Origin: an uncultured Acidobacteriota bacterium
Lineage (GTDB): Bacteria > Acidobacteriota > Thermoanaerobaculia > Gp7-AA8
Reading direction: 5' to 3'
Length of the DNA: 64,000 nt
Assembly: GCA_963822445.1 (NCBI GenBank)
Contig: CAWGHO010000002.1
Coordinates: 2,112,001 to 2,176,000, forward strand
In this document: positions 1 through 64,000 of the stretch, piece by piece
Numbering within the stretch: the stretch's first letter is position 1
Layout: every line of letters starts with the position of its first letter
Program-made: the position numbers and the translations under genes
The notes under the pieces: model-generated
Database searches by the model: none
What the model saw: only the letters and a program-made list of their open reading frames with translations
What the model was told of the DNA's origin: nothing

Positions 1-11
1 AAGGCACGCCC

Positions 12-650
12 ATGCGCGAGGACTCGTACAACTGGTGGTCTGCGCTGCGGGCGATGGACGTCCGCGCGGAGGCGTTTCGGGCTCGTGAAAAGGGGGACCG
101 TGTGCGCGCGATCGAGCTTGCGTCGGCAGCCTCGATTCTCGAGCCCGCGCAGCCGCCGCTCGTTACGAACGCGACGCTTGGCCGCGCCGCCCTTGCCTCC
201 GCCTCGCAGGTCGATTCCCCGCAACGGCTCTTCGACATTGCCATCGCCCTGGAGAAGGCCCGCGCCTGGCGGGAGGCCGAGGCGATTCTGGCGAGCATCG
301 AGGATTACCGTCCTCGCCGCGAAAATCGCGTCGTTTCATCAGTTGCGTATTACCGCGCGCGCGCCGCTCTTCACCTTCGCGCGCCGCGGATGACCTTCGT
401 GAATCACATCGATCGCGCGATCGCCGAGGCGCCGGGCGATCCGCATGTGCTCGCGCTGCGGTCGGTGACCGTGGATCCCGAGGCGCGGAAGGTTCTCGAC
501 GACCTCCACGACCCCTTCACCCGCGACCTGGCCCTGGCCATCGCCCACGCTGACCTCGGCGACAAGCAGAAAGCGACGGCGTTGCTGAACGACCTCGCCA
601 GGCGACTCCCGGAATGGCCCCGCCCAAAAGACGCGCTCGCCGAGCTCTGA
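12..650 (+). CDS. C-terminal part of a TPR-like alpha-helical repeat protein (probably 5'-truncated by the window edge)
   Basis: Ala/Arg-rich helical repeats; frame is open back to the window start. Confidence 0.55.
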   Translation: MREDSYNWWSALRAMDVRAEAFRAREKGDRVRAIELASAASILEPAQPPLVTNATLGRAALASASQVDSPQRLFDIAIALEKARAWREAEAILASIEDYRPRRENRVVSSVAYYRARAALHLRAPRMTFVNHIDRAIAEAPGDPHVLALRSVTVDPEARKVLDDLHDPFTRDLALAIAHADLGDKQKATALLNDLARRLPEWPRPKDALAEL

Positions 651-652
651 GA

Positions 653-680
653 CTCATCACTCATTCCTCATCCCTCATCA
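653..680. repeat. Intergenic heptamer tandem repeat (CTCATYM x4)
   Basis: ctcatca ctcattc ctcatcc ctcatca. Confidence 0.6.
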
Positions 681-719
681 CTGAGAAAGGGCATGCCCCC
701 TGCACCGTGAACCCGCGAA

Positions 720-2714
720 GTGGTTGAGTCGAGAGACGGTAGAAGTCGGGTCATCATCGAAGCCGCGTCACCTGAGGTCGACAGCGGCGCCTTTCCAGCG
801 AAGCGCGTGGCCGGCGACGTAGTCATCGTCGAAGCCGACATCTTTGCCGACGGCCACGACCTGATTTCCGCGATCGTCCTCGAGAAACATGACAGCGAGA
901 AGAAGTGGCGCGAAGTACGGATGCGGCCGCTCGTCAACGATCGCTGGCGCGCCGAGTTCACGGTCAACGCGCTGGGCTTCCATCGCTTCACCATCGAGGC
1001 CTGGATCGACCACTTCCTGACCTGGCATCGCGACCTGAAGAAGCGCGTCGATGGCGGCGCGACCGAAGACGAGCTTCGCGTGCAGCTGCTCATCGGCCTG
1101 CGCTCCATCAAAGCAGCCGCGGAGCGGGCGGGCGCGCGCGATCGTCGCAAGCTCGAGCCGTTCATCGCCACGATCGAAGGGGACGATCCGGTCCTCGAGA
1201 AGATCGAAGACCTCTGGAGTGAAGACCTCCTCGAACTGATGTGGCGCAATGCCGAGCGCAATTTCGCCACGCGATACCACAACGAGCTGTCCATCGAAGT
1301 CGATCGTCCCCGCGCCGCGTATAGCACGTGGTACGAACTCTTTCCCCGATCCACTGCGGCGGAAGAGGGAAGGCACGGCACCTTTCGCGATGTCGAGGCG
1401 CAGTTGCCTCGCATCGCGAAGATGGGCTTCGACATTCTTTATCTGCCGCCCATTCATCCCATTGGCGAGACCTTCCGCAAGGGCAAGAACAACAAGGTGA
1501 GCGCCGAGGCGAAGGATGTCGGCAGCCCCTGGGCGATCGGTGGCTCCCAGGGTGGGCACAAATCCATTCATCCCGACCTCGGAACGATCGAGGATTTCGA
1601 GCACCTCGTTGCCAAGGCCAAAGACCACGGGATGGAAATGGCGATGGACATCGCCTTCCAGGTCTCGCCCGATCATCCATACGTGAAAGAGCACCCCGAG
1701 TGGTTTCTGGCGCGTCCCGACGGCACGATTCAATACGCCGAGAATCCGCCCAAGAAATACCAGGACATCTATCCCTTTCACTTCGAGACCGAGGGCTGGC
1801 GCGCGTTGTGGGACGAGCTCCGCGACGTCTTCGCATTCTGGGTCGGCAAGGGCGTGAAGGTCTTTCGCGTCGACAATCCGCACACCAAGCCGCTGCCGTT
1901 CTGGGAGTGGTGCATCCGCGAGCTCAAGCGGGAATGGCCGGACCTGATTTTTCTGGCCGAGGCTTTTACTCGGCCGAAGATCATGTACAGGCTGGCCAAA
2001 GGCGGGTACACCCAGTCCTACACCTATTTCGCCTGGCGCAATACGAAGTGGGAACTGGCCGAGTATTTCGAAGAGATCACCAAGCCGCCGGTCAGCGACT
2101 TCTTCCGGCCCAATGCCTGGCCGAACACGCCGGACATCCTCACCGAATTCCTACAGTACGGTGGACGCGCGGCCTTCACTCAGCGGTTGATCCTCGCCGC
2201 GACGCTCTCCGCGAATTACGGCATTTACGGGCCGGCGTATGAGCGCTTCGTGCACGTCGCGCGCGAGCACGGCAGCGAGGAATACCTCGATTCCGAGAAA
2301 TACGAGGTCAAACACTGGCCGCAGACCGATGACGATCTGTCGGAGATGATCGGCGTGATCAACCGGATCCGCCGCGAGAATGTCGCACTGCAACAGAACG
2401 ACACGTTGAAGTTCCACACCACGGACAACGAGCAGATCATCTGCTACAGCAAGGCCGCGGCGGAGAACGCGATCATCGTCATCGTCAATCTCGACCCTCA
2501 CAATCCGCACTCCGGCAACATCGATCTGGATCTCGACGCCCTCCGCCTCGACGCGTCGCGGCCATTCCAGGTTCATGATCTCCTCAGCGGCGCGCGCTTC
2601 ACCTGGCACTCAGGCCGTAACTTCATTCAACTGAATCCGCACATCGTCCCGGCGCACATCTTCAGAATCCGGCGGCGCGTCCGCACGGAGCGTGATTTCG
2701 AGTACTTCCTGTGA
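720..2714 (+). CDS. glgE: Alpha-1,4-glucan:maltose-1-phosphate maltosyltransferase
   Basis: WYELFPRS, YLPPIHPIG, RKGKNN, ENPPKKYQDIYP, FRVDNPHTKP, LAEAFTRP, NTPDIL motifs. Confidence 0.95.
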   Translation: MVESRDGRSRVIIEAASPEVDSGAFPAKRVAGDVVIVEADIFADGHDLISAIVLEKHDSEKKWREVRMRPLVNDRWRAEFTVNALGFHRFTIEAWIDHFLTWHRDLKKRVDGGATEDELRVQLLIGLRSIKAAAERAGARDRRKLEPFIATIEGDDPVLEKIEDLWSEDLLELMWRNAERNFATRYHNELSIEVDRPRAAYSTWYELFPRSTAAEEGRHGTFRDVEAQLPRIAKMGFDILYLPPIHPIGETFRKGKNNKVSAEAKDVGSPWAIGGSQGGHKSIHPDLGTIEDFEHLVAKAKDHGMEMAMDIAFQVSPDHPYVKEHPEWFLARPDGTIQYAENPPKKYQDIYPFHFETEGWRALWDELRDVFAFWVGKGVKVFRVDNPHTKPLPFWEWCIRELKREWPDLIFLAEAFTRPKIMYRLAKGGYTQSYTYFAWRNTKWELAEYFEEITKPPVSDFFRPNAWPNTPDILTEFLQYGGRAAFTQRLILAATLSANYGIYGPAYERFVHVAREHGSEEYLDSEKYEVKHWPQTDDDLSEMIGVINRIRRENVALQQNDTLKFHTTDNEQIICYSKAAAENAIIVIVNLDPHNPHSGNIDLDLDALRLDASRPFQVHDLLSGARFTWHSGRNFIQLNPHIVPAHIFRIRRRVRTERDFEYFL

Positions 2715-5700
2715 CAAACGAAGACTATTGGTACAAAGACGGGATCATTTACCAGACGCACGTTCGAGCCTTTTTCGACTCGAACGATGACGGCATCGGC
2801 GACTTCCAGGGCCTGACCAGGAAGCTCGATTACCTGCAGGACCTGGGGATCAACATCCTCTGGCTCCTGCCGTTCTACCCGTCGCCGCTGCGCGACGACG
2901 GGTATGACATCGCTGATTACACCGCCGTCAATCCCGCTTACGGCACGCTCGCCGACTTCAAGGCCTTTCTGAAAGAGGCCCATCGCCGCGGGATCAAAGT
3001 CGTTACGGAACTGGTCATCAATCACACCAGCGATCAGCATCCCTGGTTCCAGAAATCGCGGCGCGCCAAGCCGGGCAGCCCCTGGCGTGACTTCTACGTC
3101 TGGAGCGACACGCCCGACAAATACACCGACGCCCGGATCATCTTCAAAGACTTCGAGACTTCGAATTGGGCCTGGGATCCGGTAGCCAAGGCTTACTACT
3201 GGCACCGCTTCTTTTCCCATCAGCCGGACCTCAATTTCGAGAATCCCGCCGTGCACGATGCCCTGATCAAGGCCCTCGATTTCTGGATGGACATGGGTGT
3301 CGACGCCTTCCGGCTCGATGCCATTCCGTATCTGTTCGAGAGAGAAGGGACCACGTCCGAGAATCTGCCCGAGACGCACGCTTACCTGAAGACCATTCGC
3401 GCACACATGGATAAAAAGTATCCGGGGCGGATGCTTCTGGCTGAGGCCAACCAGTGGCCGGAAGACTCCCTGCCGTATTTCGGCGACGGCGACGAGTGCC
3501 ACATGGCCTTCCACTTCCCGGTCATGCCGCGCATGTACATGTCCCTGGCCATGGAAGATCGCTTCCCGATCATCGACATCATGAGCCAGACCCCGCCCAT
3601 CCCCGAGAACTGCCAGTGGGCGATGTTCCTGCGCAATCACGACGAGCTCACGCTGGAGATGGTCACCGACGAAGATCGCGACTACATGTGGCGCACCTAC
3701 GCCAAGGACAAGGAAGCGCGCATCAATCTGGGCATTCGCCGCCGCCTGGCGCCGCTGATGGACAACCATCGCGGCCGCATCCATCTGATGAACGGCCTGC
3801 TCTTCTCGTTTCCGGGGACGCCCATCGTCTATTACGGCGATGAGATCGGGATGGGCGACAACATTTATCTCGGCGACCGCAATGGCGTGCGTACGCCCAT
3901 GCAGTGGAGCGCGGATCGCAATGCCGGGTTCTCCCGCGCCAATCCGCAGCGGCTTTTCTTCCCGGTCATTATCGATCCGCAGTATCACTACGAACAGGTC
4001 AATGTCGAGGCCCAGCAGTCCAATCAGTACTCGCTGCTCTGGTGGATGAAACGTCTGATCGCGTTGCGGAAGCGCTACAAGGCGCTTGGTCGCGGCTCCA
4101 TGGAATTTCTGCACAGCGAGAACCGGAAAATTCTCGCGTACGTGCGACGGTATGAAGACGAGACCATCCTCGTGGTGGCGAATCTCTCCAGGCTCGTGCA
4201 GTGCTTCGAGCTCGATCTGACCCAATATCGCGGGATGGTTCCCGTCGAGCTGTCCGGTGGTACGAAGTTCCCGGTGATCGGCGAGCGGCCGTACTTCCTC
4301 AATCTCGGGCCCTTCGCCTTCTACTGGTTCACCTTGCAGCGCGAAGTGGCGCCGGAGGTTACGACCGAGGATGCGCCGCTGGTTTCGGCTCGGACGTGGG
4401 ATGAGGTGTTTGCGGCGCGCAGTCGTGATGCGATTGAGCGCGCGTTGCGCGGGTATCTGCCGACGCGGCGGTGGTTCGGCGGCAAGGCCAGGGTCATCAA
4501 CAGTGTTTCCGTTCGCGACGCCATTGAGCTTCCCAATGACATGCGTTTGTTGCTGCTTGACGTCGAGTTCACCGACGGTGAGCCTCAGATGTATCTGTTG
4601 CCGGCTGCGATTGCGAATGTGCGGCGCGAGCAGGATCAGGGCCGCAATCTGCCGGTCATCGCCCGGCTTCGTGAAGGAGCCATTCTCTACGAGCCTGTGC
4701 AGGAAGAAGCCTTTGCCGGCGCGCTGCTGGACACCATCGCCCGCAAACGCCAGCTCAAAGGGAAGCATGGCAGTGTCGTGGGGTTGAGCACCCGCGCGTT
4801 CAAAGACCTTCGCGGGCCCGACAAACAGCTCGAGAGCCACGTCCTGTCCGCCGAGCAGAGCAATACCGCGATCCTGTACGGCCAACGGCTGTTCCTCAAG
4901 CTCTTCCGGCGGTTGGAGAGCGGGATCAACACCGACTTCGAGATCACCCGTTTCCTGAATGAAGAGACCACTTTCGCGAATACGCCGCGCGTTGGCGGCA
5001 CGCTCGAGTATCGTCTCGACAAAGGAGGCGAGCCGACGACGGTCGCCATCCTGCAGGGCTTTACTGCCAACAGTGGCGACGCCTGGGCGTACACCCTCGA
5101 TGCCATTGGCCGCTATTTCGATCATCTGCTGAGCGATCCCGCGGCCGCCGACCGCATCGCCAAGGTCACCCCGCACGATGATGTCTTCGCCCTTTCCGAA
5201 AAGCCCGCCCCCGACATTGCTCGCGAGACCATTGGCGGCTATCTCGCCGACGCGGAATTGCTCGGCGTGCGCACCGCGCAATTGCATCTCGCTCTTGCCT
5301 CGCGTGACGACGACCGCGCCTTTGCGCCAGAACCGTTCACGCCGCACTACCAGCGTTCCATTTACCAGTCCATGCGCACGCAGATCGTGCAGACCATGCA
5401 GCTGCTGCGGAAGAACCTCAAAGATCACCCCGAATACGCTGAGCTGCTCGACAAGGAGACTGAGCTGCACGATCGCATCCGGGACATCCTCAACGGAAAA
5501 ATCGACGCCCGCCGCATCCGCATTCACGGCGACTATCACCTTGGCCAGGTCCTCTACACCGGCAACGACTTCGTCATCATCGACTTTGAAGGCGAGCCCG
5601 CCCGCCCCTTGAGCGAGCGTCGCATCAAGCGCAGTGCCCTCCGCGACGTCGCCGGCATGCTGCGCTCGTTCCATTACGCCCCTTACGCCGTCCTCTTTGG

Positions 5701-5974
5701 CACCGCCCCCGGCTCTTACGTCCGCACCGAAGACCTGTCCCGCCTGGAAACCGGCGCCCGCTTCTGGCACCACCACGTCGGCGCCGCCTTCCTCCGCTCC
5801 TACCTCGCCGAGAGCGCGAAAGGCTCGCACCTGCCGGCCGACCGCGCCCACACCCGCATCCTCCTCAACGCCTACCTGCTGGAGAAGGCGCTCTACGAGA
5901 TCGTGTACGAGATGAACAACCGGCCGGACTGGGTGAAGATCCCGATGCGGGGGGCGCTGGAACTGCTCCGGTAG
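2711..5974 (+). CDS. treS: Trehalose synthase (maltose alpha-D-glucosyltransferase) fused to maltokinase
   Basis: GH13 motifs FRLDAIPYL, LAEANQW, FLRNHDELTLE; C-terminal maltokinase motifs EQSNT, RIHGDYHLGQ, IDFEGEP; overlaps glgE stop. Confidence 0.95.
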   Translation: MTNEDYWYKDGIIYQTHVRAFFDSNDDGIGDFQGLTRKLDYLQDLGINILWLLPFYPSPLRDDGYDIADYTAVNPAYGTLADFKAFLKEAHRRGIKVVTELVINHTSDQHPWFQKSRRAKPGSPWRDFYVWSDTPDKYTDARIIFKDFETSNWAWDPVAKAYYWHRFFSHQPDLNFENPAVHDALIKALDFWMDMGVDAFRLDAIPYLFEREGTTSENLPETHAYLKTIRAHMDKKYPGRMLLAEANQWPEDSLPYFGDGDECHMAFHFPVMPRMYMSLAMEDRFPIIDIMSQTPPIPENCQWAMFLRNHDELTLEMVTDEDRDYMWRTYAKDKEARINLGIRRRLAPLMDNHRGRIHLMNGLLFSFPGTPIVYYGDEIGMGDNIYLGDRNGVRTPMQWSADRNAGFSRANPQRLFFPVIIDPQYHYEQVNVEAQQSNQYSLLWWMKRLIALRKRYKALGRGSMEFLHSENRKILAYVRRYEDETILVVANLSRLVQCFELDLTQYRGMVPVELSGGTKFPVIGERPYFLNLGPFAFYWFTLQREVAPEVTTEDAPLVSARTWDEVFAARSRDAIERALRGYLPTRRWFGGKARVINSVSVRDAIELPNDMRLLLLDVEFTDGEPQMYLLPAAIANVRREQDQGRNLPVIARLREGAILYEPVQEEAFAGALLDTIARKRQLKGKHGSVVGLSTRAFKDLRGPDKQLESHVLSAEQSNTAILYGQRLFLKLFRRLESGINTDFEITRFLNEETTFANTPRVGGTLEYRLDKGGEPTTVAILQGFTANSGDAWAYTLDAIGRYFDHLLSDPAAADRIAKVTPHDDVFALSEKPAPDIARETIGGYLADAELLGVRTAQLHLALASRDDDRAFAPEPFTPHYQRSIYQSMRTQIVQTMQLLRKNLKDHPEYAELLDKETELHDRIRDILNGKIDARRIRIHGDYHLGQVLYTGNDFVIIDFEGEPARPLSERRIKRSALRDVAGMLRSFHYAPYAVLFGTAPGSYVRTEDLSRLETGARFWHHHVGAAFLRSYLAESAKGSHLPADRAHTRILLNAYLLEKALYEIVYEMNNRPDWVKIPMRGALELLR

Positions 5975-6091
5975 CCGTATCAGGATCTAGCCGGCGTAGA
6001 AGCTGAGTCGTATAACCCGCCGTCGCGGGGATTTTTCGCTACGCCGCGTAGAATCCGTCGCACCGCTCGAAAGCCGAGGGATCCTCGGTGA

Positions 6092-7057
6092 ATGACCGAC
6101 AAACCGAGGCTCATGGATCGGGTGAGCGGGGAGTTGAGAGCGCGCCACTACAGCCGCAGGACAGAAGAAGCGTACGTAGGCTGGATCAAGCGATTCATTT
6201 TCTTTCACAACAAGCGACACCCTGCGTCGATGGGTGGTGACGAGGTCAATGCGTTCCTCACGCATCTCGCGACGAACGAGAACGTTAGTGCGCCGACGCA
6301 GAATCAGGCGCTCTGCGCGTTGCTGTTCCTCTACAGATTCGTGCTGCAGGATCCCTTGCCGTGGCTGAACGATGTTGTCCGCGCGAGACGGATTCAGAGA
6401 CTTCCGGTTGTCGTGACGCCGGACGAAGTGCGATTGGTGCTGGCGCAGATGAGAGGTACGTCGCTGCTTGTCGCACAACTCCTTTACGGTGGCGGCCTGA
6501 GGCTTCTCGAGTGCCTTCAGTTGCGCGTCAAGGACCTCGATTTCTCGCGCCGCCAGATCTACGTCCGCGACACGAAAGGGAGTCGTGATCGCGTCACGCT
6601 GCTGCCCCAGGCGGTCATCCCGTTGCTGAAGGAGCACATCGAGCGTGTCCGGGCGCTCCATGATGCCGACCTGAAACTGAATTTCGGGTCCGTGTGGCTC
6701 CCCACAGCGCTTGCGCGGAAGTTTCCCAATGCGGACCGTGAGTTCAAGTGGCAATGGCTTTTTCCCGCGACCACCCGGTACGTCGACCGTGAGAGCGGCC
6801 TTGAGCGCCGCCATCACCTTCACGAGACCGCGATCCAACGCGCCGTTCGCACCGCGGCGCTGGCTGCGGTCCCGGACAAACGCGTGACCTGTCATACCTT
6901 CCGTCATTCCTTCGCGACCCATCTCCTCGAGCGCGGGAACGACATCCGCACGGTCCAGGAGCTTCTCGGCCATCGCGACGTATCCACGACGATGATCTAC
7001 ACCCACGTCCTGCGCCTCGGTCCCCTCGGCGTCCGCAGCCCGCTCGACCCGTTTTGA
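6092..7057 (+). CDS. intI: Integron integrase (tyrosine recombinase)
   Basis: [17 protein letters not shown]-like motif, [31 protein letters not shown]; integron-specific insert [12 protein letters not shown]...WQWLF...RRHH. Confidence 0.97.
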
Positions 7058-7329
7058 GGACGAACGTTATGGGACCTTCTACCCGTACGCATAGCGCGTC
7101 TCGCTCGGATGTCTCTCGTGCACACGAACCAGCAGAGCGCGAATGCTGGGTTAGACAGCTTCGAGGGTCGTCTCTCCGTCGCATAAGTCTCCGCAATCGA
7201 CGGTCGCGTACCATTCTCATTCTCACAAAATGCGCTAGTGTCTCCTCACGAGGCCGTGTTATGCAGCGCGAATGCAGTCCGCTACCAGCCTCTCGCGAGG
7301 GGCGGAAGTAAGGGTCAAAGGGGGCTCCG

Positions 7330-7411
7330 GAGCAGCACGTTATGGAGTGATCAGCTTCGCGTGCTCTTGCCGTTAAGCCTTGAGGGGTAAGGGTCGAAAT
7401 AGAAGTTAGGC
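7330..7411 (+). other. Putative attI site (crossover G|TT at 7405)
   Basis: GTTAGGCCG at 7405 is complementary to CGGCCTAAC of the first attC and has no attC upstream; extra GTT cores at 7339 and 7372. Confidence 0.7.
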
Positions 7412-7541
7412 CGACGGAAGAACGCTCGGCGTCCTTGTGTGCCCTTCGTCGAAGGCCGAACGCTACTATGTGCACGTTTCGCCCTCGCAGCGCCGCAAGG
7501 TGCGATGCGGCCGCCACCCCTCGCGCGTCGCCTAAGGCGCC

Positions 7542-7985
7542 TCAGGCCTTGGTGGCGGCGGCCTCTTCTTCCTGCCGTGAGAGTCTGGAGTCCACAGACT
7601 CTCCAGGCATCGCGTCGAAGTCCGGATCCCAATCGCCCACATAGATCGCATTGCCATCTTGATCGACGAAGTTGACGTAGTTGCCGGCTTCGGACTCAAT
7701 GATCCCGCTAACCTCGACGCCATGGCTGCGCAAACGGTCGGCGTACGCGTCGATCGATAGGTCCGGCGATAGGACGAGCCCTATTTGCACGGAGCCGTTC
7801 GTGCCTGGCTTCGGAACGTTCTGCTTCCAGGGATGCAGGCCGATCAGCAGGCTCTTGCCCGCCAACACGGTGGCCCAGTGATCGCCGTACCGGTTAGTGA
7901 GTCTCAGCCCCAGCACGTCCGTGTAGAACCGAATGGCGTTGTCCATGTTCGAGACATAGATCGTCGCGTTGCCTCCGTAAATCAT
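7542..7985 (-). CDS. C1: VOC/glyoxalase family protein
   Basis: IYVSNMDNAIRFYTDVLGL...FVDQDGN; AAGGAG RBS before the ATG at 7985. Confidence 0.85.
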   Translation of the reverse strand: MIYGGNATIYVSNMDNAIRFYTDVLGLRLTNRYGDHWATVLAGKSLLIGLHPWKQNVPKPGTNGSVQIGLVLSPDLSIDAYADRLRSHGVEVSGIIESEAGNYVNFVDQDGNAIYVGDWDPDFDAMPGESVDSRLSRQEEEAAATKA

Positions 7986-8027
7986 GGCTGACAGCTCCTT
8001 TCTGTTTGGAGGATACTCTGGCATCCC

Positions 8028-8402
8028 ATGCGCGCCGCAAGGATCCACTTCAAGGGCCAGTTCGCTGTCGACCGCGCGCGCGACGAGCCACTCTCGCTGC
8101 AGATCGTCCGTAAGCTGCAGCGCGCGATCGAATGCGGAGGCGTGCCTCGCGGCGCGACACTCCCGTCATCGCGGGCGCTGGCGCGCGCGCTCGGGGTCTC
8201 CCGCAACACGGTGCTCAGCGCCTACGACGAGCTGAAAGCTCGTGGGTTGATCGCCGGGCGCCGCGGCTCAGGGATGCAGATCGTCGTACCTGGGGCTGTG
8301 AGAAGCTTCGATCTGCGACGGCTCCTGCGCGAGGCACAGTTTCCGGCGCGCAGGATCACAGTCGAGGATCCCGACGGTCATGCCATTTCAGTAGGCTACT
8401 GA
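8028..8402 (+). CDS. C1: GntR-family winged-HTH regulator
   Basis: LPSSRALARALGVSRNTVLSAYDEL. Confidence 0.85.
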   Translation: MRAARIHFKGQFAVDRARDEPLSLQIVRKLQRAIECGGVPRGATLPSSRALARALGVSRNTVLSAYDELKARGLIAGRRGSGMQIVVPGAVRSFDLRRLLREAQFPARRITVEDPDGHAISVGY

Positions 8403-8563
8403 TTCTGACACACATGCTCCGTGTCTTCGCAGGGATCGTGGGGGTGCGACCCGCAATCGAGCTTGAGCCGACCGATCATCCCCTTGCCATCCACAACGTG
8501 AAGCATCGAGCTGGCGGAGCTTCAGCGTATCGTTCAACAACTGCTGCACGCCAGCTGATCGCG

Positions 8564-8753
8564 GCCTAACTTTGGTGTGAAGCCGACAGCGGGCCGTTTG
8601 CCGCGCCCGGCGGCCGAGCCGCCTCGCTCGTCCAAAAGCGCACGGCGTCACGCCGCTTGCATTCGCGCTGGTCATTAATCGGCGACAAGCGGCGTGCCGC
8701 TCTGCCCGCTCGCATGTGGGGCCTCGCTGCGGCTTACACCAAGCACGTTAGCC
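8564..8753 (+). repeat. attC 1 (family B interior)
   Basis: GCCTAAC...GTTAGCC; L arms ttggtgt[g]aagc/gcttacaccaa. Confidence 0.9.
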
Positions 8754-8923
8754 GGACGGAACGGCCACGCGTCGCATTTGGCGCGGGCGAAGGAACGAAG
8801 GCGAAACGCGACGGCCGCAATCGTGACCGGAGCCGACCATGCTGCCCAGTTTATCGCCTGCGTCGCCACTCGACTATGACGAACCGGTCCGCCTGCTTGC
8901 AGCCGTCTGACGGAGGTGAACGA

Positions 8924-9307
8924 TCACAGCTTGGCCTTCTTGGGAAAAATTGTCACGTCGGGTAGGCCACTGAATCCGGAGTCGGTGGTTACGAGCGTAG
9001 CGTCGCTTTCGCGGGCGAATGCCAGCATCATCGAGTCAGCCATCGCCAAGCCGTGCTCAAGGCTCAGATCTGCCGCCGTCAGCGCAACTTCCTCGGTCAA
9101 ATTGACGACGACGGTCTTCTTCATGGTGGCCACGGCGTCGAGTGCCTCGTCCTCTGACCGTTCGCGCTTGATCCACTTGTAAACTTCGTAGATTGCGACG
9201 GTCGGAGTGATGACGTCCGCTGGGCGGCGCAACCTCGTCGCGAACTCCTCGGCGTGCGGACCATCCGCGAAAAACTCGATCCAACCCGAAGAGTCAATGA
9301 CTATCAA
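8924..9307 (-). CDS. C2: VapC-type PIN-domain toxin
   Basis: IVIDSSGWIEF...LAMADSMM...LVTTD. Confidence 0.9.
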   Translation of the reverse strand: MIVIDSSGWIEFFADGPHAEEFATRLRRPADVITPTVAIYEVYKWIKRERSEDEALDAVATMKKTVVVNLTEEVALTAADLSLEHGLAMADSMMLAFARESDATLVTTDSGFSGLPDVTIFPKKAKL

Positions 9308-9513
9308 AACCGATCCTTCTTTTCGCGGAAGCCGGTTGTGCGAATACCGCGAACGAACCCGCGCATTGACGAGATCGGTCTGTCGGGAACAAGCGTGACG
9401 CTGCCACCCTTAGCGATTACTTGAAACTCTTGCCCGACGCGAATCTTGGCGCGCTCCCGTACATCCTTCGGTATAACGACCTGATACTTTGACGATACTC
9501 TCGTTCGGGTCAT
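9304..9513 (-). CDS. C2: AbrB/MazE/SpoVT-type antitoxin
   Basis: RVSSKYQVVIPKDVRE; overlaps the toxin start. Confidence 0.9.
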   Translation of the reverse strand: MTRTRVSSKYQVVIPKDVRERAKIRVGQEFQVIAKGGSVTLVPDRPISSMRGFVRGIRTTGFREKKDRF

Positions 9514-9605
9514 TGCGGAACTCCTTCGCTGGATCGATCATCAGTATCGTAAGACGCGGCGACAGCACTGTCAACGCCCGATTCACGTGTCTCATTTCGG
9601 CCGCC

Positions 9606-9804
9606 GGCTAACTACTGCCAGGAGCTGTCGGCGGGCCGTTTGCCGCGCCCGGCGCTGAAGCGCCTCGGTAAGCGTCGATTGGCCGGCGGCACGCCGGCCG
9701 ACATGCTCTCGCGCCGCTAGCCGCGGCGCGACCACTGCAGCCGTCGCGCCGCGCAACCGCTCGCACGCGGGGCCTCGCCGCAGCTCAGGCGATAGACGTT
9801 GGGC
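9606..9804 (+). repeat. attC 2 (family A)
   Basis: GGCTAAC...GTTGGGC. Confidence 0.9.
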
Positions 9805-9889
9805 GGACCTGAAGCAACGAGTCGCCCCCTACAACGATACGGGGAGTGTTACGAAGAGAGTCCGTCGATTCGCGGTATGGTGCAGCGTC

Positions 9890-10357
9890 ATGAAGATGCT
9901 GATCGTAGGTGCTCTCGGAGTTCTGCTTCTTGCCGGCTGCTCTGCAGAGAAAACTCACGAAGTTACTCCCGGCACCGTGACGACCGCTACAACGGACACC
10001 GTTCAGCCCACAGACGCCATCGCTTCAATAGGGAACGAATCGGTCACGACCGGTTCGGTGGCATCGACCGCAACCAATGAGAATCACGAATCAGGAACCT
10101 GGACCGGACAGCTCAAGATTGCGCAGACCGTTTCGATGTTCAACTACGTCGGGGTGGAAAGCGGTGATTTTGCACCCATCCGTTTTCGCAACGACTCGGA
10201 CGTTGGAAGAAAGCTTCTCGGGGCCTGCTCAAACGACGACATGTGCGAGTTCACTGGGGTAGTGGAATGGCTCGACGAAACGCCTCCACCAGGCGCGTCG
10301 GCCATCGGACAAATCGTGAGAGTAGACAGCGCCAAGCGTTTACCAGCAACGCCGTAG
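9890..10357 (+). CDS. C3: putative lipoprotein
   Basis: Signal peptide with LAGC lipobox. Confidence 0.7.
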   Translation: MKMLIVGALGVLLLAGCSAEKTHEVTPGTVTTATTDTVQPTDAIASIGNESVTTGSVASTATNENHESGTWTGQLKIAQTVSMFNYVGVESGDFAPIRFRNDSDVGRKLLGACSNDDMCEFTGVVEWLDETPPPGASAIGQIVRVDSAKRLPATP

Positions 10358-10406
10358 CCGCGGTCGTGGCTGACGCAACCGCGCGTTACAGTAAGCTCCG
10401 CATCGC

Positions 10407-10772
10407 ATGCTCGAGCTGGCCATGGAACTTATTCTTGAACTCTTCGGTGAGGGCTTGCTTGACCTTGCTCTGCACGCCGTTGGCGAGTCAGAGCGTGCAA
10501 GGAGAAGAGCGCGTCGCATAGTTATCTTCGCATTCGTTGGCGCAGGCATAGGCGCTCTGTCCCTCCTAGTGTTCCCGGAGCTTGTCATCACCGACCCGAC
10601 TTTGCGGGTTGCGCGTTTGGTCTTCAGCCCACTGTTAGCAGGCTTGACCCTGGCAATCGTAGGCCGTCGGCGGCGACGAAATGCACGATCGGTCACGTCA
10701 CTTGAGTCGTTCTGGCCAGCTTTTGCATTCGCACTGGCAATAGCGCTGGTGCGTTACTTCGGCGCCGCCTGA
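10407..10772 (+). CDS. C3: small membrane protein
   Basis: Three hydrophobic segments; ends just before the attC. Confidence 0.65.
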   Translation: MLELAMELILELFGEGLLDLALHAVGESERARRRARRIVIFAFVGAGIGALSLLVFPELVITDPTLRVARLVFSPLLAGLTLAIVGRRRRRNARSVTSLESFWPAFAFALAIALVRYFGAA

Positions 10773-10782
10773 GAGTCGAGCC

Positions 10783-10983
10783 GCCCAACTACTGCCAGGA
10801 GCTGTCGGCGGGCCGTTCGCCGCGCCCGGCGCTGAAGCGCCTCGTTCAAGCTGGACTTGCCGGCGGCACGCCGGCCGACATGCTCTCGCGCCGCTGATCG
10901 CGGCGCGACTTGCTGCAGCCGTCGCGCCGCGCGAACCGCTCGCACGCGGGGCCTCGCCGCAGCTCAGGCGATAGACGTTAGGC
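10783..10983 (+). repeat. attC 3 (family A)
   Basis: GCCCAAC...GTTAGGC. Confidence 0.9.
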
Positions 10984-11703
10984 CGACTCAATCCGGCGCG
11001 AGGGAAGTGTCGAAACTTCAGGCGAGGTTAGATCGCCGCATCGCAACATGACCGCCATGCTCATCGACCCTAGTATCACGTGATGCGTCGTGTGTTCAGT
11101 CGAAGCGTGTGCGACGAAGAGTGCTCCGAGCGCAATCGTAATAATAATGCGAAGCAGAACAAGATCCGGCCCGAAACGCCAAGTGAGGACCGCGAGCAAT
11201 GTGAAGAACCCAAACGCCAACGCCTTCCGAAACTGCAGATTATCGTTAGCGACCAGCAATATGCCGATTGATTTGCTATCGGTTTCCAACAAAAAGATTC
11301 GCATGAAACTGTGTGACGAACAAGCCGAACGGGGGAGGCGAGTTCGTGCTTCAAGCTCGTCGGCAGCCAATTTATCAATCGCTTCAAAGGGGGACGGAGT
11401 CGTGCGGTGTTGATATCGGTGGAGCCATTGGCGTAGAAACTCTGTGACCGCGCTAGTCACCGGCCGAAACAACTGGCCGACCGCGTAGGGCACCAAGATA
11501 CCCAGCGTTATCACGAACGCCGAGACGGCTGCATTCGGAACCGCGATGGCATCAAGCTCCTCATTCACATACGCACAAGCGTCAGCGATGCGCTCTAGCG
11601 CACTTGGTATAGCAATGAGTATATTCAACGACCAGACAAGGCCGAGACAATAATCTAAGACATATCCACGTATTGCGGCGATGCGTGCGTCTTCGTTCGG
11701 CAT
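10978..11703 (-). CDS. C4: hypothetical membrane protein (inverted in the cassette)
   Basis: About 4 TM segments; fills the cassette; stop lies in the R' core. Confidence 0.6.
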   Translation of the reverse strand: MPNEDARIAAIRGYVLDYCLGLVWSLNILIAIPSALERIADACAYVNEELDAIAVPNAAVSAFVITLGILVPYAVGQLFRPVTSAVTEFLRQWLHRYQHRTTPSPFEAIDKLAADELEARTRLPRSACSSHSFMRIFLLETDSKSIGILLVANDNLQFRKALAFGFFTLLAVLTWRFGPDLVLLRIIITIALGALFVAHASTEHTTHHVILGSMSMAVMLRCGDLTSPEVSTLPSRRIESA

Positions 11704-11830
11704 GATCTCACAGTACACGGACGAGTGCGAGTTCGCAATGGTGCACCGTGAGGTACTCTTCGGTATTTGATTGCCGCAGCGCGATCTCCCATCTGCGCAT
11801 GCGGCACGCCCTTGATTCGAAGCGAGCGCG

Positions 11831-12019
11831 GCCTAACTACTGCCAGGAGCTGACAGCGGGCCGTTTACCGCGCCCGCCGGCCGAGCCGGCTCGGTCGATC
11901 CAAGACGCACGGCGTCACGCCGCGTGCAACCGCGTCAAACGGCAATCGGCGGCACGCGGCGTGCCGCATCGCCGCTCGTACGTGTGGCCTCGCTGCAGCT
12001 CAGGCGATAGACGTTAGCC
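11831..12019 (+). repeat. attC 4 (family B)
   Basis: GCCTAAC...GTTAGCC. Confidence 0.9.
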
Positions 12020-12067
12020 CGACGAACACGTGGAGAAAAAGGTGCGCGATCAGATAGACTTACTCCT

Positions 12068-13105
12068 GTGGGTGACCTTTCCTCGTTCCGTGCGATCAAT
12101 ACGGCGGGTCTCGTCATTCCTAATCCTGCGGACGTTACGGCGCTCGCACTCCTCTTTGAAAAGACCTATCTGCCGCGGAATCTAGAAATCGTAAAGGAGG
12201 TAGCTCGGCGTTATCGCGTCGAGGTAGGACCTGATTGGCGGCCCGGCACGCTTAGAGCCGCCGACGGCGAGTCGATCGACCCCTTCGCGGATCTCAGCGA
12301 AGCCGAACGGCAAAACGCAAATGCATTTCTAATGGCAGGGTATAGATTTGCTCATCGGAATCACGAGTTGATCGGGCAGGTGTTTGAGACGGACGCCTTC
12401 GAAGGAGATGGCCCACTCGAAGTAACTCTCGTCGAGGAGGGCAAGAATGGTGCGTTAAACCTTTATCAGGTACGGGAACGCGCAATGTCGTTAACGTTGG
12501 ATGAGGATACCTTCGGCAGTCTTGTAGGTAAAGGCTATATCCCGATCGTTACGCATAGTCTTGGTGTAATGCCGCCAGTTGGTGATGCGAGCACCGCTCT
12601 TTCTGTAGCCGCGCTCCTGGCGATGCAAGCTGTGCGAATCGTTCTGCCGAGGACTAAGGCCGCGGCTCCAGGAGAGATCTTAGCGGCGCGCCATCGACTG
12701 CGCGATCATTTGCCACCTTTTTGGTCAGCAATGCTCAAGCTGTCTATTGAGTTGCGTGCCCGGATAAGAGACGTCAATAGCGAAACCAAGATGGCCGCTG
12801 AGGTGCGAGATTTAGTGGATACAACAGTTCGACCGGCGCTCATCGATTTGCAAACAAAGCTCGAGCGCGAGCGTAGACAATGGGCTTATCGAATTCTCGC
12901 GCCATTGCAAAAAGGTTTGCGTCTGATAATCGGTAATCCACCGATAAGCCAACAGCAGCTGATCACGACCGCGCTCGTTCTCGGCTCAGATGTTGCCATG
13001 AGCGCCGCAGAGCACATGCGCACGGTCGAGGCACTTAAGCAAGAGGCTGGTCTTACGTTTTTGTTAGAAACGCAGAAGGCGTTAGCCGAGTCCGACGCGG
13101 GCTAA
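12068..13105 (+). CDS. C5: hypothetical protein
   Basis: 345-aa ORF filling the cassette; TAA inside R''. Confidence 0.8.
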   Translation: MGDLSSFRAINTAGLVIPNPADVTALALLFEKTYLPRNLEIVKEVARRYRVEVGPDWRPGTLRAADGESIDPFADLSEAERQNANAFLMAGYRFAHRNHELIGQVFETDAFEGDGPLEVTLVEEGKNGALNLYQVRERAMSLTLDEDTFGSLVGKGYIPIVTHSLGVMPPVGDASTALSVAALLAMQAVRIVLPRTKAAAPGEILAARHRLRDHLPPFWSAMLKLSIELRARIRDVNSETKMAAEVRDLVDTTVRPALIDLQTKLERERRQWAYRILAPLQKGLRLIIGNPPISQQQLITTALVLGSDVAMSAAEHMRTVEALKQEAGLTFLLETQKALAESDAG

Positions 13106-13295
13106 CTACTGCCAGCAGCGGACGGCGGGCCGTTCGTTGGCCCGGCGGCCGAGCCGCCTACAGCGCTCCGAGATGCACGGCGTCACGCCGCTTGCAGATC
13201 GCGCCCGCCGACATCTCGTTAGTTGCGGCAAGCGGCGCGCCGCTTCCCGGCTCGCGGCCGGGGCCTCGCCGCCGCTGAGGCGATAGACGTTAGGC
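13100..13295 (+). repeat. attC 5 (family B)
   Basis: GGCTAAC...GTTAGGC. Confidence 0.9.
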
Positions 13296-13490
13296 GCACC
13301 GTCTCGTGTTCGCATACTTCACTCGCCCCAAGCCGCTCTGCTGCCGCGTTCCCCGTTAAAAGTGTATTCTTAGCCAGCGAGCTCCGACCAGAGCGTCAGG
13401 TGACAGCTCAGTGTCCGGCAAACCGCGAACGTAACGCAGGCGTCGCGCTGCACGACGTGGCACTTCACGTATACTGGCCAATCGCAGGGC

Positions 13491-14105
13491 ATGGCACAAA
13501 AACGCCGCTCCCACCTAGTACGCCGAGGGCACGGAGTTGCTCCCGTGACGCAGCAGAACTGGGTCCCGCTTGATCCTCGTGAGTTACGCCGTCGGCGGTG
13601 GACGTGGATGATCAGCGATTTGCTCGTTGCGCTACTGGTGATGGCTGCGTCGCATTTAATGCGCAGCGACGTCGCTTTGGCGCAGAGAATACACGCGCAG
13701 ACGCCGCCAGCCGTACGTGAGGCGCTGGGGTATGTAATTCTATTCGCGACCGTCTCGCGCGTCTGCGAGGTTATGTTCAGCTTCAAGCGCGTCGTTCAGG
13801 ACGACGCGTATGCACTGCGGGTCTTCAAGCTCCTCGCATTTTGGGAAGCGGTACGCGCGACGGCGTTCCTTCTTCTCCTCATGTATGGAGCTGGCGTGAT
13901 TGGTGAGGTGGCTTCGCTATTACATCAATCCGCTACATTCTTGTCCGCGCGCGCGAGTTACTACGTGTCGGCGGTGGTTGGCTGGCTAATCTCCGGTGTT
14001 GTTGGTAATTTTGCATACGACTTTCTGAAGAGATTATTTCTTAGTCGACGTTCGCGATCAGACCGCGTGGCGCGGCTGAGGGCCTTGACGCTAAAGCGGC
14101 GGTGA
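13491..14105 (+). CDS. C6: hypothetical membrane protein (start uncertain)
   Basis: Four hydrophobic segments. Confidence 0.55.
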   Translation: MAQKRRSHLVRRGHGVAPVTQQNWVPLDPRELRRRRWTWMISDLLVALLVMAASHLMRSDVALAQRIHAQTPPAVREALGYVILFATVSRVCEVMFSFKRVVQDDAYALRVFKLLAFWEAVRATAFLLLLMYGAGVIGEVASLLHQSATFLSARASYYVSAVVGWLISGVVGNFAYDFLKRLFLSRRSRSDRVARLRALTLKRR

Positions 14106-14170
14106 CGGAATCGTTATTTGGGAGCCGATCGCTACTATGCCGTTTGGACGAGTGCGAAAAGTCTTGAGGC

Positions 14171-14368
14171 GCCTAACTACTGCCAGGAGCTGTCGCGGCC
14201 CGGCTTCGGTCCGCCGGCCGAGCCGGCTGCTCTTTCGCCAGCGTGACGGCGTCACGGCGGTTGCAGTTCGCCACTCGCTGCATGGCAGTTCATTGGCGGC
14301 AACCGCCGCGCGCTCCGGCTTCGGCACGTGGGCCCTTGGCCGCGCAGCTCAGGCGATAGACGTTAGGT
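14171..14368 (+). repeat. attC 6 (family C)
   Basis: GCCTAAC...GTTAGGT. Confidence 0.9.
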
Positions 14369-14391
14369 GGACCAGGGTAGAATCCCCATCG

Positions 14392-15186
14392 ATGGCAAGA
14401 ACTCCGCGGTGGGAAGCCAGACCGGCCAAAGACGGTGTCGGCGTTGTTCATTTATCGAAGTGGGGATATTTCGCAGATTTTATTCGCCAAGAGATGCTTA
14501 GTGCGCGGTCTTATATCTGGAGAGGGCAGGCGGCTGCGAAGTGGAAGCTCGAGTCTACCTTGGATCGGCTGCTCCGCCGACGAGGAAAACTGAAAGACCC
14601 AACGATCCGCGACCAGCATCTCAGGCGATTCAAGCTGTCGAGCCGGGGCCGTCGGGGTGCGAATCCAGCACAGCTCATCTCCGACAACGACTGGTGGGCT
14701 CTAGGACAGCACTTTGGCCTCGCAACTCCGTTACTGGACTGGACCACGTCTCCGTATGTTGCGGCGTATTTTGCATATGCCGCCGAGGACAACGATGGAG
14801 ACTCGCGCCGCGCTGTCTTTGCCTTAGGGCGTAAGTCGGTCACACAGAAGACTCTCGAGATTACGCGAACTGCCGATCCTGAAGCCGGCAGGCCGGACAT
14901 CGTGGAGTTTCTTGAACCACTGTCGGACGAGAACTCACGCCTCGTGAGTCAAGGAGGGCTGTTCACTAGAGCTCCTGACGCTTCTACGATCGAAGAGTGG
15001 GTAAGCGACAACTTTGTGGGTGATGTCGGCGTATGGCGCCTACTCAAGATAACGCTGCCTAGTGCGGACCGAAGCGTGGCGCTGCAAACTCTTAACCGGA
15101 TGAACATCAACCATCTCTCGCTGTTTCCTGATCTGTACGGTGCGTCCAAGTTTACAAATCTTGACCTCCTGATCGATAATTATTGA
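14392..15186 (+). CDS. C7: FRG-domain protein
   Basis: WRGQ, QHFGLATPLLDWTTSPYVAAYFA, NSRLVSQGGLF, LFPDLYG; start moved to the first ATG inside the cassette. Confidence 0.9.
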   Translation: MARTPRWEARPAKDGVGVVHLSKWGYFADFIRQEMLSARSYIWRGQAAAKWKLESTLDRLLRRRGKLKDPTIRDQHLRRFKLSSRGRRGANPAQLISDNDWWALGQHFGLATPLLDWTTSPYVAAYFAYAAEDNDGDSRRAVFALGRKSVTQKTLEITRTADPEAGRPDIVEFLEPLSDENSRLVSQGGLFTRAPDASTIEEWVSDNFVGDVGVWRLLKITLPSADRSVALQTLNRMNINHLSLFPDLYGASKFTNLDLLIDNY

Positions 15187-15203
15187 GCGCGATTTCGCGA
15201 GCC

Positions 15204-15402
15204 ACCTAACTACTGCCAGGAGCTGTCGGCGGGCCGTTTGCCGCGCCCGGCGCTGAAGCGCCTCGTGATGCCCCGATGGGCCGGCGGCACGCCGGCCGAC
15301 ATGCTCTCGCGCCGCTGGTCGCGGCGCGAACACTGCAGCCGTCGCGCCGCGCACCCGCTCGCACGGGGGGCCGCGCCGCAGCTCAGGCGATAGACGTTAG
15401 CC
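15204..15402 (+). repeat. attC 7 (family A)
   Basis: ACCTAAC...GTTAGCC. Confidence 0.9.
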
Positions 15403-15707
15403 GCACGCCAATACCAGCGTCGTTGATGCTCCGTTCCAGGAACGGCCGCTATTTGGGGATGGTCTCCGTAAAAACCAAGTCTACGCATGTACAGCGCACT
15501 GGTAGGCGCAGCTGTCACCGCGCGTAATGCGGGTAGGGCGTAGGGGAACGCCGTATCAAAAGGTCGAAGCAGGATTCCGGAGAAGCAGGATGCACGGGCT
15601 GTCGGTCTAGACCGATCGTGCAACACTGGTCGCGCGTGACCGACGCACCGGTTCAGAGAGGCAAGCGGGAAAGCGCGAGTGCTAGCCTTCTGTCGTAAGC
15701 TGCCGGG

Positions 15708-15986
15708 GTGCAGTTCACCTGGGACCCGAGAAAGGCACGTGAGAACCTTCGGAAGCACGGCGTTTCCTTCGAGGAGGCATCCAGCGTCTTCGGAGATCCG
15801 CTCGCGCGAATTCATGATGACCCCGCTCATTCCGTCGCGGAGAGTCGTGAGATCATCGTTGGGCATTCGGGCGCTGGCCGCCTTCTCTTGGTATCCTTCA
15901 CGGAGCGAGGCGACTTCGTCCGACTCATCAGCGCCCGACACGTAGACGGTAAAGAACGACGAGACTATGAAGAAGGCATCGACTAA
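15708..15986 (+). CDS. C8: BrnT-family toxin
   Basis: FTWDPRKARENLRKHGVSFEEA...RLISAR. Confidence 0.9.
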   Translation: MQFTWDPRKARENLRKHGVSFEEASSVFGDPLARIHDDPAHSVAESREIIVGHSGAGRLLLVSFTERGDFVRLISARHVDGKERRDYEEGID

Positions 15987-16263
15987 ATCATCCGATGTTT
16001 CCGCGAAACGCGTAACGGCCAGTCGGGTCCCGCGCGGCATCAAAGCCAAACGCGATCAGTTGAGGCCGCACTACGACTTTGATTACTCCAAATCGCGTCC
16101 GAATCGCTTTGCCGACCGTGTCGCTGAGGGGGCCGTAGCCGTAGTTCTGGATGCCGACGTAGCGACCGTCTTTCAATCATCAGAAGCAGTCAATGCTTTC
16201 CTCCGCTCAGCAATCAGCGCAATGCCTCCGGCTGAACCACGCCGGCGAAAGCGCACCTCTTAG
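15967..16263 (+). CDS. C8: cognate antitoxin (BrnA-like)
   Basis: LRPHYDFDYSKSRPNRFA...VVLDADVA...VNAFLR; overlaps the toxin. Confidence 0.8.
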   Translation: MKKASTKSSDVSAKRVTASRVPRGIKAKRDQLRPHYDFDYSKSRPNRFADRVAEGAVAVVLDADVATVFQSSEAVNAFLRSAISAMPPAEPRRRKRTS

Positions 16264-16271
16264 CCAGCGGC

Positions 16272-16469
16272 GGCTAACTACTGCCAGGAGCTGTCGCGGC
16301 CCGGCTTCGGTCCGCCGGCCGAGCCGGCTGCATCATCACCAGCGTGACGGCGTCACGGCGGTTGCAGTTCGCGGCGCGGTGCTTCGCACGTTGCTCGCGG
16401 CAACCGCCGCGCCGCTCCGGCTTCGGCACGCGGGCCCTGGCCGCGCAGCTCAGGCGATAGACGTTAGGC
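16272..16469 (+). repeat. attC 8 (family C)
   Basis: GGCTAAC...GTTAGGC. Confidence 0.9.
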
Positions 16470-16614
16470 CGACGAATCACGTTTGCCCTGACGGCGCGCT
16501 TTCCATGAAACTCCGCTTACCTGCACGCCTGCAGCGCAAGACGATCGGATCACAGCCGACGCTCTCAGTCTGCAACTCGTTACGCCGACGACAGGCTGTC
16601 GAATCCCGTATCAT

Positions 16615-17655
16615 GTGACTCCTTTGCGAAACACGCTTCTCCTACTATCTGGCGGCGCGGCTGGGAACGTGGTTCGCAAAACCGTTCTTTCGTACTTGGC
16701 TCAGCATGGCTTTGCGGTCGCGAACACATACCTCGCGTCGCGGAGGCGGTTCAAAGAGGCAGGGCTCGTCTTCCTACCGGAGCACGAACTTCGCGAGCTT
16801 TGTTCCATCACGGGGCGGGGCGCACCTGATAATTATCTTTATGGATTTAACATCGCCGAGCTCGCAGAGCAACTTCGCAAATCAAATGTGGTACTCGGCA
16901 GCATTGCATGGCCAGCAGACATTAGACGTTTACGTAAAGCCTTCCCTGATCTCTGCGCGGTTCAGGTGCGTTGGGATATCGCGCAGTTTGAGGAACTCGC
17001 CAGCCGGCGAGGCGAGTCGGCAGACGTCTTGCGGATCAAGTTAGAATACCTGCAGCGCGACGCACAACGATACAATCAGCAGTCTGGGCTGTTTGATCGA
17101 GTTTTGTGGCGCGGCAGCAATCCAGACTTTCTCACTAACCAGCTTCACGCACTGATAACGAGCATCGCCCCCGATGCTACGACGGAAGATCTTCTCCCGT
17201 CGCCGCTGGCCCCGGCCAGCTACGATCACATCGTTCTAGCGACGACCCTTGAGCGATCGGTGTTGGCAAAACGGCCTGAAGAACTGTTTCGCCTCACGCC
17301 CCGTCAGTTCGAAGAACTCATCGCTGATCTCCTTGCAGCAGACGGTTTCGACGTTGAGTTGACACCGCTGTCACGCGACGGTGGCGTGGACATTATCGCC
17401 ATTAAGAACAGTTTAGTAATGCCGCACCTATGTCTCGTACAGTGTAAACGGTATAGCCCGGCAAATCCGGTTGGCGTCGAGCCTGTGCAGAGACTATATG
17501 GCGTGCTGGCGGCGCAACGCGCGAATGCTGCGCTTATCGCTACAACGTCTCGATTTACAAGGGGCGCGCGTCAATTCAAAGAGTCCGTAGGCTTTCAGCT
17601 CTCACTTCAAGACTACCAACAAATTGTCGAATGGCTGAAGCGTGTGTTTAGCTGA
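16615..17655 (+). CDS. C9: Mrr-type restriction endonuclease with an N-terminal nucleotide-kinase-like domain
   Basis: PRQFEELIADLL...DGGVDIIA...VQCKRY...TTSRFT. Confidence 0.8.
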   Translation: MTPLRNTLLLLSGGAAGNVVRKTVLSYLAQHGFAVANTYLASRRRFKEAGLVFLPEHELRELCSITGRGAPDNYLYGFNIAELAEQLRKSNVVLGSIAWPADIRRLRKAFPDLCAVQVRWDIAQFEELASRRGESADVLRIKLEYLQRDAQRYNQQSGLFDRVLWRGSNPDFLTNQLHALITSIAPDATTEDLLPSPLAPASYDHIVLATTLERSVLAKRPEELFRLTPRQFEELIADLLAADGFDVELTPLSRDGGVDIIAIKNSLVMPHLCLVQCKRYSPANPVGVEPVQRLYGVLAAQRANAALIATTSRFTRGARQFKESVGFQLSLQDYQQIVEWLKRVFS

Positions 17656-17663
17656 ACAACGCG

Positions 17664-17860
17664 GCCTAACTTTGGTGTGAAGCTGATGCGGCCCGGCTTC
17701 GGCCCGGCAGCCGAGCTGCCTGCTTCACCGCCAGCGTGACGGCGTCACGGCGGTTGCAGGTCGCCACTCGGTTCTTCGAACGTCATTGGCGGCAACCGCC
17801 GAGCCGCTCAGGCTTCGGCACGCGGGACCGGCCGCACAGCTTACACCAAGGAAGTTAGAC
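17664..17860 (+). repeat. attC 9 (family C)
   Basis: GCCTAAC...GTTAGAC. Confidence 0.9.
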
Positions 17861-17918
17861 GCACTGACGGGAAGGAAGTCGTTGCTGACGGCCACGTCTC
17901 GCGCGAAAATGCCTGAAT

Positions 17919-19706
17919 ATGGCCTTGCCTATTCGGATCACAGGCGTCGACTTCCACAACTTCAAGGCGTTTCAGCAGTACTCGGTCACTCTTCATAATC
18001 TGAACATCATGGTTGGCCCGAACAACAGCGGGAAATCGACGATTCTGGGCAGCTTTCGTGTACTTGCGGAAGGTCTACGACGGGGTCGGAGCAAGACACC
18101 CGAATGGATAACTGCTCATGGGAAGCGTCAGCTTGGCTACACGATCCCAACGGACGCGATATCGATATCACTCGAAAACGTCCACACCAACTATTCCGAC
18201 GAGGACAGTTGGGTTAGGTTCCATCTCTCCAATGAGAACTCGCTCGATCTGTATTTCCCCCATGACGGAGGTTGCTATCTACTAACGAACAGCACAAATA
18301 AGTACGTTCGGACCAAGGCCGACTTCAAGAATGAGTTTCCCGTGACGGTCGTGCCCGTGCCGGTGCTTGGACCCGTCGAGCACGAAGAACAGGTCGTGGA
18401 ACGGGAAACCGTCCGAACTGGCCTGAACACCCATCGCGCCTCGCGCCACTTCCGCAACTATTGGTATCTCAATGACGACGGCTTCGATGACTTCGCGGCT
18501 CTAGTAGCGAGGACGTGGCCCGGAATGGAGATCGAAAGGCCGGAGCGGCCCGGCGCGATGGCACAATATCTCGTAATGTTCGCGCTGGAGAATCGCATTT
18601 CGCGCGAACTGTATTGGTCCGGGTTTGGCTTCCAGATCTGGTGTCAGCTGCTAACGCACATCTCGCGGGCGTCGGCCGACACCCTACTTGTCATTGACGA
18701 GCCTGAGATCTACCTTCACCCGGACGTTCAGCGGCAGCTCGTGTCCGTGCTGCGTGACGCCGGGCCGGACATTCTGGTTGCCACGCATTCGACAGAGATT
18801 ATGGGTGAAGCGGATCCATCCGAGATTCTTGTCGTTGACAAAACGAAGCGGTCGGCTCAACGACTTCGCAATGTAGAAGGCGTGCAAGCGGCGATGCGCA
18901 CGCTAGGCTCGCTTCAGAATTTTACGTTGGCACAACTAGCGAGGACGCGTCGAGTGGTTTTTGTCGAAGGGCTTTACGATCTCAAGATCGTTCGACGGTT
19001 TGCGCAGCGTCTTGGTCACGCTGATGTTGCGTCGGGGACACCTTTCACTCCGGTTGAGTCCGGGGGTCTCGGATCGTGGGAGCGCATTCGGGGAACCGCC
19101 TGGGGGATCGAGAAGGCGCTGGGTAGTACTCTGGCTGTAGCTGCCATATTCGATCGCGACTACATGTGTGAGGAAGAGGTCGCCGCGATGGAGGCTGACT
19201 TGGGTCAGCATCTTCGATTTGCGCACATACACGCTCGCAAGGAAATAGAGAACTACCTGCTTGTGTCGGCCGTTCTTCAACGAGCTTTGGTCCGAGCCGT
19301 CAAAGATCGCGCCGGCGACGGTGGTGCCAACGCAGTACCGCCCACGGCAATTCAGACTTTGCTTGACGAAATCACGGAGGCTGTGAAGACGGAAGTGCAG
19401 GCCCAGTACGTCGCCAGGCGATCGTCGTATCTGGCGCGCGACCGACGCGGTGCGGCAGCAATCGCTACGGAGACACTAAGGTGGTTTGAGGATCGCTGGC
19501 GCGACCTCGATCGTCGGCTCGGAATCGTACCCGGCAAGGACGTCTTGGGCACCTTGCGCGCAAAGGTGCAGGAGAAATGGGGTGTCAATCTTACTGATGT
19601 TCGGATCATTGGTGAGTTCAGACGCGATGAAGTTGCCCACGATATGGTTGCGTTGATTACCGCGTTGGAGTCTTACAAAGGTGGCAAGAAAGCGCACGGC
19701 GTCTAA
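17919..19706 (+). CDS. C10: ABC-ATPase + TOPRIM (OLD-like ATP-dependent nuclease)
   Basis: GPNNSGKST, IDEPEIYLHP, ATHS, FVEGLYD, DRD, EIENY. Confidence 0.85.
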   Translation: MALPIRITGVDFHNFKAFQQYSVTLHNLNIMVGPNNSGKSTILGSFRVLAEGLRRGRSKTPEWITAHGKRQLGYTIPTDAISISLENVHTNYSDEDSWVRFHLSNENSLDLYFPHDGGCYLLTNSTNKYVRTKADFKNEFPVTVVPVPVLGPVEHEEQVVERETVRTGLNTHRASRHFRNYWYLNDDGFDDFAALVARTWPGMEIERPERPGAMAQYLVMFALENRISRELYWSGFGFQIWCQLLTHISRASADTLLVIDEPEIYLHPDVQRQLVSVLRDAGPDILVATHSTEIMGEADPSEILVVDKTKRSAQRLRNVEGVQAAMRTLGSLQNFTLAQLARTRRVVFVEGLYDLKIVRRFAQRLGHADVASGTPFTPVESGGLGSWERIRGTAWGIEKALGSTLAVAAIFDRDYMCEEEVAAMEADLGQHLRFAHIHARKEIENYLLVSAVLQRALVRAVKDRAGDGGANAVPPTAIQTLLDEITEAVKTEVQAQYVARRSSYLARDRRGAAAIATETLRWFEDRWRDLDRRLGIVPGKDVLGTLRAKVQEKWGVNLTDVRIIGEFRRDEVAHDMVALITALESYKGGKKAHGV

Positions 19707-19897
19707 CTACTGCCAGAAGCTGGCACGGCCCGGCTTCGGTCCGGCGGCCGAGCCGCCTACATTCTTGCCAGCGTGACGGCGTCACGGCGGTTGCAGTTCG
19801 GCAGGCGTTACATGCAACTTCTCGCCGGCAACCGCCGCGCCGCTCGGGCTTCGGCACGTGGGCCCTGGCCGTGCAGCTTAGGCGATAGACGTTAGCC
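19701..19897 (+). repeat. attC 10 (family C)
   Basis: GTCTAAC...GTTAGCC. Confidence 0.9.
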
Positions 19898-20032
19898 GGA
19901 CGAATCGCGATCTGCGCGCTAGCACGCTTTCTCACGAAGCTTCGCCTCCTTGCACGCTCACCGTTAGCAGAGTTTGGTCGACGGCGCGGCGCTGGTTAGC
20001 TGAGAACACGCTAGTCGAACCATAATATCTAT

Positions 20033-21112
20033 ATGTCAGTTGACCATGAGACATATCGGCTGGTGCACTATACCAATTCACCACAGGTTATCGGCTCGAT
20101 TCTGCGCTACGGCTTCTTACTTGTCCCGAACAAACGCTACCTCATAAATGCGCTGCTCGGGGAGGATCTGTTTGCAGAACGCGAACCTCAGGAGTTCGGC
20201 ATGGTTTCATTTACCCAACTGCCGGTCGCCGAGGCTACGGCGCACCGTGAGCGTTTCGGCCGTTTCGGCATCGTCGTTTCATGGGATTGGGCACTGTCGC
20301 ATGACGCGCAGCGAGTCGTCTACGTCGACGAAGGTGGTCCGATCGCGGCGACACTCGCCTGGCTCTTCCGCCTCGCGAAGCAGGAGTTGGAGCGTGCTAC
20401 CGACGGCGCTCCAAGCTCGGAGACGCTGACAAACAAAGCGTTGGCCTTCACGAAGGGTTCAACACTGTATGCGCGCCTACTCACGCTGTACGAATACATG
20501 GAACCGGAGCGGAGCTCTGGCCAGGTCGAATGGCGAATAGTCAACAAGATCCCTCAGCACCACGATACGGGAAAAGAACGCGGTGAACTGGTCCGCGAAC
20601 TACTTGAGATTGTGAAAATGTGGAAGAACTTTGGCTCTATCCGGCTGACGCCGAACGACGTTCACGCTTTCATCGGTCCTCGCGGCGCGAAGGCCGAGCT
20701 CGAAAGTGAGCTCCCCGAAGAATTCAAATCGATACCAGTTCTCACGTATCGGTCCGGAGATCGCCTCTCGCGTCTGGGGAGAGCGCGCGAACGGGCGTTG
20801 TTCGCCCATCGCGGTCGTGAGCGCGTCGTCGAGGTCGAACGGGAGCCACCGCCAGATGTTATCTGGATCACAAAGAATTCGAATGCAGCTTACTACTTGC
20901 CAGAGGTCGGCCGGATGTGGGGCGGACGGCTGTTCATCGACGAACTTGACGCGGCCATCCGAATGATCTTTCAGTATCAAAGCACTACCGGGTTTCTTTG
21001 CGAACTCGCAATACCTGTACGCGATGCGCTATACCTGTTGAACATTCTCAAGGCGATGCAACATGACAACGGTCTCGATCGTCTCAATCCGTCGAATAAC
21101 GCCGGTCGGTAG
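20033..21112 (+). CDS. C11: AbiGi-like abortive-infection family protein with C-terminal extension
   Basis: LVHYT, ILRYGF, MVSFTQLP, H...FGRFGI...W, VVY, EWR pattern. Confidence 0.65.
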   Translation: MSVDHETYRLVHYTNSPQVIGSILRYGFLLVPNKRYLINALLGEDLFAEREPQEFGMVSFTQLPVAEATAHRERFGRFGIVVSWDWALSHDAQRVVYVDEGGPIAATLAWLFRLAKQELERATDGAPSSETLTNKALAFTKGSTLYARLLTLYEYMEPERSSGQVEWRIVNKIPQHHDTGKERGELVRELLEIVKMWKNFGSIRLTPNDVHAFIGPRGAKAELESELPEEFKSIPVLTYRSGDRLSRLGRARERALFAHRGRERVVEVEREPPPDVIWITKNSNAAYYLPEVGRMWGGRLFIDELDAAIRMIFQYQSTTGFLCELAIPVRDALYLLNILKAMQHDNGLDRLNPSNNAGR

Positions 21113-21120
21113 CGCCGGCC

Positions 21121-21317
21121 GGCTAACTACTGCCAGAAGCTGGCACGGCCCGGCTTCGGTCCGGCGGCCGAGCCACCTGCATAATCGCCAGCGGGACGGC
21201 GTCACGGCGGTTGCAGATCGGCAGGCGTTGCATGCAACTTCTCGCCGGCAACCGCCGCGCCGCTTCGGCTTCGGCACGTGGGCCCTGGCCGTGCAGCTTA
21301 GGCGATAGACGTTAGCC
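21121..21317 (+). repeat. attC 11 (family C)
   Basis: GGCTAAC...GTTAGCC. Confidence 0.9.
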
Positions 21318-23066
21318 CGACGAATCGCGCTCCACGACGGGCTTCGATCCACGCGCAACTTCCACGATGGCGTCGAGAACCTCGCGCACCTCCGGTGCAA
21401 TTTCGTCGTGTGAGACGAACTGAGCGAGTGTGTGATAGTCGCTCTTCCGCATCAAGTTAGGTAGGCCGATCCGCGCGAAGAACTTCGCAAAGACGGGATC
21501 CAGAAAATCGTCACTCGCTTTAATGTCCGCAGAGAATGGCAGCGGCCGACCAAGCGTGGCTAAAGCCGACGAAACCTCATTGATCGATTCAGTCATGGCC
21601 CGCCGGAGGCGATCGCGCTCGGCAACTTCGAATAACGGTCCTGCCATCATTCCACTGGCGTTCGATTCGGCGAATGCTAGTAATGCTCGCTGGGTGGTGA
21701 TGTAGTTCTCGAGTTCGCGTTGCTTCCACATTATCTCGCGAAGCGGCTTTCCCGTTTGCAAGGGTAAATCGACCCGATCAAACAATGCCACGCCGACGAG
21801 ATCTGGTTTTGCTTCCCGAATACCATAGAAGTGATCCCGCGCTTTGGGTGGCTGGTTCGCGACGTAGTGCACGAGTGGGCGATCGAGGATCGTCGCGGCA
21901 GGATGGTCCAAAGCGCGAGCCAGCGCCCGCAATATCGCGAGATCCGTGGAGCCCTCAAGGTAGAGCACCCAGCCGGTAACTTCTGCCTGATAATATTGCT
22001 CGAATCCGATCTCCTTTAACGCCTTCTTTAGTTGGGCGCCGCGATCGTCGATGCGGTGGGGTTTGCCAACAAATGCAACAACCACGTCGCGATCGGCAGC
22101 CTCATTGAGAATGACTTCCGAATGACTAGCCGCGACTATTTGACACCCTTGCTTAGCAGCGATGTCAGTGAGTAACTGGTACATCTCGCGTTGCCGCAGA
22201 ATCTCGAGATGGGCGTCTGGCTCGTCAAGAAGCAAGACGGTCTTCGGGTTTCGATAAATCTGTGCGAGAAGCAGAAGTATTTGCTGAAGGCCGCGGCCGG
22301 CGGATGACAGATCTAATTGGGTTCCTGACCGCTCGCGGTACGTCATGCGAATTTCGCCGCGTTCTGGTATGTATTCCGGCGGATCTAGTTGAATTCCGAA
22401 GAAACGGCGCATGTGGTTCAGCAAACTTGGCCATTGGTGACCGCCATTCTCTTTAAAAACCTCAAAGCATAAGTTCCGCAGAACTTCAGCCGTACGCCCT
22501 TCCCCGATCCTGACATTGATTGCACCGGTGTCAAGGCGGGTTTCTTGTGCAGCAAGACCTGACATCGCAGGAAGGAACACGACGTTCGTGTCGCCTGCCG
22601 CCTCAGGCACTGGCATGCGCTGCGGTGAGCGATCGTTAGTGAGACGTAACGGTCGGCAGTAAAGCGACTCCTCGTTAGCGTAATCGAACTCTAAGCCACA
22701 CTCCCATTCGCCATCGAGCGAGACACCGGAAACGATGATGTCGATACGTACGTTTTGCGTTTGCGTCTTGCCTTCAACCTTCTGGACGTCACGTACGTGA
22801 AGGTCTTTCCAAAGATGGTTCGAGGTCGGCACAGGAAGCGCGACAAGATCTCGACGGTTGATCGTGACACCAGGTCGCTTCTCGGGCGTATCGCGACCAG
22901 AACGCTTTTCGTTCCAGCGCTTTAAGCCGACGTTCCAGAGGGCGAGTGCTTGAAGGGCGGTGGTCTTCCCCGAGTTATTGGGCCCAATAAATACGACTGT
23001 CTGGCCCATCTCGACCTGTACCTCAGCGAGACGTTTGAAGTTGCGTACGGTTAAGCCGGTCAACAT
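21312..23066 (-). CDS. C12: ABC-ATPase + TOPRIM (OLD-like), inverted in the cassette
   Basis: GPNNSGKTT, LDEPDAHL, ASHS, YLEGSTD, ELENY. Confidence 0.85.
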   Translation of the reverse strand: MLTGLTVRNFKRLAEVQVEMGQTVVFIGPNNSGKTTALQALALWNVGLKRWNEKRSGRDTPEKRPGVTINRRDLVALPVPTSNHLWKDLHVRDVQKVEGKTQTQNVRIDIIVSGVSLDGEWECGLEFDYANEESLYCRPLRLTNDRSPQRMPVPEAAGDTNVVFLPAMSGLAAQETRLDTGAINVRIGEGRTAEVLRNLCFEVFKENGGHQWPSLLNHMRRFFGIQLDPPEYIPERGEIRMTYRERSGTQLDLSSAGRGLQQILLLLAQIYRNPKTVLLLDEPDAHLEILRQREMYQLLTDIAAKQGCQIVAASHSEVILNEAADRDVVVAFVGKPHRIDDRGAQLKKALKEIGFEQYYQAEVTGWVLYLEGSTDLAILRALARALDHPAATILDRPLVHYVANQPPKARDHFYGIREAKPDLVGVALFDRVDLPLQTGKPLREIMWKQRELENYITTQRALLAFAESNASGMMAGPLFEVAERDRLRRAMTESINEVSSALATLGRPLPFSADIKASDDFLDPVFAKFFARIGLPNLMRKSDYHTLAQFVSHDEIAPEVREVLDAIVEVARGSKPVVERDSSG

Positions 23067-23127
23067 CTTCTGGTTACCTTACCGCAAAGGCTCGAGCAGA
23101 GTGAAGCTGCCGAGGCGGAGTGACGCG

Positions 23128-23316
23128 GGCTAACTACTGCCAGAAGCTGGCAGCGGGCCGTTCACCGCACCCGGCGGCCGAGCCGCCTACCTCGTCCCGA
23201 GACGCACGGCGTCACGCCGCTTGCAACCGCGCTAAAGTCAAATGCGGCAAGCGGCGTGCCGCGACTGCCCGCCGGCACGCGGGGCCTCGCTGCAGCTTAG
23301 GCGATAGACGTTGGGC
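23128..23316 (+). repeat. attC 12 (family B)
   Basis: GGCTAAC...GTTGGGC. Confidence 0.9.
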
Positions 23317-23510
23317 CGACCTAAGTTCCGCGAACCTGGCGACTCGCCAGGAGGTGAAGCACACCAGCACGGCTCGGTGGGCGAGCGATCGAGCGCCGAC
23401 GGGACTAGCATCCTGTCGGCCGCAGGCCGATAACTCACGCCATCTGAGTCAGTTAGAAACAAACCTCGACCTCACACCAAAAATCGGCACCAGTACAAAC
23501 TCGCATCTGC

Positions 23511-23539
23511 TTGACACTGGTGTCGGGATGTCGTACAAC
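23511..23539 (+). promoter_or_regulatory. Sigma70-type promoter inside C13
   Basis: TTGACA-17 bp-TACAAC, about 95 bp upstream of the DGQHR gene. Confidence 0.6.
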
Positions 23540-23635
23540 ATCTCCGCCTCACGTCCGGCTGATGAACCATCACACCTGTGATCCGCGGTCAACAGGCTCG
23601 AAGGTCAGGTCGGCAACCGGCAGAAAGGTCTCACT

Positions 23636-24796
23636 ATGAACGAAGTACTCGATCGTGCTGTCCCGTCTCGAACCATCGTCGAGATTGTTCCTGACAAGGT
23701 GTACTCCACTTGCATCACGCCGTCAGCTGTGGAAGTCGTTCTTTTCATCTCTACTTACGATACCCAGGACCCGAAGTCGCCCGCTATTAATCAGCATGGA
23801 TACCAGCGGCCTCCCACGGCCACGCGGTTCCCTGAGATTGCTCAGTATTACCGCACTGCAAACAATAGCGATCGGATCCCGCCGCTGCTCATTTCAGTGC
23901 GTCTCAGTGAGCCTGACGAAATCGCGGAGTTTCTCGAACTTTTAGAAGCTGGCTCGTTCGAACGCATCCACGAGCAATTCGGTTCGGATGTCATGAGCGT
24001 CATTGACGGTCAGCACAGAATGCGTGGGCTCACCTACGCCTGGCGACAGGATCCTGCGTTTTCTCCCCCCATTCCGTTGATACTCTATTTCGGTCTTTCA
24101 TTTTCGGAAGAAGCGGAATTGTTCAACACGATCAATGCGACTCAGCGCAAGCTGCCGAAGGCATTGATTGAAACAACTCGTGGCGACATCACCGAAGTGT
24201 CTGACCTAGGGTACTCGCAGTTGATCAGGCGGGTTGCGTTCAGTCTGTGCCGTGATCCGGACTCACCATGGGGTCCGATTGACGGGCAAGAACAAATCAA
24301 CATGACCGGAGTCCGCGACCCGAACCGATCGGTGACCTACGAAGGTCTTCGGCGGTCAACGTCACACATGTTCCCGAGCACGCTACTCGAGCGACTCCGG
24401 AATATCGATCCGAATCTTCCGACGAGTCTTGCAAAGCGCTACTGGAAGGCAGTAAGCGAGGCCTGCACAGAAGCGTGGTCTGGTGAACCATCCGAGATGG
24501 AAGTCATCGATCCGGAGACTGGCGATGCTGTAGTAGTCCCCATCAAGTATCGCCTTAAGGATCTTGTTGGCGTTGCGGCTCTCTCCAAACTCGGTGCGAA
24601 CATCATCCAATCGCAGATCGACGGTAACCAGGCGAACCGACTGGAACAGCTCGCAGCGAAGCTGGCCGACGTCAACTGGGCCAAGGACGCCGCAAACCCG
24701 TGGATGCGTAGCCAGGCCGGTTTTGCGGGCCAGAAGGACTTGTATGAGATGTTATACAGGCTCGTTTATATGGATGAGCGCCCCGACGATAGGTAA
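23636..24796 (+). CDS. C13: DGQHR-domain (DndB/ParB-like) protein
   Basis: GYQRPP, VIDGQHR, ELFNTINATQRKL. Confidence 0.85.
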   Translation: MNEVLDRAVPSRTIVEIVPDKVYSTCITPSAVEVVLFISTYDTQDPKSPAINQHGYQRPPTATRFPEIAQYYRTANNSDRIPPLLISVRLSEPDEIAEFLELLEAGSFERIHEQFGSDVMSVIDGQHRMRGLTYAWRQDPAFSPPIPLILYFGLSFSEEAELFNTINATQRKLPKALIETTRGDITEVSDLGYSQLIRRVAFSLCRDPDSPWGPIDGQEQINMTGVRDPNRSVTYEGLRRSTSHMFPSTLLERLRNIDPNLPTSLAKRYWKAVSEACTEAWSGEPSEMEVIDPETGDAVVVPIKYRLKDLVGVAALSKLGANIIQSQIDGNQANRLEQLAAKLADVNWAKDAANPWMRSQAGFAGQKDLYEMLYRLVYMDERPDDR

Positions 24797-24863
24797 TTAA
24801 ACACAGCCGCGGCTGCACAAGGGGCCGCGGCGTCTCGTCGCAAGAGGATATGTGCCCTCGGCG

Positions 24864-25062
24864 GCCCAACTACTGCCAGCACCTGTCGGCGGGCCGTTCG
24901 CCGCGCCCGGCGGCCGAGCCGCCTGCACCACTCCGAGACGCACGGCGTCACGCCGCTTGCAGATCGCGCCCGCCGACTGAATCGTTAGTTGCGGCAAGCG
25001 CCGCGCCGCTTCCGTCGCTCGCACTCGGGGCCTCGCCGCAGGTGAGGCGATAGACGTTAGCC
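24864..25062 (+). repeat. attC 13 (family B)
   Basis: GCCCAAC...GTTAGCC. Confidence 0.9.
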
Positions 25063-25097
25063 AGACGAAGGCGAATCATGAGAGTTACAATAACGCC

Positions 25098-26423
25098 GTG
25101 GACTTCGCGCGGCAACTCATCGAATTGCTTATCGGGTACGCCGTGCGCTGGCGTACGCGCGGCGGCTTTTTACGAATTGCGGTTGTACTCATTGCAGGAA
25201 CGGCGGTAGTTGCACGCAGCGTCCCGGTCTCTATCATCGTTACTGTGTACGCGTGCGCGGTAGTCGTTGTGTTGTGGGTGGTGATATGGGCCATTGGGTC
25301 GGGCCGGATCCCGATCCCGCGAACCGGCACTACCGTCGTCTTTGCCGTCGATGTGGACGTTGAGGCGGAAAGGAACTTTAGACGCATCTTCGCGATGCTG
25401 AAGACTGAGATCGATTCGCTAGAGCTCACCCAGCCGATCAGGCTACGCCGAATCGCGTCCGACCTAGTGGATAGTAAGCGCGCCGCGGCGGAATACTCAA
25501 AGAACTTCGTGGTGGACCAGGTTGTCTGGGGGACGGCCTTGGCTGGCAAGATTCACAACGAGAAGATTCAGAGCTTTGATATTCGCTATCATCACCGCGT
25601 GTCGGAAGAGCTCGGCCTCGACATTAAGCGTGTAATGGCAGACGTGAAAACGCTTGCATATGGTCGCACATGGAACATAAGAGAAGTAGAGGAGTTGATC
25701 GATGTCCGCGTAGTAGCCGAGGACTTCCTCGAGTTGTCGCTCGGCATTATCGGAATTATGCTCTTTGTCACGGATCAATTGGAGGACGCTGCTGTTGTGT
25801 TCGCCAGGGTGGTCGTCGGACTTGAGCGTCATGCCGGCTTGAACCCTACTGCTGAGCGTCATAGGCAAATCGATCGATTTCGAGAACTCCTGTCCGACGT
25901 GCGCATAACGCTGGCCGTTCAGGCACACGACCGTGATAACCACGAGCAGGCGATCGCGCTTCTCCGCGCTGTCCTTGCGAAAGCTCCTAACGATTTGAAC
26001 GCGCTTACGCTCATGGCGCGCTGCTATTATTATCTGGACAACCGCGCGCGGGCGATTGCCTATACCGAACAGATCCGCAATATTGATCCCCAAAACCCCG
26101 TCGCGCTGTCGAATCTCGCCTTCTTCGCTCTTCTGCAAAAGGACTACGAACGCGCAGGCCAGTGGTATGACGAGTTCATGGCGTCTGACGACGAGAACGC
26201 AGATTATGTCGCATCATCGGCGTCCGAATTTCTGGAGGAGAGGTTCGACGAGAACCCAACCGAGTATGGGTATCTTTACGCGCTCGCAATTCTCAACGAC
26301 CGAACAGATAGTTCACTGATGTGCAGCGATCTCGCGGGTTTCGTCCGAGCGACGGAGGGTGATGCAGCTTACGAACCGTTAAGAACGCGTGCAAAAGCGT
26401 TGCTGGCCAAGAACGCTGGCTAA
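25098..26423 (+). CDS. C14: N-terminal 2TM + TPR protein
   Basis: Two TM helices; TPR-like APNDLNAL and DPQNPVALSNLA. Confidence 0.75.
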   Translation: MDFARQLIELLIGYAVRWRTRGGFLRIAVVLIAGTAVVARSVPVSIIVTVYACAVVVVLWVVIWAIGSGRIPIPRTGTTVVFAVDVDVEAERNFRRIFAMLKTEIDSLELTQPIRLRRIASDLVDSKRAAAEYSKNFVVDQVVWGTALAGKIHNEKIQSFDIRYHHRVSEELGLDIKRVMADVKTLAYGRTWNIREVEELIDVRVVAEDFLELSLGIIGIMLFVTDQLEDAAVVFARVVVGLERHAGLNPTAERHRQIDRFRELLSDVRITLAVQAHDRDNHEQAIALLRAVLAKAPNDLNALTLMARCYYYLDNRARAIAYTEQIRNIDPQNPVALSNLAFFALLQKDYERAGQWYDEFMASDDENADYVASSASEFLEERFDENPTEYGYLYALAILNDRTDSSLMCSDLAGFVRATEGDAAYEPLRTRAKALLAKNAG

Positions 26424-26616
26424 CTACTGCCAGCACCTGTCGGCGGGCCGTTCGCCGCGCCCAGCGGCCGAGCCGCCTAGACCGCTCCGAGACGCACGGC
26501 GTCACACCGCTTGCAGATCGCGCCCGCCGACTGAGTCGTTAGTTGCGGCAAGCGGCGCGCCGCTTGTGCCGCTCGCACTCGGGGCCTCGCCGCAGGTGAG
26601 GCGATAGACGTTAGGC
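26418..26616 (+). repeat. attC 14 (family B)
   Basis: GGCTAAC...GTTAGGC. Confidence 0.9.
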
Positions 26617-26659
26617 GCACGAAAAACAGGGTAGACGTACAATAGCGGCCCTCGGCACC

Positions 26660-27715
26660 ATGGGAAAGAGAATTCTGTTTCAGGGCAGCTACGCTCCTCA
26701 CCGAGGGAAGCGGAGCGAGACGCCCGCGCATCTGCGCATAGCGGAAGAGATCTCTGCGCCGCTCGGCGAAGCTTTGATCGCGGCGGGTTTCGACCTGATT
26801 TTTACAGGGACGAACGTTCTTGAAAAGGTCATCGGAAATGCCGCGCTCGCCGCGTGTAAGCGATTCGGCGAGAACCCTCGCGAACGCGTTCGCACCTACT
26901 TGAGTGATCCCTCGGCCGGTGGCTTCGGTATGGTGTTGGAAGCGATAGGGGATTCGCGCCAAGACGTTCGAACATTCATCGTTCGCGAAGCAGACGCTTT
27001 GATCGCGCTAATCGGCGGAAAAGGAACGCGTGACTGCATTCAGAAGGCCGAGTTGGCTGGGAAACCGCTTTTCCCCATCGCTGTCGCTGGAGGAGGCGCA
27101 CTGGCGGAGTGGCTGCGGCTGAAACGAGAGGGATACCGGCACCGAAACGCGGGGGATATCGACTTTCTGGCTGATCACGGCGCGGCGCCTGGCGATCTTG
27201 CCTCGGCGATAGTTCATCGCTGCAAAGATCTCTTCGCGCCGGCAAGGCCGCGCGTGTCAAACCGCGTCTTTGTTGTTCATGGCCATGATGCAGAACTCAG
27301 GCTCGAGCTGACACGCATGCTGGATAAGCTCGGGCTAGTGCCCGTGATTCTCGGCGAACAGCCAGACCGAGGTCGGACGGTGTTAGGCAAGCTGGTCGAC
27401 GAACTCGCTGACGTCGGCTACGGCATTGTGTTATTGACGCCCGACGACGCAGGACGGAGGAAGGATGCCCGTCGAACGCAACCGCGCGCGCGCCAGAATG
27501 TAATCTTTGAGCACGGCTGGTTGATAGGTGCGCTCGGTACACAACGCGTCTGCGCGATAGTCAAGGGCGGCGTTGAAATTCCGTCTGACCTCGCCGGCGT
27601 CGTTTACAAGAACATTCCTGAGGGTAAAGGCGTCGACGCCATTGCGATCCACATCGTGCAAGAGCTCAAGTCAGCCGGCTACGCAGTCGATGCGAACAAG
27701 CTCCTCGGCGCCTAA
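26660..27715 (+). CDS. C15: SLOG-like domain fused to a CAP12/Pycsar-type TIR-like domain
   Basis: ADALIALIGGKGT...PIAVAGGGA; VFVVHGHD, LLTPDD, RARQNVIFEHGW, EIPSDLAG. Confidence 0.8.
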   Translation: MGKRILFQGSYAPHRGKRSETPAHLRIAEEISAPLGEALIAAGFDLIFTGTNVLEKVIGNAALAACKRFGENPRERVRTYLSDPSAGGFGMVLEAIGDSRQDVRTFIVREADALIALIGGKGTRDCIQKAELAGKPLFPIAVAGGGALAEWLRLKREGYRHRNAGDIDFLADHGAAPGDLASAIVHRCKDLFAPARPRVSNRVFVVHGHDAELRLELTRMLDKLGLVPVILGEQPDRGRTVLGKLVDELADVGYGIVLLTPDDAGRRKDARRTQPRARQNVIFEHGWLIGALGTQRVCAIVKGGVEIPSDLAGVVYKNIPEGKGVDAIAIHIVQELKSAGYAVDANKLLGA

Positions 27716-27896
27716 CTACTGCCCGCAGCTGTCAGCGGCCCGTTTGCCGCGCTCGGGGCTGAAGCCCCTCGATCCATCCGAGATCCACGGCGGCACGCCG
27801 CTCGCAGATCGGTCGACGTCAATCGCGGCGAGCGGCGCGCCGCTCTGCCCGCACGCGCGTGGGGGCTCGCTGCAGCTGAGGCGACAGACGTTAGGC
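27710..27896 (+). repeat. attC 15 (family B)
   Basis: GCCTAAC...GTTAGGC. Confidence 0.9.
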
Positions 27897-27914
27897 GGAT
27901 TACAATATCCGGCC

Positions 27915-28973
27915 ATGGCAACGAAAAGGCACTCGCGACCACCGATGGCTGGCGAATCCGCTCCCACTCCGCCAAGCACTTCGAAGCCAGCCGCACCCTC
28001 AAGCGAGTCAGTTCCTTCTGAGGGCGCTGCCGGATCCCCCGCGCCAGACGTCGCCGCAGGCGAGCCCGACCCCGTAGCTGCGGAACCATCACCGACACCG
28101 GAAGTGTCGTGGCCAACCCTGATCAACGAGGGTACCGAATCGGAAATACGTGGCCGCTTCATCAACGAGGTCAACGACATCATAGCGAAAAGCGACGACC
28201 TGGCCGAGTCAGCGATTCTCGCAATCTTGCGTCCGGACGACAGCATCAACGCGTTCGATCTCGATCAAATCTACGAAGCGTTCATGGACCTTGATCCAGA
28301 TAAATACAAGAACGTCGTCTTGATCCTAATCAGTCGCGGCGGCGAAATCGAGCCAGCGTACCAAATCAGCAAACTATGCAAGACGTTTGCGCGTCAACAC
28401 AAGTTTCTCGTCGTCGTTCCACGTCAGGCCAAATCGGCAGCCACGCTGATTGCACTCGGGGCCGATGAAATTCACATGGGTCCCTTGGGTCAACTCGGAC
28501 CAATCGACCCTCAGATCGGTGGTCTTCCAGCACTTGGCGTATCACAAGCATTGCAAACGATAGCATCACTCGTGCAGCAATACCCGAAGAGTGCAGACAT
28601 GTTTGCCCAGTACCTCAGATTGGCCGTAAAGGTGGAGCACATCGGATATAGCGACCGCGTCACGGCGTCTGCCGTACAGTATGCAGAACGGTTACTATCA
28701 TCGAAGGCGCATCTAACGGCACGAATCCCTGAAATTGCAAAACACCTCGTTTACGCATACAAGGATCATAGCTTCGTCATTGACGCGGAAGAATCACAAC
28801 GGTTACTTGGCACTGAATTGATCAAAATGTGGTCGGCGCTTGAAGGCGCAGCTGAGCAAATCTATTCCGTATTCGATTGGGTCAATCTCTGGTTGCCGTC
28901 GTCTCCGAAAAAGAAGCGTCTTGTTGTTACGGGCGCGTTCAATTGGAATGGTGTGCTGCTGTTCCGCGCGTAA
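27915..28973 (+). CDS. C16: SDH-family ClpP-fold serine protease
   Basis: SRGGE, VPRQAKSAATLIALGADEIHMG, LGPIDPQ; Pro-rich N-terminus. Confidence 0.85.
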   Translation: MATKRHSRPPMAGESAPTPPSTSKPAAPSSESVPSEGAAGSPAPDVAAGEPDPVAAEPSPTPEVSWPTLINEGTESEIRGRFINEVNDIIAKSDDLAESAILAILRPDDSINAFDLDQIYEAFMDLDPDKYKNVVLILISRGGEIEPAYQISKLCKTFARQHKFLVVVPRQAKSAATLIALGADEIHMGPLGQLGPIDPQIGGLPALGVSQALQTIASLVQQYPKSADMFAQYLRLAVKVEHIGYSDRVTASAVQYAERLLSSKAHLTARIPEIAKHLVYAYKDHSFVIDAEESQRLLGTELIKMWSALEGAAEQIYSVFDWVNLWLPSSPKKKRLVVTGAFNWNGVLLFRA

Positions 28974-28975
28974 CC

Positions 28976-29162
28976 GCCTAACTACTGCCAGAAGCTGGCG
29001 GCGGGCCGTTCGCCGCGCCCGGCGGCCGAGCCGCCTACTCGGTCCCGAGATGCGCGGCGTCACGCCGCTTGCAACCGCGTAAACGTCAAATGCGGCAAGC
29101 GGCGTGCCGCTCTGCCCGCCTGCGCGCGGGGCCTCGCCGCAGCTTAGGCGATAACGTTAGGC
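28976..29162 (+). repeat. attC 16 (family B)
   Basis: GCCTAAC...GTTAGGC. Confidence 0.9.
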
Positions 29163-29244
29163 GCACGCAAGAAGCAGTTCCGGGCTTCCGACCGATCTTG
29201 ACGACGTCGTGCCGCAGCAACAGAGCGCATGCTAACGTGGACGC

Positions 29245-30054
29245 ATGATTCTTCTCTACGCTCAAGGCGGTTCGCGAGAGTTCGAGGTGTGTTCTGAGAG
29301 TGCGATCGCACACGACTGGGAAATCATGCGAGAGGCTGCGTGCGAATTCCTCGACAACTCGTCTCAGCGCAATGTCGCCGAGATTCTTCGTCGACTGCCG
29401 TTCTACCCGTACAACGCCAGAAACCCTTTCGGCGATGAGTTTCAGCTCATCCTTGCGAAAGTTGGTGCCGCAGAGTACGCACAGCTATCGTCGCGCATGT
29501 CTGACGACGCATGGAGGACGGACTTCACCTCTGCCGGTAAAGCTCTCCAAACAGTGGGCTTTCCGGTCCGGTTGATTGCCGTCGAGCTCAAGGTTCAACC
29601 AGACGTTTCGGTAGTTAATCGCCCTAAACCAATCGTCACGAGTAGTACCGTGGAACGGGCTCTTCACGACGCGGAGTTGTTGCTCCGAAGTGCGGGTGCA
29701 ACAAGCGCGGTCGATCGTGCTCATACCGCTCTTCACGGGTACCTGAAGGAGCTTTGCGATCGCTCTCAACTGGCTTACACCAAAGATCCTGGCGTAGCCG
29801 AACTCTTCAAACTGCTCCGCGAGAAGCACCCGGCGTTCTCGGAGCCGATCACGCACGATGAAGAAGTGACGCGAATACTTCGCGCGCTTGCGACAGTTCT
29901 CGACTCGGCTAACACACTTCGGAACCGAGCAAGTGTCGCGCACGCAAACGCGGCATTACTCGAAGAGGCTGAAGCCATGTTGGTAATCAACGCGGCGCGA
30001 ACATTTCTCCACTACATTGATGCGAAGGCCGCGTCGCCTGGTGCCGGCGCCTAA
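29245..30054 (+). CDS. C17: abortive-infection C-terminal (Abi_C, HEPN-like) domain protein
   Basis: AVDRAHTALHGYLK...LRNRASVAH...EAMLVIN. Confidence 0.8.
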   Translation: MILLYAQGGSREFEVCSESAIAHDWEIMREAACEFLDNSSQRNVAEILRRLPFYPYNARNPFGDEFQLILAKVGAAEYAQLSSRMSDDAWRTDFTSAGKALQTVGFPVRLIAVELKVQPDVSVVNRPKPIVTSSTVERALHDAELLLRSAGATSAVDRAHTALHGYLKELCDRSQLAYTKDPGVAELFKLLREKHPAFSEPITHDEEVTRILRALATVLDSANTLRNRASVAHANAALLEEAEAMLVINAARTFLHYIDAKAASPGAGA

Positions 30055-30247
30055 CTACTGCCAGCACCTGTCGGCGGGCCGTTCGCCGCGCCCGGCGGCC
30101 GAGCCGCCTAGACCGCTCCGAGACGCACGGCGTCACGCCGCTTGCAGATCGCGCCCGCCGACTGAATCGTTAGTTGCGGCAAGCGGCGCGCCGCTTGCGC
30201 CGCTCGCACTCGGGGCCTCGCCGCAGGTGAGGCGATAGACGTTAGCC
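30049..30247 (+). repeat. attC 17 (family B)
   Basis: GCCTAAC...GTTAGCC. Confidence 0.9.
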
Positions 30248-30558
30248 AGACCGACGGCTTCGCGCCAAGCGCAAATCAGCAAAGGCACCATAAGACATCG
30301 CATTTTGGGCCGAGGCTTACGGCGCGGCAGCGAGGTCAGCATCCCTCGCGACAGGAATCCGTGCAGGATGGGGCGCTCTCGTCGCTCGATGGTTTGAGAT
30401 TGGATTTAAGCACTCTCCTGCAACCGAGGTTCACGAAGCGCACGCAGCAGAATCCGGTCTGATTGTTGATACGGCAGAGCCGTCCGAGACGCGTGCTCGT
30501 CGGGTCGGTTGGATTCGTCCAAATAACGGGGCGTTCAAGTTTCAATGGCATCGTGGCC

Positions 30559-31677
30559 TCACTGGTTGAGACGCGCTTTGTGAGCATCGAGCGCGTTTTT
30601 GATGTTCTTGATCGCGGCACTACGTTGCGCCGCAGATCCGCTCTTGATGACTTCCTGCTCCGCGAGAACTGTGTTAGCTAATGCCAAGAAGGCGTCACGA
30701 CGATCGCCCGTTATGGCGTCGCGTTGCGCCTGCTGACTCGCAGCGGCTTCCAGCTCGCCCGATGACGTCGCCGCCGAAGTCGTCGTCTCTGAGGCCGCGA
30801 ACGTTTTCGTCTTGAGAGGTACACCCGCGAGCTGAGCCGAGAAGACGAGTGCTTGCGTGGTCACCTTCGAGGCGACACGCGCAACTTCGGACGGATCGAA
30901 CGTGACGCCCTTGATAGTAAAGATCCCTGGCGTTTCCATCTTGATGGCAAGATTCATGTCGCCCAAACGCGACCGGCCGAAAGATCGGTCAAAGTCCTCA
31001 TGCCATGACGTATCGTCGGCAGTGACGACGCGGTATGCCTCGGACGACTCGACCAGACCTAAGACCCCAATCAACGCCCGCTGTTCGGCGCGCGCCTTTA
31101 GAAGCAGCTTGCTGCGGAGATCTTCAGCGCGATCGCGAATGTCGGCTCCGAGTCTCTCAACCGTCAGGCTAACCGCACCTTCGGTGTCGCGAGCAATCAT
31201 GTTAATGAAGTTGTCAAGATACCGATCGCGCTCACGCAGACGCGCGACCATCTGCGCCTCTTTCTCCGGGAACGCTTCTTTCGCGTCGATCGCGCGAATC
31301 TCCGCATTTAGCCTTTTTAGGCGTGCGCGCGCTTCGTCGTACGGTGGCTGCAGTGCGATAGCGAAGTCGCCAACGAGACTGTCTGCCATCGCTAGAAGAT
31401 CGGCCTTTTCCTCAGCAACTGTTTTGGTCGCTGCTTCGGTGCGGTATTCCGCGGCGAGACTCTTGTAGAAGTTACGATGGTCATCAAACGCCGCGTCGAG
31501 CACGCCGTCAACAGTGAGATCATTTTGGGCACGAACGAACGGCAAGGCGTCGCGAAGGAGGACTTGGTCGACGTGCGCCTCGACCACTGACGGGTTCACG
31601 ATATCAACGCGCACCGAGAGAGAACTACAGCCGATGAAGGCTGTCGCAATCAGGAAGGAGGCGGCGAGTCTTATCAT
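30559..31677 (-). CDS. C18: putative helical lipoprotein
   Basis: FIGC lipobox; start overlaps the stop of the upstream gene. Confidence 0.75.
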   Translation of the reverse strand: MIRLAASFLIATAFIGCSSLSVRVDIVNPSVVEAHVDQVLLRDALPFVRAQNDLTVDGVLDAAFDDHRNFYKSLAAEYRTEAATKTVAEEKADLLAMADSLVGDFAIALQPPYDEARARLKRLNAEIRAIDAKEAFPEKEAQMVARLRERDRYLDNFINMIARDTEGAVSLTVERLGADIRDRAEDLRSKLLLKARAEQRALIGVLGLVESSEAYRVVTADDTSWHEDFDRSFGRSRLGDMNLAIKMETPGIFTIKGVTFDPSEVARVASKVTTQALVFSAQLAGVPLKTKTFAASETTTSAATSSGELEAAASQQAQRDAITGDRRDAFLALANTVLAEQEVIKSGSAAQRSAAIKNIKNALDAHKARLNQ

Positions 31678-32357
31678 GGCGCACCGCCGTTCCCGGCGTC
31701 GCGCCGCGCCTTAAACCACGCCGCCGCGTCGTCGACATCCTCGAACTGCCCGTCACCGCCGAGTGCGCCAGCGATCGCGCGCAGGGCCCGCAGCGAATCG
31801 TCCTTGGCCACCTCCGCGCTTGCGTTGTCCGCGAGCCCCGTGATGATCTTTTCGATCTGCACCGCGAAAGCCTTTCCTTCCGTGGTCGCGGCCGCACTCT
31901 CGGCCGCACCTTTACGAGCCTCGCGAATCTCGTCCCGGCTGAGGAGGTTCGTGACTGCGTCGGCCACGACTTGACTTTCCGCGAATTGACCAAGCGTGTC
32001 GGTAACCGATTTCGCGTTCGTACTGAAGATCATCAGGAACGCACCGTTCGTCTCCGGCGCCAACGGAACAATCTTCTCGGTCGTGCCGGGCGCAGTCTGG
32101 TCGCCTAGGAAGATCTTCCTCACATCTCCGTCGCTTGTCGGTTTCAGTTCGTTAAAGAAAAGATCGACGGCGCGCTCATCGTAGTAGCCGGAGACGTAAC
32201 GCGAGCGTGTGAACGTGCTCGACCCGGTGATCGAGACCCGAAAGTAGTTGACAGGCTTCCCGCTGAGAGTGTCGAGGGATCGAAAGTAGTGCGTTTCTTT
32301 GAAGGTTGAGCACCCCGCGAAGAGAAGGGCGACTATACCGGCGACGGTTATTCGCAT
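31674..32357 (-). CDS. C18: putative lipoprotein
   Basis: FAGC lipobox; AGGAGG RBS. Confidence 0.8.
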   Translation of the reverse strand: MRITVAGIVALLFAGCSTFKETHYFRSLDTLSGKPVNYFRVSITGSSTFTRSRYVSGYYDERAVDLFFNELKPTSDGDVRKIFLGDQTAPGTTEKIVPLAPETNGAFLMIFSTNAKSVTDTLGQFAESQVVADAVTNLLSRDEIREARKGAAESAAATTEGKAFAVQIEKIITGLADNASAEVAKDDSLRALRAIAGALGGDGQFEDVDDAAAWFKARRDAGNGGAP

Positions 32358-32504
32358 GACGGCCTCCTTGTCGGACCATCTATGGAGAGCCGCGAGGGCG
32401 GGTTTTCCCTACCCACTCTCGAGAAAATCGCCGTTCTCGATCACGCGATAACGTCCCTATGGCACGGTCACCTACCGATGCGGTCCTCATGTTCCACCCG
32501 GGCT

Positions 32505-32701
32505 GGCTAACTACTGCCAGGAGCTGCCGCGGCCCGGCTTCGGTCCGCCGGCCGAGCCGGCTGCTGTTTCGCCAGCGTGACGGCGTCACGGCGGTTGCAG
32601 GTCGGCAGGCGTTGCATGCAACTTCTCGCCGGCAACCGCCGCGCCGCTCCAGCTTCGGCACGTGGGCCCTGGCCGCGCAGCTCAGGCGATAGACGTTCGG
32701 C
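32505..32701 (+). repeat. attC 18 (family C)
   Basis: GGCTAAC...GTTCGGC. Confidence 0.9.
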
Positions 32702-33198
32702 GGACTGGCTTTTCAGTTTATCCCCAGCGCGAAGCGATGGGGATCTACGGTCACACTCGGGAGACCGTAAGCCAAAGTCGCTGAACGAGAGCCGAGCGAT
32801 TAGCGAGCAAACCATCAAGCCGTTCTACTCATCGTGCAGAAATTGAGGGTGACCTTACTACCGCTATAAACATCCTCTCCTGGTTGTAGCGTTTGTTCCG
32901 GTTTGGGCTGGCGTTAGAGCAGGCTTACGAGAAGCACGAGTGCTTCTCGTAAGCCTGCCTAACGCCAGCCGCGATCGAACGAATCGCAACATCCCGCCCG
33001 GCTGGCTTCTCTCAGCTGCGACGCAAACGACTGTTAAACGCCCTCAGCCAGACCGGCCGGCGTCGCCAGGTGCATGCGGATGTGGACCTCAGCACCAATC
33101 GCGCCGCTGCAACGGTGTCCAGCCGTCACGTGACGTGGAGGCGAAACGTTGAACCGACACTCCATAGGAATGGTCAACGCAAGAAATCGCCGCCGAAC
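32695..33198. other. C19: ORF-less cassette with a 65-nt near-perfect hairpin (32906-32970)
   Basis: No credible ORF; ggctggcgttag[a]gcaggcttacgagaagca / tgcttctcgtaagcctgcctaacgccagcc. Confidence 0.65.
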
Positions 33199-33391
33199 TA
33201 CTGCCAGGAGCTGTCGGCGGGCCGTTCGCCGCGCCCGGCGCTGAAGCGCCTCGTGAAGCGCGAGATGGGCCGGCGGCACGCCGGCCGACATGCTCTCGCG
33301 CCGCTGATCGCGGCGCGAACACTGCAGCCGTCGCGCCGCGCACCCGCTCGCACGTGGGGCCTCGCCGCAGCTCAGGCGATAGACGTTAGGC
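33192..33391 (+). repeat. attC 19 (family A)
   Basis: GCCGAAC...GTTAGGC. Confidence 0.9.
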
Positions 33392-33405
33392 GGACAGGGA
33401 TTACG

Positions 33406-34176
33406 TCACTTATATCCGGCGAGGTGCAGCAAATCATCAACCGTTACGCGCAATCCAGAACGAAGCTGGTCGATGTCCTGTTTCGTCGCTTCGTAACGAC
33501 GGTTGTGAGCGGCTCGATCGCCAAGTTTCTTAATTTCGGGAAGCTCTCGCTTGGTCTCGCGCTGTAATTGCCAATGGGTCTGCTTGAGAACTGCTGTGAT
33601 CAATCCTGACAGCATCAAGTAGTCACCGTCTTTCTTGATCTCAGCTTCCTTGCCATGTTTCTCGTACACATCAATGATAAGGTTCTCGATCAACTTCCGA
33701 ATCATCACCGATGACGCGTCAAACCACCTACGTTCGTAGCAGCCGTTTGCTTGCATCAGCGACCGTTGAAGATACGTGGGTGCCTTTGCAAGCACGGCAG
33801 CCAGCAATACCATTTCGGACGAAGGCTGCTGCGGAGCCGTTAGGTTCTGAATATTAGGCAGGATCTCAGTCTCGCAAATCAGACGTACCTGCTTGTTAGC
33901 ATCAATGCGTGCCCGCTCGGAGGTGGTCGTAGATTTCAGTGTCGTTAGGTGCTGCCGTAGCGGTGTAACATCGAATCCGTCGATCGTGGTGATTAGCGGT
34001 ATGACGAGCTTCTCGACCGTCGTGAGCTTAACAACCGCATCGTGAAACTTCTCTCCGTAAGCACCAGTGCCCGTCAGCGATTTTCGGTTCCGCAGCGCCG
34101 TCTGCGCAATCTGCGCCAGGGCATTGCTGCCAGTCACGATCGCGGTAACCAGCTGTGTCGCGCGCGCTTCGTCCAT
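33406..34176 (-). CDS. C20: DUF4145-like HEPN protein
   Basis: QANGCYE...ASSVMIRKLIENLII...LGDRAAHNRRY. Confidence 0.75.
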   Translation of the reverse strand: MDEARATQLVTAIVTGSNALAQIAQTALRNRKSLTGTGAYGEKFHDAVVKLTTVEKLVIPLITTIDGFDVTPLRQHLTTLKSTTTSERARIDANKQVRLICETEILPNIQNLTAPQQPSSEMVLLAAVLAKAPTYLQRSLMQANGCYERRWFDASSVMIRKLIENLIIDVYEKHGKEAEIKKDGDYLMLSGLITAVLKQTHWQLQRETKRELPEIKKLGDRAAHNRRYEATKQDIDQLRSGLRVTVDDLLHLAGYK

Positions 34177-34179
34177 GGG

Positions 34180-34734
34180 TCAAGCTGAGAAATACAGCCA
34201 CTGATCGTCGCCGCCACGCTCACGCCGAAGGATCTCTTGTTTGGTCAACGCAATCAGAATCGGGCTAAGCTCATTGCTTTTGAACGTGTGACCCTTCCGG
34301 CTCAGCGCCTCCCGGATGTCGCCAATCGTGCGTCGCTCGGAAAAGAAACCTTCGCTTTTCAAACGGGTGAGTAGCTCCGTCTGGGCACCCCCAGAACGTC
34401 GCGGTCGTCGCGATAGCGGTGAACTGTCCGCGTTGCCGGCGGCGCTTTCGCCCTCCGTACCATTGCCCGATACGACATCGGCTTCCAGAATCGATGGATC
34501 GATGCCCTCCACCTTCCTGGTGCGGCGACGCCGACGTCGGCCTGGTGCGACCTCTATCGATGGCGATACGGTCGCTTGCGGGCTCGACGAAATTAATCTG
34601 TTCTGTGCCGACGCCAGCGAGTTTATCGCACCCGTAATTTGGCTGTGCATCCGCTCTGCGGTCTGAATGTCACCTTCGAACTTGACAGTCAGTTCCTTCA
34701 ATGAGATTTCAAACTTGACGCTACGACTGGCCAT
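34180..34734 (-). CDS. C20: hypothetical protein with a C-terminal winged-HTH-like domain
   Basis: N-terminal VKFEG; C-terminal EGFFSERRTIGDIREAL...LSPILIAL. Confidence 0.7.
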   Translation of the reverse strand: MASRSVKFEISLKELTVKFEGDIQTAERMHSQITGAINSLASAQNRLISSSPQATVSPSIEVAPGRRRRRRTRKVEGIDPSILEADVVSGNGTEGESAAGNADSSPLSRRPRRSGGAQTELLTRLKSEGFFSERRTIGDIREALSRKGHTFKSNELSPILIALTKQEILRRERGGDDQWLYFSA

Positions 34735-34897
34735 ATCAACAATTATCGCGCACCGCCGATGTGGGCGATGGCGCTCCTCCTTCGATTGCCTAACAACCGA
34801 ACGCCACCGGATATTCGCGAGAGCTGCGAATCTACCGTTTGTAGATTTGCCATCACAGACGCGAGTCATGGTTTCGCGTTTTTGCGTAGAACAAGCC

Positions 34898-35094
34898 GCC
34901 TAACTCCTGCCAGCACCTGTCAGCGGCCCGTTTGCCGCTCCCGGGGCTGAAGCCCCTCTTGCATGCCGAGATGCGCGACGTCATCCCGCTTGCAGATCCC
35001 ATCGCGTTCTTTGAACTTAATCGCGGCAAGCGGGCTGCCGTCTGCGCCGCCCGCGCGTGGGGGCTCGCTGCAGGTGAGGCGACCAACGTTAGCC
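34898..35094 (+). repeat. attC 20 (family B)
   Basis: GCCTAAC...GTTAGCC. Confidence 0.9.
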
Positions 35095-35280
35095 GGATGT
35101 GGCTCACGTTCACCGGATGCAAGCTTCCTATGAATCTATGACGCTCCCTAGTGTCACCGGACGCCGTGTGTCACGCCGGTCGTCCCGGGTGCTCGTGGTC
35201 CGGCGCTCGTGGGAGCAGAGTCTCATTGGTGTCTTCCGCGTCCGAAGTGCGTGGCGCGACCGGAACGAGTTATGCTAGCC

Positions 35281-35499
35281 ATGATGGACCCGAAGCAGAT
35301 CGTGCATTCTGACCCAGAGATCGTGAGCGGCACGCCGGTCTTCGTCGGAACGCGGGTTCCGGCGCAAGCGTTGCTGGACTATCTCGAGGGGGGCGAGACG
35401 ATCGATGAGTTTCTCGACGACTTTCCCAGCGTCTCTCGCGAGCAGGCTGTGGCATTTCTGGAGGAGGCAGGGCGAGCGTTGTTGGCCCACATCGCGTGA
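35281..35499 (+). CDS. C21: DUF433 antitoxin
   Basis: DPEIVSGTPVFVGTRVP...FLDDFP. Confidence 0.9.
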   Translation: MMDPKQIVHSDPEIVSGTPVFVGTRVPAQALLDYLEGGETIDEFLDDFPSVSREQAVAFLEEAGRALLAHIA

Positions 35500-35822
35500 G
35501 GCGTGTTCTGCTCGATGAGAACCTGCCGCGAAAGCTACGCCGCGACCTGAATGAGTTCTCAGTTCGCACTGTCCAGGAAGAGAATTGGACGAGTTTCACG
35601 AACGGCGAACTGCTCGTTCGTGCACAAGATCGGTTCGACGTCCTGTTGACTGCGGATCGCCGCCTTCAGTTTCAGCAGAATCTTGCGCGCTTCAATATCG
35701 GTGTTGTCGTCATTCTCACGGTGAGTCTCCAATATCGACACATTCAGCAATCAATTGAAGCGATTCGTGCGGCGCTCGCGGCTGCCAAGCCGGGCGAACT
35801 GCTCCACGTGCAAGTTCCATAG
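35496..35822 (+). CDS. C21: DUF5615/PIN-like toxin
   Basis: VLLDENLP...NGELL...LLTADR..QQN. Confidence 0.85.
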   Translation: MRRVLLDENLPRKLRRDLNEFSVRTVQEENWTSFTNGELLVRAQDRFDVLLTADRRLQFQQNLARFNIGVVVILTVSLQYRHIQQSIEAIRAALAAAKPGELLHVQVP

Positions 35823-35877
35823 GCCGCCAACGATAACCAGCACGTGGAACTCGACGAAGAGGGTAGTGGCCTGCACC

Positions 35878-36076
35878 GGCTAACTACTGCCAGGAGCTGT
35901 CGGCGGGCCGTTTGCCGCGCCCGGCGCTGAAGCGCCTCGTTCGGCGTTGAATGGCCGGCGGCACGCCGGCCGACATGCTCTCGCGCCGCTGACCGCGGCG
36001 CGAACACTGCAGCCGTCGCGCCGCGCACCCGCTCGCACGCGGGGCCTCGCCGCAGCTCAGGCGATAGACGTTAGGC
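35878..36076 (+). repeat. attC 21 (family A)
   Basis: GGCTAAC...GTTAGGC. Confidence 0.9.
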
Positions 36077-36142
36077 GGACGAAGGAATCGTACGTCGCGC
36101 CGCAACAGATCCGGTTCAACTCGAACCAGACGCCGCGATGCG

Positions 36143-36760
36143 ATGCCTATCTGCCGGCAACGTATGATCTTGCCAGTGGACAACGAACATTCGACAACTG
36201 CAGAATTGAACCAGGACCGGGTTAGTCGGCAAGTGCTAAGATTGATTGTGTTCAAACGAACGGATTTCGTCTGCGGATTCGTCACGGTGATAACCTTGGC
36301 CGGAGCCACGCTGTCGTCATGCCAACCGGCGCGACGAGACATTGGCACAAGTCGTAAGTCGTTCAACGTTTACGATGATGGTGCGACCGTAGTAGCTGAG
36401 GGTTCATGGCATCGGTTGACCGGCCAGCGATCGGTGCTAATTCCAAAAGTGAATACCGTACGGGTTGAGTGTTGGCGTCAGATTGGTTACTGCGAAGAGT
36501 ACATTGCAAAGCTGATCACGCCTGAGGACTCACCAGATGTTGAGATCGAGGGTACAGTACTGTTCCTGATGAAAGAGCAGTACCCGATAGTTGAATGGAC
36601 AGACACTACGATCGTGGCTCGTGCTGGGCCGCGTGCGGCAGACATCGAACTCCGGCTCTCGCTCGTCGACAAGAGCCTTGAGAGAACCTCGCGAGAGACT
36701 GGAGCACGCGGTGCCGAAGGCGCAAACCCTACGGCGGTGGAGCACTGGATCCTTAAGTGA
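36143..36760 (+). CDS. C22: hypothetical protein, possible lipoprotein (true start probably downstream)
   Basis: Only long ORF in the cassette; LSSC after a hydrophobic stretch. Confidence 0.55.
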   Translation: MPICRQRMILPVDNEHSTTAELNQDRVSRQVLRLIVFKRTDFVCGFVTVITLAGATLSSCQPARRDIGTSRKSFNVYDDGATVVAEGSWHRLTGQRSVLIPKVNTVRVECWRQIGYCEEYIAKLITPEDSPDVEIEGTVLFLMKEQYPIVEWTDTTIVARAGPRAADIELRLSLVDKSLERTSRETGARGAEGANPTAVEHWILK

Positions 36761-36888
36761 GCGACGCCTAGACCCACGCCTCGTTTTTCGCGTTGGAGAT
36801 CTTGCGGCAGCTAGCGCTTGGGCAACGACGCAAGTCGGCGACGGCGTCTGGTGCCGGCCCCGAACATGAGTCTTTAGCTATTGCCGCC

Positions 36889-37076
36889 GCCTAACTACTG
36901 CCAGAAGCTGGCGGCGGGCCGTTTTCCGCGCTCGGCGGCCGAGCCGCCTACCGGGTCCCGAGATGCGCGGCGTCACGCCGCTTGCAACCGCGTAAACGTC
37001 AAATGCGGCAAGCGGCGTGCCGCTCCTCCCGCTCGCACGTGGGGCCTCGCCGCAGCTTAGGCGATAGACGTTAGCC
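36889..37076 (+). repeat. attC 22 (family B)
   Basis: GCCTAAC...GTTAGCC. Confidence 0.9.
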
Positions 37077-37095
37077 GGACCGAAGCGATGCGTGG

Positions 37096-37923
37096 TTGAA
37101 GCGAACAATAGACCGGCGTATTCGTGCGATGCTGCAGTGCACGCTGGCCTGCTCCGGTTCGACCGCAGTGTTATCTTCGTTACGACCGACCGTGAGCAAA
37201 CATCCAGTCGCGAACGAGCAGGAGATTTCTTTGCCGACATGGCACCTCAGGAAGTGGCATGTGCCGTCGTGGTGGATCACCGGTTTGGTGCTTCTCCTGT
37301 GTGTCGCGCAGCCGTTGCAAGCGTGCTCTTGCGGTGACCGCCCAAAGGCCGCGAAGGTCTTGTCATCTCACGCTGTATTTGACGGGACGGTCGTGTCCTC
37401 TCGACCCTTCATCGATCGATCAGACGACTACTGGTACGTGCTCGAGGAATGGACGTTTCAGGTGCATAGGAGTTGGACACAAGGAGTCCAAGGCGATGTC
37501 GCTATTCGTGCCTATCCGCATAACTGTGGCGTCTGGTTTGAGAACGGTGAGCGCGCAATTGTTGTCGCTGTCAATCGCGAAAGGCGCACACTCGGTGCGT
37601 TCAAGTGTGCCTATCCTCGCGAGAATGTTGACGTGTTGAACGCGGACCGTCTGTAGGGGCCGGCTTCGTTCCGCACCGACGGCCCGGTACGGAAAAGGAG
37701 AATCGCGCGTATCGTTAATGTGGCTCGGCGCTTGGTTCTTCACCTCATCGCGGATATCCACAACTGGATCGTTCGCTCCGGTCTTCGTGGCCGCGGCTAC
37801 GGCACTGTCATTGCTTGGGCGATAGCGACATGCGTGCTCTTCGCTATCTTGGTCGTCATTCTATCGTTTCGGCGACTGCGAGGTCGCGACAAGAATGAGC
37901 CGCCTTCCATGGCAGCCGGCTAA
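37096..37923 (+). pseudogene. C23: secreted CSC-motif (TIMP/NTR-like) protein with C-terminal TM, interrupted by an in-frame TAG at 37654
   Basis: ORFs 37096-37656 and 37720-37923 are in the same frame with no other stop between; ACSC, VFDGTV and CG motifs. Confidence 0.6.
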
Positions 37924-38117
37924 CTACTGCCAGGAGCTGTCGGCGGGCCGTTCGCCGCGCCCGGCGCTGAAGCGCCTCGTTCAGCGTGGACTGGCCGGCG
38001 GCACGCCGGCCGACATGCTCTCGCGCCGCTCGTCGCGGCGCGAACACTGCAGCCGTCGCGCCGCGTGACCCGCTCGCATGCGGGGCCTCGCCGCAGCTCA
38101 GGCGATAGACGTTAGGC
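37918..38117 (+). repeat. attC 23 (family A)
   Basis: GGCTAAC...GTTAGGC. Confidence 0.9.
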
Positions 38118-38184
38118 CGTCCTGTCCACAACGCTACGCGTCCTTCGGGCTTTCGGATGATCTCTATCATTGACGCGATCTGCG

Positions 38185-38521
38185 CGTATCCCCCTCGCAG
38201 TTGACGACATCGCAAGCTTGCGGGCCGCGAGCAGCAAGACGCGCCTCCCGCATGCCCAGGTGTGCAGGCGGTCCTTCACACCCGCCCGCCACGCGCGGTA
38301 GACCGCCTGCACACCTGGGCATCACAACCGCCCGGCGCACGCTCGTCGCGGCCCTGATTTCACGCGCCGCCCACCCTCGCGCGTCGAACTCACGAATGCG
38401 TCCGTGTCACGGCGGTTGCACGTCGCTCCCGCCGATCGGTCGTTAGTCGCGGCAACCGCCGCGCCACGGTGGGGAGCGTGAATTCGACGCACTTCCACCC
38501 CGGTTGCGCTGCTCCCACCCC
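38185..38521. ncRNA. Structured non-coding element X, copy 1 (in C24)
   Basis: Four dispersed copies; perfect 22-bp stem 38252-38273/38301-38322; RNA versus ssDNA nature not established. Confidence 0.6.
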
Positions 38522-38611
38522 GCTCAATCGTTAGCCCGACCAAGAAGAATATGCGAGACGTGTCCCTCCAACCCATAGCACGGGCACCGAAGAGATGCGG
38601 AGGAAAAAGCA

Positions 38612-38896
38612 ATGCCATACACAGCAAAGCAACTTGCGAAGGAAGTGGCAAGCGATCCAGCGCTTGCTGCGAGGATCCAGCAGAACCCGGCGCAGGAAAT
38701 CGCAAATGCGGCAACGCCGCCGCCGCTGAGCGAAGCGACATACAAGATCGTCGTCATCATCCTTGGGCTGGCACTGCTCATCGCGCTTGGCGCTGCCATC
38801 TACCTGAAAGGCGATGTGTCCGATTTCATCGTCGCGGTAGGCTCCGGCGCACTGGGAGCACTCGCCGGCCTTCTGGCTCCGTCGCCAACACAGTAG
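38612..38896 (+). CDS. C24: small 2TM membrane protein
   Basis: GGAGG RBS; two hydrophobic segments. Confidence 0.75.
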   Translation: MPYTAKQLAKEVASDPALAARIQQNPAQEIANAATPPPLSEATYKIVVIILGLALLIALGAAIYLKGDVSDFIVAVGSGALGALAGLLAPSPTQ

Positions 38897-38968
38897 GGCG
38901 GTACCAGCGCTCCAGACGCGTCGTCGGGGTCGTTGATCTACTCCGGTGGCGTGCTACCGTGCGTAAGT

Positions 38969-39277
38969 GTGAGTCGCAAGAGCCTCAGTCTGCTCGCTCT
39001 CCTTCTTCTTACCACCTGCGCTACAACGCCCGATTTGAAGAGTCGCATGGACGCGCTGATCGGGAGAAACATTTCAGACGTCATAGCGGAACGCAAGGTG
39101 TACCCCGACTCGTCAGACGTGCTGCCGAATGGCAACACCGTTTACCGGTTCGCGTCCGGCTCCGGGGGAACGGTTGATCGGTACGGCAACGTCACATCAA
39201 ACGTTTGTAGGGTCTGGTTAGAGTCGAGGCCCGACGGAATTATCGTGAGGTACCGGTACGAGAATTGCCGAGATTAA
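38969..39277 (+). CDS. C24: small putative lipoprotein
   Basis: LLLTTC signal; candidate -10 TACCGT 8 nt upstream. Confidence 0.6.
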   Translation: MSRKSLSLLALLLLTTCATTPDLKSRMDALIGRNISDVIAERKVYPDSSDVLPNGNTVYRFASGSGGTVDRYGNVTSNVCRVWLESRPDGIIVRYRYENCRD

Positions 39278-39315
39278 ACCGCAAACCGTCGTTTCATAGC
39301 TGTTTTTGCATCGCG

Positions 39316-39514
39316 GCCTAACTACTGCCAGAAGCTGGCACGGCCCGGCTTCGGTCCGGCGGCCGAGCCGCCTCGGCCGAACAGTACCGTCGCGGGCGTC
39401 ACGCTAGCTGCAGGTCGCTCCCGCCGAGTGAATCGTTAGTCGCGGCAGCTAGCGTGCCGCGACGGCTTCGGTACGTGGGCCTTGGCCGTGCAGCTTAGGC
39501 GATAGACGTTAGCC
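39316..39514 (+). repeat. attC 24 (family C/D hybrid)
   Basis: GCCTAAC...GTTAGCC. Confidence 0.9.
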
Positions 39515-39534
39515 GGACCGAATATCATCATCGA

Positions 39535-40665
39535 ATGGAACGTCACATTCTCCACCGCCTTCTGTTAGCCAAGTTCTTCATTCAAGACGCCCAGCGCGCG
39601 GCGAAAACGAGCAGCAACGACTTGGCTCTTTCTCGCGTTGTAGTGCATCTTCACGACGCAATCGATAACCTGCTCGGTGCCGTGGCGACGCAACGGCAAG
39701 TTCGTGTCGGCGCGCGCGACGCGATGATGGATGTATTCGCGAAGCTCACGACGGCAGGTCATCTCTCCGTTGGCCGCACAGAACTGGAACAGCTAAATGC
39801 CATGCGAAATGCGATCAAGCACCATGGCGTGCCTCAGAATGCCGCAGCGGTGATCGCCCTACTGCCTGCTCTTAACGACTTCAGCAGTAAGCTGTCAGTA
39901 GAAACGTTTGGTGTTTCCCTCGAAGCCGTCAGTTTGGCCGACCTGATCGAAGACGAGACCACACGAGATGAACTTGGGGCCATTCAAGGCCTGATCAGCA
40001 CTGGCGATTTCAAAACAGCTCTCGATAAGCTTGGCCTCTTACGCTTTCAGCGTCTTCAGGCCCACAGCCTACGGATGATCGCCGTCCTAAAGAAGCACAT
40101 GCAAAAGCTCGAGCTTCGTGATCAGGTGCTGGTCTTTCCCAAAGAAGATCGCGCTGAGACCAAGCTCGAATGCCTGGAATTGGGTATAAACCCAGACGAA
40201 CTTACTCGCTTTGAATGGCTCACGCCCAAGTACGGCTATCGGGATATGGAGACCGAGACGCTCATAGCAAAGCGTGAGGGTCTCTTCTGGCATCACCGTA
40301 ACTGGACCTTTGAGAACGCTATGTTTTGCTTCAACTTTCTTGTGAGCTATTTTGCCGCGAAGCAGAGAACACCGTACACGTCTTCGGTGTATCGGCGCGA
40401 CTTCAAACTGAACGAGATCGCATTCATCCGGCCATCGAATCTCGTGAGCCATGACGGAACGGTCCGCCGCGCGTATCTGGCAGGTGAGTGTGTCAATTGC
40501 TGGTCGATGGACCTTGTGGATGGGGAGTGGCAAAACCACGACGAGGCAACCGCGCGCGTGCGCATCTACGAAGTTGACGGCTCGACGATTGACGGACATG
40601 TTGTGAAAGCCGACGTTACCGTCGGGCCTGACTTCGAGGAGATGTTCGATCAACCCGCCGGCTAA
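39535..40665 (+). CDS. C25: HEPN-like domain protein
   Basis: LHDAIDNLL...LNAMRNAIKHHG (RxxxxH). Confidence 0.7.
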   Translation: MERHILHRLLLAKFFIQDAQRAAKTSSNDLALSRVVVHLHDAIDNLLGAVATQRQVRVGARDAMMDVFAKLTTAGHLSVGRTELEQLNAMRNAIKHHGVPQNAAAVIALLPALNDFSSKLSVETFGVSLEAVSLADLIEDETTRDELGAIQGLISTGDFKTALDKLGLLRFQRLQAHSLRMIAVLKKHMQKLELRDQVLVFPKEDRAETKLECLELGINPDELTRFEWLTPKYGYRDMETETLIAKREGLFWHHRNWTFENAMFCFNFLVSYFAAKQRTPYTSSVYRRDFKLNEIAFIRPSNLVSHDGTVRRAYLAGECVNCWSMDLVDGEWQNHDEATARVRIYEVDGSTIDGHVVKADVTVGPDFEEMFDQPAG

Positions 40666-40858
40666 CTACTGCCAGCACCTGTCGGCGGGCCGTTCGTCGC
40701 GCCCGGCGGCCGAGCCGCCTACACCGCTCCGAGACGCACGGCGTCACGCCGCTTGCAGATCGCGCCCGCCGATTGAATCGTTAGTTGCGGCAAGCGGCGC
40801 GCCGCTTTCGCCGCTCGCACGCGGGGCCTCGCCGCAGGTGAGGCGATAGACGTTAGCC
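40660..40858 (+). repeat. attC 25 (family B)
   Basis: GGCTAAC...GTTAGCC. Confidence 0.9.
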
Positions 40859-41014
40859 CGACCTGAAGGGAGGACCTCGGTTTGGCTTGTCTCAATCATC
40901 GACCGGCATACTCGAGTCGCGTCGATGACTCTTGCGGCGCGGACACGCGAAGTGCATGCTACATACCTTTCACGCTCTGTCTGCCCGTCCGAACGAAGTG
41001 AAGGAGGAGGACCG

Positions 41015-41347
41015 ATGCCGTTCTACCTAACGCAATTCAGCTACACGCCAGCGACATGGGCGAGACTGATCAAGAGTCCGGAAGATCGTCGAGTGGCAGC
41101 CACACAGTACATCGAAGCAGTCGGGGGAAAGTTGCACGGATTTTGGTATGCCTTCGGCGGACACGACGCATACATCCTGTGGGAGGCCCCCGATAACGTG
41201 TCGATGGCAGCTACTGCGCTCGCGATCAGCGCTGGTGGGGCGCTTAGTTCCTTTGAGACGACCGTCTTGCTTACGGTTGAGGAAACACTTGCAGCCATGC
41301 AAAAGGCCTCATCGATCGCGTATTGGCCACCGGGCGAAAAAGGATAG
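41015..41347 (+). CDS. C26: GYD-domain protein
   Basis: YLTQFSYT...PEDRR...GGKLHGFWYAFGGHD; GGAGG RBS. Confidence 0.85.
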   Translation: MPFYLTQFSYTPATWARLIKSPEDRRVAATQYIEAVGGKLHGFWYAFGGHDAYILWEAPDNVSMAATALAISAGGALSSFETTVLLTVEETLAAMQKASSIAYWPPGEKG

Positions 41348-41473
41348 AAGCGAATAGACAGCAACTGAAATCCGGCAGAGTGATCACGATATGACCTGCC
41401 ATTCAAACCGGATTCTTACGCGTGGTAATCTCTGCGTCGGCTACATTCCGCCACTCCATAGTACAATTGGTGG

Positions 41474-41659
41474 GTGAGTGACGATCGAGGACGCAATTTC
41501 GGTGGTGGCGCCATTGCCGCGGCACTCGTCGTAGGAACAGCCGCGGTAATTCTTGCTGTCGTTAGTAGCATCTCGCTGCGTTTTGAGGCTGCAGCGGTAG
41601 CATTGTTGGCGGCTGCCGTCGCGTTCGTCGGTGTTTCTCACGCTATCTTTCGAGACTGA
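41474..41659 (+). CDS. C26: small 2TM protein
   Basis: Two hydrophobic helices; TACAAT 6 nt upstream. Confidence 0.55.
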   Translation: MSDDRGRNFGGGAIAAALVVGTAAVILAVVSSISLRFEAAAVALLAAAVAFVGVSHAIFRD

Positions 41660-41704
41660 GGTAGTAGGCGACGATTGCGCCGACGATTGCGCCGCGAGCC
41701 CGCG

Positions 41705-41902
41705 GGCTAACTACTGCCAGGAGCTGTCGGCGGGCCGTTTGCCGCGCCCGGCGCTGAAGCGCCTCGTGAAGCGTTGATTGGCCGGCGGCACGCCGGCCGA
41801 CATGCTCTCGCGCCGCTGATCGCGGCGCGAACACGGCAGCCGTCGCGCCGTGAACCGCACGCACGCGGGGCCTCGCCGCAGCTCAGGCGATAGACGTTAG
41901 GC
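41705..41902 (+). repeat. attC 26 (family A)
   Basis: GGCTAAC...GTTAGGC. Confidence 0.9.
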
Positions 41903-42065
41903 CGACTCGACACTACGCAGACACACACATGGAAAGGCACCCTTAGGTGGGAATTCAGCGCGCTGCTCGCCATTTTACGACGAACGACTAGCCTCGCCAG
42001 AAGCCGCGCGGCCTAGGATTCCTTGGGTAGGGAAGTCGCCGTCCCGAGCACTCCTAAGATACGGA

Positions 42066-42599
42066 ATGGGGGTAACCATGTCAGACAGCGGCGGCCCAGG
42101 CGACGACACTCACGTCGAAGGAGAGATAACACTGCGCTGGAGGGCTGACCGTATCTTGGAGCACCTAAAAACACTCGTGGAGCAGTCGAACGAGTCGTCA
42201 CGCGACTCCGCTCGCGCCTTCTATCAGGCTATGATCTCACTCTCGGCGGGAGCTATCGTCGTCTCGGTGACTTTCGCCGAGAAGATCGCACCCCCACCGC
42301 GGGAGGCTACGGAACTTCTCGTTATCTCATGGGCACTGTTCACTTTCAGCCTTCTTTCGATTCTGGTCGCGTTCCGCCAACTCGGCAACGAACGAGCCGC
42401 GGCAGATGTCCGAATGAACGTCTGGGTATACAAGATCTGTTTTGGCGACTTGGAGGGCGACACGATTGAGAAGTCACTCGGGCCTCCGTTCGAGCCACCG
42501 CGGCCGATTCTGTCCAAGATCCTTGTCGCTGCGTCAATCGCGTCTTTCGGTCTGGGTGTTAGCGTACTCACGTGGTTTGCCGGGGCGAATCTCAAATAG
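42066..42599 (+). CDS. C27: hypothetical membrane protein (3 TM)
   Basis: ISLSAGAIVVSVTF, SWALFTFSLL and a C-terminal TM. Confidence 0.7.
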   Translation: MGVTMSDSGGPGDDTHVEGEITLRWRADRILEHLKTLVEQSNESSRDSARAFYQAMISLSAGAIVVSVTFAEKIAPPPREATELLVISWALFTFSLLSILVAFRQLGNERAAADVRMNVWVYKICFGDLEGDTIEKSLGPPFEPPRPILSKILVAASIASFGLGVSVLTWFAGANLK

Positions 42600-42623
42600 G
42601 AGAGTCGGCGGAGGCGAGAGCTG

Positions 42624-42914
42624 ATGGCAACAAAGGGAGTGCCAGTCAGTAAGCTTCTGTGTTCGACAGGCGAACCTGGCGAGTCGTTCGACTTTTCAGC
42701 TCTCGCGCTCTTTCGGAACTCTACAGTGTTCGTCAGTGTCGGCACGCTAAGTGTCGTCATTCAGCTGTCGCCGCTGTGGACATCGCACGTGCCACGTTGG
42801 TTCCGAGATGGCGCTACGATAAACTTGGAGTTGGCTTATGAACGAAGCGTCGGAAGTCACGATGCCTCCTCTCACTATGGCCTTACACTCGTATTGAATT
42901 GGCTTGGATTCTGA
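42624..42914 (+). CDS. C27: hypothetical protein
   Basis: GGAGG upstream; ends before the attC; weak support. Confidence 0.35.
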   Translation: MATKGVPVSKLLCSTGEPGESFDFSALALFRNSTVFVSVGTLSVVIQLSPLWTSHVPRWFRDGATINLELAYERSVGSHDASSHYGLTLVLNWLGF

Positions 42915-42933
42915 CGTTGTGGTGGGTGGCGCG

Positions 42934-43130
42934 GCCTAACTACTGCCAGAAGCTGGCACGGCCCGGCTTCGGTCCGGCGGCCGAGCCGCCTATATCGTCG
43001 TAGTTTGGGCGGCGTCACGCTGGTTGCAATTCGCCAGTCGCGGCTGCGCAACTCCTCGGCGGCAACCGGCGCGCCGCTCTCCGTCTCCACGTGGGCCCTG
43101 GCCGTGCAGCTTAGGCGATAGACGTTGGGC
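42934..43130 (+). repeat. attC 27 (family C)
   Basis: GCCTAAC...GTTGGGC. Confidence 0.9.
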
Positions 43131-43428
43131 GGACTCGGCACGAAGAGGTAGGCCCGACTTCCATTTACGCGTTGGCAGTCGCACCGACCGAAGCGGCGGA
43201 GCCGCGCGCCAAGGCGTCCGCCACAATTGTTCGTCGTGGTACCCGCCCATCCGCCGGCTCGTCCCACGTGCAGCGCGCGCGAAACACATTCTTTCGTAGG
43301 CCGGTCGCAATCGCCGCGATTGCCGCGATCCCCGCCGGCCTGTCGGCCGAGCACGCATTCCGCGTCCGTCACCATTCGGCGCGCGCGCTGCTCCCAAGTG
43401 CGCAAAGTTATGCGTGTGGCCGCCCAAC
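43124..43428. ncRNA. C28: ORF-less cassette family Y, copy 1
   Basis: Four similar cassettes; 12-bp stem 43270-43281/43380-43391 enclosing a variable segment. Confidence 0.6.
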
Positions 43429-43611
43429 AACTCACAGCAGCTGTCGCGGCCCGGCTTCGGCTCGGCGGCCGAGCCGCCTAGGCCGAACAGTACCGGCGCG
43501 GCGTCACGCCGGCTGCAGTTCGGTTCATTCGTTAATCGCCGGCAGCCGGCGCGCCGCGCTGCCGTAGCCACGCGGGCCCTGGCCGCGCAGCTGAGTGAGA
43601 TGACGTTGGGC
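43422..43611 (+). repeat. attC 28 (family D, Y-specific)
   Basis: GCCCAAC...GTTGGGC; L arms ctcac[ag]cagctg/cagctgagtgag. Confidence 0.9.
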
Positions 43612-43943
43612 GGACGAAACTCCATCGTTGCCAGCGTCGGAATACCTATGAACGTAGATGGACCGTTGTCGGATCATGCTCGCTCAACGCATGGCTGTTC
43701 TAGCCGTGAGGCGGTCGATCATGGATCCGCCTCGCGCGGCCGTTTTCGAGCGGCGACGGCGCGGTGTGGTTGAGCGGTTCTGTCGTCGATCCTCGGCGCT
43801 ATTCGCAAAGGATTCGATGTGCGTGTCGAACCTTGCCTGCCAGTCGGGGTCAGTCCTGAAGGTGACCAAGTAGACGCTCATCCGTTCCGACTTGCTCGCC
43901 CAGGAAGCGCCGTGCGCCGGTTGGCGTTAGAATGTCGAGCGAC

Positions 43944-44162
43944 ATGCGAATAGCATCAGGAAAAGTAATCCACGGTCAGATCGTTTACGAAGGTGAATTG
44001 CCTGAGGGCGCAGAGGTTACGCTCCTTGCGCACGACCTTGAGGACACTTTCGAGGTCAGTCCCGAACTCAAGGCGGTCCTTCTCGAATCGATTGCCCAGT
44101 GCGAGCGTGGGGAAACTATTTCAGCTGACGAGCTCATTCGGGAGATGCTCAGTCGCGAATGA
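43944..44162 (+). CDS. C29: putative antitoxin
   Basis: Small acidic ORF overlapping the start of the ParE/RelE gene. Confidence 0.7.
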   Translation: MRIASGKVIHGQIVYEGELPEGAEVTLLAHDLEDTFEVSPELKAVLLESIAQCERGETISADELIREMLSRE

Positions 44163-44470
44163 GGGCTCCGCTTCAAGTTGAAATCAGCGAGCTCGCAGCT
44201 CAGCACATTCGGGAACTGGAATCATGGTGGCGGCTAAACCGCACGGCTGCGCCCAACGCAGTTCGAGAGGAGCTTCAGCGTGTTTTGCGGCTCATCACGT
44301 TGACGCCGCTCATTGGTCGCCGAGCGACAGACGTCGATCTTGAGAACGTTCGCCGCATCCACATTTCGAGAATTTGGCACTTCCTCTACTACCGCGTCGT
44401 TGACGATCCTGAGCGTATTGAACTTGTTGCGCTCTGGTCCGACAGTCGCGGCGAAGGGCCACCGATTTGA
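44159..44470 (+). CDS. C29: RelE/ParE-family toxin
   Basis: VEISELAAQHI...PLIGR...FLYYRV...IELVALW. Confidence 0.8.
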   Translation: MRAPLQVEISELAAQHIRELESWWRLNRTAAPNAVREELQRVLRLITLTPLIGRRATDVDLENVRRIHISRIWHFLYYRVVDDPERIELVALWSDSRGEGPPI

Positions 44471-44484
44471 GATCTCTCGTCGCC

Positions 44485-44681
44485 GCCCAACTACTGCCAG
44501 GAGCTGTCGGCGGGCTGGCTTCGTGGCCCGTCGGCCGAGCCGACTCGGCAGACTCCAAGTCGCGCGGCGTCACGGCCGTTGCAGTTCGCTCCTGCCGGTA
44601 AGCGTTGGTCGCGGCAACGGCCGCGCCGCTCTGCTGCTTGCGCCGGTGAACCCGCCGCAGCTCAGGCGATAGACGTTAGCC
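44485..44681 (+). repeat. attC 29 (family B variant)
   Basis: GCCCAAC...GTTAGCC. Confidence 0.9.
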
Positions 44682-44870
44682 GGACGAAGGCAAGAAACAC
44701 TGATGCCACTCGACATGCCATACTCGGGCCTCGTCCACAGCCGACAAAACGTGCGGGGGAGGGGGCGAGGGACGTCGTCCGCGTCCAGGCGCTACGGCTG
44801 AGGGTAGGGGTTGTCCTCGCCGCGACACTCCTTCGTTGAAGGACACCAACAGAGCGATCATGGAGGTGCT

Positions 44871-45584
44871 ATGACGGACATTCCGACACCGACTCCTGCT
44901 GGTTCGACGAGCCCCGCTAACTCCCAACTCTCGGCGCCAGGCAAGTCGCTAGACGAGCGTGTTCGCGATCTCGAGGAAAACGCGAAGAAGGTCGCGCAGC
45001 GCGCCACAATAATCGCCGTACTGGCGGCTCTTTTTGGCGGAGGAGGGCTTGCCGGTACGATACAGTGGCTCGCTGGTAGTAGGCTGCGCGAAGCCGAGGT
45101 AACCTTAAGCGACCAGCAGAAAAAGATTAACGAGCAAGACATGCGTCTAAAAAGCCAGGACATGCGGCTGAAGGAACAGGACGCGCGGCTCAAGCAGCAA
45201 CTTGGCGAGCATGACGTTGCTCTAAAGGCTCAGGCGCGACAAATCGGAGAGTACGAAGTAAAGCTGAAGGGCTTAGCCTTACACCGCGACGAGTTCAACG
45301 ATCGGCTTTCGTCGTTTAACGCAGCCACGGCGTCGCTAGAACGGGGCATCGCTGCCGCGCGCCAATCTGGTTCTACGCAGGGCATTAACGCTTTGGTGCA
45401 AGAACTCATTCAGCAAAACCGCGAATTCTCGCAGTTTGCCGCACAGACTAGACGATATGTCGAAGAGTTGCCTGGCGCGCCAGGGTGGTATCGCCAAGCG
45501 GTTGCACAGGCAGAGGCGGCTTCACGTCAGCATGACCAGCACCTACAAAGAATCAAGAATGAATTATCCGGGCCGGGCTCCTAA
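44871..45584 (+). CDS. C30: TM-anchored coiled-coil protein
   Basis: GGAGG RBS; heptad repeats EQDMRLK/SQDMRLK/EQDARLK. Confidence 0.75.
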   Translation: MTDIPTPTPAGSTSPANSQLSAPGKSLDERVRDLEENAKKVAQRATIIAVLAALFGGGGLAGTIQWLAGSRLREAEVTLSDQQKKINEQDMRLKSQDMRLKEQDARLKQQLGEHDVALKAQARQIGEYEVKLKGLALHRDEFNDRLSSFNAATASLERGIAAARQSGSTQGINALVQELIQQNREFSQFAAQTRRYVEELPGAPGWYRQAVAQAEAASRQHDQHLQRIKNELSGPGS

Positions 45585-45590
45585 AACGCC

Positions 45591-45787
45591 GGCTAACTAC
45601 TGCCAGAAGCTGGCACGGCCCGGCTTCGGTCCGGCGGCCGAGCCGCCTACATTCTCTCCAGCTTGGTGGCGTCACGGCGGTCGCAGTTCGGCAGGCGTTG
45701 CACGCAACTTCTCGCCGGCAACCGCCGCGCCGCTCAGGCTTCGGCACGCGGGCCCTGGCCGTGCAGCTTAGGCGATAGACGTTAGGC
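45591..45787 (+). repeat. attC 30 (family C)
   Basis: GGCTAAC...GTTAGGC. Confidence 0.9.
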
Positions 45788-45894
45788 CGACGTACTCACA
45801 TTAGGGTGGCGGCGAGCTCTCTATGAAGCTCCGCAGTTGTGCGTCGCGCGTCGAAATTGTCGGCAATCCGTCCGTGGCATCGTCGTGCTTCGCG

Positions 45895-46240
45895 GCACGA
45901 TTCCCCCTCGCAGCTGACATCGCCTCAAGAGTGCGGGCCGCGAACAGCAAAACGCGCCACCCGCATGCGCAAGCGTTCAGTCGGTCCCTTCACGCCCTCC
46001 CACCACCCGCGGTAGACCGACTGAACGCTTGCGCATCACGCCCACCCGGCGCACGCTCATCGCGGCCCTGGCATCGACGCCCCTCCCGCCGACGCGCGTC
46101 GAACTCACGGATGCGCGCCGTGACACGGCGGTCGCAGATCGCTCCAGCCGACGGGTCGTTCGTCGCGGCAACCGCCGCGCCCCGGGCAGGGGAGCGTGAA
46201 TTCGACGCGCTCACACCCGTACCGACGCCGCTCCCGCCCC
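45895..46240. ncRNA. Structured non-coding element X, copy 2 (in C31)
   Basis: Perfect 22-bp stem 45965-45986/46015-46036. Confidence 0.6.
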
Positions 46241-46390
46241 TTGCAGGCCGCGAGATACAGGTTGGCCCGACGAACAGAAGTCGAAGTGAAATACGCCGGT
46301 GAACGCGCAGCGAGACGGGAATCAGTCAAGCGCGGCATTCGACGGGTTGACAGTCGTAACATTGGGCGACCCACTAGCCAAGAGGCTGTC

Positions 46391-47266
46391 ATGCGCTACG
46401 CCACGCTACTCTTAACCGGTCTGTTTGCTCTTCAAGGGTCGATTGCCGATGGCAAGACGCGCGCAGTGTCTCATCCAAGTGACCCGTTGGATGTTGTCTT
46501 GATGATCAAGACGTTCGGCGATCCTGGTCCCGACCAGATTTACGAAGTAGTGGCGGGGGTATATGACCATATTCCGAATCCTATGATAACGGATTTTCGT
46601 CTTAAAGATCCAGACGGGCGCGTACAGTGGGAACGGCACCATGAGTCCTATTGTTTTGACTGCAAGCCGAGTGATTGGCAGGACCCGAAATGGCGCTGGT
46701 TTTGGCTAGTCTGGCACGGCCCGCTACCCGCTGGTTGGCCGTCTGGCGTGAGCAGTTTTGAAATCAGCACAAAACGGAACGCCCAGCAAGTCACCGCCAC
46801 CGCGAAGTTTGCAGTCAATGTAGCGTCACCACCTCAACTCGGTCCTTTGGAAAGAACTGTTGTCGACGCCAACGGCGGCGTTATGCTCTTTGGAGCTTTT
46901 CCTACGCCACCTGTTGTTGCAGATATTCAGCTGTACCGGATGAAGTTAAGCGACGGATACTACATTCCGCCCGGCGCTATGTACGACCAGACTGGCGATA
47001 CCACCATTGTTGTTTGCTCTGGCGTTCGTGGCGACATCGCCAATTTGGAATGCACGACGGAGCAAGTGCGCTTGCCAGGTGCTACGAGTCATTCGAATGT
47101 CAGTTTCCATGGAGGCCGCTTCTTGGGAGATTTATGTAACGAGAACCACCGGACCGCTCTCGACAGAAGCTTGGCTTCGACCGCTAACTGCAACACCGAT
47201 GCGCCACTCGCTATGGGCAATATGCGCGACCGCTGCCATCTATTGCATCCGATTGCGCCACTATGA
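46391..47266 (+). CDS. C31: secreted hypothetical protein
   Basis: Signal peptide MRYATLLLTGLFAL; GAGG RBS. Confidence 0.65.
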   Translation: MRYATLLLTGLFALQGSIADGKTRAVSHPSDPLDVVLMIKTFGDPGPDQIYEVVAGVYDHIPNPMITDFRLKDPDGRVQWERHHESYCFDCKPSDWQDPKWRWFWLVWHGPLPAGWPSGVSSFEISTKRNAQQVTATAKFAVNVASPPQLGPLERTVVDANGGVMLFGAFPTPPVVADIQLYRMKLSDGYYIPPGAMYDQTGDTTIVVCSGVRGDIANLECTTEQVRLPGATSHSNVSFHGGRFLGDLCNENHRTALDRSLASTANCNTDAPLAMGNMRDRCHLLHPIAPL

Positions 47267-47298
47267 TGCCGGGTGCGTGTAAGCGTCTACCCACCGCG

Positions 47299-47496
47299 GC
47301 CTAACTACTGCCAGAAGCTGGCACGGCCCGGCTTCGGTCCGGCGGCCGAGCCGCCTACGCCGTCGCAAGCGCGGCGGCGTCACGCCGGCTGCAGATCGCG
47401 ACTCGGTTCTTCGAACGTCATTCGCGGCAACCGGCGCGCCGCTCCGGCTTCGGCACGCGGGCCTTGGCCGTGCAGCTTAGGCGATAGACGTTAGGC
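47299..47496 (+). repeat. attC 31 (family C)
   Basis: GCCTAAC...GTTAGGC. Confidence 0.9.
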
Positions 47497-47592
47497 CGAC
47501 GAAAGACACCGTCCCGTGGTGCCTACCCGCCAAAACGCAAAGCCGGCTCCCTCCTGGCGCATGCAAAACGCGCGGGTGGCTCGATGCGCGCC

Positions 47593-48513
47593 TCATTCTT
47601 GCTTAAACCAGGTCCACATCGACCGAGGCCGCGTGAAAATCTCAAGCGAGGCGCGGCCGTATACCGTGCCAGAGGTCGAACCGTCTGCATTCATCGCATT
47701 CCTTGCACGTATCTTGAGCAGAACGTGCGACTCCTCTGTAAACAAGCTTATTGGAAGTCTTACAGTGCCGCTGTCGGTACCGAGATTGGGCGCTATCCCG
47801 AAAACTTGATGTCCGTTCACATAGATTTCGCCACCATCGTCCAACGTATAGTGAAGCAGAACCCTCGTGATGGTCACCCCGTCAGGAACACTGCAAGCGC
47901 TCGAGCTGTCGACTATTGTGCCGCCTACACCCGGCTGCGTGGCGGCGGTGCATGTCACGGGTGGGCGGTACGGCACCAATGGAAATTCATCCACGGACGT
48001 CTTGCGCCCGATCACAAAGCCGGAAACTGTCAAGCCAGTCAACAGTGCTGCCAACACCCAGAGGCGCGGCACATTAAGCTTGGAACTCAGCTGCTGAGGC
48101 TCCGTCCCTCGTGGGAGAATCGATGCCCCAAGCACGTCACCGACGGAGTCGAGGCACTCCTCTAGACTCGGAGAGGATTTCGGGGGCTTCCAGCCGGTGA
48201 GGTCTGCCGCGTGCTTTCGTCGAAACTCCAGCGGCGGGAGTGCCTCCTCAAGCATTACCGGAACAAGAATGCTTCGTCGCGCCCCCTCGGCGGCCTCGTT
48301 CTGAACCCACTCCGCGGAGACCGAATGCTGTGACCACAGTACGACAACACAGCGTGCCGCGTTCAGTTCTTTTTCAATCGCATCGGAAAACGACTGTCCG
48401 ATTTTGATCTTACGATCCCACCAAACGGTCCAACCACGCGATGCGATCGCGTCGGCAAGAGCGGCGGCTCGATGGCGATCCTCGCGCGCGTAGCTTATGA
48501 ATACGTCGGCCAT
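47593..48513 (-). CDS. C32: TIR domain + TM + extracytoplasmic beta-rich domain
   Basis: DVFISYARED, VWWDR, VVVLWS..SV.AEWV..E; TM; DDGGEIYVNG. Confidence 0.85.
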   Translation of the reverse strand: MADVFISYAREDRHRAAALADAIASRGWTVWWDRKIKIGQSFSDAIEKELNAARCVVVLWSQHSVSAEWVQNEAAEGARRSILVPVMLEEALPPLEFRRKHAADLTGWKPPKSSPSLEECLDSVGDVLGASILPRGTEPQQLSSKLNVPRLWVLAALLTGLTVSGFVIGRKTSVDEFPLVPYRPPVTCTAATQPGVGGTIVDSSSACSVPDGVTITRVLLHYTLDDGGEIYVNGHQVFGIAPNLGTDSGTVRLPISLFTEESHVLLKIRARNAMNADGSTSGTVYGRASLEIFTRPRSMWTWFKQE

Positions 48514-48590
48514 GAACGCCCGGGCTATTGACCGCAAGTATAAGGCGCATCACACGATATCGCGACGCCGTTTGTGAAAAGCCACGCGCG

Positions 48591-48789
48591 GCCTAACTTC
48601 TGCCAGAAGCTGTCGGCGGGCTGTCTAGCGTGGCCCGTCGGCCGAGCCGACTTGGCCGGCTCCAACCGGCGCGGCGTCACGTCCGTTGCAGTTCGCTCCT
48701 GCCGACAAAGCGTTAGTCGCGGCAACGGCCGCGCCGCTCTACTGGTTGCTCCTGCGCACCCGCCGCAGCTTAGGCGACAGACGTTGGGC
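48591..48789 (+). repeat. attC 32 (family B variant)
   Basis: GCCTAAC...GTTGGGC. Confidence 0.9.
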
Positions 48790-48816
48790 GGACGCAAGGT
48801 CGGGTAAGATCGAAAT

Positions 48817-50088
48817 ATGTCCGTCCCTGTCATTTACGGGAAGATTCTTGCACTTTCGCGTGAGTACTCCTGGCGTCCAATTCCAGATGGTCTCGATCGG
48901 CAGTTCTTCACCGGTGGAGATCCACGCCTTCCGTTCTCCGGAATCGGCCTGACGTGGTGGCTTACCCGTCGAGGCTACAAGACTCTTCGCGACTTGGCTC
49001 GTCTTGCCGTCGAACACCTATCGCATCTAGGCTTAGATCGTGACTCCGTCGAGGACATCATCGAGGATGTGTTTCAGAAAAACGCCACAAACAGAGCGTT
49101 ATTCGTCGCCGACTCGTTCATGCACCACCCTAACCTCTTCGAATCACGCGCCATAGGGGAGTCAGCCTTTGCGTCAGCGATATGGTCGCATATCGACCGC
49201 GCGCTCGCAGACGGGGTGGCCGACTGGCTCGTAGTGGTGCCAGTTCCGCGTATCAAGTCCGTCTCGCACGAGCTCGGTCATGATGGCCTCGCGCTTGTGG
49301 CCGCCGGAGACGACGAAACATGGCGCCGCGTAAGTGCCGATTTCCGGAGCGCGCAATTCTGGAACTCACGCACTGGTCATGCCGATCCGAGAGATGCAGA
49401 GATTATGCGGCCAGTCACCACGGATACGTGGCTCACATGTCGGGCCAAGGGCACGAAAGCAGGTGCGAACCTCGTTGCCCGTGAACGTATGCGCACCTTC
49501 GTCGCTCTTCTCCTTGCGAGCTATTACGCCGGCAACGTGCACTTTCTAACGAAGAGCATGGCAGACGTACCAACGTACGGCACGCACTTTCCTGAGACAG
49601 GGACGCGTACCGGTGTGGGCTACGTGCAGATGCACGTCGGCGAGATCATCCCTCCCTTGTTGGACGATGTTGTCATAACACCTGATCACGTCGACGCCTG
49701 CCGAGCGTGGTATGCACGGCAGCTAATCGCTGCGCCAGATCTCCAGAAGCGTGCCTTTGTTGCCACTCAATTTGTGCATTACGCTATAGTCGCCGGCGAT
49801 CTCGAGAGATTCATTCACTTCTTTATCGCCCTGGATGCCTTGTTCGGCGTGCGTGGCAATGTCGAGAACACAATCGCCGACGGCGTCGAACGCACTTTTG
49901 CCGGCGACCCAGCGTGGAAGCAGCGTGCGCACCGGTTATTCAACCTACGCAATGAGTTACTTCACGGTGGCTCGAGCCGAATTCAAGCATGGGACGGCTA
50001 CGACGATTACGAGAGGCACTTTGCCTCGGAACCTGACGATGACGTCGCGATCGCGGCGTTAGTTGCCGTTCGTAACTATCCGGTTTAG
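48817..50088 (+). CDS. C33: ApeA-like HEPN protein
   Basis: FIALDALFG...LFNLRNELLHG. Confidence 0.8.
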   Translation: MSVPVIYGKILALSREYSWRPIPDGLDRQFFTGGDPRLPFSGIGLTWWLTRRGYKTLRDLARLAVEHLSHLGLDRDSVEDIIEDVFQKNATNRALFVADSFMHHPNLFESRAIGESAFASAIWSHIDRALADGVADWLVVVPVPRIKSVSHELGHDGLALVAAGDDETWRRVSADFRSAQFWNSRTGHADPRDAEIMRPVTTDTWLTCRAKGTKAGANLVARERMRTFVALLLASYYAGNVHFLTKSMADVPTYGTHFPETGTRTGVGYVQMHVGEIIPPLLDDVVITPDHVDACRAWYARQLIAAPDLQKRAFVATQFVHYAIVAGDLERFIHFFIALDALFGVRGNVENTIADGVERTFAGDPAWKQRAHRLFNLRNELLHGGSSRIQAWDGYDDYERHFASEPDDDVAIAALVAVRNYPV

Positions 50089-50098
50089 GTGCGGCGCC

Positions 50099-50297
50099 GC
50101 CCAACTACTGCCAGGAGCTGTCGGCGGGCCGTTTGCCGCGCCCGGCGCTGAAGCGCCTCGGCCGGTGTCGATTGGCCGGCGGCACGCCGGCCGACATGCT
50201 CTCGCGCCGCTGATCGCGGCGCGAACACTGCAGCCGTCGCGCCGCGCAACCGCACGCGCGTGGGGCCTCGCCGCAGCTCAGGCGATAGACGTTGGGC
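50099..50297 (+). repeat. attC 33 (family A)
   Basis: GCCCAAC...GTTGGGC. Confidence 0.9.
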
Positions 50298-50596
50298 GGA
50301 CTCGGCACTGCATCAGCGTAGGACGGACATCCATTTACGCGTTGGCAGTCGCACCGGCCGAAGCGGCAGAGCCGCGCGCCAAGGCGTCCGGCACAATTTT
50401 AGTCGTGGTACCCACCCTTCCCGCCGGCTTGTCGCACGTGCAGCGCGCGCGGACGCACGATTCGCGTAGCGAGTGACTACAGTAACTCAAGACGCAGCGG
50501 CAAAGCGGGCCTTCGGCCACGCGCGCTCCGCGCCATGCACCATTCGGCGCGCGCGCTGCTTCCAAGCGCGCAAAGTCATGCGTGTGGCCGCCCAAC
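50291..50596. ncRNA. C34: ORF-less cassette family Y, copy 2
   Basis: Same scaffold as C28; stem 50440-50451/50548-50559. Confidence 0.6.
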
Positions 50597-50778
50597 AACT
50601 CACAGCAGCTGTCGCGGCCCGGCTTCGGCCCGGCGCTGAAGCGCCTGGGCCGAACAGTACCGGCGCGGCGGCACGCCGGCCGCAATTCGGTTCATTCGTT
50701 AATCGCCGGCAGCCGGCGCGCCGCGCTGCCGTAACCACGTGGGCCCTGCCCGCGCAGCTGAGTGAGATGACGTTAGCC
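50590..50778 (+). repeat. attC 34 (family D, Y-specific)
   Basis: GCCCAAC...GTTAGCC. Confidence 0.9.
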
Positions 50779-50904
50779 CGACGAACGACTGCGCTCAGAC
50801 AGAGCCGCCACCCGACACGTACTGCATCGGGTTCGCTTGCGCCCTGAACCTTGGAAGAGATCGCAACTTCGCTTGGCGCTAGACTTCCCGTACTATTCGA
50901 TGTC

Positions 50905-51654
50905 ATGGACATTCGAGGGAAGAAGAACCCGTGGGCATCGGGTCCCGGTGAGATTCTTCGTCACGGAATTGAGCTGTTACGCCACGACACGGACACAAAC
51001 CGCCGCCTGGCGATGATCAGTATCGACAACGCGGTCGAACTGATGATGAAGACGTTTCTTGGCCTGCCACGGCGTATCTCTGGATTGAACATTCCGCGCA
51101 AACAGTTCCAAGAAATTGCAGAGAGTTTTCCCGCGCTTCTCGACGCGTTGGAACAGCATGCAAGCGATCGACTTGAAGGCGTTGATCTCGGAACCATCGA
51201 GTGGTATCACCGACTCCGAAATGAGCTGTACCACCAGGGAAATGGTCTCACGGTCGAGCGAGACAAGGTCGAAATTTACGCTGAACTCGCGAATATTCTT
51301 TTTAATAATCTGTTCGGCAGCCAACTTGTCGAACCTCCAACGTTAAAAGCTGGCTTGCTCGGTCAGTTCATGACCCTGTGGCCGATTTTCGAGCGTGCTA
51401 TTCGCATTCGGTCGCTACAGTTTGAGCCAGTCAGGACAGAGCGGCGGCCCAGACTTGGGATTGAAGCAGTCGAGATCCTTCACCGCGCCGGCGAACTCAC
51501 TGACTCGGAAGTATCGGAGATCCGTGAACTTCGATATGTGCGTAACAGAGCTGCGCACGCTGAACCGGGGTGGGAATCAGAGCTTACGCCAGAAAAGGTG
51601 AAGCGCCTTGAACAACTGGCGAGCAAGTTTCCCTCGCCACCAATCGCGGGCTAA
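50905..51654 (+). CDS. C35: protein with two HEPN-like RxxxxH motifs
   Basis: SIDNAVEL...RNELYH and RNRAAH. Confidence 0.7.
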   Translation: MDIRGKKNPWASGPGEILRHGIELLRHDTDTNRRLAMISIDNAVELMMKTFLGLPRRISGLNIPRKQFQEIAESFPALLDALEQHASDRLEGVDLGTIEWYHRLRNELYHQGNGLTVERDKVEIYAELANILFNNLFGSQLVEPPTLKAGLLGQFMTLWPIFERAIRIRSLQFEPVRTERRPRLGIEAVEILHRAGELTDSEVSEIRELRYVRNRAAHAEPGWESELTPEKVKRLEQLASKFPSPPIAG

Positions 51655-51847
51655 CTACTGCCAGGAGCTGTCGGCGGGCCGTTTGCCGCGCCCGGCGCTG
51701 AAGCGCCTCGTTCAGCGCCGATTGGCCGGCGGCACGCCGGCCGACATGCTCTCGCGCCGCTGGCCGCGGCGCGGACACTGCAGCCGTCGCGCCGCGCCCC
51801 CGCTCGCACGTGGGGCCTCGCCGCAGCTCAGGCGATAGACGTTAGGC
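51649..51847 (+). repeat. attC 35 (family A)
   Basis: GGCTAAC...GTTAGGC. Confidence 0.9.
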
Positions 51848-51911
51848 GGTCGTCTGCACGAACGCTCCGCGTCCATGTAGATTTTTACTACGAGGACTCG
51901 TCCTTCAATCG

Positions 51912-52260
51912 GCACGCTTCCTCCGCGCAGCTGAATCCATCGCCAGGTTGCGGGGCCGCGACCAGCAAAGCGCGCCTGCCCGCACGCGCAGTTGTGCTCC
52001 ATTCGGCCCCTTCACACCCGCCCGCCACCCGCGGTAGGCCGAATGGAGCACAACTGCGCTTCACACCCACCCGGCGCATGCTCGTCGCGGCCCTGACGGA
52101 GCGCACCACCCGCCCGCGCGCGACGAACTCCTGAGTGCATCGGTGTCACCGCGGTTGCAGGTCCGCTCCCGCCGACCTGTCGGTGGTCGCGGCAACCGCG
52201 GCGCCACCGATGCGCTCAGGAATTCGCCGCGCTTACAGCCGGCGACCGCTGCTCCCGCCC
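51912..52260. ncRNA. Structured non-coding element X, copy 3 (in C36)
   Basis: Perfect 23-bp stem 51986-52008/52037-52059 with a different sequence from the other copies. Confidence 0.6.
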
Positions 52261-52442
52261 GTGTCTTTTGGGGCGGCGCTTACATGCGAATCCCATTTTC
52301 GGCCGCTGTCGCTAGGCGGACGAAGGAACATCCGGTCACAGCGCTTCTACCAGATATCGAACATGCAGCTCAGCGCGGTGTAGACTTACCGACGTGCGTA
52401 CCGTCAAGATCGAGACATTACGCGCAAGGCGGAGAACATAGC

Positions 52443-53390
52443 GTGTCTCCAAAACTATCATTCTTCATCAGTTACGCACACGCCGACCGATCACTTGCGG
52501 TAGCTATTGCCGATGAACTTGAGCGTGCTGGTATGCGCGTGTGGGTCGATGAAGGCGAGTTGCGCGCTGGGGATTCGATCGTAGAGCGCATCGCCGATGC
52601 TGTCGACCAGGTAGACTTTGTCGTAGCGCTCGTCACGCGACGCGCTGTAGCCTCGAATTGGTGCAAGAAGGAATTGGCGCTCGCGATACAGGGAGGCTTG
52701 CGCGAGGGCAGCGTCCGATTGTTGCCATTGCGGGTTGACGACGTTGAGATGCCTCCGTCGTTACGTGATCTTTTCCACCTTCATGTCGATTCTCGGAACC
52801 CTATGCCCGTCGTACGTAAGCTCGTCGCCGACGCGTGGTCGCATTTTCGTGAACAGCAGTTGGATTCATGCTTTCTCGGCAGAGTTGTGTCAGTTTTACA
52901 ACCGACAACAACTCTCAGCGCCGAGCGACAGCAAGCACTAAAGCTTGCTCTGCGTAGCAATGACGACGACTACAACTCGGCCGCGCGCGCTGAAAAATTG
53001 CTAGCGAAGGATCTAAGTGTGCCAGCCGCTGAAATTCTTTACGAAGATGCATTGGATGACGCATTAACCGATCGTAACGCTGGCTTCGGCGTATCGGGGC
53101 TCGCAAGGCTTGGTCCGCTGGCCGCGCCGTGGCTGTATCAAATGCTGAGCCATGACGATGATCGTGTCGTCCGTGACGCTTTTGACGCTCTCGCGCATAC
53201 ACGTTCGATAATTTTCTCCGATATGCGGGAATACCTGCTGGATACCATCGATGCTATTGTTAAACACGCGGATTGGTCCGCCTGCGCAAAGAGATTGAAA
53301 GAGTCGTGCAGTGACGAAGATAGAACGGACAGGCTAGCGTTCATGCTGGGCTACGCAAGCGACTACCGCAGGAACTTTGCCAAAGGCTAA
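52443..53390 (+). CDS. C36: TIR domain + helical (HEAT-like) C-terminus
   Basis: FFISYAHAD, VWVDEGEL..GDSI, SNWCKKEL; GGAG RBS. Confidence 0.85.
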   Translation: MSPKLSFFISYAHADRSLAVAIADELERAGMRVWVDEGELRAGDSIVERIADAVDQVDFVVALVTRRAVASNWCKKELALAIQGGLREGSVRLLPLRVDDVEMPPSLRDLFHLHVDSRNPMPVVRKLVADAWSHFREQQLDSCFLGRVVSVLQPTTTLSAERQQALKLALRSNDDDYNSAARAEKLLAKDLSVPAAEILYEDALDDALTDRNAGFGVSGLARLGPLAAPWLYQMLSHDDDRVVRDAFDALAHTRSIIFSDMREYLLDTIDAIVKHADWSACAKRLKESCSDEDRTDRLAFMLGYASDYRRNFAKG

Positions 53391-53459
53391 TGGTTGTCGT
53401 GTCGCTGCGTCACAGCCAGAGACCAAGGGTGCAGGGTTACGCAACCGCCGGGACTCGCC

Positions 53460-53655
53460 GCCTAACTACTGCCCGAAGCTGTCACGGCCCGGCTTCGGTC
53501 CGGCGGCCGAGCCGCCTACTTCAGCGCCAGCTTCACGGCGTCACGCCGGTTGCAGATCGGCAGGCGTTGCATCAACTTCTCGCCGGCAACCGCCGTGCCG
53601 CTGGGGCTTCGGCACGTGGGCCCTGGCCGTGCAGCTTAGGCGATGGACGTTAGCC
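53460..53655 (+). repeat. attC 36 (family C)
   Basis: GCCTAAC...GTTAGCC. Confidence 0.9.
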
Positions 53656-53905
53656 GGATGTCCATCGAGCTTGCCGAGTAGCGTGTTTTCTATGAACCGT
53701 GAGTTCACGTTCCCATTGGCGTTAGATTCTTTCCGGACCGAACCGCGTCGAACGCCTCTCCACGCTTCTCCGACGGTGCCGTTTGACCTCAACTCGGGTC
53801 GTTTGGCGGTCAGGGCACGCGCATCGCGACACGCCCGATGCTCCAGACAGCCCGCGACGGCCGCGAAGGCTTCCTCGCCGCTCGGACCTGCGATACCGTA
53901 AGACC

Positions 53906-54393
53906 GTGGCGCCATCAACGTATCTAGACAGCAACGTGATCAGCTACCTCACAGCTCGGCCAAGCCGCGACGTGGTAAACCTTGCGCATCAGCAAGTTAC
54001 GCGTGAGTGGTGGGACCGGCCTGGGACCGGCACCGGCATGGTTTCGAGCTGCACGTCTCGGAACTCGTGCTGTTCGAGATCGGTCGAGGCGACGCCGGGG
54101 CGGCGCAAGCACGTCTCCAACTGGTTCAGGGGCTACCGGTGCTGCAAGTTACCAACCCGGCACGTGCTCTGGCTGATCGTATCTTCCGAGCGACGACGCT
54201 TCCGGACAAGGCGGCGTCAGACGCACTCCACGTAGCGATCGCGGCGGTGAACGGTATGGATTTTCTGTTGACGTGGAACTGTACTCATATCGCGAACGGC
54301 GTGGTTCTGAAGATCGTTAACGCAGTCTGCCGCGAGAACGGCTATGAACCACCAATTGTCTGTACTCCAGAGGAGCTGCTGACGTCATCATGA
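53906..54393 (+). pseudogene. C37: PIN-domain toxin frameshifted by an 11-nt duplication
   Basis: [15 protein letters not shown] in one frame and SELVLFE..DALHVA..LLTWNCTH in another; tgggaccggc duplicated at 54011 and 54022. Confidence 0.8.
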
Positions 54394-54587
54394 ATGCCAT
54401 AGATGAAGATCCTGTCGTTGCAGAAATCCGGGCAGTCCGTCGCGAGCTATCGGAGCGTTTCGGCGACGATATTGACGCTCTTTGTGATTTCCTTGTCGAA
54501 CAAGAGCAGAAGCACACAGACCGTTTGGTAAATCATCCACCGAAGGCTCTGCAGCGGGCAACCGAAAGTAGAATCTGCACCGGCTAA
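54390..54587 (+). CDS. C37: small antitoxin-like partner
   Basis: DPVVAEIRAVRRELS; overlaps the PIN stop. Confidence 0.75.
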   Translation: MNAIDEDPVVAEIRAVRRELSERFGDDIDALCDFLVEQEQKHTDRLVNHPPKALQRATESRICTG

Positions 54588-54777
54588 CTACTGCCAGCAG
54601 CGGACGGCGGGCCGTTCGTTGGCCCGGCGGCCGAGCCGCCTCCAGCACTCAAAGCCGCACGGCGTCACGCCGCCTGCAGCTCGCGCCCGCCGAGAGCTCG
54701 TTAGTTGCGGCAAGCGGCGCGCCGCTTCCTGCTAGGCACTCGGGGCCTCGCCGCCGCTGAGGCGATAGACGTTGGGC
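54582..54777 (+). repeat. attC 37 (family B)
   Basis: GGCTAAC...GTTGGGC. Confidence 0.9.
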
Positions 54778-55074
54778 GGACTCCGCACGAAGACGTAGGC
54801 CCGACTTCTATTTTCGCGCTGGCAGTCGCACCGACTGAAGCGGCAGAGCCGCGCGCCAAGGCGTCCGCCACAATTGTCCGTCGTGGCTCCCGCCCGTCCA
54901 CCGGCTTGTCGCGCCTGCAGCGCGCGCGAAGCTGATTTTTCGTGGGTTTGTCGCAATCTCCGCGAAAGTCACCATCCAAGCCGGCCTGTCGGCCGAGCAC
55001 GCATTCCGCGTCCATCACCATTCGGCGCGCGCGCTGCTCCCAAGCGCAGAAGCTTATGCGTGTGGCCGCCCAAC
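54771..55074. ncRNA. C38: ORF-less cassette family Y, copy 3
   Basis: Same scaffold as C28. Confidence 0.6.
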
Positions 55075-55257
55075 AACTCACAGCAGCTGTCGCGGCCCGG
55101 CTTCGGCCCGGCGGCCTAGCCGCCTAGGCCGAACAGTACCGGCGCGGCGTCACGCCGGCTGCAGTTCGGTTCGTTCGCTAATCGCCGGCAGCCGGCGCGC
55201 CGCCCTGCCGTAGCCACGCGGGCCCTGGCCGCGCAGCTGAGTGAGATGACGTTGGGC
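55068..55257 (+). repeat. attC 38 (family D, Y-specific)
   Basis: GCCCAAC...GTTGGGC. Confidence 0.9.
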
Positions 55258-55306
55258 GGACGCAGGCACGCTCGTCTATACTCTGTCCGGCGAAAGGAAC
55301 CATCGG

Positions 55307-55849
55307 ATGAGCGGTGAGGCGCGGATCAAGCTATCGATCCGGGATGGGGTACTCGAGATCGAAGGGTCGGAGGCCTTTGTCTCCGCTCAGGCCGAAGCAT
55401 TCCGGGACGTCGTAGCTTCGCTGCTTCACCGCCCGCACGACGGCGGCGCCGACAATCAAAGTCGCGTGGCGTCCCAGCAGGAATCCGCCGGAGGACAAAC
55501 CCACGCCGGCGCGCTATCCGATTACGACAGCGTATTTGTGATGGCGGACGGCAAGGTGCAGATTCTGCAAGGCATACCCGGCAATGGTAAGGCGGGGAAA
55601 ACCATGAATGCCGCGTTGCTGTGTTTGTACGCCAACGAACTCCAAGGCAACACCGAGGTTGGTTTTGACACTATTCGTGACCTGTGTCAGGCGCACGGCT
55701 TTCTCGACGGCTCCAACTTCGCCGCAACGCTGAAAGATGCGAAAGAGTATCTCATCGTGACGGGAAGCAGTAGACGCCTCATGGCGAAACTGACGGTCCC
55801 TGGACGCAAGGAGGCCCAGCGCTTGGCTGATGGTCTGAAAACGGCGTGA
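55307..55849 (+). CDS. C39: hypothetical protein (N-terminal LEIEG motif, C-terminal wHTH-like)
   Basis: IKLSIRDGVLEIEGSEAFV; ...KLTVPGRKEA; AAGGA RBS. Confidence 0.75.
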   Translation: MSGEARIKLSIRDGVLEIEGSEAFVSAQAEAFRDVVASLLHRPHDGGADNQSRVASQQESAGGQTHAGALSDYDSVFVMADGKVQILQGIPGNGKAGKTMNAALLCLYANELQGNTEVGFDTIRDLCQAHGFLDGSNFAATLKDAKEYLIVTGSSRRLMAKLTVPGRKEAQRLADGLKTA

Positions 55850-56592
55850 AAGCGGAAGGCCTTCTCAAAGCAAAATATCCGGCCGCGCTCGTGGACGCGC
55901 TTCTCGCTGCCTACCTCGAGATCGAACGCAACTATGTGCTCAAGAAGTGGAAGGCGAGCGAGCTGGATTCCGGACATTTTGTTGAGGCGTCGCGACGCAT
56001 CCTTGAGCACGAGCTCACCGGTTCTCATACTCCACTAAACCGCGCGCTCTCCTCATTTACTGACGCTGTTTTGAAGCAGTTCGAGAGCGCGACCGGTGAC
56101 GAGTCGCTCCGTCTTCTAATTCCACGAGCGCTTAAGGCTATCTACAACATCCGTAACAAACGCGGCGTCGGTCATATCGGAGCCGTGTCTCCGAACGAAA
56201 TGGATTCAACGTACATCCTATACACGTGCAAGTGGGTTCTGGCCGAGCTCGTGCGGCTCGCGTCGGGTCTTCAGCCGCACGAGACCCAGCATGTTATGGA
56301 TACGATTGTCGAGCGGCGCATCAGCGTTCTCTGGAAGGAAGCCGACGTCACGGCGGTGCTCGACCCTGGCATGTCAGCCAAAGAGCAGGCCTTGGTTCTG
56401 CTGTACGACCAAAGTCCTCAAGCGGAAGACGAACTCCGCGCGATAACGGAGTACAAGAATCCCTCGAAGTTTCGCGCGCTGCTGAAGGAGCTGCACCGGA
56501 AGAAGTTAATCTTCCGTGCTGACACTGGTAAGTGCATTATCCTGCCGCCGGGAATCACGGAGGCGGAGCGCATTCTCGCGTCCAGAAGGTAG
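55846..56592 (+). CDS. C39: HEPN-like protein with a C-terminal wHTH-like domain
   Basis: GHFVEASRR...IYNIRNKRGVGH; overlaps the upstream stop. Confidence 0.75.
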   Translation: MKAEGLLKAKYPAALVDALLAAYLEIERNYVLKKWKASELDSGHFVEASRRILEHELTGSHTPLNRALSSFTDAVLKQFESATGDESLRLLIPRALKAIYNIRNKRGVGHIGAVSPNEMDSTYILYTCKWVLAELVRLASGLQPHETQHVMDTIVERRISVLWKEADVTAVLDPGMSAKEQALVLLYDQSPQAEDELRAITEYKNPSKFRALLKELHRKKLIFRADTGKCIILPPGITEAERILASRR

Positions 56593-56596
56593 CGCC

Positions 56597-56786
56597 GCCC
56601 AACTACTGCCAGAAGCTGGCAGCGGGCCGTTTGCCGCGCCCGGCGGCCGAGCCGCCTACCGCGTCGCGAGACGCATGGCGTCACGCCGCTTGCAGATCTC
56701 GTCTTTCGTGAATCGCGGCAAGCGGCGCGCCGCTCTACCCGCACGCGCGCGGGGCCTCGCTGCAGCTTAGGCGATAGACGTTAGGC
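56597..56786 (+). repeat. attC 39 (family B)
   Basis: GCCCAAC...GTTAGGC. Confidence 0.9.
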
Positions 56787-56877
56787 CGACAAACATGCCT
56801 TAGCGTTGATGCGCGCAATCTATGAAGCTCTGCGCACTTGCACGTCGAGTCCTTCTTCGCATGGTCGTTCCTTCGCG

Positions 56878-57220
56878 GCACGTTCCCCCTCGCAGCTGAC
56901 CGTGTCGCGAGAAGGCGGGCCGCGACCAGCAAAACGCGCCTCCCGCATGCGCAAGCGTTCAGCTGGTCCCTTCACACCCGCCCACCACCCGCGGTAGACC
57001 GGCTGAACGCTTGCGCATCACAACCACCCGGCGCACGCTCGTCGCGGCCCTGACTTCGCGCAACACCCTCCCTCGCGCGTGGAACTCACGAATGCGTGCG
57101 TGACACGGCGGTTGCACATCGCTCATGCCGGAGGTCACCTTCGTCGCGGCAACCGCCGCGCCACGGCAGAGGAGCGTGAATTCGACGCGCTCCCACCCGT
57201 GCCGACGCTGCTCCCGCCCT
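56878..57220. ncRNA. Structured non-coding element X, copy 4 (in C40)
   Basis: 22-bp stem 56947-56968/56997-57018 with one G-T pair. Confidence 0.6.
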
Positions 57221-57247
57221 GGAAGCCAGGAGATACCGCAAGCGACT

Positions 57248-58222
57248 TTACTCGTGCGTCTCACGAGGCGGAGGTCGAAGCAACACAGACATCATCTTCT
57301 CGAAGGTGTATGGAAGCGCAAGGCCCGCCGCGCCTACCACTAGGACGGCGAGTAACGAATAAACGACCGTCGACGCCACGTCGCCCTTTTCCGAGAATGC
57401 GATGACCTGGCTCGTTAGCCATTGAACGATTGCAGCCACAGCACTACCTACTGCCACCAACATTCCTACGGATCGCACACTTCTCGTCACCCGGATGGAC
57501 TTGGCCGATTCGGCGCGCGCGAGAAGAAACTCCTGGAACCTCTGCCGCATCACCAATGCTAGCCAACCGCTCAACAAGAAGTGGTAGTACACGAGATCGT
57601 GCTTGGTCCTCGGCGACGGCCAGTCGAACTCTGAGCGATTGTAAAACTCAAACTTTGTATCGATAAAACTCACATCAAATTGTTGAAAGACGGCCGCTGT
57701 GCGATTCGCGCGTTCTTCGACAGAGCCGTAGATATGAAAAAGTTCCTCGGATGTGTATGAGTACAGGATCATCCGCGTTTCCGAAGCGAGGAATGTTCCC
57801 ATTGACCGGCGACGGGAGGAGTCGACACGTCCATCGCCCACGTACGCGTGCAACGCGCGAGAGAGATCCGCCGTGGTGAGGATTCGGTCGCGCACGTCAT
57901 CTTCGTAGGGCTTATCGCGGCCCTGTGAGTGCGCGGCTGCGTTGGCCTCCTTGAGAGCCTCATCGAGCACATATCCGTAGTCAGCGACGACCAGGTCGAT
58001 ACCGCCGCGCACGGCTACGGCAATCTCGTCTAAGGTCTGTTGCGAGATGAGGAAACCCTTGTCGCTCTTTTCAACGCAAATTTGTACGGGTAGCAGGTCC
58101 AGTCGCCATTCGTCGCCGGCGAATTGATGCTCAATCAGCTTCATTCGGCCATGAATACGGTCCAGTAACTTTTGGTCATCCTCCAGAAGGAGAACGCGAT
58201 AACTCTGCAACGCCATAATCAC
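57248..58222 (-). CDS. C40: receiver-like domain + C-terminal 2TM
   Basis: RVLLLEDD...IDLVVADY...ILYS; two terminal hydrophobic helices. Confidence 0.7.
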   Translation of the reverse strand: MIMALQSYRVLLLEDDQKLLDRIHGRMKLIEHQFAGDEWRLDLLPVQICVEKSDKGFLISQQTLDEIAVAVRGGIDLVVADYGYVLDEALKEANAAAHSQGRDKPYEDDVRDRILTTADLSRALHAYVGDGRVDSSRRRSMGTFLASETRMILYSYTSEELFHIYGSVEERANRTAAVFQQFDVSFIDTKFEFYNRSEFDWPSPRTKHDLVYYHFLLSGWLALVMRQRFQEFLLARAESAKSIRVTRSVRSVGMLVAVGSAVAAIVQWLTSQVIAFSEKGDVASTVVYSLLAVLVVGAAGLALPYTFEKMMSVLLRPPPRETHE

Positions 58223-58291
58223 GGAACGATAGCATACGGTGTGTCGCGCGGTGGGAACCGATGTCGTCCGGAGGACCAGAAGCGGTCAGCG

Positions 58292-58489
58292 GCCTAACTA
58301 CTGCCAGCAGCGGACGGCGGGCCGTTCGCCGCGCCCGGGGCTGAAGCCCCTCGTTCGTCCCGAGATGCACGGCGTCACGCCGCTTGCAGATCGCGCCCGC
58401 CGACAATCGCGTTGGTTGCGGCAAGCGGCGCGCCGCTTATCCCGCATGCGTCGGGGGCCTCGCCGCCGCTGAGGCGATAGACGTTCGGC
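58292..58489 (+). repeat. attC 40 (family B)
   Basis: GCCTAAC...GTTCGGC. Confidence 0.9.
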
Positions 58490-58892
58490 GGACTTGAACA
58501 CGAGGTGTCGGGCCTTCAGGAGATAGAAATTCGCGAAAGAAGACCCGTGTGAAGAGCCGTGGCAATCGGTGTTCTACAACACGTGGAGTTTGTCGATCCT
58601 CTCGCTGCTTCTCCCTCGGAGACGCTGAGCGATGTTGCATCGGCGCGCAGATCTCATAGGATCTGCCAGCGTCGCGCGCGCGATCTTGGTGTACGGCTGT
58701 ACACCCGCGTTCATGGGAACCCGGGTTCCACTCTCTTTGAGAATCTTACTACCCGTCGTCCGTCGAGCTCGTAGAAACAATGGGGACGCGTGGACGTAGT
58801 CGCTTCTTGAACGCGCCGACAAGCCCGGGTCTCTTTCCGCGGTCTACACTGCGTAGATCGTCGCAGGGGCCGCGGTTCCTCGAGAGGCAATC

Positions 58893-59219
58893 ATGAAGAA
58901 AGCGTACGCATTCCTCGCACTTCTCGGCGCATTACTACCACTTTCCGTACTTTTGCCCTGGGTCCTCGCACACGGCTTTGCGCCGCGCCGGTTCATCGGG
59001 GATCTCTTCGTAAACCGCGTGAGTGGGTTCTTCGCCATGGACGTTGCTGTCTCGGCGGTTGTCGTCGCAGTCTTTGCGTACGCGGAGGCAAGAAGCGGCC
59101 GGTTGAGAAGGCCGTGGGTCCCTATCTTGGCCACGCTCCTCATCGGTGTCTCTTGCGGGCTACCGTTACTGTTCTGGGCGCGCGAGACTTCGGGCGAGCT
59201 TCCTCGCCGCACAAGCTGA
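58893..59219 (+). CDS. C41: DUF2834-like membrane protein
   Basis: LFVNRVSGFFAMDV...GVSCGLPLLFWARE. Confidence 0.8.
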   Translation: MKKAYAFLALLGALLPLSVLLPWVLAHGFAPRRFIGDLFVNRVSGFFAMDVAVSAVVVAVFAYAEARSGRLRRPWVPILATLLIGVSCGLPLLFWARETSGELPRRTS

Positions 59220-59300
59220 TCGGTATTGCATCGGCCGACACTGCAAAGAAGGTGGTGGGCGCGTCTCTTTATCGGGCGCACGAGTACAGTCGATCGAGCC

Positions 59301-59500
59301 GCCGAACTACTGCCAGGAGCTGTCGGCGGGCCGTTTGCCGCGCCCGGCGCTGAAGCGCCTCGTTTGTCCTTGAATGGCCGGCGTCACGCCGGCCGACATG
59401 CTCTCGCGCCGCTGATCGCGGCGCGACTCTCTGCAGCCGTCGCGCCGCGCACCCGCTCGCACGCGGGGCCTCGCCGCAGCTCAGGCGATAGACGTTAGCC
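59301..59500 (+). repeat. attC 41 (family A)
   Basis: GCCGAAC...GTTAGCC. Confidence 0.9.
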
Positions 59501-59677
59501 GGTCGTGACTTCGAGTGCCCGTGACTTGCTCGTGCGAAGGAGCGAGGCGAGTGTGTGGATCCGCGTCGGAGGCATGGCGTGTCGTTGGCTCACTTTCGAA
59601 CGTGCGACGCTTCCGGCACGACGCATCTGCCGTCCCCCTTTGGGATTGATTGGTTGGCCCGACGTATACTTCGCGCC

Positions 59678-60569
59678 GTGAAAAGACCAAAGATCTTCAT
59701 CAGCCATGCATCCGAAGATCGATCTTTCGTGGAGCAGTTGGTTGCTCGCTTGAAGTTAGACGGCGTCGACACGTGGCTGGACACCGTAGAGATTCGTGTG
59801 GGTGATTCGATCTATGAAAGGATCAACGCCGGTCTCGAGCAATCTGACTTCTTTGCTGTAGTGCTCAGCAATGCCAGTGCTGCTTCGGAATGGGTCCTGA
59901 ATGAGTTGGCCTCCGCTACGTCGCTTGAGAAGCTGCGTAAGCGCAAGGTGTTTGTGTTGCCAATCCTTTTGAACGAATGTGACGTGCCCCCTCTGCTACG
60001 CGACCGCCGGGTTGCGAACTTCAAAGAAGATTTCGACTCTGCGTATCAGGAGTTAATCGATGCCATTCGGCACCACTACGCCGAGCATCATCCGGACGTT
60101 GACATCTCCAAGCTAAAGATGGGTGAGTTGAGCGAGGCAGTAGTCGAAGACGCTGCGCGAGATCCGCGGCACCTGCAACGGCTCGCCCCGCGGCATTTTG
60201 AGGAGCTCGTGTCTAAGTTGCTGTCTCGGGCCGGGTATCAGACCGAACTAAACTCCGTCCTTCTCCGGAGCGTGGCGGGACATCATTGCCACACGCGAAG
60301 CCCTGCTGCCGGGACTGGCCTCCGACCGCTTTCACGTGACATGCAATTCCTATATACGACCGATTCGCCCGGCCGAAATCGCATTGCTCGCTCTGCGTGA
60401 TCGTGACAACGAAACTAAGCTGGTCCTCGTTACCCGATCTAAGCTCACGCGAGAAGCTCAGGAAGCAGCTGCGAAACTCGGAATCGACTTGATTGACGCG
60501 CAGACACTGGGCGAATGGATTCGAAAGCTCCTCGATGTGCGACGTGGGGCGCGCGGCGACGCCGGCTAA
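59678..60569 (+). pseudogene. C42: TIR + Mrr-like nuclease fusion, frameshifted near 60270-60280
   Basis: IFISHASED..SEWVLNEL; PRHFEELV; continues in another frame as DIIATR...VLVTRSKLT...IDLIDA and ends at TAA in R''. Confidence 0.7.
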
Positions 60570-60762
60570 CTACTGCCAGGAGCTGTCGGCGGGCCGTTCG
60601 CCGCGCCCGGCGCTGAAGCGCCTCGTTCAGCGCTGATTGGCCGGCGGCACGCCGGCCGACACGCTCTCGCGCCGCTGGTCGCGGCGCGAACACGGCAGCC
60701 GTCGCGCCGCGCAACCGCACGCACGCGGGGCCTCGCCGCAGCTCAGGCGATAGACGTTGGGC
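60564..60762 (+). repeat. attC 42 (family A)
   Basis: GGCTAAC...GTTGGGC. Confidence 0.9.
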
Positions 60763-61058
60763 GGACCCGGCACGAAGAGGTAGGCCCGACTTCCATTTAC
60801 GCGTTGGCAATCGCACCGACTGAAGCGGCGGAGCCGCGCGCCAAGGCGTCCGCCACCATTTTTCGTCGTGGTACCCGCCCGCCCGCCGGCTTGTCGCACT
60901 TGCAGCGCGCGCGGAGCAGCGATTTGCGTAGGCCGGTGCCCACAAAACTCGAGACGCAACGACGTAGCGGGCCTTCGGCCACGCGCGCTCCGCGTCGTGC
61001 ACTATTCGGCGCGCGCGCTGCTCCCAAGCGCGCAAAGTTGTGCGTCTGGCCGCCCAAC
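60756..61058. ncRNA. C43: ORF-less cassette family Y, copy 4
   Basis: Same scaffold as C34. Confidence 0.6.
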
Positions 61059-61240
61059 AACTCACAGCAGCTGACGCGGCCCGGCTTCGGCCCGGCGCTG
61101 AAGCGCCTTGGCCGAACAGTACCGGCGCGGCGGCACGCCGGCCGCAAATCGGTTCATTCGTTAATCGCCGGCAGCCGGCGCGCCGCGCTGCCATAGCCGC
61201 GCGGGCCCTGGCCGCGCAGCTGAGTGAGATGACGTTAGGC
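61052..61240 (+). repeat. attC 43 (family D, Y-specific)
   Basis: GCCCAAC...GTTAGGC. Confidence 0.9.
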
Positions 61241-61501
61241 CGACCCATCAAAATTCGCGTGGCGGCACGCTACAATGAAACTCCGCTTACTTGCACGACC
61301 ATCGCAAGCAATCCGCGCTGGCACACACAGCGCTCTCTCGGCGCGAGGCTGGTCCAGTCACTTGCATTGCATGTCTCCGTCTAGCCTAGCATGGCGCAAG
61401 GTGAGGTGCGGCGGCTACCGTCTTTCGCTCTGGCGCGCTGGAGGACAGCCTCTCTCTTCCCTCTTCCGCTTCGACCTCCATTATGCTGTCATAGCTGCGC
61501 G

Positions 61502-62299
61502 ATGAGTTGGCTCCACACAGACTTTGTCGATGATCGGCTAGGCGGAATCGGCACTCGGTTTGAGCGCATGGGCCGCTGCATATATTGCAACGGCTTGATG
61601 ACGCATTTCGACCAGATCGATGGCTATCAAGTTGATAAGTACCGCATGCGGCGCGCCGGCAAACGTTTTCTTGACGATGACAGGTATGTGGATCGATGCT
61701 ACCGATGTGGCTGGTGGCATTCGTACAGCGAAAGACAAAAGTACAGTGATCATATTGATTGCTTCTATGCGTATGGATCACTGAAACAACTGGACTTGGC
61801 TGACGTGGAGACTCCAATCGATGAAATTAAGAGCTACTTGGCGGCAAAGTTTGAGGCTTGGCGAGGCTTAGATCCTATTCGCTTCGAATCCGTAGTGGCA
61901 TCCGTCTTCAGAGATCTGCGATACGTCGCAAGAGTCACCGCACGCACAGGGGACCGCGGCATAGATGTCTATCTTGACGGCCCGAATGACACTCTCGTAG
62001 GTGTACAGGTGAAGGCCACAATGCGTGCCATTAGAGTGGAGCAAATCAATGCGTTAACTGGGGCGTTGATCATTAATGATTGTACGGCGGGAGTCTTTGT
62101 TACAACCTCTCGGTTCCAACCTGGCGCGGTTGCTGCAGCGAAGAGCGCGACGAAACGAGGATTCCCAATTACTTTAGTCGACGCTGAGGCCCTGTTGGAT
62201 GCGCTCCAAGTGATACATTCAGCGAAGGAGCTCGATCCTTTGGACCCACGCATGCCGTGGAATCGGGTAGATCCAGTGCTGAGGTATTCGCTTCTCTGA
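61502..62299 (+). CDS. C44: Mrr-type restriction endonuclease with N-terminal Zn-ribbon
   Basis: CIYC...CYRCGWW; FESVVASVF, GDRGIDV, VQVK, VTTSRF. Confidence 0.85.
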   Translation: MSWLHTDFVDDRLGGIGTRFERMGRCIYCNGLMTHFDQIDGYQVDKYRMRRAGKRFLDDDRYVDRCYRCGWWHSYSERQKYSDHIDCFYAYGSLKQLDLADVETPIDEIKSYLAAKFEAWRGLDPIRFESVVASVFRDLRYVARVTARTGDRGIDVYLDGPNDTLVGVQVKATMRAIRVEQINALTGALIINDCTAGVFVTTSRFQPGAVAAAKSATKRGFPITLVDAEALLDALQVIHSAKELDPLDPRMPWNRVDPVLRYSLL

Positions 62300-62348
62300 T
62301 CATCTCATCGGAGCAGTGTCCCGAATGGCACGGCACAGATGACCCGCG

Positions 62349-62545
62349 GCCTAACTTTGGTGTGAAGCTGGCACGGCCCGGCTTCGGCCCGGCAGCCGAG
62401 CTGCCTCGTTCAGCGCCAGCGTGGCGGCGTCACGGCGGTTGCAGTTCGCCAGTCGTGGCTGCGCAACTCCTTGGCGGCAACCGGGGCGCCGCTGCGGCTT
62501 CGGCACGCGGGACCGGCCGTGCAGCTTACACCAAGGACGTTAGGC
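62349..62545 (+). repeat. attC 44 (family C)
   Basis: GCCTAAC...GTTAGGC. Confidence 0.9.
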
Positions 62546-62722
62546 CGACGAATCGCGGTTTCCGTGAGAGCACACTCCCCATGAGGCTCCGCCGACCGGC
62601 ACGCTAAGCGCTTGCTGCGGTCGCCGTGGCAGATCGCAGACCGCTGGGAGATCGCCAAGCTACCGCAGCGATACCGACTGGCAACTGCAAACCACATGAT
62701 GCGTCAACATCGTGTCCGCTCC

Positions 62723-63106
62723 TTAAGCCGCCGAATCCTGTGAATCGCTGACAGTCGTCGGTTTCGTAGCGATCCTAGCAAGCCTAAAGAGTCCGCTCAC
62801 GGAGAGACACACCCACGCCAGGATGGTCGCCAGATATCCCCAGTAGTAAGCGGTGACCCATCCTGGTACGCCTTCCTCCCAGCTGAACTTAGAAATTACG
62901 CGCAGATCTCCCTGTATAAACCAAGGCATTGCTTGGCCGGGGTGATGTCGGGCCCAGGTGCCTTCCTCACCACCGCCGAACGACACGACATGCGTCGGGC
63001 GAGGCTTAATGACGAAGACACCATTGAAGCCACCCTGTTCGTACACAAGACCAGTGGATAGATAGAAGATCGAGGCAACGATCGTGAGCACGAATACAAA
63101 GCGCAT
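62723..63106 (-). CDS. C45: hypothetical membrane protein
   Basis: N- and C-terminal hydrophobic segments. Confidence 0.55.
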   Translation of the reverse strand: MRFVFVLTIVASIFYLSTGLVYEQGGFNGVFVIKPRPTHVVSFGGGEEGTWARHHPGQAMPWFIQGDLRVISKFSWEEGVPGWVTAYYWGYLATILAWVCLSVSGLFRLARIATKPTTVSDSQDSAA

Positions 63107-63440
63107 AATTGTGGGCGGAAACCCTGCCGCGACAGAACATTACGGTATCACTGCCGCGTCCGCGCAGCAATAACGCGAACGGTATTATCGCTGCTGCAAC
63201 TTCACGCCTCGTGTTGCCGGCGTGCCGCGCTGGTGCCCGACGATCAGCAGAAGCTGGTGATGCCGAGAACGACCACCGCAGGTCATTTCCAATGGTGCAC
63301 ACGCGGTCGCAGTCCGCGACTATGTTGCCAATACTGTGAAATCGGCAGTTCAAGCATGTCGCTTCAGCTTCGCGATCTGCGTCGTCGTCAGTAACTACGA
63401 AGTCTGAGCAGATCGGACGACATAGCGTTGCAGCATCGCG

Positions 63441-63629
63441 GCCTAACTACGCGTTCAAGCTGATGCGGCCCGGCTTCGGCCCGGCGCTGAAGCGCCTCGG
63501 CCGAACAGTACCAGCGCGGCGTCACGCCGGCCGCATTTTACTCCCGCCGCAGTTAGTCGCAGCGGCCGGCGCGCCGCGCTGCCGTAGCCGCGCGGGACCG
63601 GCCGCACAGCTTAACGTCGGACGTTAGCC
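63441..63629 (+). repeat. attC 45 (family D-like interior, distinct L arms)
   Basis: GCCTAAC...GTTAGCC; cgtt[c]aagctg/cagcttaacg. Confidence 0.9.
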
Positions 63630-63681
63630 CGACGACGCCGAGAGCATCGGAAATCCCTTAGTTCAGTGCGAGAATAAGAAC

Positions 63682-64000
63682 GTGACGAACGTGAGTCAGG
63701 CGCTCCCGCAGGTCGCCGCGAGCGACAACTTGTTTTGGTTGTTCAGTTCTGCTGCACAGACGATCGCAGCATTCGTCGCCTTCCTCTTGGCGGGTTACGC
63801 CCTCGTCCACACGATGATGGAGGCAGCCGCAGCCGCAGACGAAACGCTCGTAGAAATCCATGAGGAGTTGAAGCGTCGATACTATCGGCGTCTCGCCGGA
63901 CTGGTGGTCCTGACCGCAGTCGCTATCGTCGCATGTTTCGCGGTAATACTTTTTAATGGCGCAAGCACGCAGTGGTTCATTGTTCTGACGTGGGCGGCCG
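63682..64000 (+). CDS. C46 (partial): membrane protein running off the window
   Basis: Open frame ...NLFWLFSSAAQTIAAFVAFLLAGY...DETL...; not in the ORF track because it has no stop. Confidence 0.65.
   Translation, partial: MTNVSQALPQVAASDNLFWLFSSAAQTIAAFVAFLLAGYALVHTMMEAAAAADETLVEIHEELKRRYYRRLAGLVVLTAVAIVACFAVILFNGASTQWFIVLTWAA

Follow-up and report, generated by a model that had tools for sequence, protein, structure and literature searches.

A conserved non-coding module at the recombination junction of unrelated cassettes in chromosomal integrons of a soil Thermoanaerobaculia genus

The 64,000-nt stretch of acidobacterial DNA analysed here (hereafter, the window) is occupied by a chromosomal integron consisting of an integrase gene and 46 cassettes. 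The intI gene lies at 6092..7057 on the forward strand, in the same orientation as the cassettes, and encodes a protein with Phage_integrase and Phage_int_SAM_4 domains; the attI crossover was placed at position 7405 on the basis of attI-type junctions at 12 loci of the genus. The integrase is a tyrosine recombinase, and beside it lies an array of attC sites, imperfect palindromes of about 195 nt with R'' (RYYYAAC) and R' (GTTRRRY) boxes. Cassette starts were re-derived with an attC profile, with a tally of 45 full sites in the window and about 105 cassette starts genome-wide. The site upstream of cassette C9 (16267..16473, forward strand; ~195 nt) can be taken as an example: it opens with the R'' box GCCTAAC and closes with the L' box GGCGATAGAC followed by G|TTAGGC. 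The bases 3' of G|TT are part of the cassette that follows and are complementary to the R'' box of that same cassette. Indeed, in 85 array cassettes the reverse complement of the attC R'' extension agreed with the cassette's own 5' box at 324 of 425 variable positions (233 +/- 6 when shuffled) and with the box of the next cassette at 238 of 425, i.e. no match, the boxes of adjacent cassettes being uncorrelated (309 vs 306). For annotation purposes, the first 9 bases of a cassette can serve to assign it to its own attC, even if the cassette fusions considered below had occurred.

The initial annotation had pointed to an ATGAA-type motif placed at +41 to +43 from the G of GTT in nine cassettes, an observation that our analysis bears out in all nine and far above chance. 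The G of GTT was mapped to positions 16463, 19891, 35088, 43605 and 45781 in C9, C11, C21, C29 and C31, where the ATG (ACG in C11) starts at +42, +43, +42, +43 and +42, respectively, and to 53649, 56780, 61234 and 62539 in C37, C40, C44 and C45, with offsets of +43, +42, +41 and +42. The positional enrichment also holds genome-wide, for when the initial 110 nt are considered at each of the 105 cassette starts, YATGA is found 25 times (a mean of 0.23 per offset), and 13 of these occurrences fall on just two neighbouring offsets, 41 and 42 with counting from 0. A homologous module, termed L1, accompanies the motif in only six of the nine cassettes (C9, C11, C31, C40, C44 and C45), whose mutual homology spans about 65-85 nt. 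The remaining three have only YATGAA in common with them, as CTATGAA at equal offset in C21 (35088..35140), C29 (43605..43660) and C37 (53649..53700), all on the forward strand; the L1 profile match of C21 is not significant (E = 1.9), and C29 and C37 yielded no score. The start GTTAGCCGGAT is common to C37, C21 and one cassette outside the window. The cargo of these cassettes had been described as unrelated, which is correct at the DNA level for the six L1 cassettes but not entirely so for their products, as the C9 and C44 proteins both contain an Mrr_cat nuclease domain (27% identity over 136 aa). Cargo does lie in both orientations, the longest ORF being on the forward strand in C9, C11, C31 and C44 and on the reverse strand in C40 and C45.

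L1, of which the ATGAA motif forms the core, is a non-coding repeat of 70-85 nt located inside the cassette, directly 3' of the extended R' box (GTTAGSCSGACGAA). In the window, L1 extends on the forward strand over 16463..16547 in C9 (ATG at 16505; profile match of 65.2 bits), 19891..19961 in C11, 45781..45843 in C31, 56780..56849 in C40, 61234..61302 in C44 and 62539..62609 in C45. There are 15 copies in the source genome, 15 of the 35 genus genomes carry L1, and 86 distinct copies are known with metagenomes included; the latter figure derives, after removal of duplicates, from 15 source-genome (G000), 37 genus and 58 other MAG and metagenome entries, two of these 58 being not full-length (one at a contig end and one a chance match). 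About one cassette in seven (~14%) in the integrons of the genus is equipped with the module. Every copy begins at profile position 1-3, that is, at the crossover, and homology stops near +78 to +85 in all of the 40 L1 cassettes scanned for X (see below). Blocks of L1 differ in conservation, which amounts to 40-60% in the spacer but reaches 90% or more in the core, the core value being overstated outside the source genome because most copies there were found by a core-derived pattern. The rest of each L1 cassette is unrelated, mostly with an ORF of 110-360 aa, and the upstream partner is equally variable: attC sites with at least four different L' ends, or attI. In one locus (L138) two L1 copies are arranged in tandem, 106 nt apart. 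L1 is a module specific to one genus of soil Thermoanaerobaculia and to its chromosomal integrons; matches in 401 genomes of the phylum were without the GTTAGGC context, one sister-genus match aside, and are therefore attributed to chance. In the source genome the L1 profile retrieved, outside cassette starts, no partial match better than E = 0.28 and no autonomous partner. A dependence of L1 on the upstream attC type was also considered and discarded, the 'tacaccaagg' type being simply common in other genomes, as was the notion that L1 is an attI right flank or array-end element: it occupies the first cassette after attI in 3 of 12 integrons, against ~14% of cassettes overall, and the array end shows just a weak core-like stretch.

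Some cassettes of the window contain a second conserved element, X, found on the forward strand at 45878..46262 in C31, where it comprises a hairpin (H1), an attC-core-like hairpin and an L'/R'-like end, and at 56860..57240 in C40. In C24 (38111..38530) and C36 (51841..52270), also on the forward strand, X follows a shorter leader, L2, which is its usual companion; the L1 core has its L2 counterpart in CCACAACGC, which lacks an ATG. X forms a module of its own, derived from attC and strongly folded, and 12 of the 41 pairs of H1 show double changes, as expected for conserved pairing. The Rfam search gave no match at gathering score in the window and none at E values up to 5 over 45500-46400. 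The leader had been reported to run directly into X in C31 and C40, whereas about 35-50 non-conserved bases in fact intervene.

The sequences bracketing L1 are informative on its origin. The R' box preceding L1 matches the distal R'' of its own cassette perfectly in 42 of 47 cases overall, and in 11 of 11 in one set; both sequences agree at 225 of 235 positions, compared with 180 +/- 4.5 after shuffling, a value that none of 5000 shuffles equalled. A second R'-type box occurs 3' of L1 in 16-18 of the 86 copies (16 in a generic search, at +99 to +129), as exemplified by that behind L1 of C9 (16579..16591, forward strand), which is identical to the first box at 12 of 13 bases. Second and first boxes of the same cassette agree at 72 of 80 variable positions (55.8 +/- 3.0 when shuffled; 0 of 10000 shuffles reached this value), and a sequence equal to the first box in 11 or more of its 13 bases was found 11 times within +80..160 and never within +160..240. 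Copies of one L1 subtype, with the spacer ...CATCT..., are bracketed by box pairs that differ from each other but are internally matched (GCCGG, GCCCG and GGCCG). Moreover, some post-L1 tails align to the 3' end of the attC profile: in G023 L1 is followed by 28 nt of the attC 3' end and then by the repeated box, and in L126 the second box is preceded by 12 nt of attC end. In all, the variant-matched direct repeats around L1 measure 11-15 nt, are variable in length and at times reach another 11-28 nt into attC.

Because the first box natively belongs with the attC of its own cassette and is often matched by a second box, L1 looks like an addition to existing cassettes. Our tentative reading, which we hold at somewhat less than even confidence, is that L1 is DNA added to finished cassettes at the attC/cassette junction, which would be duplicated on entry and would thus leave the box repeats behind. 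A copy-in event would write L1 into an already complete cassette at this junction, with duplication of 11-15 nt of the box and, in some copies, of the last 11-28 nt of attC. Since the integrase crossover (G|TT) is upstream of L1, the module would then travel with the cassette, and a fixed entry point would account for the fixed offset of +41 to +43. Recognition by a protein may be what the conserved core (GGCACGCTTTCCATGAAGCTCCGCGTAC) serves for. That this amounts to a new copy-in process at the crossover, in which the integron integrase, or a host factor working at the site it cleaves, would write a short module into the R' box of a finished cassette in double-stranded form and duplicate the junction, appears to us doubtful. 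Against copy-in in general, a duplication of 25-45 nt and of variable length fits no known transposase, and only the mentioned 16-18 of 86 copies retain a recognisable second box. Searches with one cargo protein, with the DNA of one cargo and among all L1 loci did not return a filled/empty allele pair: the C9 cargo protein found one distant match in the genus, the cassette at contig 2 position 2209370 found none with its cargo DNA, and the all-against-all comparison of L1 loci paired only L108 with L054. Inverted termini are not visible in the alignments of L1 copies, and an RVT_1 reverse transcriptase is absent from the source genome, the control genomes being positive. A group IIC-attC intron remnant was also considered as the identity of L1 and set aside, there being neither an Rfam match in the window nor RVT_1 in the source genome.

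Alternatively, L1 could be the 5' end of a small ORF-less cassette whose attC collapsed by deletion, its remnant becoming fused to the next cassette, so that the remaining box, L1 and an attC 3' relic now move together with the latter. This explanation, which we rate as somewhat unlikely, accommodates the attC 3' relics of varying length before the second box, and a collapsed attC (R'', 8 nt, R') indeed lies directly upstream of a lone L1 cassette on contig 1. Two individual loci also speak for it. In L034 the distal R'' matches the second box and not the first. In L108, a homologue of the cargo in another genome begins, as a cassette without L1, at a box aligning with an internal box located about 220 nt into the L1 cassette; this internal box differs from the first one, which is that matched by the distal R'', and L108 thus looks like a mosaic or fusion and not a simple duplication. 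ORF-less units made of leader and X do exist as well, in at least four genomes. However, adjacent cassettes being uncorrelated in their boxes, fusion predicts a first box unrelated to both the distal attC and the second box, in conflict with the 42 of 47 perfect matches to the former and the agreement with the latter at 72 of 80 positions. Besides, no intact mini-cassette made of L1 and an ordinary attC was found among the copies with a locatable next attC, the nearest to it being L1-X units and one 625-nt cassette.

The initial annotation had instead proposed that attC, leader and X form a precursor element of about 650 nt, variably truncated when genes are captured, with the leader as a footprint of cassette genesis. 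Part of this scheme stands: the leader is on the cassette side and in the circle would join, through its box, the attC of the same cassette, with which the first box pairs (perfectly in most cases, as stated above), and leader and X do co-occur, L1 being accompanied by full X in C31 and C40 and once by the first third of X, and C1 retaining a short leader plus the first ~30 nt of X. The other parts did not hold. Instead of a graded truncation series, a scan with the X profile of 40 L1 cassettes, which left out C31 and C40 as the two L1+X cassettes, detected no X remnant in 39, its first third in one and full X in none, and homology ends at one place. The usual leader of X is L2 and not L1; neither a free-standing copy of L1 or X nor an RVT_1 gene was found in the source genome; and the matched second boxes and attC relics 3' of L1 are not predicted. 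As the box natively pairs with the attC of the same cassette and is often repeated behind L1, the evidence points away from gene capture into an attC-leader-X precursor, which we consider improbable.

A role in expression could also be envisaged, either with the ATG opening a short leader peptide (M-K/R-L-R-V...) or with L1 acting as promoter or 5' UTR for cassettes far from the integron promoter. The ATG is present in 74 of 86 L1 copies, early-codon substitutions are often conservative (K/R, V/L/I) or in third position, and for forward-oriented cargo the ORF begins ~60-100 nt past L1. Nevertheless, the ORFs starting at the ATG range from 8 to 159 aa and are unrelated, nothing is conserved past ~8 codons and there is no Shine-Dalgarno sequence; L1 thus couples its start codon neither to a ribosome-binding site nor to a conserved short ORF, and the homologous core of L2 lacks the ATG altogether. 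About half of the cargo is oppositely oriented, and sigma-70-type promoter and terminator predictions gave no match. The consensus fold of 25 L1 copies has 7 pairs, all internal, at -1.36 kcal/mol and with a double change in one of the 7, and L1 thus lacks the conserved, compensated pairing expected of a structured RNA or an attC-like ssDNA site. All this renders an expression leader of low probability. Sigma-54 and ECF-type promoters, compared by eye through their consensus sequences, did not fit L1 either, and no conserved or complementary flank for pairing with L1 was seen before the cassette's own R''. Coding on the reverse strand was discarded upon alignment inspection: a GGAG-N4-ATG opens a frame there that is broken by 1-nt changes in spacer length.

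Finally, chance or recent common ancestry of whole cassettes is very improbable, for although C9 and C44 are alike in L1 subtype, attC type and Mrr_cat cargo domain and several copies across genomes do represent one cassette, chance is contradicted by the clustering of 13 of 25 YATGA motifs at two offsets and by a reversed-pattern control with 0 matches in the genus, and shared ancestry is refuted as a general explanation by this positional enrichment and by the unrelated cargo DNA of C9, C11, C31, C40, C44 and C45, the C9/C44 resemblance itself being limited to one domain at 27% identity.

As regards the building and remodelling of integron cassettes, our findings indicate that cassette 5' ends are modular, one conserved module recurring precisely at the recombination junction of dozens of cassettes that are otherwise unrelated, and that a conserved 'leader' before cassettes need not be an expression signal, which is so even on the fusion reading. 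If the duplication reading holds, it would define a concrete process at the crossover beyond the classical cut-and-paste activity of the integrase; were copy-in true, cassettes would be extendable module by module at their 5' end, a route to new cassette content beside attC.

In the literature searched we found no account of cassettes that share a conserved module at their 5' end or have their R' box duplicated, but several known systems invite comparison. Elements of the IS1111-attC group and group IIC-attC introns insert within attC, encode or derive from elements encoding a transposase or reverse transcriptase, and are not known to generate a long duplication. Like them, L1 is additional DNA that occupies one defined sub-site of the junction across many unrelated cassettes; unlike them, it lies 3' of the crossover, measures 70-85 nt and has no visible inverted termini, Rfam match or genomic RVT_1. 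It likewise departs from MITE/IS-derived elements, with neither terminal inverted repeats in the alignments nor an autonomous partner with equal ends in the source genome. In class 1 resistance integrons, loss of an attC site fuses two cassettes into one mobile unit, and attC relics stay at the join; such a fusion does not predict what is observed with L1, namely a first box that is complementary to the distal attC and at the same time matches the internal one. On the other hand, attI1 contains a short leader ORF of the ORF-11 type, and promoter-bearing ORF-less cassettes exist. Like the ORF-11-type leader, L1 is short, conserved and provided with an ATG, and stands where a cassette region begins, but it differs from both in having no ribosome-binding site, conserved peptide or promoter consensus and in preceding cargo of both orientations. 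A parallel to part of our material comes from the chromosomal integrons of Vibrio, for which Boucher et al. 2006 (PMC1382264) describe paralogous non-coding cassettes, present in multiple copies within one genus and conserved between species, and discuss whether they are selfish or of use to the integron. That description (PMC1382264) also suits the L-X units and Y, a 481-nt cassette family of the integrons studied here, which are whole ORF-less cassettes conserved end to end. L1 does not: compared with the Vibrio cassettes as portrayed there, it is a 5' module and not a whole cassette, it recurs on cassettes whose cargo is unrelated and whose attC types differ, and it often has a copy of the R' box on either side.

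The 6.0-Mb genome, assembled in three contigs, carries a chromosomal integron within the window (contig 2, 2112001-2176000): a gene for a tyrosine recombinase (Phage_integrase and SAM-like domains; 6092-7057, plus strand) is followed, in the same direction, by 46 cassettes (C1-C46 in array order), the first at 7405. The flanking attC sites, at about 195 nt, are longer than the usual 57-141 nt and run from R'' GCCTAAC to L' GGCGATAGAC and then the crossover G|TTAGGC. The main array occupies window positions 7405-64000 and extends on contig 2 to about 2226600 (~107 kb, ~87 cassettes); with further attC clusters elsewhere, the genome totals 105 cassette starts. One complete attC lies inverted within the array (contig 2, 2205447-2205646, minus strand).

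The initial annotation had placed an ATGAA-like motif 41 to 43 nt from the G of GTT in nine unrelated cassettes, and all nine are found there. As a common leader the claim held for six of them (C9, C11, C31, C40, C44 and C45), which align over ~65-85 nt from the crossover, whereas C21, C29 and C37 have only YATGAA; against the profile of the 70-85-nt leader module, L1, C21 scored E = 1.9 and C29 and C37 gave no score. C21 and C37 have another start, GTTAGCCGGAT, in common with one cassette outside the window, which may represent a distant third type. Since the 12-mer motif is not enriched over the whole window (18 matches against 13.2 +/- 3.4 expected) and its offsets are clustered, 13 of the 25 occurrences of YATGA in the first 110 nt of the 105 cassette starts falling at two adjacent offsets, the signal is positional. 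A minus-strand match to CTGAAGCTCCGC inside an ORF (window 8514-8525), 44 nt from the reverse complement of the R'' of C1, mimics the leader offset probably by chance.

The motif is therefore real, and it is more general than first reported. Profile searches retrieved 15 L1 copies in this genome, all starting at profile position 1-3, i.e. at the crossover, and no free-standing copy, the best other match having E = 0.28. Of 35 genomes in the genus (a tally that takes in G041 and G002, neither with an L1 match), 15 contain the core pattern, up to two mismatches being allowed, and a reversed control pattern had no matches; when 401 genomes of the phylum were searched, every fetched match from outside the genus lacked a GTTAGGC context. 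Scanning one genome per species for the exact pattern returned 11 stretches, nine labelled Thermoanaerobaculia or Acidobacteriota, and a metagenome scan yielded 42 contigs. Removal of duplicates left 86 distinct copies, each followed by 250 nt or more of sequence. Every full-length copy starts at the crossover, while the upstream neighbour varies (attC sites with several L' end types, or attI) and, of the 12 first cassettes that could be recognised in the genus (among them L061, from the unpublished genome G041), 3 carry L1; thus, as integron logic predicts, L1 is part of the downstream cassette. A shortened L1-like start is seen on the cassette that follows an attC split in two halves by ~1.3 kb of inserted DNA (contig 1, 1228038-1229566).

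Conservation of L1 comes in blocks, the box (1-16) and the core (31-62) reaching ~90% and the spacer 40-60%; core values are inflated for copies outside this genome, which were found by the core pattern, and the same blocks appear in the 15 profile-found copies. L1 was rejected as a gene, the ORFs from its ATG (present in 74 of 86 copies) spanning 8-159 aa with no likeness past ~8 codons, and also as a structured element, the consensus fold of 25 copies giving 7 pairs at -1.36 kcal/mol. Neither a sigma-70-type promoter nor a terminator was found in L1, and Rfam gave no match. The core of L2, a shorter leader, is clearly homologous to that of L1 and reads CCACAACGCTCCGCGTCCTTG, without the ATG. 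Cargo of L1 cassettes lies in both orientations, with DNA sequences that are unrelated to one another; C9 and C44 both encode Mrr_cat nucleases that are 27% identical. With two Mrr_cat nucleases of the restriction type and a weak AbiGi-like match, the cargo of L1 cassettes at window 16615-17655, 61391-62299 and 20033-21112 is of the defence type.

The boxes at cassette 5' ends bear on how L1 came to stand there. When the R'' extension of each of 85 main-array cassettes is reverse-complemented, it agrees with the first 9 nt of its own cassette at 324 of 425 variable positions (shuffled, 233 +/- 6), against 238 for the next cassette, which is no match, and boxes of neighbouring cassettes are uncorrelated (309 vs 306). 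This pairing reaches 9 nt (GTTAGSCSG) and allows a 5' end to be matched with the attC of the same cassette. The box ahead of L1 perfectly matches the distal R'', that of the cassette's own attC, in 11/11 L1 cassettes, and in 42/47 across the whole data set, with agreement at 225 of 235 positions against 180 +/- 4.5 in shuffles, none of 5000 shuffles attaining that value; in some of the five misses R'' may have been called at the wrong place. L1 thus sits within an ordinary cassette unit. In 16 of 86 copies L1 is followed, at +99 to +129, by a second box of R' type, which agrees with the first box of its cassette at 72 of 80 variable positions (shuffled pairs, 55.8 +/- 3.0; 0/10000); matches to the own box of at least 11 of 13 bases number 11 in +80 to +160 and none in +160 to +240. 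The repeat begins at the G of GTT and is 11-15 nt long. In genome G023, 28 nt from the 3' end of attC are repeated along with the box; at locus L126, whose present upstream partner is attI, 12 nt of attC end are kept before the second box, and a few other tails align to the 3' end of the attC profile. A single L1 subtype is bracketed by differing box pairs, each internally matched, and locus L138 carries a tandem L1 pair, 106 nt apart.

Our best reading, held tentatively, is that L1 is a junction repeat specific to the genus, which cassettes acquired after they were finished. In the simplest account, a cassette would already be complete when L1 entered it at the attC/cassette junction, and this junction would be duplicated in the process; later integrase-mediated moves would swap everything left of G|TT, which would explain why the repeat appears to start exactly at the crossover, save where no move took place, as in G023; and the second box, being functionless, would decay, which would explain its survival in only about one in five copies. 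No filled and empty allele pair, i.e. a cassette with and without L1, was found; L1 copies displayed neither inverted termini nor an autonomous partner, and no RVT_1 gene was found in this 94.7%-complete genome.

Cassette fusion after collapse of an attC is ranked next, and we consider it rather unlikely overall. At locus L108, the start of a homologous cassette without L1, in another genome, aligns with an internal box ~220 nt into the L1 cassette; this internal box differs from the first box, which is the one matched by the distal R''. At L034 the distal R'' is matched by the second box instead of the first. Both cases look like fusion or mosaic formation, which keeps fusion a strong rival. 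That attC collapse does happen is indicated by a collapsed site (R'' GGCCTAA, 8 nt, R' GCTAGGCC) directly upstream of a lone L1 cassette far from the integrase (contig 1, ~227135-227161; L020, near 1440-1467). Another sign of modular 5' ends comes from two cassettes (window 8747-8800 and contig 2 at 2191929) in which one and the same cargo start (GCGTCGCATTTGGCGCGG...) is preceded by 5' segments that differ, 22 vs 42 nt long.

The model in which attC, leader and the folded element X form one precursor truncated at gene capture has a sound contiguity argument. Both C31 and C40 have L1 ahead of X, and one G023 cassette has it ahead of the first third of X; the usual leader of X is L2. None of the 39 remaining L1 cassettes in the scan showed X, and the homology among L1 copies stops at a single point, so that neither the graded series nor the link to gene capture is supported, and the view of the leader as a trace of cassette genesis is for the most part unsupported. 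Eight copies of X (~400 nt) were counted in this genome, each in the array close to a cassette start, and six further genomes of the genus also carry it. Its fold is strong (z = -4.05), the first hairpin having 41 consensus pairs, 12 with compensatory double changes. Given a second hairpin homologous to the attC core and an L'/R'-like junction at its end, X is an attC-derived structure without a recognisable R''. A cassette family of 478-481 nt, Y, has 12 copies, some in tandem: four in the window (43124-43604, 50291-50771, 54771-55250 and 60756-61233) and eight beyond (contig 2, 2177672-2222789). Y cassettes share an attC type of their own (L' GAGTGAGATGA), showed no convincing ORF and are predicted to fold strongly, a GC stem of 12 bp enclosing a variable centre.

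Junction-specific extra DNA is also represented by attC-targeting IS elements and group IIC-attC introns, which L1 resembles in this respect but from which it differs in site, size and coding capacity. A full-text literature search retrieved no 5' module common to cassettes with different cargo and attC and bracketed by two R' boxes; L1 adds a variant to the integron-associated non-coding elements, and its duplicated junction offers a testable handle on the remodelling of cassette 5' ends. The nearest description in the literature searched is the family of paralogous non-coding cassettes in Vibrio arrays (PMC1382264), which the leader-X units and the 481-nt Y family fit.

What the first reader, a model, noticed from the sequence alone, without database searches (positions are those of the whole stretch)
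38185..57220. Element X: ~340-nt structured non-coding element in four cassettes, with strongly covarying 22-23-bp stems around a conserved loop
Seen: copies at 38185-38521, 45895-46240, 51912-52260 and 56878-57220, each near the 5' end of a cassette with unrelated cargo (one cargo is inverted, so X is not a 5' UTR). Domain 1 is closed by gggccgcga/tcgcggccc. It holds a long stem whose sequence differs (atgcccaggtgtgcaggcggtc; atgcgcaagcgttcagtcggtc; gcgcagttgtgctccattcggcc) but is always paired, capped by a conserved ~27-nt C-rich loop (cttcacacccgcccrccacccgcggta). Domain 2 is closed by gcgcgtcgaactcacg/cgtgaattcgacgcgc, with compensatory ctcctg/caggaa in copy 3. Most mismatches are C-A on the top strand, i.e. 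G-U/G-T on the bottom strand, favouring a bottom-strand fold, the strand used for attC recombination. No conserved ORF. I recognise no known RNA family. Inference: an undescribed large ncRNA or ssDNA element associated with this integron.
Basis: partly seen in the sequence, partly recalled or inferred. Interest (0 to 1): 0.85.

Follow-up and report, generated by a model that had tools for sequence, protein, structure and literature searches.

The report
Conserved folded leader in integron cassettes
An undescribed, strongly folded stretch of about 335 bases sits at a fixed spot at the front of many unrelated integron gene cassettes in soil Acidobacteria, and it may be part of the reusable frame from which new cassettes are built, a process nobody has yet explained.

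Summary
Confirmed and much wider than reported. X occurs 8 times in this 84-attC array, nowhere else in the genome; I hold 45 distinct copies from related genomes and metagenomes (median identity 54%). It is a three-way junction whose stems vary freely while single-stranded linkers are conserved; wobble pairs favour the bottom strand 133:22. No Rfam match. In 34 of 45 copies it starts 74-80 nt after the attC crossover; 38 of 39 close pairs carry different cargo, with homology ending at X's foot. Cassette starts match their own R'' (17 of 18), so X belongs to the cassette frame and is not a fused mini-cassette. One inner hairpin is shared with attC; eroded and leader-only versions form a nested series. 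Best reading (0.40): a folded single-stranded-DNA frame module reused in making cassettes. Rivals: priming site, antisense RNA, leader RNA. No expression data; mechanism inferred. A REP/RAYT link is only partly supported. The scan had no look-alike sequence but noted an analogous leader on unrelated DNA (e1-4952750).

The parts
38188..38520 (-). X core, copy 1 (fold favoured on the bottom strand): closing helix 38197-38201 with 38508-38512, domain 1 38222-38354 with loop 38273-38300, linker 38367-38375, domain 2 38379-38492 with the attC-type inner hairpin 38404-38465
45900..46239 (-). X core, copy 2; domain 1 45935-46068, loop 45987-46014, domain 2 46094-46210
51918..52260 (-). X core, copy 3; domain 1 51953-52093, loop 52009-52036, domain 2 52118-52232; the cassette is duplicated further along the array
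56883..57219 (-). X core, copy 4; domain 1 56917-57050, loop 56969-56996, domain 2 57075-57190; cargo ORF inverted (57248-58222, minus)
38111..38187 (+). cassette start (crossover G at 38111) and type-A leader with conserved motif M0 near 38130-38146 and a variable spacer of fixed length
45781..45899 (+). cassette start and longer type-B leader (motif near 45820)
51841..51917 (+). cassette start and type-A leader
56780..56882 (+). cassette start and type-B leader
39316..39514 (+). own attC of the copy-1 cassette; R'' matches the cassette start
47299..47496 (+). own attC of the copy-2 cassette
53460..53655 (+). own attC of the copy-3 cassette (cargo: TIR-domain protein)
58292..58489 (+). own attC of the copy-4 cassette
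38530..38540 (+). cassette-start-like site just behind X; similar sites at 46261-46271 and 52311-52321
7405..7531 (+). first cassette: full leader plus a collapsed X (5' motif joined to the inter-domain linker, both domains lost)
16463..16530 (+). leader-only member of the X leader family; likewise cassettes starting at 19891, 61234, 62539
43124..43611 (+). gene-less cassette family Y (also 50291-50778, 54771-55257, 60756-61240; 12 in the array); its insert ends with the same closing helix and terminal motif as X
6092..7057 (+). integron integrase, transcribed towards the array
   Evidence: TIGR02249, 456 bits, cut-off 265

Best explanation
X is a cis-acting folded single-stranded-DNA module that forms the far end of a reusable cassette frame. 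In the excised circle the conserved parts are one continuous ~610-nt unit (R''-attC-R'-leader-X) that folds on the bottom strand, and the cargo is the DNA between its two ends. SHOWN: the fold and its covariation, the strand bias, the fixed distance from the crossover, purifying selection on X, membership in the cassette frame, different cargo behind near-identical copies with a sharp junction at the foot of the closing helix, and a nested series of eroded forms. INFERRED: that X acts as DNA rather than RNA; that new DNA is joined at its foot when a frame is copied or its middle replaced (template switching at the hairpin foot or an ssDNA cut-and-join enzyme); that a protein binds the repeated G-rich single-stranded motif; that X persists because X frames leave more descendant cassettes; and that hairpin deletions later strip X, leaving ordinary cassettes with or without a leader remnant.
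For: Fixed geometry: 34 of 45 cores start 74-80 nt after a GTTRGS crossover, 42 of 45 have such a site within 230 nt, 37 of those 42 with an L'-like box before it. Selection: in 31 close pairs X is 0.89 identical, the leader motif region 0.82, the spacer between them 0.60, the flank behind X 0.50. Cargo turnover: 38 of 39 pairs at >=85% identity have different cargo; homology ends within 0-24 nt in 37 of them. Frame: start matches own R'' at all six variable positions in 7 of 7 genome X cassettes (57 of 60 others; 12.6% for non-own pairs) and 10 of 11 outside copies (30% non-own). Same state as attC: isolated mismatches are bottom-strand G.T 133 times against 22 (43 cores), attC control 34 against 5; the domain-2 hairpin is the attC inner hairpin. 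Erosion: one leader cluster joins 7 X and 9 X-less cassettes (38 pairs above threshold, 7.9 expected); motif M0 in 7 of 65 other leaders at a 2.5% threshold; domain deletions and truncations at 7478-7531, offset 83488-83663, L014, L052, L063, L155. Cassette formation is called largely unknown in PMC5371416 (passage).
Against: No junction could be mapped against a donor: no X cargo has a nucleotide match outside the array in this genome or in 123 family genomes at E<=1e-60. X is patchy: the domain-1 model hit 6 of 123 family genomes (at least G092, G013, G007, G027 carry forms it misses) while 61 of 123 have an integrase match, and most cassettes here carry no trace of the leader, so X is not needed for cassette formation in general. 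Copies 2 and 4 (86% identical) have different attC subtypes, so the frame interior is not strictly co-inherited. Shuffle z-scores do not favour the bottom strand, and a G.T excess could come from deamination of an exposed strand rather than selection. No enzyme is identified: no reverse transcriptase. Deletions ending at a hairpin foot could give the same sharp junction without any capture role.
Confidence: 0.4

Rival explanations
1. X is a single-strand origin or protection signal: on the excised bottom-strand circle (or on incoming ssDNA) it lets host RNA polymerase or primase make the second strand, raising the cassette's survival; cargo changes are by-products of deletion at the hairpin foot.
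For: Strand-specific fold, conserved loop and base motifs with free stems and constant arm lengths (loop starts 82+-4 nt in). For sso, structure can matter more than sequence (PMC4595007, passage). Explains selection on X without a capture step.
Against: No sequence link to any known sso was tested; no plasmid or phage match; does not explain the fixed 74-80 nt distance to the crossover or the hairpin shared with attC.
Confidence: 0.2
2. X is a non-coding RNA read from the bottom strand (antisense to the array), binding a protein through its G-rich motifs.
For: Classic RNA-like signature: covarying stems, conserved unpaired segments, G.U/A-U/G-C exchange at one pair (34/8/1 of 43); bottom strand lower in energy in 43 of 43. 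Regulatory RNAs from ORF-less cassettes are cited in PMC8876359 (passage).
Against: The promoter would lie in the cargo-side flank, which is unconserved from base +4 on; GNRA loops in 2 of 104 predicted bottom-strand hairpins, no UNCG; no sigma-70-like site at any copy; a gene product would not need a fixed distance to the crossover.
Confidence: 0.15
3. X is a top-strand leader that supplies a promoter, or insulates or attenuates toxic defence cargo in a long array.
For: Cargo is on the top strand in 36 of 41 and includes TIR and FRG proteins; the integrase faces the array; gene-less cassettes often carry promoters (10.1101/2023.11.21.568050, listing and passages).
Against: Top-strand stems carry A.C mismatches six times as often as G.T; no conserved -10/-35 in the leader; cargo unrelated, 5 of 41 inverted, start-codon distance variable.
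Confidence: 0.1
4. X is a composite REPIN-like element handled by a RAYT (HUH) transposase, which cuts and joins ssDNA at it.
For: Four RAYT-like genes with flanking REPs. The best non-X hits of the domain-1 model are REPIN-A hairpins; the loop motif CCVCCRCCC is in 13 of 23 REP-A hairpins, 5 of 7 array hairpins and 16 of 265 other long hairpins; X loops score 5.27 on a REPIN-A spacer matrix against a shuffle maximum of 2.79; the loop ends in GTAG, the tag TnpA-REP needs (PMC8266576, passages).
Against: Whole-element tests fail: shared repeat 13-mers 15 against 24.5 expected, and best local alignments to REPIN-A and -D no better than shuffles. No REP arm in the array. GTAG is on the top strand, the G092 copy lacks it, and the loop was the search pattern for most copies. 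X is not dispersed.
Confidence: 0.08
5. Leader plus X is a gene-less mini-cassette that lost its attC and fused to the next cassette.
For: A cassette-start-like 11-mer lies within 80 nt behind X in 6 of 44 copies against about 2% of control windows, and directly behind it in L014. The related family Y is truly gene-less. Fused cassettes are known (PMC8876359, passage).
Against: A fusion should match its own R'' only 13-30% of the time; 17 of 18 match, and in copies 1 and 2 the first start, not the second, is the match. 38 of 44 have no such site. No X followed directly by an attC was seen.
Confidence: 0.05

Closest known systems
Integron attC sites (variable terminal structure; PMC5371416)
   Same: Bottom-strand fold, purine-rich bottom strand, structure kept while sequence varies; X holds the very inner hairpin of this lineage's attC sites.
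   Different: No R''/R' pair, no spacer and L-box layout, 335 nt, lies inside the cassette behind the crossover rather than at its end.
Gene-less (non-coding) cassettes of Vibrio and Treponema arrays (PMC1382264; 10.1101/2023.11.21.568050)
   Same: Non-coding, multi-copy within one array, conserved, confined to a lineage; family Y here is such a cassette and shares X's terminal helix.
   Different: X is followed by 0.6-1.3 kb of changing cargo before the attC and is a fixed front end, not a whole cassette.
REP/REPIN elements with RAYT (TnpA-REP) (PMC8266576; PMC3733652)
   Same: Long ssDNA hairpin capped by a C-rich loop ending in GTAG, like the REPIN-A family of this genome.
   Different: No REP arms, no dispersal, no overall sequence similarity above shuffles; stems vary, whereas REP arms are the conserved part.
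Single-strand origins (ssoA, ICEBs1 sso1) and the DSO-qacC-SSO module (PMC4595007; PMC5037232)
   Same: A few hundred bases, strand-specific stem-loops; in the qacC case a gene moves between conserved structured flanks.
   Different: No Rep gene or nick site known here; tied to attC; function untested.
Group IIC-attC introns (proposed role in cassette formation; title seen only in a reference list)
   Same: Structured bottom-strand element next to attC.
   Different: No reverse transcriptase in the genome, no intron family hit; the introns' insertion point inside attC is recalled, X lies outside it.

Membership tests
Any Rfam 15 family | score at or above gathering threshold | tested here: not met
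attC site | complementary R'' (..AAC) and R' (GTT..) boxes closing the fold, with L boxes and extrahelical bases | tested here: not met
   X is closed by a 5-bp helix with unpaired G-rich ends; no R'' upstream of it in 45 leaders (read directly)
attC site | bottom strand favoured for folding | tested here: met
   (133:22; attC control 34:5); shuffle z-scores do not separate the strands
attC site | recombined by IntI | not testable with these tools
   needs an assay
Gene-less cassette | no ORF between cassette start and own attC | tested here: not met
   cargo ORFs behind X; met by family Y; the cassette at offset 76503 carries only a 21-nt tandem repeat behind X
Fused cassette | start and R'' come from different cassettes | tested here: not met
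   17 of 18 match own R''
REP/REPIN | conserved tagged palindromic arms in inverted pairs | tested here: not met
   no arm of four families in the array; alignments at shuffle level
REP/REPIN | many dispersed extragenic copies | tested here: not met
   8 full copies, all in the array
REP/REPIN | RAYT gene in the host | tested here: met
   four Y1 genes flanked by inverted repeats; three scanned, NF047646 70-74 bits, under the 80-bit cut-off
REP/REPIN | GTAG tag next to a stem | tested here: inconclusive
   present at the loop end in most copies (partly by selection), absent in L150, on the top strand
MITE or IS end | terminal inverted repeats, target duplication, dispersal | tested here: not met
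   both ends are C-rich on one strand and not complementary (read directly); no dispersal
IS110/IS1111 bridge or seek RNA | lies beside the recombinase gene; guide loops change with the target | tested here: not met
   16 PF02371 matches, none in the array; loop constant while flanking attC L boxes differ
Retron, DGR or group II intron RNA | reverse transcriptase in cis or in the host | tested here: not met
   0 PF00078 matches in a 94.7% complete genome
TnpB omega RNA | TnpB gene | tested here: not met
   0 PF07282 matches; IscB not searched
Single-strand origin | primes second-strand synthesis in one orientation | not testable with these tools
   architecture only

The most novel reading that the evidence does not exclude
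The attC-leader-X unit is the working template of cassette birth in this lineage: as a folded single strand it has foreign DNA joined to both ends by a host ssDNA cut-and-join enzyme, possibly a RAYT that reads the REPIN-like loop, and ordinary cassettes are its stripped descendants. That would tie two open questions together, how cassettes are made and what RAYT-REPIN systems do for the host.
Probability: 0.17. Interest if true: 0.95.

Novelty: categorically new. Interest (0 to 1): 0.74.

Why it matters
How integron cassettes are first made is still open (PMC5371416 and PMC8618304, passages). Here a large conserved structure marks one end of the cassette frame and has been joined to at least 44 different cargoes at a sharp junction, with intermediates of its loss preserved in one array. 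That gives a defined substrate (a ~610-nt unit), a defined junction and candidate enzymes for a direct test. Even if it proves to be a priming site or an RNA, it is a new large structured nucleic acid with unusually clear covariation.

Tried and rejected
Expression: no RNA holder listed for window 50300-58300; this says nothing either way, and no reads were laid. G-quadruplex in the loop: a three-tier pattern in only 14 of 43, rejected as the conserved function. KOPS- or Chi-like genome signal: the G-rich 8-mers are at 0.96-1.18 of Markov expectation with no steady strand bias. Effect of X on folding of the upstream attC: R-box pairing fell with any 430-nt extension, X (7 tested) no different from 14 other cassettes. 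REP origin of X, Y, attC or leaders as wholes: not above shuffles; single short resemblances (a 13-mer of REP-D in 3 of 9 Y copies) were not counted as support. X loop as a guide to the attC L'' box: it matches one attC subtype only and does not change with subtype. Donor loci for X cargo: none. Viral contigs: loop patterns 0 hits; 9 hits of two other patterns had no match to the X profile. Plasmids and phages: no match. Y outside this genome: 0 of 123 family genomes by BLAST with 6 candidates scored each. Chance pattern hits dropped: L038, L041, L071, L151, L152. Literature: nine searches showed no description of such a leader; the library lacks most subscription papers and no supplements were read.
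Full report
Setting. The window holds an integron integrase at 6092-7057 (TIGR02249, 456 bits) that faces its array. My pattern found 84 attC sites of about 187-201 nt from 8564 to offset 114593 (a few more were missed). A locus of a same-genus genome is identical to a record titled Thermoanaerobaculia, so the host is inferred to be of that class. Of 43 ORFs scanned, hits included TIR, Mrr, FRG, AAA and Abi_C domains; most had none.

The four copies are where stated. A profile search of the 6.0-Mb genome gave 8 full copies, all in the array, and otherwise only ~65-nt hits to the inner hairpin of attC sites (66 hits; 91 with a broader profile). Rfam gave nothing and no reading frame is conserved.

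The family. One copy found matches in 12 of 60 relatives, about 8 of them true X forms. A loop pattern gave 10 loci in species genomes (8 real: 6 Thermoanaerobaculia, 1 Acidobacteria gp7, 1 labelled Burkholderiaceae) and 41 in metagenomes (1 chance). After dropping chance hits, exact duplicates and copies lacking an end anchor (including one genome copy), 45 distinct cores remained, 311-344 nt but for one of 233, median identity 54%. Because most were found by the loop, its invariance is partly built in; a full copy in G092 found by other anchors has a different loop. A covariance model of the apical hairpin hit 6 of 123 family genomes and 0 of 150 sampled across the phylum. An integrase match was in 61 of the same 123 (that tally includes the unpublished G002, G025 and G095, on which no other claim rests).

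Anatomy. On the bottom strand a 5-bp helix closes a three-way junction: its G-C pairs hold in 42-43 of 43 and its middle pair changes on both sides in 3. Domain 1 is a long rod with an apical stem (longest perfect run 10-22 bp) and a 24-29-nt loop. In 23 hairpins (18 chosen for at least 16 perfect pairs, 5 added) 98.3% of cells pair and 165 change on both sides against 46 in shuffles and 17-34 in slid registers; the choice of rows inflates this. Domain 2 ends in the hairpin that also forms the core of the attC interior. Unpaired linkers are conserved and carry 1-4 copies of GGGYGKGA (0.17 in shuffles; one copy lies in the selected loop). Isolated mismatches are bottom-strand G.T 133 times and A.C 22 times; attC controls give 34 and 5. 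Against this, both strands beat shuffles about equally, and deamination of an exposed strand could give the same bias; either way it points to a single-stranded bottom strand.

Position and cargo. X starts 74-80 nt after a crossover in 34 of 45; longer leaders exist (96-215 nt) and 3 have no site in reach. The leader has a conserved motif, then a spacer that keeps its length but not its sequence (0.60 against 0.89 for X in 31 close pairs). Behind X identity drops to background at once: 38 of 39 close pairs have different cargo, ending within 24 nt in 37 and at 130 nt in one pair that shares a further non-coding module; the one shared cargo is a duplicate cassette. Kin are not independent, but each different cargo needs its own joining event.

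Frame or passenger. Earlier scan notes on gene-less mini-cassettes prompted a test. In this array a cassette's start matches its own R'' in 57 of 60 ordinary cassettes but other cassettes' R'' in 12.6%. X cassettes match in 7 of 7 (the eighth is interrupted by IS481 and was left out) and in 10 of 11 outside loci where the attC was in reach. So leader, X and the distant attC are ends of one cassette. A cassette-start-like site follows X in 6 of 44, which I read as occasional secondary events. The attC subtype behind similar X copies can differ, which the frame model must explain by exchange among attC interiors.

Erosion. The leaders of 7 X cassettes and 9 X-less cassettes form the only large cluster among 73 non-Y leaders. 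The first cassette keeps the leader and a collapsed X, offset 83430 keeps domain 2 only, and relatives show loss of one domain or cargo joined inside X. Twelve gene-less cassettes (Y) end with the same helix and terminal motif 25 nt before their attC.

Enzymes. No reverse transcriptase or TnpB was found; IS110 genes lie outside the array. Four RAYT-like genes are present. The loop of domain 1 resembles the spacer of one REPIN family in anchored tests but whole-element tests are negative, so this stays a lead. TnpA-REP cuts and rejoins ssDNA at CT near GTAG-tagged hairpins (PMC8266576, passages).

Mechanism. Most likely (0.40) X is the structured end of a cassette frame that works as folded bottom-strand DNA and is reused with new cargo, then lost by hairpin deletion. 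The structure, position, selection, frame membership, cargo turnover and erosion are shown; the DNA state, the joining step and the selfish advantage are inferred. Rivals are a priming site (0.20), an antisense RNA (0.15), a sense leader (0.10), a RAYT substrate (0.08) and a fused mini-cassette (0.05).

What was read. Passages only, by term search: PMC5371416, PMC8352920, PMC8266576, PMC3733652, PMC8618304, PMC8946536, PMC8876359, PMC1382264, PMC5037232, PMC4595007, 10.1101/2023.11.21.568050, 10.1101/2021.07.10.451892. No supplements were read; those on gene-less cassettes could hold related leaders. The features of bridge RNAs, omega RNAs, group IIC-attC insertion points, KOPS and Chi are recalled.

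Verdict. Real, conserved, outside every family tested, and bearing on an open question; mechanism unproven. Interest 0.74.

Noticed in passing
window 43124-43611, 50291-50778, 54771-55257, 60756-61240 and 8 more along the array: Family Y: 12 gene-less ~490-bp cassettes, 89% mean column identity, with their own attC subtype, three in tandem at offset 69177-70625; two copies (43124, offset 70138) are identical over 286 nt; not found in 123 relatives.
   Followed up: partly
window 8564-63629 (all attC): attC sites of 187-201 nt, beyond the 57-141 bp range in PMC5371416, built from interchangeable inner hairpins; the extrahelical base in the L box appears to be C rather than G on the bottom strand in at least one subtype.
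   Followed up: partly
window 7058-7410: Integrase faces the array; the 350 nt between them hold several GTT-core sites, the presumed attI region.
   Followed up: no
G000:C2:335.5-336.1 kb (L034) and genome-wide: REPIN family A (168 arms, 61 dimers) with strand-asymmetric C-rich spacers; three more RAYT-REP sets (L033, L035, L036). RAYT flanks in G006 and G028 (L121, L123) carry similar G-rich motifs.
   Followed up: partly
L049, L096 (G127:C553), L045, L037: Two X copies of different subtype in tandem, separated by ~260-290 nt of short imperfect repeats; the same repeat block lies next to single X copies elsewhere.
   Followed up: no
L001:13130-13380 (offset ~77130-77380): The X cassette at offset 76503 carries only a 21-nt tandem repeat as cargo, open for about 89 codons on the minus strand.
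   Followed up: no
L059:1752-1900 and L075:602-1050: Longer non-coding modules behind X with a further attC-type hairpin and, in L075, a second cassette start.
   Followed up: no
offsets 91354, 99834, 108430; also L040: Three near-identical IS481-family copies in the array, one starting right after the crossover bases; another IS481-like end abuts an X cassette start in L040.
   Followed up: no
L044:3190-3400: An X cassette integrated at a non-attC site, directly beside what looks like an inverted, diverged X remnant.
   Followed up: no
L039 and L068, upstream of the cassette start: A shared non-attC sequence precedes the crossover in two records, probably attI, so these X cassettes would be in first position, like the collapsed X at window 7405.
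   Followed up: no
window 12068-61400: Cargo rich in defence-type domains (TIR x4, Mrr x2, AAA_21 x2, Abi_C, DndB-like, FRG); many cassettes carry inverted or two-gene cargo.
   Followed up: no
window ~40996-41350, ~43925-44470, ~53905-54555: Three non-X cargoes have 71-83% nucleotide matches in other family genomes (L126-L138); whether those are non-cassette donor genes was not checked.
   Followed up: no
G000 C1, C2, C3 outside the array: Scattered attC sites and mini-arrays (for example C2:480.9-493.9 kb, C3:1335-1357 kb); none carries X.
   Followed up: partly
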